A DNA stretch of 63,985 bases, counting the filler, from Octopus bimaculoides (taxonomy: Eukaryota): NCBI RefSeq assembly GCF_001194135.2. It is 5 parts of 5 records of this genome, joined end to end, with 100 filler letters (N's around TTAATTAATTAA, not from the genome) between each part and the next. Parts side by side here need not be neighbours in the genome. Positions count along the whole stretch, not along the records: positions 1 to 17,847 come from NC_069000.1; positions 17,948 to 40,734 come from NC_068992.1; positions 40,835 to 57,830 come from NC_068990.1; 2 more parts are not named here. One strand, 5' to 3'. The notes beneath the pieces were generated by a model. That model had not been told where the DNA came from, did no database searches, and saw only the letters and a list, made by a program, of their open reading frames with translations. The position numbers and the translations under genes were made by a program. The stretch's first letter is position 1, and each line of letters begins with the position of its first letter. Below are positions 1-63,985 of the stretch, in pieces.

Positions 1-84
1 GTGGTGGTGGTGGTGGTGGTGGTGGTGGTGGTGGTAGTAGTAGTAGTAGTAGTAATAGTAGTAGTAGTAGTAGTAGTAGTAGTA
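1..84. repeat. (GTG)n/(GTA)n microsatellite
   Basis: Direct reading; explains the poly-Val ORF 1..189. Confidence 0.97.
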
Positions 85-272
85 CCAGCAGCAGCGCTAC
101 AAGAACTCGTGTGGTATTCGTTAAAAGTTGCGTCGGGTAGCAGTAGTAGACGTAGTATATGTTGTAGTTGTAGTACGAGCAAGGGTTAATTTAGCTGCCA
201 TTTCTTGCAAATTGGATGAGCCCGTCAGCTCAGGATTAATGTATACGATGTTATAATAGGTGTTGTTGCTGG

Positions 273-310
<38 letters not shown>

Positions 311-410
311 TCTGTTTGTTTGTCTCTCTATCTGTCTGTCTTTCTGTCTATTTGTATCTCTCTCTATCTGTCTGTCTCTCTGTCTATTTGTCTATCTGGC
401 TGTCTGTCTA

Positions 411-477
<67 letters not shown>

Positions 478-646
478 ATCTGACTGTCTGTATGTCAGTC
501 TGTCTATCTATCTGTCTTTCTCTCTGTCTGTTTGTCTCTCTATCTGACTGTCTATCTGTCTGCCATTCTGTCTGTTTGTCTCTCTATCTGACTGTCTATC
601 TGCCTGTCTCTCTGTCTATTTGTCTGTCTGTCTATCTGACTGCCTA

Positions 647-680
<34 letters not shown>

Positions 681-720
681 CATCTGTCTGTCTGTCTGTC
701 TGTCTATCCATCTGTCTGTC
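273..720. repeat. Compound (GAT)n plus (TCTG/TCTA)n microsatellite
   Basis: Direct reading. Confidence 0.95.
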
Positions 721-1289
721 TGTTGCTGCTGTTGTTGTCGATGACGACGGTGAATGCTGTTTACGATAATAGAGGAATCTCGTTTCCTTTATTAGTATCG
801 AGTTGCTGTTGTTGATATTGGTAACATCGCTAACATTGGAGCGAATGACATTTGCCGTGATGACAACATCGCTGTTGTTATTCTTGTTGCAGTTGTTGTC
901 GGTGCCGGTAGTATTCGTGTTACTGTCGTTGTCAAAGGCTTTGTTGACATCAGTAGGGAAGGTCATGGCGTTGATAATGCTGCGTTAATAGTGATACTGT
1001 CGGTGTTGGAACCGATCGAGTTATTATTGTTGATATCGATACAGATCATAACATTAATGGTTTCGATGGCGGTGGCACTGACGGTGTTCGGTGTCTGATG
1101 TTGGTTTCGTTGATCGTAAGTCTTGGCGTCATTTAGCCCTAGGTCAGACCTGCTTGAGCTAGCCTACGGACAAAAGTATTCTAGCTGTGACCGTCCGGAC
1201 ATTTTAAAGAGGATAGCGTATTTATAAAGTAAAACTTGGCTGCCATTTCTAGCTGTTTTTTGGGTTGCTAGCCGGAGGCTCCTTCTCAG

Positions 1290-1760
1290 GCTCATGGTGG
1301 TGGTAGTGGCGGTGGTGATGGTGGTGGTAATGGAAGGTGTTGAGTTGTTGATGCTGATGGTGGTGGTGCTGGTGTTGAAAATGTTGTTGTTAGTGACGGC
1401 AGCTGTATTGCCGCTGCTACTGCTGCTACTGCTGCTACCGATGATTTTAATATTGTGATATGATAATATTAGAGAAATGATGGCGGTGGTGGTGGTGAAA
1501 ATGGTTATAACTCGATCGGTTCCATCACCGACAACTTAGTTTAGGATGATAGTGTTTGTTATGATGATGATGATGATGATGGTAACGATGATGATGATGG
1601 TGATGGCGGTAGTAGTGTTTGTGGTGGTGGTGGTAGTGGTGGTGGTGCTGGTGGTGTGGTGCTGACTGCGGCGACGGCAGCGTTAATGATGTTTTGAAGT
1701 AACAGTTCGGTGCTCGGTAAAAATCGATCGGTAATAATAACGATAACAATAATAATAACA
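1290..1760. repeat. Degenerate trinucleotide low-complexity tract (GGT/GAT/GCT)
   Basis: Direct reading; source of the poly-His/Ser ORFs. Confidence 0.85.
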
Positions 1761-1816
1761 AAAATCGAACCGTCCAAAGAAATAAACTTGGCATTACGTT
1801 CCCCAAATTTCGTAAG

Positions 1817-1888
1817 GTGTCAGTGGTGTAATGGTTAGCATGGTTGCCTCCCAAGCAGCCGGTCCGGGTTCGATCCCCGGCTGACGCA
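1817..1888 (+). tRNA. tRNA-Gly-CCC: tRNA-Gly, anticodon CCC
   Basis: Hand-folded cloverleaf: acceptor GTGTCAG/CTGACGC (one U-G), D stem GTGT/GCAT, anticodon stem GTTGC/GCAGC with loop CTCCCAA (CCC at 1850-1852), T stem CCGGG/CCCGG with loop TTCGATC, discriminator A1888. Confidence 0.92.
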
Positions 1889-1896
1889 TAAGATAA

Positions 1897-1903
1897 TTTT
1901 TTT
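1897..1903 (+). terminator. Pol III oligo-T terminator of tRNA-Gly
   Basis: T7 run starting 9 nt after the discriminator base. Confidence 0.75.
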
Positions 1904-2004
1904 ATTTTATTTACGGGGAAAAATATTATCATTTGACAATTCTACTTTCACTTTCGCCGCGAATTAATCGTATTCGATCGTACATCATGAATTAAATGCA
2001 ACAT

Positions 2005-2200
2005 CACTGTCTTTCTCTTGCATCTTTTACATATGCCAGTCATTGTATTGTAGCCATGCTGGAGCATCGCCTTAGAGGGTTTTATTCGAACAAATCAACC
2101 TCAGTAGTTATGATTTTTTTTTTAAAGTCTGGTGCTTATTCTATCTGTTTCATTTGCCGAATTGATTATGTTATGTGGACGTAAACAAACCATCAGCGGT
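2005..2200 (-). mobile_element. SINE-like repeat family A (AAGTAAAAGA tail), decayed copy
   Basis: Reverse complement resembles the copies at 5915-6105 and 44975-45168 (ccagcatggccgcagtc...aagtaaaaga). Confidence 0.7.
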
Positions 2201-2254
2201 TGTCAAAAGGAGGATGGAGAAGAAGTGGAGGAAGAGGAGAGAAAAGTGTGCCGG

Positions 2255-2708
2255 AAAGAAGACCTTGCACATGGTTCCAGCAGTGCTTTGGGGAGAGAAT
2301 AATCTCCCGATACGGCAATGTCAACTGGCCTTCACGTGCCCCAGACTTGACTAGCCCAGATTTTTTCTTGTGGGGATACCTGAAAGACAGGGTTTACGTC
2401 AACAAACCGGAGACCCTGGTGCAGCTGAAAGAGAACATCAATAGAGAAATCAGAGAAGTGGGGTCTGAAACTCTTGAGGGTGTTATGGGGCAAGTTTTGG
2501 AATGAACACGGGCGTACGATGCCGAAAATGGCTGCCAATTTAAGCCATGTCGTTTGTCATATGTGATGGAGTGCTGTTGGAAAATTTGAGTTATGTATAT
2601 TAATTTCCATTATGTCCTTTATATTGTATCAAAATTTTATGCATTTATTTGTAACGTTGATGAAGTTATAAAAAATTGAAACCCATCAGCAATTTTTGGG
2701 ACAGCCTA
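2255..2708 (+). mobile_element. Tc1/mariner 3' fragment (rosa/DD41D-like transposase C-terminus) with right TIR
   Basis: Translation FGERIISRYGNVNWPSRAPDLTSPDFFLWGYLKDRVYVNKPETLVQLKENI matches the WPPRSPDL..DFFLWGYLK motif; ends ...ttttgggacagccta followed by TA. Confidence 0.8.
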
Positions 2709-2726
2709 TATGTGTCTGTATGTGAA

Positions 2727-2816
<90 letters not shown>

Positions 2817-2835
2817 NNNNNNNNNNNNNNNNNNA

Positions 2836-2866
<31 letters not shown>

Positions 2867-2989
2867 TCACTTGAATCCTGAACTTTTATTCATACATACA
2901 TACAAACATATACACATATATATATGCACACGCACACATATACACACATACACACACACTCACACACACACGCACACGCATAAACATAC

Positions 2990-3042
<53 letters not shown>
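2727..3042. repeat. (TATC)n, (TA)n and (CA)n microsatellites around an N gap
   Basis: Direct reading. Confidence 0.95.
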
Positions 3043-3045
<3 letters not shown>

Positions 3046-4093
3046 GCGGGTGTCAGAAAGCAGAACTAGATGCTTTTGATGGTGGGACGATAACATAAGT
3101 ACCACCAATTTACTGGTGTCGTATTACTCGACAATTTCCTATCTTCCAGCGGTTCTGCTATGTTTTTTTAAAAAAGATTTTATTAATATTATTATTATTA
3201 TTATTATTGCTATTATTTGAACAAAAAGAGCAACCACAAGTCTCTTTATTACCCAGAAAGATATATATATATATATCTCGTATGTAACATAGACAGTATT
3301 ATTTCGTGAAAGGACTACGATAGGAGTGTAACGTAGACAACAAAAGAGATGTGAAAGTGTAAATACAGTGTGTGGAGTGTTTGGTGTAACGGAATGGTGT
3401 GGAAGTAGTATGCAAAGGAAACAATTAAACAATAGATGGAGAAGATAGACAAATAGACAGATAGATAGGTAGAGAGCTAGAAAGGGGTTCACAGATAATT
3501 TAGATAACGATAGAGGCATGAAGTGGATGAGTGATATTCTGCGAAATGCTTTTGTTTTTGTTTTCGTTGATATTAAGAGGATATAGTGCTGTGGGATTTA
3601 GAAACAAAGAAAAAAGAATATAAATATGAATAAATAAATAAATAGATAAATAAATAAATAAATAAATAAATGGTGGAAATGTGAAAAGAGACAAAGTATA
3701 TAGTAGGAACACACACATGCTTGCACACACACACACACATATTTATATACTCATATATATACTTATATATNNNNNNNNNNNNNNNNNNNNNNNNNNNNNN
3801 NNNNNNNNNNNNNNNNNNNNNNNNNNNNNNNNNATATATATATATATATATATACTCATACATACATACATACGTATGTATGTATGTACGTATGTATATA
3901 CAACACTTTATACACATATATATGTACCTAAATGTATACTTACATAAATAATTATTTTTGCAAGGTAACGAGTGACAGTAACTTCGCAGTTTGGCTTAGT
4001 CGGCCTGTCAGAGTGATATATATAAGTGCGTGAGTTTCTGTGTGTGCTCGTGTAATACATACCTACATACACATATACATACATACATGCATA

Positions 4094-4126
<33 letters not shown>

Positions 4127-4599
4127 ATATATTTGCGTGTGTGCGTTTGTGAATATGTGCATGCATATGTGTAGGTATGTACGTAAGTAAAAGTAAAGTG
4201 TTTATTTTTCGGGATATCCTTGAAACCGATGTGACGATGGGGACGGAAGGAGTGAAACTGGTTACTGTTTACACACTTCATCTTCCAGTATTTCCCAAAT
4301 TGTCGCATATTTTACTGAGGCGCCTCTCATTTCGTCCTGGTGTACTCAAAGACCTGATTTCTCCTCCCTTCCCATCATACACCGTCATGAATTATCCTTT
4401 CTTCTGTCGTTTTTGTTTTGGGAAGAAAAAAAATATCGTCTGCTTCTTCCAAATTCGACGGTTATTTATTCCTCCATTGAACAAACGAATTAAATGTTAT
4501 ATTTGAAGAAAAGTTGTTCAAAGGTAACCAATCTAACAAAATTAAGATGTATTAGTTTTTAAATAACTTTTGTAGTTTGTGTATCTTCTATTTGTTTAA

Positions 4600-4760
4600 C
4601 CTTGAGAGGGTTTTAGTCAAACAAATCCACACCCATTATATTTCTTCTTTTTTTTTGGTAAATCTTTTTTGCCAAACCGTTAAGTTACGGGAACGTAAAC
4701 AAACCAATACCGGTTGTCAAGGGATTAAGAGGCGAGTGATAAGCACAGACAAAAAGTGAC
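4600..4760 (-). mobile_element. Family A SINE-like fragment
   Basis: ccgttaagttacgggaacgtaaacaaaccaataccggttgtcaag matches family A. Confidence 0.6.
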
Positions 4761-4804
4761 ACACATACATTCGCAAACTGTGTGTGTGTATACACATATA
4801 TATG

Positions 4805-4925
4805 TATACATGTGACGAGGTACCGCACAGATTCAGTCAACGAAATTTTCTCAAGGCATTGCCCAAGGTGTTGCGCAATGGAATTGAACATGAAACCATG
4901 AGGGTGCAAATCGAGCTTCTAAATA
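4805..4925 (-). mobile_element. tRNA-derived CORE-like SINE, decayed
   Basis: ttgcccaaggtgttgcgcaatggaattgaac is the reverse complement of a B box plus the caccttgggcaa motif. Confidence 0.55.
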
Positions 4926-4971
4926 CATTTTTTGTATACGCAAAAAAAAAAGAAAAATTCAAGTCCTCCTA

Positions 4972-5008
<37 letters not shown>

Positions 5009-5639
5009 AGAATTCCCCATAACTTCCGTTTCCTTATATTAATACTCTTCGGAGCCACTGTTTACCGTTAGATGTCCACGCATAAGGACTACGTTATGCA
5101 TTTTCTGCATAAAAACTACATGTTAAGGCCTGTGCAGAAGCATACTTTGAATGTAGTGAGCTATGAAAATCTTAATCAACTAAACTGTACGTGCAGCAAA
5201 GAGAAATAATCATTAGATAAAACAAATTTTAGATCAGTTCAAATATGCTAAGTGATACATGTGACCCGGAAAGAGGCAGTTAATGTGGTTTGCCACAGAA
5301 AAAAATTCTCACTTTATGCCAGTGTTCCTCAACCATTTTTTTTCTGAACCGACTTTTGGTATGACTATACCTTTTGCTTGAGCAGTGGTGTTCATTTGAC
5401 CCTTAGGGATCCACATAAGATTTTGCGGTTAAAGCCTATGTGCAATAAATTAGTTTTACTTCTATAATAAACAAAATATTTTAAACAATTTTATAATACA
5501 ATTCCTAATATGTGTGTGTGTGTATAGGATTTTTTTTTCACTTTGAATAGTTTTGAACGTCCACCTGAATAAAATAGGAACCAAAGGGGTCCGTAAGGAA
5601 AAAAATGGTTCATTCGGTATGAATTGGTAGATGCATTTC

Positions 5640-5765
5640 TAAATTTTTTTCTTGGTTTTGGGTTCAGTTCCACTATGTGGCACTTTGGGCAAGCGCCTTT
5701 CTTCTATTGTAGTCCCAGGCCGACAAATTCCTTGTGAGGGAATTTGCTAGACGAAAAACCCGTCC
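5640..5765 (+). mobile_element. tRNA-derived CORE-like SINE
   Basis: gggttcagttccactatgtggcactttgggcaagcgcc...ccaggccgac...ccttgtgag. Confidence 0.65.
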
Positions 5766-5914
5766 TTTGCCTTGCAACCGGTATTCTTTTCTTTTTGCAT
5801 CATTGTAACTTAACAGTTCGGCAAATGAATTCGTTAGAATAAGTACCAAACTTAGCCCCAGGTGGACCAATATCTTGTGAATGAATTTGGCAGAGGGAAC
5901 TCCCTCCCACACTG

Positions 5915-6105
5915 CTTAGTACCCGGCATGCGTTTTACATCTCCGTAACTTAGCAGTCCAGCAAATGAGTACGATAGAATAATACCAGACGTAATAATAT
6001 AAGTACGGCCTGTCAATTTGTGCGACTAAACCCTTGAAGGCTGTGCTCCAGCATGGCCGCAGTAAAAGATGAATAAGTAAAAGATAAAACATAAAAAGAT
6101 AAGAT
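5915..6105 (+). mobile_element. Family A SINE-like repeat
   Basis: ccgtaacttagc...gctccagcatggccgcag...aagtaaaagat tail. Confidence 0.7.
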
Positions 6106-6424
6106 TCCAGCCTTATTTTTTTGGAGACACTTGAAGATTGTTGTATTGTTGTTTATTCTGCTACACTTCTAAAGTTGAGATTCAAGCATGGATGAGTAAC
6201 AGGATTCAGGATATAACTAAAAATAAGATGCAAAACATATTTGATAAAACAAAGTGATTGGATATCCAATGCCATTCAGGATATAACTGCTGAAAAACAA
6301 ATTTCTAAAGCTTCAGAATAGCGTCATAATCTGTATACGTAATGATGATAGCGGACATGCTAAAAATTTAACAAAATGAATTTATGTTAACGTGTAATAA
6401 ATTCTTTTGCTTTCACTTGTTACA

Positions 6425-6768
6425 GATTAATTAACTGGCACTTCGTCGCTTACGACGACAAGGGTTCCAGTTGATCCGATCAACGAATCAGTCTCCTCGT
6501 GAGGTTAACGCGCAAGTGACCGAGCGCTCCATAAGCACGATTACCCTTAACTAACTTAGTTCTCAGGCAGATTCAGTGTGACACAGAATGTGACAAGGCT
6601 GACCCTTTGAAATACAGGTACAACTAATTTTTATTAGCTGAGTGAACTGGAGCAACGTGAAATAAAGAATCTTACTTGAGGACACATCGCGCTGCAAGAA
6701 TCGAACTCTCAACTTTACGATCGTGGGCTAAGTATCGTGAGCCTAACCACTAAGTCACGCGCCTTCAC
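6425..6768 (-). mobile_element. tRNA-derived SINE (V-domain-like family)
   Basis: Minus strand: A box gacttagtgg, B box gagttcgattc, then gtgtcctcaagtaagattctttatttcacgttgctccagttcactcagc; related to 47575-47722 and 53670-53970. Confidence 0.7.
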
Positions 6769-6831
6769 TATTACAGATTAATTCTGCCGTATATAGAACT
6801 AAAATGATTTTAATATATATTTACACAAAAA

Positions 6832-7575
6832 GGCGGAGAGTTGGCAGAATCGTTAGCACGCCGGGAGAAATGCTTAGCGGTATTTCGTCTGTCTTTATGT
6901 TCTGAGTTCAAATTCCGCTGAGGTCGACTTCATCTATTTGTCTGTCTTTGTTTGTCCCCTCTATGCTTAGCCCCTTGTGGGTAATAAAGAAATAAGAAAC
7001 GTTAGCACGCCGGGTGTTAGCGGTATTTCGACTGTCTTTACGTTCCGAGTTCAAATTCCACCGATGTCGACTTTGCTTTTCATCCTTTCGGAGTCGATAA
7101 ATTAAGTACCAGTTGCGTACTGGTTCGATCTAATCGACTGGCCCCCTCCCCCAAAATTTCAGGCCTTGTGCTTATAGCAGAAAGGAATATATATTTACAC
7201 AGTGGCGGCGTGCTGGCAGAATCGTTAGCGGTATTTCGTTCAAATCCTGCCTAGGTCGACATGGCCTTTCGATGAATAAGTATCAGTTAAGCACCAGTGT
7301 AAAGTCGATGTAATCGACTTTACGCCCACCCCTAAATTTGAAACGAATATCTATTTACACAAAGGCGGTGATTTGGCAGAATCGTTAGCACGCCGGGCAA
7401 AATGTTTATCGGCAATTAGTTCGTGTTTACTTTCTGAGTTCAAATTCCACCAAGGTCGATTTTGCTGTTCATCCTTTCGGGGTCGCAACAATAAGTACCA
7501 GTTGAGCACTGAGGTCTATATAACCGACGAAACAACTCACTCAAATTTTCTGGCCTCGTGCCAAAATTTGAAATC
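6832..7575 (+). mobile_element. Tandem chain of four tRNA-derived SINEs (ggcggcgagctggcagaatcgttag family, Meta/Sauria-like centre)
   Basis: Repeated A box (ggcagaatcgttag), B box (gagttcaaattcc) and centre gtcgactttgcttttcatcctttcggagtcgataaattaagtaccag. Confidence 0.85.
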
Positions 7576-7733
7576 AATATATATTCATAAACAACCCCCT
7601 CTCCCCACGCACACACATGTATAACGAGTGGGCCAAAACTCACGAAAAGGTATGAAATTTTAATAAACTTTTAAAAATATTATTTTTCTATTTAGATGTG
7701 ATTTTCCCCTCTTAGATTACATCTATTTACTAT

Positions 7734-7773
<40 letters not shown>

Positions 7774-8291
7774 GTGTGTGCGTGTGTGTATGTGTGTGTG
7801 TATGGTACTAGGATACTGCAAATTTTAAGCTAAAAAATTAAGAACTTATTAAATATTGAAACACGTTCGTGACTTTTGGCCCACTCTGCACACACAGAGA
7901 CAAACACACACACACACACAACATATATATATATATATATATATATANNNNNNNNNNNNNNNNNNNNNNNNNNNNNNNNNNNNNNNNNNNNNNNNNNNNN
8001 NNNNNNNNNNNNNNNNNNNNNNNNNNNNNNNNNNNNNNNNNNNNNNNNNNNNNNNNNNNNNNNNNNNNNNNNNNNNNNNNNNNNNNNNNNNNNNNNNNNN
8101 NNNNNNNNNNNNNNNNNGATAAATAGATTGCACGAGGGTTTTATAATAACTCTGCGTATAACATTAGCATTTTCTCTGTACAAGTTAATTACTTTACAAG
8201 TCTGGTTAGTCACACTACAAGTTTTTTTTAATTTAAATATACATAAGTATTTATATTATAGCGTTTATATTTATGCTTCTCCTCCTTTCTT

Positions 8292-8337
<46 letters not shown>

Positions 8338-8519
8338 TGTGCGTCTGTTTGTTTGTGTGTGTGTGTGTGTGTGTGTTTGTGTGTGTGTGTATGTTTATGT
8401 ATGTCTTACACAACATATTTCTCGAATAAAACATCACTGTTATATTCAGGCCGCCATTACATATGCTTGCAGTTTGTTAGCCTCGTGTTCGGTTCAAACG
8501 AAGTTAGCATCACTACTAT

Positions 8520-8550
<31 letters not shown>

Positions 8551-9461
8551 ATCAGTTAGAGGAACAAAAACAATATCAATAACTATAGTAGTAACAACAA
8601 CCAAAAACAACAATAACAGTAACAACAAGAACAACAACAACATCAATGGCAATGAAAAGGAGAAATGAAGAGAGAGAGAAAAAAAAATGAAGTGGGGAAA
8701 AAAAACACCTCCCCCAAAACGAGCGTGTCTTGTTTTCTTAAGCCATTATCTTCATAACTGATATAATTCCATTCATCTATTCCTTCAGCTATTCATCTCT
8801 TCTCCCTAAAGAATCTTCGTCTATTAACCATTCTTATAGATCATCTTGTTTTACAGCTTTACACAACAGAAACAAATACAAAATAAACACCGCAAAAAAA
8901 AAGAAAAATAATAATAACATTAACATAAAAGAAATAAAATTATATATATATATAAATTTAAAAGAAAAACACAACAAATGAAAACACCTAGAAAACTCAT
9001 CAAAATAACAACCTAAAAGACAACCAAAAACAAAGCCAATAAAATATAACAAAACAAAAAATATGTATTTTCCAACCCTTATAGCTATTCGCAGTTACAT
9101 TATTTACCCTCTGGGAGATAAANNNNNNNNNNNNNNNNNNNNNNNNNNNNNNNNNNNNNNNNNNNNNNNNNNNNNNNNNNNNNNNNNNNNNNNNNNNNNN
9201 NNNNNNNNNNNNNNNNNNNNNNNNNNNNNNNNNNNNNNNNNNNNNNNNNNNNNNNNNNNNNNNNNNNNNNNNNNNNNNNNNNNNNNNNNNNNNNNNNNNN
9301 NNNNNNNNNNNNNNNNNNNNNNNNNNNNNNNNNNNNNNNNNNNNNNNNNNNNNNNNNNNNNNNNNNNNNNNNNNNNNNNNNNNNNNNNNNNNNNNNNNNN
9401 NNNNNGTGTGTGTGTGTGTGCGTGTGTCTTTACTTTCCTTTATTTTATGTTATTTAAAAAA

Positions 9462-9522
<61 letters not shown>

Positions 9523-9943
9523 ATTTGCATGTCTGTGGGTGCCTGCCCGTGATTTGGTAATATTTGCCAGGAATATTATCGTGTGGGAGAAGCATTGTTA
9601 TTCCCTATAGATCAGATTTTGAAAAATAACGGAAGTTCTGAAAATAACTACTTTTGCAATGCCAAACGTTTATTTTTCACAATTATTTGTTTTAGAGAAA
9701 AATTATTTGTCGCTGAAAAAATTAATATGGTTCAACCCGCCTTACAACATGTTTAAAATAACCAGCGTGGCTGAAGATCTGTCTCGGTTCAGATTTCATT
9801 TCTTAGTCGATCATTAATCTTTTAAGCCCTTTTATAAATAAGACTACTATCCTAGCAAACGCGTACATAGTAGAGGCATAGTTGAAAACTCTAACCATGA
9901 ATCTTGGGTACTTTGAGAGGACCCCTGTGTTGCAAGGGTGCTA

Positions 9944-10050
9944 GGACAATTCATCCCCGGTTATTTCGTCGTCGGTTAATTTGTCCCCCATCAATTCGTC
10001 GTTGATCAATTCATCCCCAGGTCAATTCGTCGCTAGCCAATTCGACCCAA
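9944..10050 (+). mobile_element. MULE/Phantom-like terminus with ~15-bp alternating subterminal repeats
   Basis: Seven units alternating CAATTCATCCCC and CAATTCGTCG-type motifs, upstream of a FLYWCH-like ORF. Confidence 0.6.
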
Positions 10051-10255
10051 AATACTTTTAAATGTGATTTTCGAGGGGAAGTTTAGAACAATCACTTTAG
10101 AATTAAGATCGTCGTTGGACAATTTTAGATATGCTTTTTTCCTTTCTTTAACCCCTTCTCTCACTCCCTCTTTTAAGTTTCTGCGCTGAACAGTTTACGA
10201 ACAAAGATTTTCAAGCAAATCAAATTAAATTTATTCAATACGCCTACCTATCAAC

Positions 10256-10545
10256 ATGACTATCTGTAAGATCATAACTTCAGAGAAAGGAAAAATCGAA
10301 GTGGTCGATCAAGAAAATTAAATATGCACAAAAAATAAGCGGAATGCAAATGGATTGAGAGTATACAGGAGGTGCGAAAATCGTGAGTGCAAGGCGAGAC
10401 TTCATATAGATGAAAATTATAAAGAGCTTAAGAAGATTGGGATCCATAATCACGCTTCAACTGCTGCAGAGGTAAAGGCGAGGATAATAGTTTCAAATAT
10501 TAAAGTAAAGTCTATTTCATCTCGTGATGCTCCTCGCTCAGTTAC
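10256..10545 (+). pseudogene. FLYWCH zinc-finger N-terminus of a MULE (Phantom-like) transposase, disrupted
   Basis: MTICKIITSEKGKIEVVDQEN*ICTKNKRNANGLRVYRRCENRECKARLHID...GIHNH; in-frame TAA at 10319-10321; R replaces W in the YWRC motif; truncated by a SINE head at ~10548. Confidence 0.75.
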
Positions 10546-10547
10546 CA

Positions 10548-10614
10548 CCAGTGAAGTTCTGAACCCGGAACCATGTGGTTGGTAAGCAAGTTACTTACCA
10601 CACAACCACTCCTG
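10548..10614 (-). mobile_element. tRNA-like head of a CORE-like SINE
   Basis: gaacccggaaccatgtggttggtaagcaagttacttaccacacaaccactcctg; same as the heads at ~54660-54715 and ~63085-63145. Confidence 0.75.
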
Positions 10615-10640
10615 ATAGATAGATAGATAGATAGACAGAC

Positions 10641-10674
<34 letters not shown>

Positions 10675-11603
10675 GTTATTTGTCAGTATAACCAAGATAT
10701 CCTAGTGGCTGAAAAAATTAGGAATATGTATCATATATGAAGCATGGACGCTCGGAAAATGCCTTCTGTGACTCACATGTGAGATACAGGACAGGCAAAG
10801 GGTTACAGAAACGAAATGTAAATTAGAACCTGAGATCTGAGCTATATCTTGATATATCTCCGTCAGTTAAATATTTACTTTTGATTCGCAAGACGCCCGT
10901 TTGTCCGTAGATTTGGACTATTTTTGCATTAAACACTAACTTCAATATTATGTTTCTAATCAAATATTAATTTATTATTATTATATAAATATATAAGTAA
11001 TATTACATATTATATTGCCATCGCTAATTGAAGAGGTCTAGCCTGGGTGCTTAATCAACCGTCCCGTGCATGTGTCATATGCATAAAAAACATACATTGC
11101 ATATATATATATATATATTAGAATGAATGTATGTATTTGCGTATATATATATATATATATATNNNNNNNNNNNNNNNNNNNNNNNNNNNNNNNNNNNNNN
11201 NNNNNNNNNNNNNNNNNNNNNNNNNNNNNNNNNNNNNNNNNNNNNNNNNNNNNNNNNNNNNNNNNNNNNNNNNNNNNNNNNNNNNNNNNNNNNNNNNNNN
11301 NNNNNNNNNNNNNNNNNNNNNNNNNNNNNNNNNNNNNNNNNNNNNNNNNNNNNNNNNNNNNNNNNNNNNNNNNNNNNNNNNNNNNNNNNNNNNNNNNNNN
11401 NNNNNNNNNNNNNNNNNNNNNNNNNNNNNNNNNNNNNNNNNNNNNNNNNNNNNNNNNNNNNNNNNNNNNNNNNNNNNNNNNNNNNNNNNNNNNNNNNNNN
11501 NNNNNNNNNNNNNNNNNNNNNNNNNNNNNNNNNNNNNNNNNNNNNNNNNNNNNNNNNNNNNNNNNNNNNNNNNNNNNNNNNNNNNNNNNNNNNNNNNNNN
11601 NNN

Positions 11604-11665
<62 letters not shown>

Positions 11666-12598
11666 TAGAATGAATGTATGTATTTGCGTATATATATATA
11701 TATATATATATATAAGCAATGCATACCTTAGTTATGTGTAAATGAATGCAAATAACAAATCATATTTTGATATAACTTTCATATCTAAGAGACGCAACAG
11801 GAAATAGAGTACATATACTATCCCTCAATTATACGGTTACGTTCTGTCTCATTTACCAGCAGTCGATATATATGTATATATAGGCATATGTATGTATATT
11901 ATTGTTTCTTGTTTTATACTTCTATGTCTGCTTACCTTTACCTTTCACTCCTTGCAAACTCATTGCTAATTCAATGTTCAATATTCATATCTTTGCCGCC
12001 AGTCTCGCCACTAGATTGACGTCATCCCACTGTCAACCGGATGTTTAATCTGAATGAAGCAACTGTGTGCAATCTCAGCTCGAGGTGTCTAGGATTCTAA
12101 TGATTTTGTTGTCTAGCTCAGGTGAGCCCCGATCGAGCAAATGTAATAGCCTGTGGCTAGTTGGCCAGATTATCCACTGCGTGTCTGTAACTTGTTGGGG
12201 GCACATATCACGTACTGTGGTACGTCGTGTGACAATCCGGGCTGCTATTGACCTGTGTGTTTCTGTATAGTTGTACATCGTTATGGTGCCTAAATATAAG
12301 AATAAAATAAATCATGATATCATTCGTTAGAATTATACCATTAAATCATTAGTTGCTGAAAAAATAAATGTCCGAAATTTCGATTTACTATTAACCAGTC
12401 ATATGTTTGATGTTTGTATACTTTCGAATATATTTATCAAAACGATCTTGTGCTGTTGCCTTTCATCAGCCGTTAGAACAATCGGGAAAATGAAACAAGT
12501 TACTAGAAAGTTGAATTTTAATTAATAGGTATATGCACGTATATACACGAACACAAATATACATATATAGTCATTATATATGCATGTATGGATGTGCA

Positions 12599-12657
<59 letters not shown>

Positions 12658-12764
12658 TTTTGAGTTTATGCAGGGTCAAATTTAAGAAGAAAAACATGAC
12701 AGTGGAGACATACAAGGAAACCGAACGAAAACAAACACATATATATATACACATATATAGGGGA

Positions 12765-13020
12765 GAATTCACCAAAAAAGACGAAGACAGGTGGTGTAGA
12801 CAACAAACAGATATACTAGTTTAACGCTCGGGAAGTGAAAAAGTCTTTAACGTTTAGGGCCTACGCTCTTCCACAGAAACGAACACAGAAAGAAACAATT
12901 AGAGAAAATAAAGAATGTGTAGTGTCTAGCGATCTATCACGACGAATGCCGGACAGAGGGGTCACACAGGAGAGCTAGGAAGAAAGGGAGATAATAAATT
13001 CGTGGTGATCCCAAAATGAA
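12765..13020 (-). mobile_element. Penelope pLTR-like repeat with a degenerate hammerhead motif
   Basis: Minus 12879-12845: UUU CUGUGGA A GAGC-GUAG-GCCC UAA ACGU U AAA; two core substitutions. Confidence 0.45.
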
Positions 13021-13227
13021 GATGCGCGTGCACACACGCACACACACACACACACATATGTATGTATATATATACATACATATATGTGCATAAGCATCTT
13101 ACGCACTTATATGCCGATATATTTATATATTTTTGGAATAAATATACAACACTAGCGTTGCTTCGAGTTCATAATTGAATATACAAACATACACAAACAC
13201 ACGCGCGCATACACACACACGCACATA

Positions 13228-13768
13228 TTAGGGTGTCCAGACAGTAATTGCGTTTTTTCACCACTATGAAATATGATTCAAGGAATTACGTCAGAGCCAT
13301 GGTCGAATGGTCGAGAACTGTCTAGAAATAGTATATCATCTCTCCTCTCCGGCAGTGTGTCATTCGTAGCTATTTCGGTAATCAATGCCATGAAAGATAA
13401 GAACTTTATTAACCAACATATCCGCCATTGCTTACCGTATGAGTTTCGAAAGAAAAGTACACCTACAGTAGCAATGAAAAAAACTTTTGTGAAGTGTATC
13501 CGGATGCAGTGAAGGCCCTACATGTCAGCTGTTGTCTAAAAGGTATAAAGATGACGATTGTGATATATCCGACAAGCCGCGCTCTGGAAGACGTACCACT
13601 TTGAACGACGACCTTTTGAATGAGACTATTGTATTACATCAACATCTAATACAATAGTAGAGATTTCGCGCAAAGATTTAATCTGTCATGTTCAACTATC
13701 CACAAACGTCTGACGGAAATTGGGAAAACATACAAAGAGGGAAATTGGGTTCCACATGAATTTACGCT
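13228..13768 (+). mobile_element. mariner 5' half with left TIR, decayed
   Basis: TA then TTAGGGTGTCCAGACAGTAATTGCG TIR; frameshifted translation HIRHCLPYEF...DKPRSGR...STIHKRLTEIGKTYKEGNWVPHEF (WVPHEL motif). Confidence 0.85.
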
Positions 13769-13774
13769 TGTATT

Positions 13775-13890
13775 TAATTTATCGACTCCTGTAAGAATGA
13801 AATGGGGGAAAAATGACTTCGGCAGCATTCGAACTCAGAACGTAGTGAACCGGAACGAAGGCCCACATGTTAACAATTCAGCCAGCTTGC
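13775..13890 (-). mobile_element. Meta-like SINE fragment
   Basis: tttatcgactcc...gacttcggcagcattcgaactcagaacgta. Confidence 0.6.
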
Positions 13891-14611
13891 TGTCCCAGAG
13901 ATATCCTATTATGAATACCAGTTTATTAACTAGTAGGAGGTGCACAGTAAGCAATTTCGACAAGCAAAACAAAACGATTCAATACACACACACACAACAT
14001 TTCAAAATGGCAAAAGCGAGCGTAAATAAACTAGCGTGGTGCCGGCAGTTTTCTTTATTGTAAAACAATTTTCAAAAGTGTTATTAGTTTGGGCTTTCCG
14101 TTACTCTGGATACAGGTTTATATATATATATATATATNNNNNNNNNNNCATTCGCCAAAAACCAAATCAAAGCTAAAATAAACAAAAGTAAAAAAAAATA
14201 TATATAATATAAAAGCAAAAAAAGGAAGAAAAATGATGACATGAAGAGAAACAACAATTTATCTATCGGCCGGTGGTCTCTTCATATCATATGGCTCAGA
14301 TCTCGTACCTGTTGACAGATGTTTGACTTACCCCGCCCCACAAGAAAGAATATAGAAAGAAGATGAATGAAAAGCAAAAAAAAAAAAAAAAACGAAAAAA
14401 AAAACATTCCAGACAACGAAAATAGTGACAAAATGGCACTGCGTGGTATGAAGATGTCAATAGTTACTACAGGGTCCATAGTGCCCTTGGGAGTCCATTT
14501 AAGATTTTGTTGTTTAAATTTATCTACAATAAATTGGTTATACTTCTGCAATACATAAAATATTTTAACAACTTTTTAATTCAATTTCTAATAATATTTA
14601 ATTATTAAGTA

Positions 14612-14830
14612 GAGCGGCGATCTAGCAAAATCGTTAGCACTCCGGACAAAGTGCTCAGTGGCACACTTAGTCCGTCTACACGTTCGAAGTTAAAATTTTG
14701 CCGAGGTCGACTTTGTCTTTCATCCTTTCGGAGTTGATATAATAAGTGCCAGTTGAGTATTGGGATCGCTGTAATCAACTTAGTCTCTTCTCCAAAATTG
14801 CTAGCCTTTCGTTAAAAATTGAAGCCAATT
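14612..14830 (+). mobile_element. Meta-like SINE
   Basis: gcggcgatctagcaaaatcgttagcac...gaggtcgactttgtctttcatcctttcggagttgat. Confidence 0.8.
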
Positions 14831-14985
14831 TTTAAACTATATTTTAAACTAATTTTTTAAACTATATCTAGTCAATTTTTAAACTATATTTTAAACTAAT
14901 TTTTTAAACTATACCTAGCCAATTTTTAGACTATATTTTAAACTAATTTTTTAAGCTATATTTTAAACTAATTTTAAAACTATAT
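14824..14985. repeat. AT-rich minisatellite, ~47-bp unit built from TTTTAAACTA subunits
   Basis: About three copies of gccaatttttaaactatattttaaactaattttttaaactatatcta. Confidence 0.85.
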
Positions 14986-16447
14986 CAATAGGTTTCGTTT
15001 TAGGATTTGGATTCTTAATGTGAGTTCGTGTGTTGAAGCTAGCTGCAGACTCGTGGTTACATTTAGTAGTGATGACCCGGAATTTGTTCCTCTTCGATTA
15101 CTATCGCAAACAGCAGTAGCTTTCTTCAACCGAATACACGTCGTTGATTGGTTGAAATTACCCAAATAAGACAACTTTAACACGAAATAACTTCTAAAAT
15201 ACGAAATTTGGTCAAAAACGTTCAGAGTAAACCGTGTTCTGCGTGAGAAATTCTACCAGTATTCGAAGTTTCAAACTGTTTAGTTAAAAAAAAATTAATG
15301 AAAAAATCTGTGACTGAGATGGAATAGATCCCAAACAAAACAATAGAAGGGCACATTAAAGAATAGAGTCCTAGACAACACTACTATGACGGGATAGCCA
15401 CGGCTTAAATGTGTTTGATCAAGGCTTGGATGGCTATGTCTTGACCCGTGGTTAAACAACAACACCAATAACACCAACAACGATAACTAACGATTAATCT
15501 ATTGGTGACTTTTCACAATCCATTTTGTGTGAGAGAATGTGTCTTTGTATATATGTTTGAATGTATGTGAGCGTGCGTGCGCGGTGTGTATATATATATG
15601 CGTGTGTGTGTGTGTGTGTGTGTGTGCGTGTGTGTGTGCGTGCACGTGTCTCAGTGTTTACACGTATGACTGAGGAGAGTTTGGTGGTGATTTTTGTTTT
15701 CATAAATTAAGTACAAACCGTTTCTATTTTGCCTGGATGTTTGAAAACAAATTATTTCCACGTCTACTGTAGCACCATCCAGACGTGCTCGGGTGGACTT
15801 GGTGACCTCGTCCATCAGAAAACAGGCGAAAGTGTTAGGCTGACGAACGATGTGTTTTTCTTTTTTTTCTTCTCTTTTAAAGTGGGGAGGAGACAGTGGA
15901 AACAAAANNNNNNNNNNNNNNNNNNNNNNNNNNNNNNNNNNNNNNNNNNNNNNNNNNNNNNNNNNNNNNNNNNNNNNNNNNNNNNNNNNNNNNNNNNNNN
16001 NNNNNNNNNNNNNNNNNNNNNNNNNNNNNNNNNNNNNNNNNNNNNNNNNNNNNNNNNNNNNNNNNNNNNNNNNNNNNNNNNNNNNNNNNNNNNNNNNNNN
16101 NNNNNNNNNNNNNNNNNNNNNNNNNNNNNNNNNNNNNNNNNNNNNNNNNNNNNNNNNNNNNNNNNNNNNNNNNNNNNNNNNNNNNNNNNNNNNNNNNNNN
16201 NNNNNNNNNNNNNNNNNNNNNNNNNNNNNNNNNNNNNNNNNNNNNNNNNNNNNNNNNNNNNNNNNNNNNNNNNNNNNNNNNNNNNNNNNNNNNNNNNNNN
16301 NNNNNNNNNNNNNNNNNNNNNNNNNNNNNNNNNNNNNNTATATATATATATATATTATATAAAAGATCGTGGGTAATGCCAAAACAAAGCGTAGTAAATA
16401 CAAGGTAAATCACAAGAAAACAAATATGTGAATTATTGTAGACATAC

Positions 16448-16579
16448 CTTGTATTCAGTATTTCGGGGTTTTGACCCCATCCTCAAAAATTGACGGATGT
16501 TGCCGATGTGCGTGTGTGTGAGCGTGTGAGCGTCAATTTCTTGAAGATGGGGTCATAACCCCGAAATATTGAATACAAG
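16448..16579. repeat. 132-bp inverted repeat; each arm carries a hammerhead-like variant
   Basis: Arms 16448-16495 and 16531-16579 with about four mismatches plus one indel; plus arm reads UUC UUGAAGA U GGGGU-CAUA-ACCCC GAA AUAU U GAA. Confidence 0.8.
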
Positions 16580-17769
16580 CTAAAGATTTTGCAAAACAAA
16601 TCACCTACGCTAAACTATTGAGAAATATACTCAGTTCAGGTTTATACCTGTAATTATTGTAGCACTGGGATTTTTAACACACGGCCTAGGTACCAAGCGT
16701 GAGAAATTAGGGTCCTCAAAACCAGAAAAGTGAAAGACGATTCGAAGACTACAGATCCAATCCATCACTCGAACTGTAAAACTTTCCAGAAGTTTATTAT
16801 TTAAGTATATATGCGCATATCTAAACATGCAACTATATGCATGACAATACATACATAAAACAAAACACACAAATCTACACATGCACTGACTCCAAATAGT
16901 GCACACATACACACATGCATGTAAAAAATACCTTGCTGATGTTGAGATTCCAATGAAGGAACCTTGGATCTAGGTTAGAAAGTGTCTCTTTCTCTACTGG
17001 CAAGAAATCTTGAAGTAAAACTGAATTATGACATAGTATATATATACTTTCACATACAGTGTACTCACACACACAATGAAATATCAACATGAGTTAAATG
17101 AAAAGACACTAGAAAACAGTTATAATTACATGCTATAATTAGTATGTTTATGTATGTGTGTTTGCGTGTCTGTATGTACGTATGAGAGAGGAGGGAGGAA
17201 AGAAAGATAACGATAACGTGTGATAGGAAAAATATAAGAGAACTGGATAAGTAAATATACCTGCGGATACACAGGCACACCTTTAATTACCAGACACAGA
17301 CGCCTAAATCCTAAATCTGTTTTTGTTTATATACACTAGCTATACTGTTATGAATATTATATACACAACACTTACAAATATTTCGTTCGCAACACATATT
17401 GTATACACAAATATAGTAGTTTTTTGTGAAGCATCTTTTCATTTCAAAATAGCTGGTAATTCTGTTGATGAATATTTTGAAAAACAAAAAAAAAAAAATG
17501 CATTTAGTGGTTTAAATACTGTTGATCTTCGTAAATCTTTCAAAGCCGATAAATCCTGTTTGCGAGTATTTTGAAAAAAAAAAAAACAAAAAAAAAACCC
17601 CCGGAAAAAGTCTTAAAGTTTTTATTAGAAGGAAAAACCGTTTGACCTTCGTAAGTCCTTGAAAATTGATGAAATAGATGGCGCTATATCAATACCCTTG
17701 CTAGTACCTCTCTGCTTACTGGTGAAATGAAGAAAGCAGTAGTCACAACATTTATAGGCCCTCCAAGAC

Positions 17770-17847
17770 TGTTGACTTGTTTACGTCCTCGTAAGTAAGC
17801 GGTTCGGTGAACGAGAATGACAGAATAAGTACCAGACTTATAAAACA
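17770..17847 (+). mobile_element. Family A fragment
   Basis: tgtttacgtcctcgtaagtaagcggttcgg...gacagaataagtaccagactta. Confidence 0.6.
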
Positions 17848-17947
17848 NNNNNNNNNNNNNNNNNNNNNNNNNNNNNNNNNNNNNNNNNNNNTTAATTAAT
17901 TAANNNNNNNNNNNNNNNNNNNNNNNNNNNNNNNNNNNNNNNNNNNN
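17848..17947. other. Artificial scaffold gap: 44 N + TTAATTAATTAA + 44 N
   Basis: Identical 100-bp construct at 40735-40834, 57831-57930 and 62561-62660; the pad has stops in all six frames. Confidence 0.95.
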
Positions 17948-18169
17948 ATATATATATATATATTATTTTGTTTAAAAGTGTTCCAACACTGTCTGTTTTT
18001 TTATATTTTATTTATATTCCTGCAAAACCAATGTGGGATATATAATATGGAATATACAATATATAATATAATATGCAATATATAATACAAAATAAAAATA
18101 GATGGTACAATGAAATAAAGTATAGAATGTCTTATTGAATATATGGAATATGTCTTATTGAATATATAA

Positions 18170-18744
18170 TCATAAATATACAGGGATTGGCAAGAGTTGC
18201 TTCTCCAACATACTGAAATTTTAGAAATAGCAGTCAAAGAACTACTGATTCCAAACTACAAATTTTTTTCTCTAACGGATGGCGATATTTATGGCACACA
18301 CAGAACAAAAAAAAACAGAAGAGAAAAGCAAAAACAAACCTGCCTTTAGTTAATAGAGTACGACGTTTCCGATCTTCAGCCCAATATTCGAATAAAGTTG
18401 AAAGTGTCTATATAACTCATGGGAAATTTTGATCATGCGACATCAAAACCACATGAGGAAGGCACTTACGAAATTTATCGGCTAGTGAGTTCAAACACTT
18501 CACTCTAAAGAATCTATTCCATGTGCGCCACAAATAGTCCCGCATAAAAAGTCCCGCATAAAAAGTCCAGTATACAGAGTTACAGTTTAACCATCCAATT
18601 AGAGGCATCAATATAAAATATACAGATATCGCCATCCGTTAGAGAAAAAAATTTGTAGTTTCGAATCAGTAGTTCTTTGACTGCTATTTCTAAAATTTCA
18701 GTATGCTGGAGAAGCAACTCTTGCCAATCCCTGTATATTTATGA
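18170..18744. mobile_element. Non-autonomous element with 108-bp inverted arms and an internal hammerhead-like motif
   Basis: Arms 18181-18288 and 18626-18733 differ at 2 positions; symmetry continues 11 bp outward; hammerhead-like motif on minus 18353-18385; second partial copy at 41696-41921. Confidence 0.85.
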
Positions 18745-18855
18745 ATATAAATGGTTTTACCGATAAAGGTTTTTTCATACTGAACTACTTGGCAACATTG
18801 TTAATTATTAATTTTATTACTAATTGACGATTCTGTGCCCTATATCTGTATACAC

Positions 18856-18886
<31 letters not shown>

Positions 18887-19660
18887 CAAGTGTGCCCCTG
18901 AGTGCTAAATTGGTGTGTTTATATAACATTAAGAGGAAAAATAGACATGGCAGCACCGGACTATCGTAGACTATATTTCCTGCTGAGATGTATTTATGCA
19001 AACGTCGACTTTCACAATAGGCTCACTGCATCCAAGATTCTCAACATTTCCTCACATTTACTGCCTTGTGTATACACACGGCTGGCTTTTTTTCTTCTTG
19101 TGCTTTCTTTTCTGTGTTCTATTGTATTTTCTGTCCTCTGAATAAAACATTTCCGTTCACATTTTCTTTATATTTCTTTATTTGATATATATTTTTTTTT
19201 TTCATTCGGCAATTCTGTCGGTTATCTTTTACAGCCTAGAAGAAAATTCCAACTAACATTTAGAATATGGTGAATATTAGCGTTCAAGCTGTTCGAAATG
19301 TTCGTAATACGCAGCATATAATCGCTTATTTTTTGGATCCACTAATACCAAAATGTTTTTAAATATCAGATGTAAGCATCTCTATGTTAGTGTGTTTAAT
19401 GATACTTGTTCATCTTACGGTGGACTGATGCATCATCAATTCTGTACATATTATAATAGATATTTAGCTACAATTATTCCATAAACTAAAAGTGCCATCC
19501 TCAAAAGAACTTGATTTAATGGCTATTAATTTTCGGATAACCCAGCCAGATGTGTATGCGAGCGGGAGCACTCAGAAATAAATGTCATAAGCACTTCAAT
19601 ACACACACACGAACACACACACGTATTCACAAACATACATACGCACGCGTACAAGGTAAG

Positions 19661-19702
<42 letters not shown>

Positions 19703-19806
19703 TGTGTGTATATACATATATATATGTATGTATACACGCACATATATATATAAATGTATGTGTGTGTAAATATAGATTGATAGATATTTAGATAGATAGA
19801 TTTACG

Positions 19807-19853
<47 letters not shown>

Positions 19854-22247
19854 ATGCGTTTATATACATGCATAGACACATACACGCACAAGCACCCACA
19901 CGCAAGCATACATACATATAAACCTGTCTGCTGCAGTCAAAGTAGGCTAAACGTTTGAACTTTAATCTGACTTCTAAATAATTTAGATATTTTGAAATTA
20001 AATTTGTGAATGTGTTGATGTGTTGCAATATTGGTTTGAATAAATGGCAATTAAAGAGTAATTTAAATAACGTATGGTAAAATAAATTTCCCCTAATCGT
20101 TGAGACAGACAATATAATCAAATCGTTTCCTAATTAGTCAGCAAGTAGAGCAGTTGTTTTTTTTAATTCATTTGGTCTATTAATTACTTTTTATTTTTAT
20201 TGGAGTAATAAACCACAAATGAGAATACGTTCACATGTTGTTCCCGACAATTTAGAGCATACATATTTTGTTTGTAATTTAAAAAAAATTCTGCTATCCA
20301 ATTAACGTTACCGTTTAAGAATTATATAACACATACATTACTAAAAGGTTATAATTAATTCATTCTATTACATTTCTGCTTCCCCTTCTCCAAATGATCG
20401 TCCTCATCATTATCTAAAGAAAACATCAATATTTTCTACATTATACCTCTCATCATCACTCAATAAAGAACATTATCATATGCTATTGGTCTGTCAGTAT
20501 TCTAGAGCACTTTTAGCCAAAATCTGTTGATGTATCATAATGAAATAAATGTATTTAATTTCCTATTGTTGTATCCATGGCGGATTTGAAACAAAAAATA
20601 TTCCAGAATTACTAAGTATTTACTGAGTGTCAAATAGTCATTTAACTTTAATAATTTCTTATTGGTATCTGAAATTATTTTATATTTCGTAACGATTAAG
20701 GACTAAGATTTAAGGTATTTTACTTTAGGATAATAGCAGTTTTATAGCGGTGTACCATTCAACATTTCTGTAAATGCCAACCAGTATGTTGAAACATGTG
20801 AGACATTACCATTTTCAATATGCATCAAAATGTGGTTCTCTTTATTTGTGTCCCTCTAGAAGAGATTCTATAAAAAGTGCTTCAGATTAGGTATGCCGTG
20901 TCCCCTTTTTGAGATATGACCTAAAGTGGTGTAATATCCATTGCTTTCCATCCTGAATGAGACATGACATTCACACAAGAGATTATACGAATACCAATGA
21001 AATTTTTATTTTTACTACTGTTACATAAATACCTATTTTACAAGCTTCTTTATATCAATTTTAATTGCCCTGAACAATAAAAACAATGTAATACAAAAAT
21101 TAGATTACCGGTAGGGAAAGTTTCGTTAATTAATTATACGCAACATATAGAAAACAATAATTTGCATTTATGGAACAGCCCGATTTTGCAACTATCACAC
21201 CGTAACACATGTGACGCATTGTATATAACTAAAGATATCTAAGATCTGAGTCCTATATTTAAGGCCGACATTTTCAATAAATCTTTAGTTCTTCTGTTTC
21301 TCTTCCCGTTTTATATTTTTTCCTTACCAAATATTGGATGACACGACGTATTCATGATTCATTTTTAAAAAGATAAATCTTGAAATTCTGGAATCTGATC
21401 AATAAATAAGCCACAAGTTGATACATTGACTAAACATTGATCATTTGACTTTGGAAGACACAACTGTTTACCATCAGTTTTTGATCTAGTTATATTTGTC
21501 TCATTTTTAGCATTCATTGCAGAAATATATATTTCTTTTCAGTTAAGAGGATTGCGGAAGCTTATTTTTTTTCATCTTCGCCTGATGCTTAAGCTGTTAT
21601 TGTTTATTTTTAACTCGTCTTTCTTTTAGGTTATTTTTACAAACCACTTTTCTTTTTCATGTTCAGGTATCGATTTCGTTCTTGAACATTATAAATCGTT
21701 TCGTAAATTATGATATTCTTATAGATCCAAACAAACTTCAGATAAAGAAATATTTCGAATACGAAAATTTATTGTATTCATATATGTTATCTTACTTAGC
21801 TGCTACGTTATTGCCTTGCTATGTCGATCTTTAAACGCTACGGAATATCAATATATGAATATTGTCTTAGTCAATTCCCTTGAATTTTAAAACAGATATT
21901 CTGGATGTATATGTATGATTGCAACTATATATATGCAAATGCATTAGTAGGTATATAAAGATATGTGTGTGTGTTTGTAGGTGTAGGTGTCATCTGCCAT
22001 CGGAATAACATCACTCGTACAATAATATGTATCAGTGGCGTAATACTCGACACATAATGCCCAAGGTGAATGTATTTGCTTTGCAATGTGAAAATTTATT
22101 ATTGATACACAATTTTGTGATCATTGCAGTAGTACAGCAAAATTGTCATAAGTGCCTTTTAACTCAGCTTTCAAGTGTAATAAAAATATTAATAACTATT
22201 TCACTACACATTCTAACATTAAAAGCCTTTCCCAAATACTACTGCTG

Positions 22248-22254
22248 CTGCAAT

Positions 22255-22350
<96 letters not shown>
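22248..22350. repeat. (CTA)n/(ATA)n microsatellite
   Basis: Direct reading. Confidence 0.95.
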
Positions 22351-22353
<3 letters not shown>

Positions 22354-22464
22354 TAATAAGAATAATAATTGTAACAACAACAACAACAAAAACAATAACA
22401 GCATAATAATTAAGGCCGTCGAAGAAGAGTCAAGTCAACAACAAATGAAAGGAATACAGTTCTA

Positions 22465-23726
22465 TTAGATTGTCAAGAAAGTTCTTGCAGTTTTAAACCT
22501 TTAAGTTCAGATGCACATATCTCGGCTAAAACAAAACGTTATTAATCGAAATAAACACAATCAGGATCAAAACAATTTTGCCAACTCGGAACAAGTTTAT
22601 TTATGTCAGTTGGGTAAAGATTCTTTGTTCTGGTGGCGATGAAGTCATTGAAGGCGTGTCTGACATCATCTTGATTTTTGAAGCATTTCTTACGCAGGAA
22701 GTTGTCGAGATGCTTGAAAAAGTGATAGTCTGTAGGCGAGATGTCTGGTGAGTATGGCGGATGAGGCATGGTTTCGTAGCCCAATTCGTTCAACTTCTGC
22801 AGGTTCAGTTGTGCGATGTGCGGCCGAGCGTTGCCGTGGAGAAGAATTGGTCCTTTTCTATTGACCAATGCTGTCTGTTGTTGTCGGAGTTTCTAATACG
22901 TTTCGCCTATTTACTGACAGTACTTCTCCCACTGTAATGGTTTCGCCTGGATGCCAAAAAGCTTTGATGGATGAGACCGGCCGCAGACCACCAAACAGTC
23001 ACCATGGTTTTCTTTTGATGCAACTTTGGCTTTGGGAAGTGCCATGTAGCTCCGTCGGCGTCCAACCACTGAGCTGAGCGTCGCCGGTTGTCCTAACGAA
23101 TCTACTTTTCATTGCAAGTCACAATCCGGTCGAGAAACTGGTCGTTTTTGTTGCGTAAAAGAAGGGAAGACGACAGTTCAAAAAGGCGTTTTTTTGGCTA
23201 TCGTGTGGCACTTGTTTTTCCAATCTCTTTCAAGTGGTTGGAAATGGTCGTGTAAGATACGTCTAATTCAGAACCAAGCTCTCCAACAGTTGTGCGTGGG
23301 TGGACTTGCATTTGGGCTCTTAGTTGATCGTTGTCAACATCCGATGGCCGACCACTACGCTTATCATTTTCAAGACTCTCGTCACCGTTAGGAGTTTTCT
23401 TGAACCACCATTGTGCTGTACGTCCATTATTGGTTCCTGGACCAAACGCATCGTTGATATCGCGAGCTGTTTCAGCAGCTTTTCAGCCTAGTTTGAACTG
23501 GAATAAGAACATTTTGTGCGAATTTGCTTTTTGTCCATGTTGTATTCAACGATCCCGAAAAAAATGGCCTAATTATTCAAAAACAATAAATTAACACCAT
23601 GAGACAGAGTGAAAACGGGCTTTAAAATGATATATAGAGTCAAGGTAATTTAACGGAAATTAATTTGAAAATACATCATTTAAAACCAAAATTAAGAATT
23701 CTGAAAGAACTTTCTTGACAACCTAA
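22465..23726 (-). mobile_element. Full-length mariner (Hsmar1/cecropia-like), 1262 bp
   Basis: 26-bp TIRs TTAG(A/G)TTGTCAAGAAAGTTCTT(G/T)CAG with TA on both sides (22463-22464, 23727-23728). Confidence 0.93.
22542..23538 (-). pseudogene. Inactivated mariner transposase
   Basis: MDKKQIR...KAAETARDINDAFG...SGRP...IVTCNEK...KKTMVTVWWSAAGLIH...LLHGNARPH...HPPYSPDISPTDYHFF; stops, frameshifts, and the first two catalytic D changed to N and G. Confidence 0.92.
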
Positions 23727-23734
23727 TATATTTC

Positions 23735-23892
23735 AGAGACGAGGAATTATGTGCATTATTTACATTATTTACCTTATTTTTATTTCACGGATATGTGTCC
23801 CCATTTTGTTTGTTATTAACACAACATTTCGGTTGATATACCCTCGAAATTTCGAACCTGGGTTCTAATTTCTAGGGTATTTTTCGATGGTG

Positions 23893-23955
<63 letters not shown>

Positions 23956-24091
23956 ACACTGCCTGGAATAGAACTCAGAAACTTGAGGTTAGTAGCCCAC
24001 GCTCTTAACCACTACCCCACGGGAATATGACGTAGTGGTTAAGAACGTGGGCTACAAACCCCATGATTCCGATTTCGATTCCAGGCAGTGA

Positions 24092-24125
<34 letters not shown>
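23735..24125. mobile_element. Copy of the tRNA-head/(AAT)n/hammerhead family with head-to-head tRNA-like heads; ribozyme core deleted
   Basis: Homologous to 31357-31712; deletion at 23845/23846 removes the CUGAUGA segment; inverted heads at 23950-24015 and 24032-24097. Confidence 0.85.
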
Positions 24126-24407
24126 NNNNNNNNNNNNNNNNNNNNNNNNNNNNNNNNNNNNNNNNNNNNNNNNNNNNNNNNNNNNNNNNNNNNNNNNNNN
24201 NNNNNNNNNNNNNNNNNNNNNNNNNNNNNNNNNNNNNNNNNNNNNNNNNNNNNNNNNNNNNNNNNNNNNNNNNNNNNNNNNNNNNNNNNNNNNNNNNNNN
24301 NNNNNNNNNNNNNNNNNNNNNNNNNNNNNNNNNNNNNNNNNNNNNNNNNNNNNNNNNNNNNNNNNNNNNNNNNNNNNNNNNNNNNNNNNNNNNNNNNNNN
24401 NNNNNNN

Positions 24408-24505
24408 ATAAGAGCACCACAGCAAATCACAGCACATACCCAAGGTGCAAAGAGCTGCGCTCGGTAGTGAAGTGAAAGCACGTTATAAAAATAAAACTAC
24501 TGAAC
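24408..24505 (+). mobile_element. R4/Dong-type LINE 3' UTR end in an (AAT)n tract
   Basis: Nearly identical to 26506-26603; followed by (AAT)n. Confidence 0.8.
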
Positions 24506-24579
<74 letters not shown>

Positions 24580-24589
24580 TAACAAATCA

Positions 24590-26075
24590 GTGTAGGCTAT
24601 AGAAAAGAAAACACGGTTACCAGCAGATATAAATCCGTACCTCCAGAAGAAACTAAATATACTTGAAGAAGAACGTAGTGGTGCATCGGGAAAATGATAC
24701 GCCAGATGTTGAAGTAGCTAAGATATTATGTGCAGAAATCTGGAGTAAGGAACTCCAAAGTAATATGTAGGTAGATAGTGTCACTGATAAGAAAGTGAAA
24801 GGGATAATTAAGAAAAAATGAAACTGGGATTTTCCCGGCCAGTTGGTGTCTGGAATTATGGCTGAAGGCTATTCCTAAATTACATACGAAGAATTTTTAT
24901 TGACTGCATACAAAATGTAACACCTAGATGGATACAAAATTAAGACATAGTTGATATAGAAAGACAAAGAAAAGAGAGTGGAAGTCAGTACTTGTGGATA
25001 TTATTTTTGGCTTACGACTTGTCTGTAATACTTTAACTATTCTCATAGCAGATGAAATATAAGATTTTCTGGGAAACGAGAAACTAGAGGAAGATGAATA
25101 CAAGAAAGGGATCATAGTACCAAACAACTTTGAAGAAAAAGAACAAACCATATATGCCGCAATGCAACTGAATGCCAAACTTAAATTGGAACAAGAATAC
25201 CAATAACAATGATAATACCATGATTAAACAATTTCAAGAAAGTCCCTTTCATGGCAAATACTGGGATAAGCTGAACAGAAAAAAATGAACAAACTAACAT
25301 TCCAAAATGTCTGAAAAGCTCAGGACTCAATGCAGAGATTGAAGGACTTTAAATTACAGCACTATATCGAAAGGATGAAACCCACCAGAAAGGATGAAAT
25401 CATAATGAAGAAATAACTACAGAATATGTGGTGAAGGGAAAGAAGCAATAAATCATATTGTCACTAGATTTACAGTTTTCGTTGAGGAAGACTTTTCCAA
25501 AAGACATGAAACAGTTGGGACCTATATACACTGGAAGCTATGCCAAGACTATGGAGTGACAACAGAAAAAAGTTGGTATAGGCATATACCAGAAAAATCA
25601 CAGAATATAAAAAACCAATCATGCTCTGGCAATATACACATGTAGAGAGATCTACGCTAATAGACCGCATATAGTACTCAGCAATCATCAAAAGACAATT
25701 GTTATCTAGCATTCCAACAGATAATAATATAACTCTGAAAGGAACGGAGTAACTCACAAAATGCAAAGCTACAGAAACTGAGATAACCCGAATATGTAAA
25801 GTAAAAACTGAAACAAAGCCTATAATAATAGTTACAGTCGGTATGATTAAAAAACAACATCTTGAAATTACATAAAGAAGAGACCAGAGCTTAGGAAAAT
25901 ACATATATATTATACGGAAAAAAACATTACTAGGTACTGCACAAATCCTACGTAAATCACATCCAACACAGTACGAAAAAAAAACGCCAAAACAAAGCGC
26001 TCTACAAACCAAGGCACACAGAGCTACGCTCTGAAGTGCAGTGATTGCACGTCAATAAAACGAAGGCTACTGAAC
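24590..26075 (+). mobile_element. Older, decayed R4/Dong-type LINE (RT to endonuclease remnants and 3' end)
   Basis: Remnants such as ETEITRICKVKTETKPIIIV.VG and KTLLGTAQILRK; ends ...ggctactgaac followed by (AAC)n/(AAT)n. Confidence 0.65.
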
Positions 26076-26085
26076 AACAACAACG

Positions 26086-26135
<50 letters not shown>

Positions 26136-26160
26136 AATAATAATAATCATAATAATAATC

Positions 26161-26603
26161 ATGCCAATACACACAGATAGAGAAATTAAGGGAAATAGAC
26201 CAGATATAGTTGTCAAAGATCATGAAGTAAAAAAATGCTTTCTAATTGATGTATCAATACCAGCAGATGACAACGTTTCTCTAAAAGAAATGGAAAAACT
26301 TTCAAAATACAAAGACCTGGAAATAGAGATAACTCGAATGTGGAATCTAAAAACAGAAACAATTCCTATCATAGTAGGTGCCTTAGGTATAATAAAAAAA
26401 TATTCAGACAAATACATAACAAAAACACCAGGACTTACAAATATATATAACATACAGAAAATTGCACTACTGGGTACTGCACAAAACACTTTCAATACAG
26501 TAAACATAAGAGCACCACAGCAAACCACAGCACATACCGAAGGCGCACAGAGCTGTGCTCGGTAGTGAAGTGAAAGCACGTTATAAAAATAAAACTACTG
26601 AAC
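26161..26603 (+). mobile_element. 5'-truncated R4/Dong-type LINE: restriction-like endonuclease domain plus 3' UTR
   Basis: NRPDIVVKDHEVKKCFLIDVSIP...EKLSKYKDL...PIIVGALG (PD..D..K motif); flanked by (AAT)n on both sides. Confidence 0.9.
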
Positions 26604-26632
<29 letters not shown>

Positions 26633-26634
<2 letters not shown>

Positions 26635-26765
26635 GCAGTGGCTCTCATGGCTTCTGATCTTAATTGATTGGAAGTGTTATCGTTTACATCGCTTTGTCTT
26701 GGTATAAAAAGATGGGCTACAGCAAATATTCTGCTCAATATCACAGATTTGCTTGTTGGTTGTTA
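26633..26765. mobile_element. Unclassified (TAA)n-associated repeat family, end fragment
   Basis: ggctctcatggcttctgatcttaattgattggaagtgttatc; homologous to 28030-28475, 36305-36640 (inverted) and 50590-51130. Confidence 0.7.
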
Positions 26766-26814
26766 TGGAGCAGATAGAAGAGACGGGCTATAAGTACTTG
26801 GAGATTTTGGAAAT

Positions 26815-27900
26815 GAATTAATTGATGGAGAAGGAAATGACAGAAAAATTTAAGGTGGAGTACTTGTGCAGACTGAAACTGATGCTTAAGTGGAAATTAA
26901 ACAGGCAGAATAAGATTGAAGCTTTCAACACATGGGCGATATCATTTCTTAAATATGGAGGAGGGATATTCGCCTGGACAGTAGGCGAACAAATCAGCTT
27001 TGGCAGAAAGACAAAGAAGTTGCTAACTAGATATGGGACACTCCACCCCCAAAATAATAGAGACAGTCTATGTACCGAGAAAAATAGTAGGTAGCATGGT
27101 GTGTACAAAATGCCTCAGAACCGCTATTACTAGAAGATCAGGTGTGTATAGGATGAAAGATTGCAAAGATAAAGCACTGTATAAGCAATTGAAAACGAAA
27201 GACACTGAAATTAGATGGGTAAACAAAAGAATGCATTTTCAATTTCATAGGGATGTTGAAGACAAGATAGAGAAAAAGATAGTTTGTATGACCAAAAGTG
27301 ATTTAAAACCGGAAACGGAGGCTCTAATCTGTGCTGCTTAAGAGCAAGCACTAAGAACCAACTACATAAAATACAGAATAGACAAGACATCAGAAATTGA
27401 TATTTGCAGAATCTGTGGACAAAATGTATGCCACTATCCCAGAAAGAATATAAGCGACGCCACGACGATATAGTAAGACTTGACCATTGGACACTTTGTA
27501 ACAAGTATGGACCTGACGGAGCAAAATATTGGTACGACCACAAACCTGAAGGCATTATCGAAAATGATAATGCAAAGATCTTGTGCTATTTTATGATTCA
27601 GTGCGACACATTAGATAGAAAATAGGAAGCCAGACATCATCTTTAATGAGAAAGAAAGCAATCTATGCTGGATCATATATATAGCATATCCAGCTGACAA
27701 CAAGGTGCGATAAGGAAGAAAGAAAAGTCGACACATATGACAGGTTAGCTTGGGAAGTTAAGCAGTTTTGGTCGATGAAAAAGATATTAGCGGTACCAAT
27801 AATTGTCGGAGCCCTGGGAAGAGTGAGTAAAAATCTCGAGAAGTACGTGGAACAAATAGCGGCTGCAATAAGTGTGGAGCACTGCATAGAACCGCTCGAA
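26815..27900 (+). mobile_element. Second R4-clade LINE family fragment (thumb, CCHC knuckle, endonuclease), decayed
   Basis: EYLCRLKLMLKWKLNRQNKIEAFNTWA; KSDLKPETEALICAA; ICRICGQ; YKRRHDDIVR; WYDHKPEGIIEND; PIIVGALG. Confidence 0.85.
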
Positions 27901-28029
27901 TACTCAGGAAGTAGTTCGAAAAATAAGAGGTGTTACCTTTGTTCACTGGCAGTAAACAGCGGATACCGTAGTGCATCTCCAGCGTTTGAAGCTGTGCAAA
28001 GGTAATGTCTTGCAATAGAAGATGGGCTT

Positions 28030-28475
28030 CAAGAAATAGTCTGCATAATACTGCAGATTTACTTGTCGGTTACTTGACCTAAACCCGTTCAGCATGTCCT
28101 TTTGTGTCTGACCAATATGTGCACCTCTGATCATGAACAGGCGTAATGGGGAGCATCACAGCCATGTGCTCAGAGGTATTCTTTGTTGTTTGAATAATTC
28201 ACCTCTGGAAAACATAGGTGTTTCGTTCATCATGCTAAAATAAGCCTTATTCATGGACCTTCTTAAGCCAGTTGGGTTACTCGACCAGAAAAATATTCTA
28301 ACTGGGCCCCACGTGTCAGATTATGTGCAGTTTATCTTGATATGAGATCAACATATCATGCACATATGGTTGGGATGCATGTGTCTGGTGTATTCTTATC
28401 AAAGGTATAGTCCTGGTCTATATATTGGACTTCGCAAATTTGTACTCCAGTATCATTTTGATGGGTATCCTGCTA
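28030..28475. mobile_element. Unclassified (TAA)n-associated repeat family, internal part
   Basis: Aligns by eye to 50700-51110. Confidence 0.65.
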
Positions 28476-30164
28476 ACAATGTTAGTATAGCTGTTATTTT
28501 GGGGTGGTTTTTGACCATTTTTGCTCAAAGCAACTTTCTCACTTGTTCGTTTCTGCTTCTTATCCGTTTCTTCATGTTGGTAACCGTTTGCCATTTAGTC
28601 TACAAACCGTCCCCTTCAATATAGGGCATGTCTGAGTGGTTCTTCTGAGAGCTGCTGATACTGTTGTTGTTGTTGGTGGTGGTGGTGGTAGAGGTGGTAG
28701 AGCTGCTGCTACGAATGCTTTATTAATTGCTGTTGCTGCTATTTTCACATTTTTAACTCCTGGTGCTGGTGATGTTGTAACCACCTGCGTCTGTCAGATC
28801 CGTTGCTGTTGTCTTTCAGTTGTTGTTGTAGGAGTACCGGTTGTGTTTGGAAGAGTGTTAGTTTTCTTTGCTGTGTGCAAAGGGCGTCGAGGTGACGTGT
28901 GTCCTTGCACAGAATATATCACAACCTTCTGCCCTCAACAGCCATGAGAAGCTTTTTGCCATGTGACAGGAGTATGAAGTCCGGGATAGCATCGGTGATT
29001 TTCTGGTCCGTCTGTATTAACTACTGCATACTCTGTCCTAACAAAATTTGCTTCTGTATTCTTTGTATCTATAGACAACTGTTTATTTTTAGTCTATTTG
29101 AAAGAGAACCGCTGCCACCAACCTGAAAATGTTAATTTCTGGTGCTATATTTTATATTCTTATTTTGAACACCCCCGGCCAAGATAAATGGGGATGAAAA
29201 TGAGTTTGAGCCTCGTTAGGGTAGTTGATTTTTAGCCTCAACTCTGACGCGAATCTCACTTAAACTGTTCCAAATCACCCAGACCCATTTTTAAATTTGC
29301 TGTTCCAAATTTATAGCAGCCATTTCCTTTATCGGCCGGTGCGTTGCTGGAGTATTCCTTTAACTTTTGCTCTGATTGTTTTGTAATGAACTGTCCACAA
29401 CTTAGTTTCTTCCTGAACAAATATAGAAACGCTCTGTACCACATTTCGCCCACATTTCTTCAGCATACATTTTGTACGTTTGAATTTATTTTCGTTTATA
29501 AAATTATCTTTGTTTCTATGCTGCATTGTGTCCACAAAACCATTGACAGCAGATTCGCATGAACTAGTTTCCTTGTTCCTTTTTCTTTTCGTTAATGATG
29601 TTGCTGATGGTGGGTTTGCTGTTGTCACTGGTGTTGGTGGACGTGGTGATGTCCCCTATTGGGTTATTGATTTCTGCGTTAGTCTTGTGGAGCTGATAAA
29701 AGCATCGGAAAATTACTTTCATGCATTTCACGTGCAGTGTTGTTGTTGCCGTAACTGTTGCTATCATTACTTCTCCTGCTGCTGCTGTTAATGATATGTG
29801 AAAATTGACTTTATTATTCTGAGGATAAGTGACTGTTCTATACAGCGAGCGAACAATCCACGTCACCTTTTCTCAGTTTTAAACAAGCCCCCAATGTAGT
29901 CCCTAACGGCTACAAATGGATAAATATTTATAAGCTCCCTAAGGTTCTGGTTAGTGTACTTATATAATGATAGCAAAAGTTCAATATGTAACTGACTATC
30001 AATGTAAATAACGATAGATTTACAGGAATGTGGAGCAATACATGTGGATAGTTGAACAAGAAGAAGACTATGAACAACAATATCAATAATGCATTCTACT
30101 ATAGGCCTGTAGGCACAAGTCTAAATTTAGGGGAAGGGGATAGTCGATTACATCGAGTGCAATA

Positions 30165-30292
30165 CACACCTGGTACTTATTTTATCGACCCCGAAAGGAT
30201 GAAAAGCGAAGTCGACCTCGGCGGAATTTGGACAGATAGGATAATGCCAAGCATTTAGCTCGGCGTGTTAATGCTTCTTCCAGCTGCCGCCA
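30165..30292 (-). mobile_element. Meta-like SINE
   Basis: ggtacttattttatcgaccccgaaaggatgaaaagcgaagtcgacctcggcggaatttg. Confidence 0.8.
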
Positions 30293-30514
30293 TAACAATA
30301 ATAATTATCATAATAATGATATATGCTTGCAGTACACGGGGAAATACGAAATCCTATTTTATAGTAGATTGTGAATCATAAAATTTTCTTGTTGGTAATA
30401 ATTATAATGTAAATTCATTCATAATACTTCAAACAAATGTAATTCTTGATTGTTTAAAAGCACTGCTTTAATTTAATCAATTAGTATAATATAGTTTCCT
30501 ATTATGAGACTTGA

Positions 30515-30563
30515 GACGCTATTTATGATATCGCTTTTTGAAAGCGATATCATAAATAGTGTC
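30515..30563. repeat. Near-perfect 23-bp-stem hairpin
   Basis: gacgctatttatgatatcgcttt-ttg-aaagcgatatcataaatagtgtc; one G-T pair. Confidence 0.9.
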
Positions 30564-31356
30564 ACGTGATATCTGAAATATCTTTTTTGAATTCTTGTTT
30601 ACAATAAACCATTACGTTAAAAAATATAAAATATAAAACTACTTCGAAAATAATTTACATGGACTATGTTATATGCTTAGACGTGATACACAGTATGAAT
30701 TTTGTAAAGCAAAATTTTCCGAAGGAATTAAAATTGTTAATGATGATATTGATTCATGACACCTTAGTGCATTAGGGCTCATCTAACTCGGGTATACGGA
30801 CCTCAAATGAAGACACTTTTACAATAAAACTAATTCAATTCGAAACCAGTTCTGCTCAATATATCGGTGAACAAATCGACGATGACATTTGATGTGAAAT
30901 AAGATGATTGAAATCAGGAGGAATGCCCAACACATTCAAGATAATCAAAATACGCAATTGCTTTTAAGAAAATATTGCAAGTAATAATTATTGCAGATTA
31001 ATGTATAACCGTCCATTCTCGACATTTTTATTGCACTGGTGTCTACCGAATTATAAAATTGTAAAGGATGACGGGCTAAAACTATACAATCAGGACATTA
31101 CGAGTAAAATTTAATTATGGACACCCGGAAAATAAGTTATAGGTATGTCATAAGCACGAAATAAATAACTAAGAGCTCGTTTACGTCACACAGCATCTCA
31201 GTTTTTAGTACAATCTAATAAAGTACCCCTCTCCATCTCTCTCTCGCTGCTCACTCGATCTCAGCCAACTCTCTGCATCCACTATTATCCACAACAAGAT
31301 CACCACCGATGAACCAAAATTTTCTTTTGTACTGTTTGTGTTATAATGCAGTTCCA

Positions 31357-31555
31357 TATTTAAGAGATGAGGAATTATGTACATTATTTAAATTTGACGG
31401 ATATTTGTCCTCATCTTGTTTGTTGTTAACACAACTTTTCGGCTAATATGCCCTCCAGCCTTCATCAGGTGTTTTGGGGAAATTTCGAACTTGGTTTCTC
31501 ATTCCTAAGGTATTTTTCGACGTTGTGGTTGTTGTTGTTGTTGTTGTTGTTATTA

Positions 31556-31637
<82 letters not shown>

Positions 31638-31846
31638 TTACCGCCTGGAATTGAACTCGGAATGTTGGGGTTAGTAGCCCGCGCCTCTAACCACTACGCC
31701 ATCTGCCCGTGGTTCGAAGATTTTCTCCAGACACCTGATGAAGGCCAGAGGGTATATCTGCTGAAACGTTGTGTTAACAACATACAAGATGAAGACAAAT
31801 ATCCGTCAAATGTAAATAAGGTAAATAATGTTTGTGTTATTTCCTC
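31357..31846 (-). mobile_element. tRNA-headed, (AAT)n-containing element with hammerhead motifs in inverted terminal arms
   Basis: Minus strand: A box TGGCGTAGTGG (31701-31691), B box GTTCAATTC (31656-31648), (AAT)n, hammerhead 31472-31429; inverted arm 31712-31846 carries a plus-strand hammerhead. Confidence 0.85.
31731..31774 (+). ncRNA. Minimal type-I hammerhead ribozyme motif
   Basis: ACAC CUGAUGA A GG(C)CAGA..UCUGCU GAA ACGU U GUGU: stem I ACAC/GUGU, intact core, palindromic ACGU stem III, predicted cleavage after U31770. Confidence 0.7.
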
Positions 31847-34800
31847 TAGCGTAAGACGCATGCCATGATGTTAGTAAAGTGAATCATTGATACAAATAGC
31901 CGCAATACAGAAAGTCATTTCTTCCTTCACGGTATTCAACAAATAACAAGAAGAAAGAGACATTTCAAGGGAAGTTTTGTGATGAATATAAAATTAAAAC
32001 TACAACTGCAAATAAAAATGTTTTTTCACAAAGGCACGTCTTGGTGCATCCCAAAACTCAACTTCCAGCACATGTTATTTTAATATTAAAGTTAACATAT
32101 GCGTCACACGGCAAATGATAACAAAAACGTCTACAAACATTATACAAGTGACAAAAAAAAAAGGAGAAGAATTACATTATTTCGAACCGTACTTAAGTAT
32201 TAGTAGGGGTACGAAACGCATTTGCCGCATGATTTTACAACTTATAGTTGACATTATATACTAGGTTGAGAAATAGATTTAAAAATCTCCGCTTCAAAAG
32301 TAATTATAATCAGCAATAGTGTGATTATAAGACATTCTGACCAGGATTATAAACACTATCTCTATATTTAAATTAAAATAAATCATGGAGAAGAACTAAT
32401 AGAGAGACATATGGGAATAGACATTCACAAAAAGATCGAGATCAATTTATATATACATTAATAAATGATCTTGGTTGACATGCAACGTGAATAATTACGT
32501 TGAGCTTACTCTTAAACATTTCCTCTTTACCGGAACATTTACAGCATGGGTTTAACTCTCACTTTGTATTCTTTTCACTTGATAATACATGTGTGCGTGC
32601 GTGTATGTGTTGTGGGTGTGCCTGTGTGTGTCTTTTGTGATGATGGTGAAGGAGCCGCTAACATTGTTTTTTTTTTGTTTTGTTTTCCTTTGTTCTTACA
32701 AGATGTGAAATAGGCAATGAAAGCACACAATTCTGCTTGAATTTACATTTTCCTGTTTCTACACTATGAATATATTGTTCTCTGCGTAAATGAATAATTT
32801 ATTACCGATGTGACAGGTTACTTTCTTGGACAAAACATACTGAACATGTCGTCTATTTTTTAAAATTTTTTTATGAGATCACTTATGTAGTTACTATCGT
32901 ATTTTCTATTGAAGTGAAATTGTTTATATAGTATTTTACAGAAAGGGAGTGCTCAATTGAAATTTAAATATAACCAATATTTTAAAATTAGAACACAATG
33001 AAACAAAACATTTTAATCCTGGTACATTGTGTCTTGTCGGCGTCTTCACGTTTAACTAAGTATTAATATAACATAGGAACCATTGTGAGGACATATTGTA
33101 ACAGACAAGTAAAATAGTTTCCCGAAGTATATATAAATCAATTCCAGCTGAATTTATAAATTCAGTTGAGAAATGATTTCGTTTTTGTACATTTTTGTTG
33201 TCATGATTAATTCTGAAATATTCCTTGTGGATATCCTCTTACCAAATAAATGTTACCAACAAGTAAGACATTGCAAAATACTTGCTAGAAATAAAACAGT
33301 TTCTCTCAGATGATTTATCTTGTATTTTATAACTACTACTTTGTTTAATATCTTCTAATGTTAGCTTTCTTTTTTTGTCGTTTCGTTACTATTGTATTTG
33401 GTTTCCCAATAATCTCTTTTTCATAGCTGATTTATGATTCAATTGGCTACAAATGTATTCCAAAATGCATTTATCTTCGGACTTACATTAAGAATGCGTA
33501 CACTGATTTTATTATTTCTAGTTATAGTTCTGTTTGTTTTCGTTCAACAAAAGAAAGACATTAAATATATGAAATCTTACTCACCTTAATATCTAAATAA
33601 TTTATTATTATACATAAACAGAATATTTGTCCACTTTAAGAATTTCAATATGCTATTATTATCCTGTTCTCGCTGAAGAGCATCAATCACTGAAACAGTT
33701 ATACTTTGAGAGATGCATACATACTCAATAGGATATTTTAAAATTAATGCCATTTATTGAATATTTGCTGTTTAAAACGACACGTGCTTCCTATTTTGAA
33801 TTGATATAAATAAAAATAGAAGATACTAGAATTTTAACATATTTACAAATAAGTTTCAGCATTTAATTCTAAATGATGCATAAATCAAAATGCAATATCA
33901 ATTCAGCTATTTGTAGAATCTAGCAACGACTAATATATAACTATAAATTTAAAACAATTGCATACAGCCCTTTAGGCAATAAGTAGTATTTTAGCTTGAT
34001 TTAAAGGTAGTAAACGGCAGGCGGCTTAATATATAACTGACCTTTTTACACAAAACATCTTGCCAGATAATATATTTCTCTTAAATACAATAATGTAAAA
34101 GTGCATTAAAAAATTTAGCCTCAGATTTTGAATACTAGGCTTATACTTAGGTAGACTGAAACCAAATTGATCACGAAAAATATTGTCTGATATTAATTTA
34201 TAATAGGATTTAAAAAGCGCTTCTCCGTTTATTAATATTCTTCGTATATTCATCTGATACTACTTGACACAATCAGTTCCCTACGTAAGCCAAAATTTCA
34301 AATTGTACGCCCTTCATATATTTAATCTGATAATCTATACTTAAACATATTAAGTGATACTTGAAACAATGTTTGAACATTCTTATATGCCGCTATGCAT
34401 AAGAAATAATGATATATGTATACGCACACAAACATATACACTCACACAACACACACACAACACACACTCATACACATACGTGTATACATGTGTATATATA
34501 TTTATATATGTATATATATGTGTGTGTGTGTGTGTGTACGTGTATGTGTGTGTACTTAGATTTAGAGAGATCACGTGTGCGAAGCATTGAAATAGCTGAA
34601 AATGAGAATGTATTAATATTTATATATGCGGCAGCGTTTTCGCATTGCCATCCAATTGTAAACAAAAATTGTTTTGGAGTAAAGAAGAAACTTTCTAACA
34701 TTACTTATTCTGTTTAAATTAAGGCTGTTGTCTTTTAACCAGATATGCAGTACAGAAGTGATTTACTCCGCCAAATCAATAGAGAAATATAAGTAGAGTA

Positions 34801-35685
34801 AATAAAAGCGGAAGATGTACAATATATTTATACTAACGCTGTTCATCATTCTAATATTTATCCGTGTTTTCTTCTTTTTTATTTTCAATGATGTTGTAAT
34901 CTCTGTTAGTAAAGTAGCTAAAATAGTTCATATAACTTAATGAAACAGAATAATAGAAAAAAGATGGTCTGCATTTCTGTTGAATTTTCAAAAGAGTAAT
35001 TGGTGTTGTTGGAAAAAAAATAATATTTCCTGATACCAGATTTATAAAGTGTCTACAATTATTATATACTGAATAGATTAAAGTTATATTTATGGTAGTT
35101 GGAGAAAATACATTTATTTGTAGGCTATCAGTCGTGTAAAAGTGTTAATGATCTGTTATATGTCAGCTGGCAGAAGATATGGTCCTACAATACCATAACA
35201 ATATTTAGCATGTAGACTGAACTGTAATTTTGATATGCAAAAATAGGAAAATGGGAATAAATGTGAGAAAAATATTTTGCTTAACTGTTTCCAATCCTTG
35301 AGTTCTGAGCTTGAGGCCACAAAATATTTAGCTTCGTCACATAATCGCAAATATAACAATCACTAACATATGTTTGGCATTATCATATATGCTGACATTT
35401 AACACAGGAGTCTAAGGTAAGTAATTTTAACTAATTTCGACATTTGATTAGAATAAACTATTCTAATGGCATAATGTTTATGACCTGCGATCAGCTTCAA
35501 GCTTTAGATTCAGTCGTTTTTTTTTAATGTATTTATATATATATANNNNNNNNNNNNNNNNNNNNNNNNNNNNNNNNNNNNNNNNNNNNNNNNNNNNNNN
35601 NNNNNNNNNNNNNNNNNNNNNNNNNNNNNNNNNNNNNNNNNNNNNNNNNNNNNNNNNNNNNNNNNNNNNNNNNNNNNNNNNNNNN

Positions 35686-36025
35686 GAGTAATTTGCTGAA
35701 CAAGACGAGGCAGGTGCAAATTTTAATCTTGAAATACGAGCGGAAATCTGCAGTATGAACGAGTTTCCTACGAGCAACCGATAGTCGACGCAGAGCTCGC
35801 ACACGCTCTCCCAACAAGCGCAGTCCCCGCTCACTGAATTCACATGTTTATCTCGCTGTGGCAGCTACCCTATTGTGTTTTTCCAATGATATTTTTTTTA
35901 TTATTGTGCATTTTTTGTTATTATTTCATAATAATTAATTGTGTTAGCCATGGATCCTAAGGAGGTTATTGCAAAGGACAGTGATGAGAAGGAAAAGCTG
36001 ATCACGAGAAGAAAGAAATGCTGAT
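35686..36025 (+). mobile_element. Probable Tigger/pogo-like transposon 5' fragment
   Basis: CpG-rich leader, then ATG at 35950: MDPKEVIAKDSDEKEKLITRRKK, resembling remembered Tigger N-termini (MGPKKVSAKDS.EKKK). Confidence 0.45.
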
Positions 36026-36039
36026 CATGGTCCTAATCT

Positions 36040-36270
36040 CAGAATTAAATGTTGCTAACATATTTAATGTGATCAGTTCTTTAGCCATACTAGAAACCAC
36101 TTATAGCTTCGGTATCATGAAGTGTAATCTAAGTGACATGCAGAATACGGATGCGATGATCCGTAAAATCTTTAAAAGGTACTGAATACACCATCCCAAA
36201 TCAGATGTAGACAAGATTTATCTACCCAGAAAACAAAATAGGTGGAAGAGACCTGATACAGCTCGAACAA
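36040..36270 (+). mobile_element. R4-clade LINE fragment, decayed
   Basis: ELNVANIFNVISSLAILETTYSFG...IHHPKSDVDKIYLPRK..GGRDLIQLE. Confidence 0.75.
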
Positions 36271-36304
36271 TCCTCCATATTAGGTTAAGTAGCCCATCCC
36301 GGGC

Positions 36305-36640
36305 AAAAGGAACCTGAATAAGTGTTGTTTAAGGATGTTGAACGAAACATCCATTTTTCCAAAGGTGAATTATCCAAACCACAAAAAATTCCTCACAACA
36401 CATGGCTATGATGCTCCCCCACTATCATTATCAGAGATGCGCATATCTTCAGCCACTAAGGGAAATGCTGAACTGGTTAAGGTCAAACAACTTATAAGCA
36501 AATTTGTGGTATTGAACAGAATGTCTGTTGTAGCCCATCCTTTATACCAAGACAAAACAATGTATGTGATAACACTTCCAATCCGTTAACATCAGAAGCC
36601 ATGTGAGCCACTACCTGGTACTGAATCAGGGCATTTATTA
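36305..36640. mobile_element. Unclassified (TAA)n-associated repeat family, inverted copy
   Basis: Reverse complement of 50590-50900; followed by (TTA)n. Confidence 0.7.
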
Positions 36641-36658
36641 TGATTATTATGATTATTA

Positions 36659-36707
<49 letters not shown>

Positions 36708-37608
36708 TATTATTTTATTATGGCAGTCAGCTTGGAAAGCCACGCTTGACCTCTCTCCATGAATCTTATAATGAAAAATCAAATAATAGTGTATCTGCAC
36801 CCTTTAAGTTTATAACATCGTGGACAACATGTTATTTGCCGTTGAGTGGTGTGTTCATTTTCGTATGTTGTCCACCAGTTTGGGGAGACAGTTCAATCGT
36901 TTTTATTTTCTTAAAACCAAAACTGTGTGCGTTTTCCCCACCAACCTAGAGAAAACAGAAAACACTGTGACGCTCATATGTGAGAGACGAAGAGAAAGTG
37001 AGGAGCGTCACCAAGCGCCAATGAGAGAGGGTGCATGCGTGCGATGGGACTTTGGTCTGAAAGACAAAACAAACGATAGTTGTGTTTTTCTCAACGAATG
37101 AGATGGACAACAGAGCCAATGTTTTCAATGAAGATCACTTAGAAGATCTTTTGAAAGGAAAGGGTCTGTCTTTAGTAATATTATTGGAGGAGAAAACATT
37201 AGCTTCGAGAGTGTAAATGGTGAAGGTCCTTCCGTGAGCGAGACAGCAGATGAGTTACCTGCAAATAACAGCAACAACAGGAACAGAAACAACAACAATA
37301 ACAACATCAGCAGCACCATCACCAATCACAACAACAGTAATAAAGGTGACAACAGCAACTACAAAACCAACACCGGCAGTAACAAAAGGAACAACACCAA
37401 TGACAAAGACAATGAAAGAGCTAATTCGTAAACCGCTACAACGGATTGGAAGAGCCTTTCAAAGCATTCTTTCCCGGTGAGTAACTAAATCATCTCTCCA
37501 GAAAATACAGTTCTGAAAAGAAGAACTGAAATATGCGAAAGAGCTAGTCTGGAAGTTTCTAACCTTATTTAGGGGAAATTTTAAAGATTACTCACAAAAT
37601 ATAGTAGA

Positions 37609-37945
37609 CTAGCAGTATAGCCCGGCTTTGCCCGGGATTAAGTTGGGATTGTTTAGCTAATCAAGTTCTTTATTTCAAACAAAACTAAGTAATGTGACGT
37701 CAAATTTGGGCAGAATCAGTGTTGCAACTGGAGCGCATGGGTTGGGAGTTTGATCGGCAGAGGTGATCAGGTTACACATGCCATCCCTTTGAAAACAACA
37801 CCGCCATCATCTAAACCCCTATTTGCCCATGGGTTAGGAACTCTTCCAGCAAGGAAAATAGAATGACCAAAATGGCTCCCATTTCTCTGTGTCAGAAGCG
37901 GTTCTGTTCAGATCACAACTAAGTCTTAAATATATATATATATAT
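37609..37945 (-). mobile_element. Non-autonomous Helitron-type element with canonical 3' end
   Basis: Minus strand: hairpin CCCGG-GCAAAG-CCGGG, then CTATACTG CTAG|T (CTAG at 37609-37612). The 5' boundary is uncertain. Confidence 0.65.
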
Positions 37946-38459
37946 ATATGAGAACACGGATGTTACATATGAAAAACGTTAATGTTCGAAACTGCAGCAG
38001 TCCATAGATAATTCTTTATTCTATATATATCTCATTTTGTCCTGTTCTGGCGTTTTGCAAATTTTTTTCTGGAGAACATTATTTTTCTTTGTGGTTGGGT
38101 CGTTGATGACCTCTTTCTAGCATATTGGATGTCCACCTAGTGGTCATCCCTTATACACGTGTTATACAATCTTTTCTGAATTTTCAGATTTTTTTATATG
38201 CTAGGCCACTTGATTTTAAGTTGAATTAATATTCAATTTATCATCCTGTCTATATATANNNNNNNNNNNNNNNNNNNNNNNNNNNNNNNNNNNNNNNNNN
38301 NNNNNNNNNNNNNNNNNNNNNNNNNNNNNNNNNNNNNNNNNNNNNNNNNNNNNNNNNNNNNNNNNNNNNNNNNNNNNNNNNNNNNNNNNNNNNNNNNCAC
38401 GTACTTACACGCAAGTATGTACACCAATTGCATACATATTTTTGTACGCATACATGTTC

Positions 38460-38496
<37 letters not shown>

Positions 38497-38559
38497 GCCC
38501 GTATAGCAACAAGACACACACACACGCACACACATCTTGCCTTAGATATATATACGGAT

Positions 38560-39400
38560 AAATACGGATAAATGATTAAAAATAAATATATTTTGGAAAT
38601 GGCGATTTACGGTACAATACCTAGAAACGTGAAAATCAGACCACATGGGTTTGTTTACATCAATTCGCCAGTTTCCAGAAAAGGCGTTGGGAAAGAACGC
38701 GAAAGAGATAGAGAGAGCCCGCTCTCCTTCTCTATATCTCTCCCTCCCTTACACACATGCCAGTTATCTCTCACCTCTCTATCTCCCTCTCTTCCACAGA
38801 TGCCAGTTATCTCTCTTTCTTTCTTTCTTTCTTTCTCTCTCTCCCTGTCTCACAAACACAGCAACATTACACACACACACACATGCTGCTCTCTCACACT
38901 AACAAAAGAACATAACATACACACCACACTTTCTGTCTCGCATACTCACTATAAAAAGATAGCGTCTATTTCTTTTTGGCAACATGTATTTTGTGTGTAA
39001 TGTTGCTGTGTGTGTGAGAGAAGGAGAGGGAGAAAGGTTGAAAGAAAGAAAGAGAGAAAGAAAGAGAGATAGCTGGCATGTGTGTGTAAGGGAGGGAGAT
39101 GTTTGCTGCGTTTTTTTCTGTTTGCTCGTTGTATGCTGCTTACGACACAACGCTGGCAAACACAATGTAACTCTCCTTCACCCTCCCTCTCACAAACATA
39201 CAAACTTCAGGCGTAAACTTCGAAATTGGTAAAAGTTATGGTTGAAAATCGATTTTTACAGGTATATGTGGGTACCCCTGAGAGAGAATGTTGACGAAAA
39301 TGCAGATAGGGTCATTCCGAATGTCCTCCTAAAATTGGAGCGACATGCGTGTTAATTTGTGGACGTGCATAAACTACATTCACGTACACACACACCCATA
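38560..39400. mobile_element. Probable Helitron/DINE-like non-autonomous element with internal CT/CA repeats
   Basis: aaagttatggttgaaaatcgatttttac...gaatgtcctcctaaaattg resembles such elements; internal inverted duplication 38739-38880 vs 38992-39099. Confidence 0.4.
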
Positions 39401-40159
39401 CATCTTGCCGTATATATATTCGGATGTTACAGTTTTTGACATTTATTTCTCAGTTGTTCTGCTGGGTGGTAATAGTGTTTCTGTGTCTTCGGCTACAAAC
39501 TGGTCAGCGCATCGAAGAACATGTTGAGCTGCTGTCAAGACAAGCGCTCTTCTTCTTCTTCTTCACCCCCACCCCACCACCAACCATCATTATCATCACC
39601 ATCATCGTCGTCGTCGTCCTCCTCCTCCTCATCATCATCAGTACAGAACACATCTGAAACAGCTGTAGTAGACAACAGATTATCGCTGTTATTGATTATA
39701 ATTCATTACATTCGGAACATTCCGTGCGTTGTATCTTGAGCTAATAATCGGCTGTGAATTATGTGGTGGAGTGTACTACTCTGCCACTTTGAGCACACGT
39801 TGTGCAATTGGTCGATATTTGTGAATGTATACATGGCAGGAAGAACAAATCCGTATTTACTTTAGTACGTTACTGTGTGTCCGTACATATTGTGTGGTAT
39901 CCCCGACTTTACTTTGGTGTCTTGTCATTTAAATATTTCGTTTGATTCTACCTGATGCTGAAAATGTTATATGTCTCTATTTCTGGCTATCAGCCCTTTC
40001 ACCCTTATTCTTTCATTCTACTGCTCGTTCTTGCTTCCTGCTCGCTCACATTTCCTTTCCATCTCTTCTTTCCCTCCACTTTTCACTTAACTGTGTCCCT
40101 GTCATTTTTCTCGCCCCTCCCTAATTCTTTTGTCACTCTGCCTCTACCTCTCTCTCTCT

Positions 40160-40648
40160 TCACTTCCCGCGTGACCGGTGTTCGGCCAGGGGTGATCTTT
40201 CTTTCTCGGGCAGTCGTTGTGCGTGCAACATCATTATTCATCCCTGTGCCTGTGAAACCTTGTACTCTGGCCGTAAGGCCTTATTTACACAACGCCGGCT
40301 TAATTTAATTCGTCCTTAGTCCAAAGACATCTGTTGCTATGTTCTGTCTTATTTTTATTGTATTTGTGTAACATTTTTCGTTTTTTCCGTCCTTGTTTTT
40401 CTATACATTCGCTCCTTTCTTCCAAGGCATCTAATGCTCTTAGCATAGTTGTTCTTGGTGCTGGCCAGATTCGAGGAATATCGAGTATAACCAGCCGAAA
40501 TTGCAAGGATAAACTGAATCTCGGCTGAAGAGAAAAAACTCCAAATGACCTGTTCGTGTTTTCTGTGTATCACCTGTCTGTATGTATTGTACCTTTCTTG
40601 TATCACCTAACTGTCTGGGTGTTTTGCGTCCTTGTCTCATTCTGTATT

Positions 40649-40650
<2 letters not shown>
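40160..40650. mobile_element. Unclassified interspersed repeat family P, longest copy
   Basis: Reverse complement of 43590-43850 and 62665-62915. Confidence 0.8.
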
Positions 40651-40695
<45 letters not shown>

Positions 40696-40696
40696 C

Positions 40697-40734
<38 letters not shown>

Positions 40735-41637
40735 NNNNNNNNNNNNNNNNNNNNNNNNNNNNNNNNNNNNNNNNNNNNTTAATTAATTAANNNNNNNNNN
40801 NNNNNNNNNNNNNNNNNNNNNNNNNNNNNNNNNNTATATATATATATATATGTATACTGAGAAAACTTTTATCAAAAGAGTTATACATTTTAGAAAACTA
40901 TTTTTCAAATCAAAAAGGTAATGTGTATAAAGCTATGTGGACGAAGTGAATGTTTGTTTTGTTGTGTATTTTAGCAGAAATTTCCGCCACTTCAGGGAAC
41001 GTCAAATACTTTTTTCTTTGTGTAATATCTTATATTTATCACAACTTTTAGCGACTTTTAGGAATAGTGTCTGTTGCTTTTTTTATTGATATATTTATTT
41101 ATTTCGTTATTTTCCTTTTACTTTCAATTTCAGTCCCATTAAGATTTCTTGCCTTTCGAATTAAATTCTCTTAAAATTCTTACACACGAAACCTAATAGA
41201 TGAATTTATAAAATAAAAAACCTCTAGGTTGTCCACCATTTCCTATCCCTGTTTAAACAATAGCATTTTTTGCCAGCTTTTATCTATGCATTATGACGTA
41301 ATAGAAACTATAATACCCACCCATCTGTTAAACTATTTATTGTTATTGCTATTATCGCTTTGGATTTTTGTTTTTGATGTTGTTCCTGTAGTTACTGGTT
41401 CAGATAGAAACTCTTGTAAACATTTGGAAGCCGTGTATTAAACTATGGTGATGTTTGATTCTCAGTTAGTTTCATTTGAATAATTTATACAGAGCGTATT
41501 TTCATTCTTTCGGAAAATTTTCAGTGAGCATTCTCTTTCTTTACATGGCGGCTTTATATGCGTATACATAAACATTAGCATACACAAATATATACAATAA
41601 ACGTGCCTCTGTATGTATGTGCATGACACGCGTGCGC

Positions 41638-41685
<48 letters not shown>

Positions 41686-41695
41686 ATGTAAACAT

Positions 41696-41921
41696 ATAGG
41701 GATCAGCAGGAGTTGCTTCACCAACATACTGAAAATTTAGAAATAGCAGTTAAAAAACTACTAATTCTAACTACAATTTTTTCTCCAACGCATGGCGATA
41801 TTTATGACCCACAATTAACAAAACGGAAGAGAAAATAAACGAAAACAAACTTGCCGTTAGTTAATCATGTACGACGTTTCGTGATTAGAATATAATAATT
41901 CGTTCCATTCATCAGCATGAT
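41696..41921 (-). mobile_element. Partial copy of the 18170-18744 family, including a well-formed hammerhead
   Basis: ggagttgcttcaccaacatactgaaaatttagaaatagcag matches the 18.2-kb arm; hammerhead at 41864-41921. Confidence 0.85.
41864..41921 (-). ncRNA. Type-I hammerhead ribozyme motif (GUA cleavage triplet)
   Basis: AUCAUG CUGAUGA [AUGG..GAAU-UAUUAU-AUUC..UCAC] GAA ACGUCGU A CAUGAU; 6-bp stem I, intact core, A-C mismatch at 10.1/11.1. Confidence 0.7.
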
Positions 41922-42959
41922 ATCCAAAATTATAAATTTGAAAATGCTAGTCGATAAATATGTAGATGCTGATTTTTTTCTTATGTGATATTTAATGTCG
42001 CATGGTCAGATATGCATGAGTTTATTAGCAAGTAATTAGATTACTTGAAATTAATGTGATGTTTCTTGTCAAAAAACGAGCACCTATTTTTTAATTTTTA
42101 AGTTTTACGAGGTAAGATGTGCGATATGCATTTATTTTACAGAAACATTTAAGGAGAATGAATTTGCTTGTTTGCAGCCAAAGTAATCAGAAATTTGTCA
42201 CGGCAGATATCAAGAACACTACTTTATTCTCTCAAAACAAAAATAAAACAGTGAGTAATTCTGAGATTCAACAAAGCATCGAGAAAGCTTCAGTTTTGTT
42301 GCTCGACCGTCATGGTCAGCTTTTACTTAATTCTTGTTGAATGAACACACGCATACTGAGACCACTTCATATTCTGCGCATAAAGAAATTCTGGTGGAAC
42401 ATTGTTTGATATCAGAGAGAACAGAAATCATATACACTGGATAGCTTAATTTGCGAATAATTTACTCAAATATATATATGAACAGGGAATATTTATAAGC
42501 AACTCTTTCGAAAACTGCTCATTTTTACATTTATATTTTACCTATTATCAGTTCACCTCACTGAATGTGCAAATCACTAAATGTTTAAGTAACAGTCTTT
42601 GAATGTACAACGTTTACAAAGAAAGAAAAGCAAATACCAGAAATCGTATTTGAAATCATCATCTGTTGTCCTTAGGGGTAATTGTCGTTGGAGGGTTATT
42701 GTCCATGGTGGGGGTGGGAAAAATTTTTATTTGCAGAGAGCAGAAATTGAAAGATATATAAAATAGACGTGCATGTGTGTGTGTGTGTGTGTGTACGTGA
42801 GAGAGAAAGAGGGTGAGAAAGAAAGATAGAGTGAATGAGTGAAGTTGTGGGTCATTGACTTACGTTGGCTGGCACGGCAAGTACAAAGCTTTTGAAGTGG
42901 CAGATGACTGGATGATTTGGAAGATGTGAAGAAATGCCGTCTTTTCAGTGGAGCGCTTC

Positions 42960-43288
42960 TTTGTCGACAAGGTTTCTCGTTTTCCCTTCTGATGCACAAA
43001 TATATAGACTTGTGGCCTGCCAACACGAGAGCATCCAACGTAATGTTGACTGTGGGAGAACACTTCCTCTGTGAGATTTAAACCAACCATTTGCAGTGAT
43101 TGACCCTGTGCCTTATTTATTGCCATTGCAAATGAGAGTTTGACAGGAAATTGAAGCCGCTTAAATTTGTAGATCGTATCGGAGGTAGGGAGGGACATTG
43201 GAGTAGTAAGAACATCTTGACCAGCGGCCGGTCCATTCAAGATGGTTGCTTTCAAAACTCGGGAGTATAAATTTTGATTATCATGCAC
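42960..43288 (-). pseudogene. Helitron RepHel Pif1-like helicase C-terminal fragment
   Basis: LKATILNGPAAGQDV...FKRLQFPVKLSFAMAINKAQGQSLQMVGLNLTEEVFSHSQHYVGCSRVG (motifs V and VI, with substitutions). Confidence 0.9.
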
Positions 43289-43346
43289 GTGCCGTTACAC
43301 ATTATTGGAGCATCCTAATTCCGCAGCAGCATGATGTGCGCCCCTC

Positions 43347-43582
43347 CTCAGAACTTTGCAGGAAGTAATTCCTCCCCTCCGGAACTTTCCAGGAAGTAAT
43401 TCCTCCACTTCCTCCCCCTACTCGGACCTTTCCAGAAAGTAATTCCTCCTCCCTCGGAACGTTTCCAGGGAATAGTTCCTCCCCCTTCTCGGAACTTTCC
43501 AGGAAGTAATCTCATCCCCTTTCTTCCCTTCCCTTGGAACTTTTCAGGAAATAATTCGCCACCCCACCCCTCGGAACTCTCC
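43347..43582. repeat. ~31-bp minisatellite (GGAACTTTCCAGGAAGTAATTCCTCCCCTCC)
   Basis: About seven degenerate units. Confidence 0.9.
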
Positions 43583-43589
43583 ATGATAT

Positions 43590-43850
43590 ATATGTAAAAT
43601 TACAAAAATGGGACAAGAACGCAAAGCATCCAGGCAGTTAGATGATACAAAAAACGGACAACAAAACATCCAGACAGACGGTATAAAGAAAACAAGGATG
43701 GTCATTCAGAGTTTTCTTTCCTCAGTCGAGTTCCAGATTATCTTTGCAATTTCGGCTGATTATACTCAAGATTGCTCTAATCTGGCCAGCCCCAAGGAAA
43801 AACTAAGCTAAGAGCACTAGATTCCTTGGAAGAAAGCAACGAATGTATAC
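43590..43850. mobile_element. Repeat family P copy
   Basis: Matches 62665-62915. Confidence 0.85.
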
Positions 43851-44357
43851 GAAAGGGTGGCACTTGGAATGGAGCCCAATGGCACATCCTGAGGGTGGAA
43901 CATCCTGGAAAGTTCCGAGGGTGGCACTCCCTGGAAATTTCCGAGGGTGGCACTTTATGCGGAGCCCCATGGCACATCGTAAGGATGGCACATCGTAAGG
44001 ATGGCACATCCTGGAAAGTTCATAAGGTGGCACTTCCTGGAAAGTTCCGAGGGTAGCACTTTATGGGGATCCCCATGACACATCTTAAGTGTGCCACATC
44101 CTGGAAAGTTCCGAGTGTGGCACTTCCTGGAAAGTTCCGAGGATGGCACTTCATGGGGAGCCCCATGGCACATCCTGGAAAAGGTGGCACTTCAGTTGGC
44201 ACTTCAGGTGGCACTTTAGGTGGCACTTTAGGTCGCACATAGTGGTAAGTTCCTAAGGTGGCACTCCCTGGAAAGTTCCGAGGGTGGAACATCCTCGAAA
44301 GTTCCGAGGGTGGCACATCCTGGAAAGTTCCGAGAGTGGCACTTTGTGGGTAGCCCC
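43851..44357. repeat. ~26-bp minisatellite (CCTGGAAAGTTCCGAGGGTGGCACTT) with interspersed GGAGCCCCATGGCACAT units
   Basis: Direct reading; inverted relative to, and homologous with, 43347-43582. Confidence 0.9.
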
Positions 44358-44754
44358 AAAAACTAAGTGAAAAAATATGGAATAAGTAATTGTTATACTC
44401 TTATAGGAAAACAATTTATATTATAGAATATATACATACCTGTTGAAGACGAAAATGTATGTGAGAGCTATTGTACTGGACGTGTGTATAATTATAGAGC
44501 AAGTGAAAGAAATATGAAATGGACGTGTGTGGGTGTATTTGGCAGGAGTTTTGCAGAAAGAAAGAGAGAAAGATAACTGAAATTTTCCATTCAGTTTTTG
44601 TAGTGATTGAATGTGTGAGTGATTGACAGAGAAAAACTGAGAGAGAGAGATAGAGAGAGTAATTATGTATGTATTTTATGTATGCATGTATGTATGTATG
44701 TATGTATGTATGTATGAATGGCTTCAGTGACACACTCACATACATGTATGCACG

Positions 44755-44939
44755 CAGGTTGTTTTAATCGATTTTTTCGGTAACTATGGGGACTAGGAAA
44801 AGATGCAAAGTGTTTTCCAATCTACGCACCCGTCTCCACATGTGTGTCCTTTTTCACGCGAATCCACCCAGCCGTTTGGCCGTGAACCTCGAGACAAGAA
44901 ATAATACAACGGTCGCCCATGTTCAATTTATATTATAGA
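44755..44939 (-). mobile_element. Helitron-type 5' terminus
   Basis: Minus strand: A|TCTATAATATAAA...CACGGCCAAACGGCTGGGTGGATT, typical of invertebrate non-autonomous Helitron 5' ends. Confidence 0.65.
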
Positions 44940-44974
44940 TAAACATATATATGTGCGTGTGTATATGTTTGTGT

Positions 44975-45167
44975 GTCTGTGTTTGTCCCCCACCATCGCT
45001 TGACAACCGATGCTGGTATGTCTACGTCCCCGCAACTTAGCGGTTCGGCAAAAGAGACCGATAGATTATGTACTAGGCTTACAAAGAATAAGTCCTGGGG
45101 TCGATGTGCTCGACTAAAGGCGGTGCTCCTGCATGGCCACAGTCAAATGATTGAAGCAAGTAAAAGA

Positions 45168-45168
<1 letters not shown>
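44975..45168 (+). mobile_element. Family A SINE-like repeat, well preserved
   Basis: caccatcgcttgacaaccgatgctgg...gcatggccacagtcaaatgattgaagcaagtaaaagag. Confidence 0.85.
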
Positions 45169-45215
<47 letters not shown>

Positions 45216-45894
45216 GTGTACGTGTGTATGTGTTTATGTGTATGTGTGTGTGCGTGTGTGTGTTTATGTGCATGTATGCTTGTTTTTTAAGATGTAATAC
45301 TTTTTCTACACGGAATATATTTAAGGAGCTATGTAAAAAATTATATATATGCATTCACACACACATGCGCACACACATACACACGGACAAATATGCTTTC
45401 ACAAATATATATTACTGCAACAAATGGAAAAGCTTCTACTCGATTGACCAGTGTGCTAAAATTAACAGTCAAATCCCATACAAATCACACACTGCAGTCT
45501 TTAAAGAAATTAGGATACAATGGAGAAAGTTGTATTGCATTTGATAAAAGATCAGAGTTGGTGCTTAATAGAGACAGAAGTAACCACAGACAATGCGCTG
45601 AGATTAAAATAGCAAATAATAATATCTGTGTTGTATTTGTAAGTAACCATTTAATATTTTACAAAGAATTATAAATCCACAAAAGATCTGTCATTTCATT
45701 CATGACTGCGTTACCACATTTGGAAATAACAGGATACTAACAACGTGCGGCCTATTCGATAAAATATTTAACCAGTAATGTACAAATACAGAATGCCATT
45801 GGATTCGTTATTCAATTTTTATCCTGGATAGTTGCATTCCAAAGTATGTTGAATATTCGCACTACAAACATGTACATACTTTCTTACAAAGTTA

Positions 45895-46030
45895 CACACA
45901 GTCACATGGCTCCCGGTTCAAACCCTCTGAGCGGCACCTTGGGTAAGTGTCTTGTACTATAACCTCGGGCATACCGAAGCCATGTGAAGTGGATTTGGAA
46001 GATGGGAGCTGAAAGAAGCTTGTCATATGC
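45895..46030 (+). mobile_element. CORE-like SINE
   Basis: cccggttcaaaccc...ggcaccttgggtaagtgtcttgtactataacctcggg...ctgaaagaagc. Confidence 0.8.
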
Positions 46031-46187
46031 GTGTGTGTGAGTGTGTGTGCGTTTGTGTGTATGTGTATATGTGTGGATGGATGCATTTATGTATATAATA
46101 TATATAAAATAGATATGATGTATGTATATATATATGTGTGTGTGTACATACATATATAAAACACACACACATATATCTATCTATCTA

Positions 46188-46244
<57 letters not shown>

Positions 46245-46246
<2 letters not shown>

Positions 46247-47218
46247 TGTAACATATATTTGCCAACTAAGCCTGGTGCCCTATACAGGACTGTGTTACTG
46301 ATGTTTATAGCCCCAGGAAGACATCTCCAGCTGGCTAACGACGCACATTATGTGTTCGATTAGTATTTGCGAGGGTAGGTCATCGCTCGCATCTCTACCC
46401 TTACAAGATACACACGGACTCGAGTTTCTGGGTAGTTACCCGTCTTCAACGAGTGTTAATCACCAGCTAGTGATGGAAGCTCATTCCACTCGCAAATTAC
46501 TGTATATTTTTCTAGCAACTCACTGTTGCTCATCTCGTAGAAGGGAGAGAATGTTATATTAAATCCCTGAGCGATATCTAAACAGTAGCAGTATGGAACC
46601 GTAATATACATTTGCCAACTAAGCGTGGTGTCCTATACAGGAGAATGTTGCTACTGTTTATATCTCGCTCGGAGATTTAATATAACATTCTCTCCCTTCT
46701 ACGAGATCAGCGACAGTGAGTTGCTAGAAAAATATACAGTAATTTGCGAGTGGAATGAGCTTCCATCACTAGCTGGTGATTAACACACGGTGAGGACAGG
46801 TAACCTCCCTAAACTCGAGTCCGTGTGCATCACGTAAGGCTAGAGATGGGAGCGATGACCTCTCCTCGCAAATACTAATCGGACACCGAATATGTTATTT
46901 CTTTATTGTCCACAAGGGGCTAAACATACAGGGGACAACCAAGGACAGGCAAAGGGATTAAGTCGATTACATCGACTCCAGTGCGTAACTGGTACTTAAT
47001 TTATCGTCCTCGAAAGGATAAAAGACAAAATCGACTTCGGCGGAATTTGAACTCAGAACGTAACGGCAGACGAAATACCGCTAAACACTTCGCCCGGCGT
47101 CCTAACGTTTCTGCCAGCTCGCCTCGGACACAGAATGTGTGTCGTTAGCCAGCTGGAGGAGATGTCTTCCTGGAGCTGTAAACATCAGTAGCACTGTCCT
47201 GTATATGTTACGATTCCG
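46245..47218. repeat. Large palindromic element with a central direct repeat of its own 5' end
   Basis: Left arm ~46280-46590 vs right arm ~46650-47200 (interrupted by a SINE); 46245-46310 is repeated at 46598-46662. Confidence 0.9.
46896..47123 (-). mobile_element. Meta-like SINE with 17-bp TSD
   Basis: TSD tcggacaccgaatatgt (46879-46895) and tcggacacagaatgtgt (47124-47140). Confidence 0.9.
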
Positions 47219-47574
47219 TNNNNNNNNNNNNNNNNNNNNNNNNNNNNNNNNNNNNNNNNNNNNNNNNNNNNNNNNNNNNNNNNNNNNNNNNNNNNNNNNN
47301 NNNNNNNNNNNNNNNNNNNNNNNNNNNNNNNNNNNNNNNNNNNNNNNNNNNNNNNNNNNNNNNNNNNNNNNNNNNNNNNNNNNNNNNNNNNNNNNNNNNN
47401 NNNNNNNNNNNNNNNNNNNNNNNNNNNNNNNNNNNNNNNNNNNNNNNNNNNNNNNNNNNNNNNNNNNNNNNNNNNNNNNNNNNNNNNNNNNNNNNNNNNN
47501 NNNNNNNNNNNNNNNNNNNNNNNNNNNNNNNNNNNNNNNGTATGTGCCGCACATTAGACCATTCCCACCATCAA

Positions 47575-47720
47575 ATTAACGTTACCTGGCCAGGTGCTCA
47601 GTGTAGCACGCCTCAGGTATGAAAGTGTTCGCAGAAGCAACGTGAAATGAAGTGCTTTGCTCAAAAATACAACGCATCACCCAGTCTAGAATTGAAACCG
47701 CTGTCCACTAACCACTAGAC

Positions 47721-47722
<2 letters not shown>
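47575..47722 (-). mobile_element. V-like SINE fragment
   Basis: agcaacgtgaaatgaagtgctttgctcaaaaatacaacgc...ctaaccactagacc. Confidence 0.65.
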
Positions 47723-47781
<59 letters not shown>

Positions 47782-48248
47782 GAACCAAGACATTCGAACT
47801 TATATGTTTGTATAAAACATATAGCTCTTACAAGTTTGTTTATCAGCAAAGTTATGTGAAAACATATGTGAGTGAAAATTATTTATTAAATTATTCATTA
47901 GTAAAGATAATATATGATGCCCATCTGTCGGACATTTTAGCGAGAAAATATCGAAGGAAAAAGTACAAATAAAACAGCAAAACGAAATATATGAACGTTC
48001 AATAATTAAAATGAAACTCATTCACCTGTGTATACATAATTAGAAACTTAACAGAAAGTAAACTCAAGAATATGACAACATCTGAATAATTAACATAGCT
48101 GGTTGTAAGAAGTCTAAAAGTATGTATGCATGTATGCTAGTTTGTATATATATACATGTGTGTGTGTATCTGTATAAATATCAATATAGACATATATATA
48201 CACACACACAAATATATATATATATACATACATACATACATACATACA

Positions 48249-48280
<32 letters not shown>

Positions 48281-48364
48281 ATAATAATAATATTAGGGAC
48301 AAAATCCAATTCCCTAAAACTATATATATATATATGTATATATATATACACACACACACACACA

Positions 48365-49214
48365 CGAAGGATACCCAAAAGTAACCAGAAACGTTCTTTG
48401 TGAGACAAACCCGCTGTACTTCAGATTTTCGCCGCTAGAAGCCTCTTGATGCAAACGTCAGGAATCAGAATGCCGACCGGTGGCGTCTGATGAGGTTGTA
48501 TTGCTATGCAGTACGTCTTTGTTTTCCGATGCTTCCTCGTTGATTTTTGCGATGGCTAAAACGGCGGAACAGCGTACATCCGAGAAATTCTGCTTTTTGC
48601 TCGGGAAAACAACGACTGAAACAGTTGTAAAGCTTCAAACAGCTTACAAGGACTCTGTCATGAGCAAAACACGAGTCTACGAGAGGCTTTTATTCTTTAG
48701 GAATGGCCACTTGCTACTTGAAGACCAACCTCACTTAAGACGACCGTCGAACTCCCGAACGAATGGAAACACCATGAAAGTTCGCGAAGTTGTTGAGATG
48801 GCTGGCGTGTTCTGGAGCTCTTGCCAACGAATTCTGAGCGAGGAATTTGCGTACGAAAAGAGTTGCAGCAAAATCTGTACCTCACGGAAGATCAAAAGCC
48901 GTCACGACTGAATGCGTGTCGTGATCTGAAAGGGCAGTTCGAAATTGATGTGGACTTTTTTTCGAAGGTCATCTCTGGTGACGAAAGCTGGTACTACGGA
49001 ATTTTATGATGTGGACGAGGCGGAGAAAAGTACCAACGAAGGCGTTCAAAGGCATTATTTCGCAAGCGCTCCAGTACTGCTTCAAGCAATTGAAAACACA
49101 TCTGGACGGATGCAATGTTTCAAATGGAGGATACTTTGAAAACGATAAAAGTGCAAACATGTAAACTAAGTGTATAAAATATTGTTGCAAAGTTCTGCTT
49201 TCTTTTGGCTACCC

Positions 49215-49217
<3 letters not shown>
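48365..49217 (+). mobile_element. Internally deleted mariner (irritans-like) with both TIRs, decayed
   Basis: MAKTAEQRTSEKFCFLLGKTTTETV...LEDQPH..RP; FFSKVISGDESWYY; TIR cgaaggatacccaaaagtaacc vs the inverted gtggggtagccaaaagaaagc. Confidence 0.85.
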
Positions 49218-49264
<47 letters not shown>

Positions 49265-49804
49265 GTTCATATTTATGCATATACACCGTAAGCATCTATG
49301 CTTATGAAAGTATGAATGTACATGAAAGTACATATATGATTAGATTTAAACTGATACATATCTAGATATTTGTGTTTANNNNNNNNNNNNNNNNNNNNNN
49401 NNNNNNNNNNNNNNNNNNNNNNNNNNNNNNNNNNNNNNNNNNNNNNNNNNNNNNNNNNNNNNNNNNNNNNNNNNNNNNNNNNNNNNNNNNNNNNNNNNNN
49501 NNNNNNNNNNNNNNNNNNNNNNNNNNNNNNNNNNNNNNNNNNNNNNNNNNNNNNNNNNNNNNNNNNNNNNNNNNNNNNNNNNNNNNNNNNNNNNNNNNNN
49601 NNNNNNNNNNNNNNNNNNNNNNNNNNNNNNNNTATATATATAATAATATGACAACAAAAGAATGAATGAGACCTCGATTCATTTCCCATCCCGCCTATCT
49701 CTCAGTATTCATATGTGTGTGTGCGTCTGTGTGTGTTGCCTTTCTGTTTGTTTCCCAGTTTCCCACTTCTTCTTTTTCTTCCACTTCTTCTTTTTCTTCC
49801 TCCT

Positions 49805-49864
49805 CTTCTTCTTCTTCTTCTTCTTCTTCTTCTTCTTCTTCTTCTTCTTCTTCTTCTTCTTCTT

Positions 49865-49947
<83 letters not shown>
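49805..49947. repeat. (TTC)n(TTA)n microsatellite
   Basis: Direct reading. Confidence 0.97.
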
Positions 49948-49948
<1 letters not shown>

Positions 49949-50139
49949 GTTATATGAAAACTCACTCCTTATTTTGCTGGGTATGATAGAAAGTGTCAGC
50001 CGTCCGCAGCCTGTGAACTAAGATGACTCTTGTTTACTGTTCATGTTTTAAGAAGACTGCAAAGAATTCTTGCAGTTCTAAGCAATGCCGATTTTTGCAG
50101 ATGTTCTACCTTGAAACTTGCACCAATCTTTTTCAATCA

Positions 50140-50522
50140 TGTTGGTAGTTGAGTACTGATACTTCCAAGTGCACCAATCACTATTGTTATCCCGTCGACT
50201 CTCCTCCGTGATCCCAAACTTCGTATTTTCACTTCAAATCGTCATAGTTGTTTTATTTATACTTCTTCCGCATTGATCCTGTTGTCACCAGGGCATGCTA
50301 TGTCGATTGTCATACATGTTCTTTCGTTTTTGTTCAGCACAACAACGTCCGGTCTCCGATGTCTGGTCATAGGATCGCACTGAATCATTACATCCCACAG
50401 GATTTTGCAATTCTCATCCTCGGTGACCCCCTTCTGGGGTTTTCTCATACCACGTATTTGCTCTTTGTAGGCCGTGATTTCCACAGAGTTCCCAATGGAT
50501 CATTCTTGCCACATTGTCATGG
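50140..50522 (-). mobile_element. R4-clade LINE endonuclease fragment starting at a (TTA)n tract
   Basis: HDNVARMIHWELC...ENCKILWDVMIQCD...RRPDVVVLNKNERTCMTIDIACPGD...IVIGALG. Confidence 0.85.
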
Positions 50523-50523
50523 C

Positions 50524-50589
<66 letters not shown>

Positions 50590-51130
50590 CTGATGCCGTA
50601 CCAGTCACTGGCTCTCATGTTTTCTGATCTTAACTGATTGGAAATCTTATCATGTACATATACATTTTGTCTTAGTATAAAAGATAGGCTACAGCAAATA
50701 TTCTGCTCAATACCATAGATTTGCTAGTCAGTTGCTTGGCCTTAACCATTTGAGCACGTCCAGTCATGGCTGACGACATGTGCATCTCTGATCATGAGCA
50801 GAAGTAGTGGGGAGCGTATCGAGAGGAGTTTTTAGTGGCTTGGATAATTCATCTCTGGAAACATACGTGTTTCGTTCAACATTCTTAAACAAACCTTATC
50901 CATGAACCTTTTGAGCAGGATGTGCTACTCAATCTGAATAAAATTGTAACTGGGTCCCACTTTCAAGTTCCTGTGCAGTTTATCCTGATATGAGATCACC
51001 ATGTCGCGCGCATATGGTCGTGATGCATGTGCCTGGTGTGCCCTTATCAGACTTGTAGTTGTGATGGGTATATTGGGCTTCGTATATTTGTACCCCAGTG
51101 TCACTTTGATGGCATTCACTGCTCTCTCAC
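50590..51130. mobile_element. Unclassified (TAA)n-associated repeat, longest copy, flanked by (AAT)n on both sides
   Basis: Homologous to 26633-26765, 28030-28475 and 36305-36640. Confidence 0.75.
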
Positions 51131-51132
51131 AC

Positions 51133-51189
<57 letters not shown>

Positions 51190-51529
51190 CGTCATTATCA
51201 TCTTTCAATTTCGTTTTTTAAAACAAGGAAAAGATCGATGTCAGAGAGAATGCATAATTGCCCTCTGATAACGATGTACAATATTGAGAAATATCCTATA
51301 ATTATTGTACGGATCCTAATAATATACTATTTTCTCGAACATTGGTAATATCTGTTTCCTTACGAACTATTAGTAATATCTGTCTCCTTACAAAAACGGC
51401 TTTGTATCACTTTAGTTTTACCAATTACAAATAGGATAAGAGGCATATTCCTTAACTACCATAATTCAACTGCTTAGTAGGCATAACTCACTAGATTTGC
51501 CGCTTTCTTCTGGGAAACACTATAGTTAT

Positions 51530-51735
51530 TTATATTGGTTTCAAATTTCGGCACAAGCGCAACAGAGTGGTAAGTCGATTACATTGACCTCAGTGCTTAA
51601 CTGGTACCTATTTTGTCGACCCTTAGAGAATGAATGTCAAAATCGTCGTAATTTGAACTCAGAACATAAAGGCGGATGAGATGCCGCTATGTATTTTGCC
51701 CAGCGTGCTAACGATTCTCCCAACTCGCCGCCTTA
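51530..51735 (-). mobile_element. Meta-like SINE
   Basis: gtcgattacattgacctcagtgcttaactggtacc...gctaacgattctcccaactcgccgcc. Confidence 0.8.
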
Positions 51736-52479
51736 TAGTTTAATATCAGTATGCCAATAGTAAATGAATTATTGTCAATTTTGTTACAGATGATTTCACA
51801 TATATATATTATTTGATGGTCTGTTAAATTTCCAAAGATATGTAGAGTCTCAAATGGTTATCCCCGAGCCATTTTGTTACGCAACTGAAATACGTTGGTC
51901 CTGTGTCTGCACATAAATCTTGCCACGTTATTGTGCCGCTCAACATATTTTACCTGATTTAGTGTTAAAATGTGGTACCTTGTTTCAGAAAATACATCAG
52001 AAAAAAGTATTATTTGTTATTAGTATACTAGACTTGTTGATATTCATTCAATATATCTCAAGGTAGTTGCTTGTTCTTATGTCGTGAATGATTTTGTTGT
52101 GCCGTTCAGGTAGGATTGGTTTATTTAGACAAGAGATATATATTTTATATAATGGGCTTCCAGTTTACATACGTATTAGCCGTGTAAACGCATGATTTTA
52201 TGGTTGTTAACGATATAGTTCCCTCCTTGTTTCTGATGCATTAGGTTTAGTTTTTACATTTCGAATTCCAAGTAGAATTTTCTTGTTGCGGTATACAATA
52301 GACTTGCTACATATTTTTACGGTAATAATTAACAGCAACATATCATTTACGTTCGCATAGTTTTCAAGCACTCAATGTTTAACTCTCGTATCGCTGAAAG
52401 TATCCCTGCAACACTTTACTTACCTCCTGTATTAACTCGTGCACTTAAGTGTTTCGAGTCAACAGCTCGCCCCGCACCT

Positions 52480-52980
52480 ACTTGCATTTCTCCAATCAAA
52501 ATGATACATTAACATCCTTGATAAGCTACGCAGCATCACCAAAAAGACACTCAATCAGGAGACCATTCACAACATCCAACTTTTGAGTCACTAATAAAGA
52601 GGAGAGGGTAGGTGAGCCCAGCCCTTCTTTATACGTAGTATCTCACACTAGCACTTTTGATTAACCAATTCAAGTAACCGTGAATGAAGTGAAGACCGGA
52701 GGTCTTGAAAAAACTCCAATAGGAACTCATGCGAAGTTGGAGCTTAAACATGATACAGTTCTCAATAGTAAAACGCATTCTGCCACTTCTTCAGCATCGT
52801 GTAATGTAGTTCATCATGGCGTCATCAAATCAATGTACTTCCGGCTTTACGATAAACAACTCAACAATTCAAGTACCGTCTCCTAATCCATTCAGATATA
52901 CAACAGGTTCTTTTTGCGTACTATCCCTTCATCTTGATATTTTCTGTTGGTTAAGCACATGGATGTTTTCGTAGGTTATT
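52480..52980 (-). mobile_element. Ancient LINE RT remnant (CR1/L2/Jockey-like)
   Basis: Minus strand GLGSPTLSSLL...VVNGLLIECLFGDA resembles QGS.LSPTLF and FADD; heavily decayed. Confidence 0.4.
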
Positions 52981-53669
52981 CCAAACCGATGAAGCTGATG
53001 GCATTAACGATCCGTTTGTCCACAGCTGCAAGGGGAAAAAACATGTATGGAAGAGAAGCAGAATATATGTCATATATAGGAAAATATTTTGGTATTATTT
53101 ATTCACCATTACATGTTTCATTTGCTAAAAGCAGTTACAAAATTCTACATTTAAGCTAAACATGTAAGAAATTTCCTATTAGAAATTCTTCAGGTAGAGA
53201 ATCAATTAATAATGTATTATTTGATGCTCTTTCTGGAGAATTTCCATTTAGAGATATCTTATATGTTTTCTACATGTGCAGTTTTGTAACTTCTATTAGC
53301 AAATGAAACACATGTGATGGTGAATACTAAAATCTTTTCCGATCTCCTGTTTTGATATTATCCCCCAAAAATAGTTTCCAGTATTTTCAACTCTTATGCA
53401 TATCTCATTCAAACATAACATCTACAGACGCATTTGGGATGGTGAAATAAGCAAATGTGCTTTAAGAGGACACAACTAGGATTTTAATCCCATCGACATA
53501 ATATGTATGTAGGGGTAGAAAGGGAGAGAGGAGGGATGAAAGGTTTGTGTGTCAAAGAGAAGCATATGTGGTTTGTGTGATCACGATCATGATCACAATC
53601 CTCATCACCACCATCATGACTCATCAACATAATCTCATTCATTATGAGTGTAAGAACAGACGTGGAGGT

Positions 53670-53970
53670 ACGTTGCTTAGTGATTGGGGTATAACACTCA
53701 TGATCATTACATTGTTGCTTCAATTCCTGGCCCGGGCAATGCGTTATGTCTTGAGCAAAACACATCATTTCACGTTGCTTCAGTTCACTCGGCTGGCAAA
53801 AATGAGTGACAGACCGGTGTCCCATCCAGTGGGGAATATTTTACGCCAAAGAACACTGGAAATCAGCCTTGTGGGCTTTGATTACCCCACCGCCTTGTTT
53901 TTTGTTTTGTGTGCGCAAACAATGAATAAAGTACTCATTACGGTTAAGAAGCATTTGCACCCTTGAATAG
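53670..53970 (+). mobile_element. V-like SINE
   Basis: gcttcaattcctgg...atgtcttgagcaaaacacatcatttcacgttgcttcagttcactcggctggcaaaaatgagt. Confidence 0.7.
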
Positions 53971-54255
53971 CTATCACTTTTTCCACACACACACACACAC
54001 ACACACGCACACGGATACACACAAACGTATAAACAGACACAGACGCTCTCACTGTCTTTTATGTACACACACATATGCAGTTACATTTTTGATAAGTATG
54101 ATGTGCCATGAATCACATCATACACATCAAAAATGTAACGACAGACGAAATACCGCTAAGTTTTGGGGTCGATTTGTTCGACTAAAGGCGGTGCTCCAGC
54201 TTGGCCGCAGTCAAATGATTGAGACAAATAAAAGAATAAAAGAATAAAAGAATGT

Positions 54256-54287
<32 letters not shown>

Positions 54288-54556
54288 GTTCTTTTATTCG
54301 TTTCAGCCACCTGACTGCGGCCATGCTGAAGCAGCGCCTTTAGTTGAAGANNNNNNNNNNNNNNNNNNNNNNNNNNNNNNNNNNNNNNNNNNNNNNNNNN
54401 NNNNNNNNNNNNNNNNNNNNNNNNNNNNNNNNNNNNNNNNNNNNNNNNNNNNNNNNNNNNNNNNNNNNNNNNNNNNNNNNNNNNNNNNNNNNNNNNNNNN
54501 NNNNNNNNNNNNNNNNNNNNNNNNNNNNNNNNNNNNNNNNNNNNNNNNNNNNNNNN

Positions 54557-54715
54557 TATACGACGAGCTTCTTTTAGTCTCCGTCTACCAAATCCACTCA
54601 CAAAGCTTTGGTCGGCCCGTGACTATAGTAGAAGACACTTCCCCAAGGTGCCACGCAGTGGACTGAACCGGAAACCGTGTGGTTGGGAAGCAAGCTTCTT
54701 ACCAGACAACCACGC
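54557..54715 (-). mobile_element. CORE-like SINE
   Basis: ctatagtagaagacacttccccaaggtgccacgcagtggactgaaccggaaaccgtgtggttggg. Confidence 0.85.
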
Positions 54716-56209
54716 ATACATATATATATATTTACCAACACTCTAGCACCAGCAAAACACTACCACCCTCACAAACATTGTGCAACACCACAACGCCACA
54801 TCTCTGAGCTGCATCACCAAATCATTTTGCACAATTACAATGTCCTAATTTTAAAACATTCTGATTATTCCAGCAGATTGTCGAAGAATGAATCCCAAAA
54901 TATCTGTCAGAAAGGAAAAATAATAAAATAAAATAAAATGAATGAATATAATAAATAAAAATAAGTCTTCGTTCTTTTTGGCTAATTGTATTTCAAAATG
55001 GAATAACTGCTGAAATAGTTAAAGTGGTAAAAATGGTATAATAGCAAAAATGATGGCGGCGATCATTCTTAGATAACAGTTTTATGCATAAAAAAATGGA
55101 AGAAAAAATGTCTGAATCTGAAAGACACTAAGTACTACAAAAGCATAATATGTATTTAGGAACGCAGAAACCTCCAGGTGGTCTGATAGCTTTTAGTCAA
55201 GTCTGCATTTTATTTCTTGCAGAATGTATCCACAATGGAATCGGCAATGGCAAACGCATTGTGAATGTGAATAATATAGGGTTTGGTGGGTGACTATTGG
55301 AATGTGTAAACACCAATAACAGCAAGTAAAAGCAGTAATAACAGCAACGGCAGCAGCAGAAGCAATAGTAACAGCAGCGGTAATAACATCCATAAAATTG
55401 AGAAGAAAAGGAAGACGAATGTTTACAGGAAAAAAAAAAGAGAGAAAAGAAATAGCTAAATAAATGAAAGATGTGTCTGATAGAAAAGAAGTCAGAATCT
55501 GATGGCTTGCCCTAAAAGAAAAAAAAAGGAAAACTAAATAGAGAAAGAAAGAATGAATACAAAATATAGTAAATAAACAAATATATTTTAGAACGCTGTG
55601 TGCTGTATAGAGAGAATAGTATGAATCAGTTCAGAACCAAGAATTAGACTTAGTAGGGATTTCTGTTGGAAAATTTACACCTCTACTTTGAGGTTGATCT
55701 TTCTAGACAGCGAGTGTTTCAACGCCATCGGTTTGTAGCTCATTTATCACGACAGCTTTACCATAATGAATGACTTTTTTAACCTGTGCTAGAATAGAAT
55801 ATAATAATACTACATACAAGTGTTGTATAGGACGTGTATGTATGTTTGTATGTATGTATGTTTGTATATAAGTATTTATGTATGACTGTGTCTTTCTTTA
55901 TGAATTCATTTGTATATGCAGTTGAGTTTAGAGAGTTTATCCCACGAGGTGAGTGAGTATGTATCTGTATTAAAATCATGTAGGCTGTGCAGAAAGTACT
56001 TACTCTATGAGGTGTATGAGTATGTATGGATGATCATTTATGTAGTTCGTGCAATTATGTATTATGTTCGTATGGTTGTGCATGTAAGCAAATGCTTATA
56101 TATATACTAGAGTAAGTACATTAATGCGAAATAAGATTGAAAATAATAGCACTCGAATAGCAGTGGTAGAGTAATATGCTTTATTAAAAAGCAGCAAAAA
56201 TATCGCAAA

Positions 56210-56255
56210 AAAACTGTTACTCAATGTTTCACGTTCCCGTTCGTCGGACAGTTTT
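56210..56255 (-). ncRNA. Type-I hammerhead-like motif with one core substitution (U4C)
   Basis: AAAACUGU CCGACGA ACG-GGAA-CGU GAA AC-AUUGA-GU A ACAGUUUU; 8-bp stem I and GNRA-capped stem II. Confidence 0.65.
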
Positions 56256-56663
56256 GTATAAAATGGAACAAGATAAAATTATATGCAGAAATACAATTAC
56301 TTAGATACATACACACTTGAAAATAGTTTCGTTTCATTGATCCTTTCAACTAACGGTCTTTTCAATAACCGGTTGCATGAAATAACAAATTGCGGTTTAA
56401 AATAATATTATTATAAAAATCGTAGAAAACCATAATCAAAAACAGCTTATAAAGAAGGAAAAGGCCTGACTACCCAGGGTAAATAATTAGCTGTAAAATA
56501 TCAATAAATTAATAAATTAGAAGATATATCCGTTTAGAGAGTGTAAACTTTCGATATAATATACATATATATACTCACTCTAAATCCCATCTATAGACAC
56601 ACGTACGCGTACACACTCAAATGCATACAGATATATTTGTTCATATACATATATATAGGTGTG

Positions 56664-56726
<63 letters not shown>

Positions 56727-57121
56727 NNNNNNNNNNNNNNNNNNNNNNNNNNNNNNNNNNNNNNNNNNNNNNNNNNNNNNNNNNNNNNNNNNNNNNNNNN
56801 NNNNNNNNNNNNNNNNNNNNNNNNNNNNNNNNNNNNNNNNNNNNNNNNNNNNNNNNNNNNNNNNNNNNNNNNNNNNNNNNNNNNNNNNNNNNNNNNNNNN
56901 NNNNNNNNNNNNNNNNNNNNNNNNNNNNNNNNNNNNNNNNNNNNNNNNNNNNNNNNNNNNNNNNNNNNNNNNNNNNNNNNNNNNNNNNNNNNNNNNNNNN
57001 NNNNNNNNNNNNNNNNNNNNNNNNNNNNNNNNNNNNNNNNNNNNNNNNNNNNNNNNNNNNNNNNNNNNNNNNNNNNNNNNNNNNNNNNNNNNNNNNNNNN
57101 NNNNNNNNNNNNNNNNNNNNT

Positions 57122-57156
<35 letters not shown>

Positions 57157-57163
57157 CAAATAC

Positions 57164-57203
<40 letters not shown>

Positions 57204-57789
57204 ATTCACAAACACGTGAATACAGCAACATTGACAATAATGTCTAACTTACATCGTCATATATCAGCGTAGAAGCTACTCATCAAACTACAAGACATAA
57301 TATAGTGAAAAGCATTTAAAAGAAAAAAAACTCTTCAGTTTACAATCATAAAGCTTGAGAAGATCGTCATATTCAAAATGGAATTCGTTAAATAATAAAC
57401 ATTCTCTTATATGTATATATATATATATTTGGTTAATGTCAATAAACACTAGCATAAGATTGGACTGTTAACATATATCATCTTGAGAATAAGGTCAGGG
57501 CTTTGAATATATAAAGGCAATATGAGTTTGAGACATTTCAATATTTCAAATGCCGACAATAAAACAACACTTATGCAAAAATATAAATGAATGAAATATA
57601 TTACATTTGAACAATATGCGCTACAATTCGAAGATTTCAATACATACACACATACACACACATATATATAAAGGTATATGCGTGATGTGAGTGTGTATCT
57701 ATGTGTGTATGTAAGTACATATATATTTATATATATAATGATATTGATGGATAGCTAGGCAAACACATATACATGCATATATATGTATA

Positions 57790-57830
<41 letters not shown>

Positions 57831-57930
57831 NNNNNNNNNNNNNNNNNNNNNNNNNNNNNNNNNNNNNNNNNNNNTTAATTAATTAANNNNNNNNNNNNNN
57901 NNNNNNNNNNNNNNNNNNNNNNNNNNNNNN

Positions 57931-58250
57931 GGGGGACCCTGTCAAAGGCTTTCTCCATGTCAACGAAAGCCAGGTACAGAGGTTTATCCTTAGCTAGGTA
58001 TTTCTCCTGCAACTGTCTCACTAGAAATAAGGCATCAGTAGTGCTTTTACCTGGCACGAACCCAAACTGCATCTCATCTAAATTGATTCGCTCCCTAATT
58101 AGTTGGGCTATGACCCTCTCTGTAACTTTCATAACCTGATCTAACAGCTTGATGCCTCTGTAATTATTTGTATCTAAAGCGTCCCCTTTACCTTTGTAGC
58201 AGTTGACTATGATGCTGCTACACCAGTCATAGGGTATGACTCCTCTACAC
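57931..58250 (-). mobile_element. RTE-clade LINE reverse transcriptase fragment
   Basis: IPYDWCSSIIVNCYKGKGDALDTNNYRGIKLL...QFGFVPGKSTTDALFLVRQLQEK...FVDMEKAFDRVP. Confidence 0.93.
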
Positions 58251-58777
58251 CAGTCATAGGTTGCATATATTTTGCTCCTCTGTACCCAAGATCTACTAAC
58301 CATAATGTTACTGTCCGATGTGATTCTTTGTCATACAATTTAAATTTGTTCATTTCACCAACAGACATATACAATTTTTCAATCTTTTATGTTGTATTGG
58401 CAGATAAAGAAAAGTCAATTTTCTAGGTACTAATATACTTTTTTCTATAGTTAATCTCTAGCTTAACACCCGGTCACAAGAATGAAAGTTCTCAGTCATA
58501 ATCTCCTAAGAGTTAGATCTACATATGTAGAATAATAAAATTCTTGGATGGTGCTTAAAAGAATATGATTTTTTTAAGGAGTCAAATTATTTTATTCTGG
58601 AAAGTGATTTTTATATAGCAAAAACTTTCACTGTTCGTTCTCTTCTTATAGAGAATACTTATAAGTAATTTTTTTTTTCATTTTAAATTAGTTGAAAAAA
58701 GCATTTAATATTTTTAAACTAATGTGACAAAATTTACTTTTTAGATTTTTAAAAGAAAATACAGGATGCCCTATATT

Positions 58778-58991
58778 CTTTTCTACTCTAGGCACAAGGC
58801 CCAAAATTTTGGGGGAGGGGGGGCAGCCAATTAGATCGACCCCAGTATGTAACTGGTACTTAATTTATCAACCCCGAAAGGATGAAAGGCAAAGTCGATA
58901 TCGGAATTTGAACTCAGAGCATAAAGACAAACGAAATACTGCTAAGCATTTCACCCAGCGTGCTAATGTTTCTACCAGCTTGCTGCCTTAG
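58778..58991 (-). mobile_element. Meta-like SINE with 15-bp TSD
   Basis: TSD aggatgccctatatt (58763-58777) and aggatgctctatatt (58992-59006). Confidence 0.88.
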
Positions 58992-59197
58992 AGGATGCTC
59001 TATATTGAAATAGGGAAGGTAATTTAAAAATTATTCTTGATCAGATGCTGGTGATGCCATAACTGACTAGGCTCTTGCAATCATAACTGAAGAATTCATA
59101 ATGATGAAATTACCTTTGCATAACCGAATTCTCAGTAAGCTATTCTTCCATAAGATTTTAAAATTAATATTGTGTATTAAACCAGTACCTTTCCCAT

Positions 59198-60195
59198 CAT
59201 CATTTAATGTCCGTTTTTTATGCTGGCATGAGTTGGACAGTTTGACTGAGGGCTGGAGAGCCAGCAGCTGCACTAGGCTCCAATCTGATCTGGCAATGTT
59301 TCTACAGCTGGATGCTCTTCCTAACACCAACCATTCCAAGAGTGTTGTGGGTGCTTTTTATGTGCCACTGGCACAGGAGCCAGTCAGGCAGGTTTGGCAT
59401 CAATCATGTTTGGATAGTACTTATTACGTGCCACTGGCACGGGGGCCAGTTATGGGGTACTGGCATCAGCCACGTTCGGATGGTGCTTTTTACATGCCAC
59501 TGGCACGGGAGCCAGTCAGGGGACACTGGCCACAGCTATGATATTAGTTTTACTTGACTCAACAGGTCTTCTCAAGCATATATCACATCACCCAATGCAT
59601 CAGGGGTGCTTATGACATGATTGGCTGTGATCTCACTTTAGTTGCCAGGTTTTCTCAATCACAGCATATCTCCAAAGGTCTTGGTCTTTAGTCATTGCAA
59701 CTGTGAGGCCTAATGTTCGAAGGTCGTGCTTCACCACCACATCCCATGTCTTCCTGGGTTTACCTCTTCCACAGTTAGGGAGTGCACTTCCTCACACAAC
59801 TGTCCTCATCTATACATAACACATGACCATACCAGCACAGTTGTCTCTCTTGCACACCACATATGATGCTTCTTATGCCCAACTTTTCTCTCGGGGCGCT
59901 TACACTCTGTTGAGTATGCACACTGACATTACACATCCAGTGGAGCATACTGGCTTCATTCCTTGCAAGCTGTGTCCTCAGCAGTCATGGCCCATATTTC
60001 ACTGCCATATATAGCATGGCAGTTCACACACATGCATCATACAGTCTACCTTTCAACTTGAGCGAGAAGCACTTAGTTGCCAGCAGAGGTAGGAGCTCCT
60101 TGAACTTTGCCCAGGCTTTTCTTATTCTAGCCACTACACTCTCAGAGCAACCACCCCCACTACAGACTTGGCTGCCTAGGTAGTGGAAGCTTAAT
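59198..60195 (-). mobile_element. RTE LINE 3' portion: C-terminal ORF remnant, tandem-repeat 3' UTR and (GAT)n tail
   Basis: SFHYLGSQV..GGGCSESVVARIRKAWAKFKELLPLLATK...GRLYDACV; RGKPRKTWDVVVKHDLRTLGL; gtgccactggcac repeats at 59350-59530. Confidence 0.88.
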
Positions 60196-60454
60196 GACTG
60201 CATACTTCAAACAGCAGTCAAGCATCCTATTGACTGAACCAGCTGCATCTCTTTGAAACAAACTTTGAAATTCAAAAAAATTTGTTGAAGTCAACAAAAG
60301 TATAGCAGAATTTTTTTAATATCTGTTTGTAAACATCAAGAGAAGGCTGCCTAAGAAGAAGGTTATTAATAAGGAATATATTGCACTGAATTACATTATA
60401 TACACAACATCAAAATACAGGTGCTGAGAGATAGAATCCTTTGAGTAATGGATA

Positions 60455-60560
60455 GAATGGTTTGTGCTAGTCATTCCAGGTCGCTGAGTTCAAATCTCAC
60501 CAAGGTGAATTTTGGCTTTCATCCAGCTCAAGAAATATATTACCAGTCACAGGGTTGACT
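60455..60560 (+). mobile_element. Meta-like SINE, decayed
   Basis: ctgagttcaaatctcaccaaggtgaattttggctttcatcc. Confidence 0.55.
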
Positions 60561-62109
60561 CTCATCTTTCTCTCTGGAAGAAATCAGTTGTGTTTGAACC
60601 TGGAAAGGGATGGGCTCCACTAGAATTAATATGCTTAGGACATGCCTTATGTTATGGTGATGCCCCTGTGACTCCATCAGGTGGGCTCAATGGGGGAAGA
60701 AAAGACCACCAAAATGAGAATGTACAGAACAGCGAAATTGTTGATAAATGTATTGTTGCTGCCAAATGCCATTCAAACTTCAGAATTATGATTGTTACTA
60801 GAATAAATAAATTTTGTTAAGTTAATTAGGACTAAATTATAGTTCTCTTTTAACCCCCAGGTTAACGTAGATAGAGATATGATCAAAAGCATTCTCATCT
60901 TGACCCCTCTGTCATTATCTCAAGTATTGCATATCATGACTACACCACCCAAAGTGTCCCATTTTTCCTCTCTTCAGGAGGGCCAGAAAATACTTCAGTC
61001 CTCCAACAATTACAGACACTCTATAAAGCTCAGGTGAAACCCCCAATGGAATATTGCTTCCACACCTAGACAGTGTTGTTGCAAACAAACACCTAGATTG
61101 TATTCAGGGAAAGACCATGACATTGTTTGGCATAAAATCACTCAGATATATTCCAGCCTTTAACTTCCATGTCTTCCTCTTTTCTGCTGATACTATATTG
61201 GCATCAGATCCTTAAAACTGACTACTTTCATGCCACCTCCAATCAAGCATTCCTAACTCATTTGTCTCTCCTCTAGGCCCAGTCCTTCCACATGAGAATG
61301 TCATCCTTCTGGAATCCTCTTCTTGCAGATGTTGGCTGCAACAAGTAACAGTTTAAACAAAACATTAATAGTAATCTCATTGGCTTTTGAAGGCCGACAA
61401 AGCTCCACCCTTTCTTCCACACCTAGACAAAAAAAGATAGAAGAAACCCAGAAGTGTTTAATTGGAAACTTGAATGCTATTTCTAGCAGGTCACATAACC
61501 ACATGCTGCAATCAAAATATTACATTTGAAGTAAAATGTGCCTGATAGTGCCTAAACTAAGTTTTTGATGTGACATTAAAAATAGTTTAGGTTTTTTTCC
61601 AGACTATTAACATCATCTTTGTGTATCTATTTTGTACAGTGTTTCAAATATTTTGGTCAACCCAGGTGACTTAGTTCTACACAAGCATAAACCTAGACAT
61701 ATTTGGCTACCTGTGAACTCAGGATATTTATTTTCAACATAGAATTTCAATATTCATAATCATCATACTGTAAGAATGTAGATAGAATATGCTGAATTCC
61801 AGCATTAGAATTAGGATTCCTGTATAAACTGACACAAAGAATGTATATTATAAAGAAGTAAAACCTAGAATCAAGAAGCCTTAAGTAAACAATGAAGACT
61901 AAAGTATTAGTAAATAAGAATGAAAATAAGACCCTACTACCATCAGGTTTCTGCTTAATATGCAAAAACAGCATAGGCAAAAATTCTAGTGTCCCTATTG
62001 TAAATTATGAATGCAAATGCAGAGTAGATTAGCAGAGAAGTTAACAGAGGAGACAGACATTGCATGCAGTAGGTGCACAGGAGCAATAAACACTAAAAGC
62101 ACACAGAAA

Positions 62110-62285
62110 GACTGAAAGTAGTTGATAGCTTCTTATATCTAGGTCAGCAGTGGAGTTTGATATTTTAAAAAGTACAGCAACCAGAGTAAGAACATGTTGG
62201 AGGAAGTTCAGGAAGCTGTTAACATTGTTGGTAAAAAAGGAATTCTTTCAACAGACTATATGATGCTAATGTGTAGTGCAATATT
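62110..62285 (+). mobile_element. Decayed RTE fragment
   Basis: KVVDSFLYLG...RVRTCWRKFRKLL. Confidence 0.55.
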
Positions 62286-62519
62286 GTCTGAAAACAATTA
62301 TGCTGATTAACATGTTATTTTATTCTTTTTGCAGTGTGCAACAGCTGATATCTATTTATAGCTAAATCAACAAGTTCAATAAAAATAATGTTAGTTATGA
62401 ATATTATGTATCACCAATGACAAAACAAACTTAACAATTGTTTGGTCATGACTGCAATGCCATAAAAACCTTCAAGATCAATGAAACATTGAATTTTGTA
62501 TTACAATCTGTTACATATA

Positions 62520-62560
62520 TCATCATCATCATCATCATCGTTTAACGTCCGCTTTCCATG
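62520..62560 (-). mobile_element. RTE 3' terminus, (GAT)n tail
   Basis: catcatcatcgtttaacgtccgctttccatg, the same end as at 59198. Confidence 0.75.
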
Positions 62561-62664
62561 NNNNNNNNNNNNNNNNNNNNNNNNNNNNNNNNNNNNNNNN
62601 NNNNTTAATTAATTAANNNNNNNNNNNNNNNNNNNNNNNNNNNNNNNNNNNNNNNNNNNNTATA

Positions 62665-62949
62665 TAATACAAAATGGAACAAGAAAGCAAAACATCCAGA
62701 CAGTTAGACGATATAAGATAGGGACAACAAAACATCCAGATAGATACAAAGAAAAGAAGGACAGGTCATTCGGAGTTTTCTTTCCTCAGTCGAGATCCAG
62801 ATTATCTTTGCAATTTCGGCTGGTTATTCTCCATATTGCTCCAATCTGGCCAGCCCCAAGGAAAAACTAAGCTAAGAGCATTAGATTCTTTGGAAGAAAG
62901 CAACGAATGTATACTTTTGTATACCTTCGTTGCTTTCTTCCAAAGAATC
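62665..62949. mobile_element. Repeat family P copy ending in a fold-back hairpin
   Basis: Matches 43590-43850; hairpin at 62884-62949. Confidence 0.85.
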
Positions 62950-62984
62950 AAGGAAGGAAAATATATATATTCATATATACATAT

Positions 62985-63145
62985 ACGATGGGCTTCTTGC
63001 AGTTTCTCTCAATTGAACCCATTCACTTTGGGTCGGCCCTAGGCTATAGTAGAAAACACTTGCTCTAGGTGCCACGCAGAGGGACTGAAAACGCAACCAT
63101 GTGGTTGGAAAGCAAGCTACCTATTATACAACCACACCTGCGCCC
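62985..63145 (-). mobile_element. CORE-like SINE
   Basis: ggtcggccctaggctatagtagaaaacacttgctctaggtgccacgcagagggactgaa. Confidence 0.8.
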
Positions 63146-63985
63146 ATTTGTTTCTACTGTACATTTTTGAACCGGCAGCTAATTAACAAACAATTATTAA
63201 TACTTATTAATAACTCAATTAGCTAAGGTAGTTTACGCGAGAACTAAACGTGATAAAGCATTTAATACACGTGTTCTAATTTCTGAATGCGTAATAGAAA
63301 CTTTAATTCTCATACCATTTAAACGGCGATTAAATAAACATTGAGGTTTTATATGTCAAACAATTAACTATATCACTTTTCTTTCACAATTGCGATAAAT
63401 TCGTGCAATTGTGATAAATAGTAATTATCATTTTTGCTTTCGCACAGCAACCCTGTGGGTGAAAGAGTGTCGTAGTGAGCAGCAGCCTTAGTTTCGTGTC
63501 GCTTTGATTTTTAATTCGAATTCCATCGGAGTATATAATTTGCCGTTGTTTTGTAATTTTCCCTCTTGTAATGTAGATTTGAGAAGAAATACAGGCGCAC
63601 ACGCGGCTCTGTAGGGAGAAGCTATATATACACATATATACACACATTATTGAGCACACATAATCAATGTATATGCTTTACTTGTTCGCTTGGAATGACC
63701 AACATCTTTCGCAAATTAGTGGTTTTGAGACAATAAAGTCATTAAAACGTTACTATCTACGATGGTGAGCTGTCTTAATATTTGACAATGGACTATTAAA
63801 TCACTTTGGTATTAAATTCCGTTGTCCTGCACATGAATGGTTTTAGACTGCATCCGCTAGGGGCGCTCTAGTACAAGAATTCCGCCTTTTTCAGGAGTGT
63901 AGAATTGTAATACTTGCTACTAATTAAGTAGTACTGATTCATATTACTAATTAACCCAGCTATGGGTTGATTAGCACGTGAACCA

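What the first reader, a model, noticed from the sequence alone, without database searches (positions are those of the whole stretch)
12765..56255. Five apparently unrelated repeat families each carry a type-I hammerhead-like motif within 45 kb
Seen: motifs at 12845-12879(-), 16538-16573(+) with an inverted partner, 18353-18385(-) and 41864-41921(-), 31429-31472(-) and 31731-31774(+), and 56210-56255(-). Flanks differ between families, but all show stem I, a (C/U)UGANGA-like core, stem II, GAAA and a very short stem III. Three families have inverted arms. Known: Penelope-like elements carry minimal hammerheads in pseudo-LTRs, often with inverted ends. Inference: a diverse, high-copy population of non-autonomous Penelope-dependent ribozyme elements, probably mislabelled as MITEs or unknown repeats. 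No Penelope RT or GIY-YIG ORF is recognisable in this window.
Basis: partly seen in the sequence, partly recalled or inferred. Interest (0 to 1): 0.75.

Follow-up and report, generated by a model that had tools for sequence, protein, structure and literature searches.

The report
Penelope retroelement ends, one tRNA-headed
The hammerhead-like motifs are real, but four of the five repeats are cut-down end pieces of protein-coding Penelope-type jumping genes, a layout known from many animals; the unusual part is one very common element whose end repeat begins with a tRNA-like sequence that likely acts as its promoter.

Summary
The motifs are real minimal type-I hammerheads, each in a genome-wide repeat family (F1-F5). 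'Within 45 kb' is a packing artefact: they lie on three chromosomes. The non-autonomous reading fails for four families. F1, F2, F4 and F5 are 5'-truncated 3' ends (pLTR, optional tail, inverted 5' copy) of RT + GIY-YIG Penelope-like elements (PLEs) that I found in the same genome. Only F3 is a non-coding 545-570 nt head-to-tail unit (retrozyme-like), with compensatory stem changes between subfamilies. Only 2 of the 7 cited motifs keep their family's full fold. The unusual family is F4 (4,909 exact hits of one 24-mer). About 30 nt after the stop codon of a Poseidon-type ORF sits a tRNA-derived head with A and B boxes, then (AAT)n, an ATG, the hammerhead and the tail. Of 24 head-bearing arms picked without regard to the head, 23 stop at the tRNA 5' end. 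This fits a Pol III start, or fold-back at a native hairpin. Neither is tested. The scan noted the same layouts before: e1-8669850 (another genome) and e1-8829949 (this genome). Cleavage and Pol III transcription are untested.

The parts
12761..13031 (-). F1: 5'-truncated 3' end of a Neptune-like PLE. Family hammerhead has an A6U core and an AACGTT stem III palindrome. The window copy (12845-12879) has lost G12.
   Evidence: GIY-YIG ORF about 500 nt upstream in L146/L384
16354..16512 (-). F2 long arm (pLTR plus tail) of a Penelope/Poseidon-type PLE; its hammerhead (about 16445-16490) is decayed.
   Evidence: RT + GIY-YIG ORF directly upstream in 11 of 17 loci
16531..16583 (+). F2 inverted short arm with the hammerhead at 16538-16573. 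The family core shows the U3-A8 covariation.
18162..18630 (-). F3b retrozyme-like unit, partial; hammerhead at 18353-18385 with stem II deleted.
18626..18851 (+). F3b inverted arm with tail.
23727..24125 (.).
31349..31708 (-). F4 full unit: tRNA-like head 31633-31708, (AAT)n, body with ATG and hammerhead (31429-31472, C15.2 changed), tail.
31711..31831 (+). F4 inverted 5'-truncated arm without tail; hammerhead 31731-31774 matches the family fold.
41689..42030 (-). F3a retrozyme-like unit, partial; hammerhead 41864-41921 with G10.1 changed.
56109..56493 (-). F5: 3' end of a Nematis-like PLE with long 3' UTR and tail; hammerhead 56210-56255 has the family's U4C core and an 8-bp stem I.

Best explanation
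Four of the five repeats are truncated 3' ends of protein-coding Penelope-like retroelements that keep the hammerhead motif of the end repeat, and the fifth is a non-coding tandem unit that likely borrows the same enzymes. Shown: fixed 3' ends, ragged 5' ends, optional tails, inverted 5' copies, and RT + GIY-YIG ORFs directly upstream for F1, F2, F4 and F5. Inferred from the Poseidon_Ac experiments: the element's protein nicks AT-rich DNA and starts reverse transcription inside the RNA at one of two sites (tail or no tail). Copying mostly stops early, often with fold-back, and leaves dead stubs. The minimal hammerheads would cut only as dimers or with protein help. In F4 the end repeat begins with a tRNA-derived A/B-box head about 30 nt after the stop codon. 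A frame that opens at an ATG behind the (AAT)n run stays open through hammerhead and tail. My preferred mechanism (about 0.5) is that RNA polymerase III starts at this head. Reverse transcription from the internal start site to the RNA's 5' end would then give the common 300-nt SINE-like copies as run-off products.
For: Family anatomy. ORF linkage. Published anatomy and mechanism: PMC8557442 (passages), PMC11167929 (parts 1-2), PMC4209133 (parts 1-2). All five majority folds have a self-complementary stem III. F2 shows U3-A8, as described for Cercyon. F3 covariation: 92% of cells paired, 6 of 12 pairs changed on both sides, versus 24-46% paired when slid. F4 head: aligns colinearly with the window's tRNA-Gly gene, z 6.4 against 200 shuffles. 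5' ends: 1 of 24 arms in sets not picked for the head (2 more at gaps set aside) and 6 of 37 arms in the full-length set carry the native upstream sequence; the rest begin at head positions 1-9. Seven of 30 full-length copies begin at -2 or -3 with no fold-back. A whole unit sits inside an unrelated Neptune-like ORF whose sister copies lack it. No run of four or more T on the sense strand in 1,834 nt of majority sequence or in 885 nt of one N-terminal copy.
Against: No cleavage or transcription was tested. The lack of T runs is not significant once codon use is kept: P 0.16 for the C-terminal part and 0.34 for the N-terminal part; the P of 0.016 came from a cruder shuffle. ARAGORN (0 of 6 loci) and Rfam do not recognise the head as a tRNA, and only one real tRNA was available for comparison. 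A native hairpin spans the head's 5' end and could explain many of the stops. No copy joining the tail to the ORF's N-terminus was found, so the ATG frame is not shown to be the RT frame. RNA reads of a related species showed no places where many molecules begin or end. F1 (A6U) and F5 (U4C) carry fixed core changes at positions where changes lowered activity in PMC3088659 (passages). No coding partner was found for F3. Clade labels rest on motifs; no tree was built.
Confidence: 0.85

Rival explanations
1. The F4 head is a passenger: an old tRNA-SINE with an (AAT)n tail that inserted into the end repeat of a master PLE. Copies stop at it because a native hairpin across its 5' end makes the cDNA fold back and prime itself. 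Transcription is by Pol II, as in Penelope.
For: The native sequence just upstream of the head is an imperfect inverted copy of the head's first 10 nt. Of the 61 head arms scored, 26 have an inverted head sequence immediately upstream. Codon-aware T-run tests are not significant.
Against: 28 of 61 arms begin at the head with other sequence upstream (this class includes arms followed by an inverted body). Seven full-length copies start at -2 or -3 without the hairpin's 5' half. The A and B boxes are intact with tRNA-like spacing. No free-standing head + (AAT)n family turned up in the loci held.
Confidence: 0.35
2. One reading: all five are non-autonomous ribozyme elements (retrozymes or SINEs) that replicate through their own short RNAs.
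For: F3 fits. F4's 300-nt unit inserts as a whole. Most copies of every family lack an ORF.
Against: F1, F2, F4 and F5 continue upstream into PLE ORFs. F1 and F5 have ragged 5' ends. In Poseidon_Ac the template needs sequence downstream of the RT start site (PMC11167929), which solo stubs lack.
Confidence: 0.12
3. The motifs are chance matches in AT-rich repeat DNA.
For: The loosest descriptor gave 2 hits against 1.24 per shuffle. Rfam listed no hammerhead. Five of the 7 cited copies are decayed.
Against: Family majorities fold fully, stems covary between F3 subfamilies, the motif sits at the same place relative to PLE ORFs, and the stricter scan gave 3 hits against at most 0.01 per shuffle.
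Confidence: 0.02

Closest known systems
[quoted passage not shown]
   Same: Short stem I, extra base between positions 9 and 10.1, palindromic 15.2-16.2, U3-A8 core variant, mostly single truncated copies, pairs on opposite strands 100-700 bp apart, several unrelated families per genome.
   Different: The parts read do not mention this animal group or a tRNA-derived head. F1 (A6U) and F5 (U4C) have fixed core changes not described in those parts.
[quoted passage not shown] 2021, PMC8557442, passages; Poseidon_Ac, PMC11167929, parts 1-2 of 4)
   Same: RT followed by C-terminal GIY-YIG, 5' truncation, inverted 5' copy, optional tail, microsatellite targets; in F4 a reading frame that opens at or near the hammerhead, as in Poseidon_Ac.
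   Different: The pLTR promoters described there overlap an intron in the 5' UTR (Penelope, Chlamys). F4's pLTR starts with a tRNA-derived A/B-box head, and its copies pile up at that head. The F5 tail is about 70 nt.
Metazoan non-LTR retrozymes (PMC7229834, passages; bioRxiv 10.64898/2026.07.22.740005, part 1 of 5 plus passages)
   Same: F3: non-coding, head-to-tail unit, type-I hammerhead with 6-bp stem I and GUA site, covarying stems.
   Different: F3's unit is 545-570 nt against 220-400 nt in those papers; it is mostly partial dimers with inverted arms. Circles and cleavage are not shown.
Sm-alpha/Sj-alpha SINE-like elements of schistosomes (PMC6765202, passages) and TRIMp3 (Cassandra, Helenus, Ajax; PMC10886601, passages)
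   Same: A small-RNA-derived Pol III promoter inside a retroelement repeat; in Sm-alpha together with a hammerhead.
   Different: Those are non-coding. F4's head belongs to the end repeat of a protein-coding element. PMC10886601 argues that autonomous partners must use Pol II.

Membership tests
EN+ Penelope-like element (F1, F2, F4, F5) | RT plus C-terminal GIY-YIG in one ORF directly upstream of the end repeat | tested here: met
   F2: (RVT_1 E 4e-5, below the curated cut-off). F4. F5: (RVT_1 E 0.004). F1: GIY-YIG and thumb region similar to Neptune-like ORFs at about 1e-19; RT core not seen. All copies are broken. Pfam GIY-YIG did not score these endonucleases; they were read by motif.
EN+ Penelope-like element (F1, F2, F4, F5) | Fixed 3' end, 5' truncation, inverted 5' copy, optional tail | tested here: met
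   inverted arms are common in F2 and F4 and rarer in F1 and F5 (output partly cut)
EN+ Penelope-like element (F1, F2, F4, F5) | Partial tandem with an upstream pLTR running into the ORF | tested here: inconclusive
   No full pLTR-ORF-pLTR copy was recovered; assembly gaps interrupt the longest loci
PLE clade (Poseidon, Neptune, Nematis) | RT phylogeny; Zn-finger linker present or absent | tested here: inconclusive
   Linker absent in the F2 and F4 partners, degenerate in F1, reduced in F5, read against PMC8557442 passages plus recalled motifs; no tree
Minimal type-I hammerhead | Core, stems I and II, palindromic stem III, NUH site | tested here: met
   Majority folds; copies with the full fold: F1 9, F2 11, F3 10, F4 23, F5 6 of 30 each; variant cores in F1 and F5
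Minimal type-I hammerhead | Self-cleavage | not testable with these tools
   needs in vitro assay
Non-LTR retrozyme (F3) | Non-coding head-to-tail unit with one hammerhead per unit | tested here: met
   Direct repeats at 538-550 nt in 5 of 30 F3a loci and at about 530-570 nt in 8 of 20 F3b loci; longest stop-free frame 67 codons
Non-LTR retrozyme (F3) | Expressed, self-cleaved circular RNA | not tested
   no reads were laid on F3
tRNA-derived SINE (F4) | tRNA-derived head with A and B boxes at the 5' end | tested here: met
   not recognised by ARAGORN or Rfam
tRNA-derived SINE (F4) | Head absent from the autonomous partner; target-site duplications | tested here: not met
   The head follows the ORF in 25 of 30 endonuclease loci; no duplication at the one empty-site comparison
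tRNA-derived SINE (F4) | Pol III transcription | not testable with these tools
   one search was uninformative

The most novel reading that the evidence does not exclude
F4 is a protein-coding Poseidon-type retroelement driven by a captured tRNA promoter. RNA polymerase III reads its whole terminator-free ORF, and internal reverse transcription back to the Pol III start mass-produces SINE-like 300-nt copies, so one element acts as both LINE and SINE.
Probability: 0.22. Interest if true: 0.75.

Novelty: new variant of a known kind. Interest (0 to 1): 0.42.

Why it matters
Most of the finding is expected biology: PLE ends carry minimal hammerheads and litter many animal genomes. Here they number roughly tens of thousands of loci (11 loci in 0.53 Mb). 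F4 matters more. How PLEs are transcribed is known for few elements, and autonomous retroelements are generally taken to use Pol II. If a tRNA promoter drives F4, it shows a direct route by which a SINE-like element arises from a PLE end. It would also give a marked 5' end and a marked RT start within 300 nt, which makes PLE priming and run-off easy to test in vitro. The fixed A6U and U4C cores offer natural tests of whether PLE hammerheads need to cut at all.

Tried and rejected
Rfam on the window showed no hammerhead among the 150 rows listed; on one F4 unit it gave only three weak unrelated hits. ARAGORN found no tRNA in 6 F4 loci. Pfam PF26215 is not in the library. The Pfam GIY-YIG search (149 matches) returned mostly Neptune-like families; none of the 70 loci examined from it and from low-ranked RT hits had F3, F4 or F5 as its own 3' end. 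My first reading of F4 as a separate non-autonomous SINE was dropped. T-run depletion looked significant with a mononucleotide shuffle but not with codon-aware shuffles. Sequencing runs: no RNA holder listed. Three raw RNA runs of organism C gave 7,125-10,588 reads each on the F4 end, about equal in both directions and with no start or end pile-ups; this says nothing on the polymerase. A physical cluster was rejected because the window is a pack. A diverged F3 relative upstream of a Neptune-like ORF in L249 is not that element's own end, since a different sequence follows its ORF. Lunse et al. (PMC5785218) is not held and was not read. Paper searches that found no PLE with a tRNA-derived promoter: (listings and abstract starts only; Repbase entries, subscription papers and supplements were not seen and could hold such a family). 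No family tree was built.
Full report
Setting. The window is a pack of five stretches from a 2.34-Gb, microsatellite-rich animal genome. Earlier scan notes call it an octopus; I did not test that. The cited motifs lie on three chromosomes: C20, C12 and C10. The 45-kb cluster is therefore not real.

Observation. All seven motifs are present. Each retrieves a dispersed family. First-look candidates were F1 1,982, F2 592, F3a 270, F3b 1,205, F4 1,754 and F5 2,307, of which 40 were scored and 30 cut out per search, except F3b. These loci are the best matches, not a random draw. One exact 24-mer of F4 occurs 4,909 times, against 0 for the reversed control. Sixty evenly placed 10-kb stretches (530,852 nt without N) held 11 loci: F1 5, F2 0, F3 2, F4 2, F5 2. 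Majority sequences of 30 copies each give complete minimal type-I folds. F1 has a 4-bp stem I, a CUGUGGA core and an AACGTT palindrome. F2 has a U3-A8 core and AATATT. F3 has a 6-bp stem I and a GUA site. F4 has a canonical core, a 5-bp stem II and AACGTT. F5 has an 8-bp stem I, a CCGACGA core and a near-palindromic stem III. The full fold survives in 6-23 of 30 copies per family and in 2 of the 7 cited motifs. Descriptor scans give 3 window hits against at most 0.01 per shuffle; a looser scan did not separate from chance. For F3 I extracted 37 hammerheads from 52 loci and aligned 25 of them, dropping near-duplicates and rows with a shifted register. In that alignment 92% of cells pair and 6 of 12 pairs change on both sides, against 24-46% paired when slid. 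The changes are subfamily-wide, so they represent few events.

What the families are. F2: locus L090 has an RT frame and a GIY-YIG-type frame directly before the F2 end, and an inverted F2 copy at its 5' side. A search with that RT gave 150 matches; 11 of the 17 cut-out loci of the same family carry the F2 end about 1 kb downstream. F1: copies run back through a C-rich UTR into a GIY-YIG frame (L146/L384) similar to Neptune-like ORFs. F5: walking upstream reached RT and endonuclease frames of Nematis type 1-2 kb before the hammerhead in L371, L372, L374 and L377. F4: 5 of 30 full-length copies share upstream sequence, and one shows a Poseidon-type endonuclease. A search with that endonuclease gave 4,882 candidates; 29 of 30 cut-out loci run on into the F4 head or body, and several show the RT motifs further up. 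I went looking for this ORF after reading note e1-8669850. Clade names rest on the linker rule in PMC8557442 (passages) and on recalled motifs. F3 differs: its upstream sequence is its own downstream sequence, with a period of 538-550 nt in 5 of 30 F3a loci and about 530-570 nt in 8 of 20 F3b loci. It has no frame over 67 codons, and no coding partner was found among the loci held.

F4 in detail. The order is: ORF stop, about 30 nt, tRNA-like head of 76 nt, (AAT)n, body with ATG, hammerhead, short repeats, optional 33-nt tail. The head has A- and B-box matches (consensus recalled) 33 nt apart. It aligns colinearly with the window's tRNA-Gly gene (z 6.4) but lacks an acceptor stem and is missed by ARAGORN and Rfam. 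The frame from the ATG stays open to the end of the tail in the majority sequence, recalling Poseidon_Ac, whose ORF starts in the hammerhead. Its junction with the RT frame was not recovered. Of 63 arms with the head's first part, 2 lie at gaps, 7 continue into the native upstream sequence, 26 into an inverted head and 28 into other sequence; all start at head positions 1-9. In the sets not chosen for the head the native share is 1 of 24. About four further arms are cut within the head. Seven full-length copies begin at -2 or -3 with no fold-back. The sense strand has no run of four T in 1,834 nt of majority sequence, whereas five other PLE families have 1-10. With codon use kept, P is 0.16 and 0.34 for the two parts, so this is compatible with Pol III but is no evidence for it. 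RNA reads of a related species were equal in both directions and showed no starts or ends.

Mechanism. Shown: anatomy, ORF linkage, 5'-end pile-up, covariation in F3. Inferred from PMC11167929 (parts 1-2): nicking of AT-rich DNA, internal start of reverse transcription at two sites that define the tail, and a protein-assisted hammerhead that is dispensable for insertion in vitro. Inferred from PMC4209133 (parts 1-2): weak dimeric cleavage. Position 6 and U4C changes lowered activity in PMC3088659 (passages), so F1 and F5 may cut poorly. For F4 I favour a Pol III start at the head with run-off cDNA (about 0.5) over fold-back at the native hairpin (about 0.35); both may act. Whether Pol III reads the whole ORF is a further, less likely step, since such an RNA would be uncapped (own knowledge).

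Novelty. PLE stubs with minimal hammerheads and retrozyme-like tandem units are published kinds. Penelope-like families are listed for Octopus vulgaris in PMC13282606, where 'hammerhead' does not occur (passages). A coding PLE whose end repeat starts with a tRNA-derived promoter did not appear in five paper searches (listings only); Repbase, subscription journals and supplements were not seen. The scan itself reported this layout in another genome (e1-8669850) and plain PLE ends in this one (e1-8829949). Verdict: observation partly confirmed, interpretation partly supported, new variant of a known kind, interest 0.42.

Noticed in passing
window 24408-24535, 25627-26104, 26162-26632: 3' fragments of a non-LTR element with a restriction-like endonuclease frame, sitting in (AAT)n runs. 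R4/Dong-like by recalled motif; no Pfam hit. The same end also lies inside the (AAT)n of several F4 copies (L013, L023, L028).
   Followed up: partly
window 1817-1888 (+): tRNA-Gly(CCC) gene, Rfam 57 bits.
   Followed up: partly
window 46344-46894 and 46281-47205: 550-nt fold-back repeat (85% self-complementary) with a copy of a common SINE-like repeat inserted beside it; no hammerhead hit.
   Followed up: no
window 53100-53326, 38781-39100, 62884-62949, 54080-54139: Further palindromic repeats without hammerhead hits.
   Followed up: no
window 6812-7585, 14614-14808, 30107-30294, 46959-47123, 51571-51743, 58772-58993: Many copies of one SINE-like family, partly dimeric.
   Followed up: no
window 42860-43294 (-), 48450-48911 (+), 13650-14063 (+), 57931-58330 (-): Fragments of a helicase (Helitron-like, recalled), mariner transposases (HTH_48 E 8e-4 for 48450) and an RT.
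   Followed up: no
window 43369-44358; 59354-59530: Tandem arrays of 26-106 nt and of 66 nt periods.
   Followed up: no
L152, L158, L159, L165, L169, L170, L178, L196, L197, L249, L261: More PLE families with other minimal hammerheads downstream of their ORFs or alone, several with the U3-A8 core.
   Followed up: partly
L163 1960-2256 versus L164 and L175: A whole F4 unit inserted into a Neptune-like ORF with no target duplication and about 8 extra bases at its 3' side.
   Followed up: yes
L387 1100-1990 laid with runs X21-X23; F4 words are held by runs labelled as six different organisms (A-F), so the family is shared among related species (only organisms A and C were laid).
   Followed up: partly
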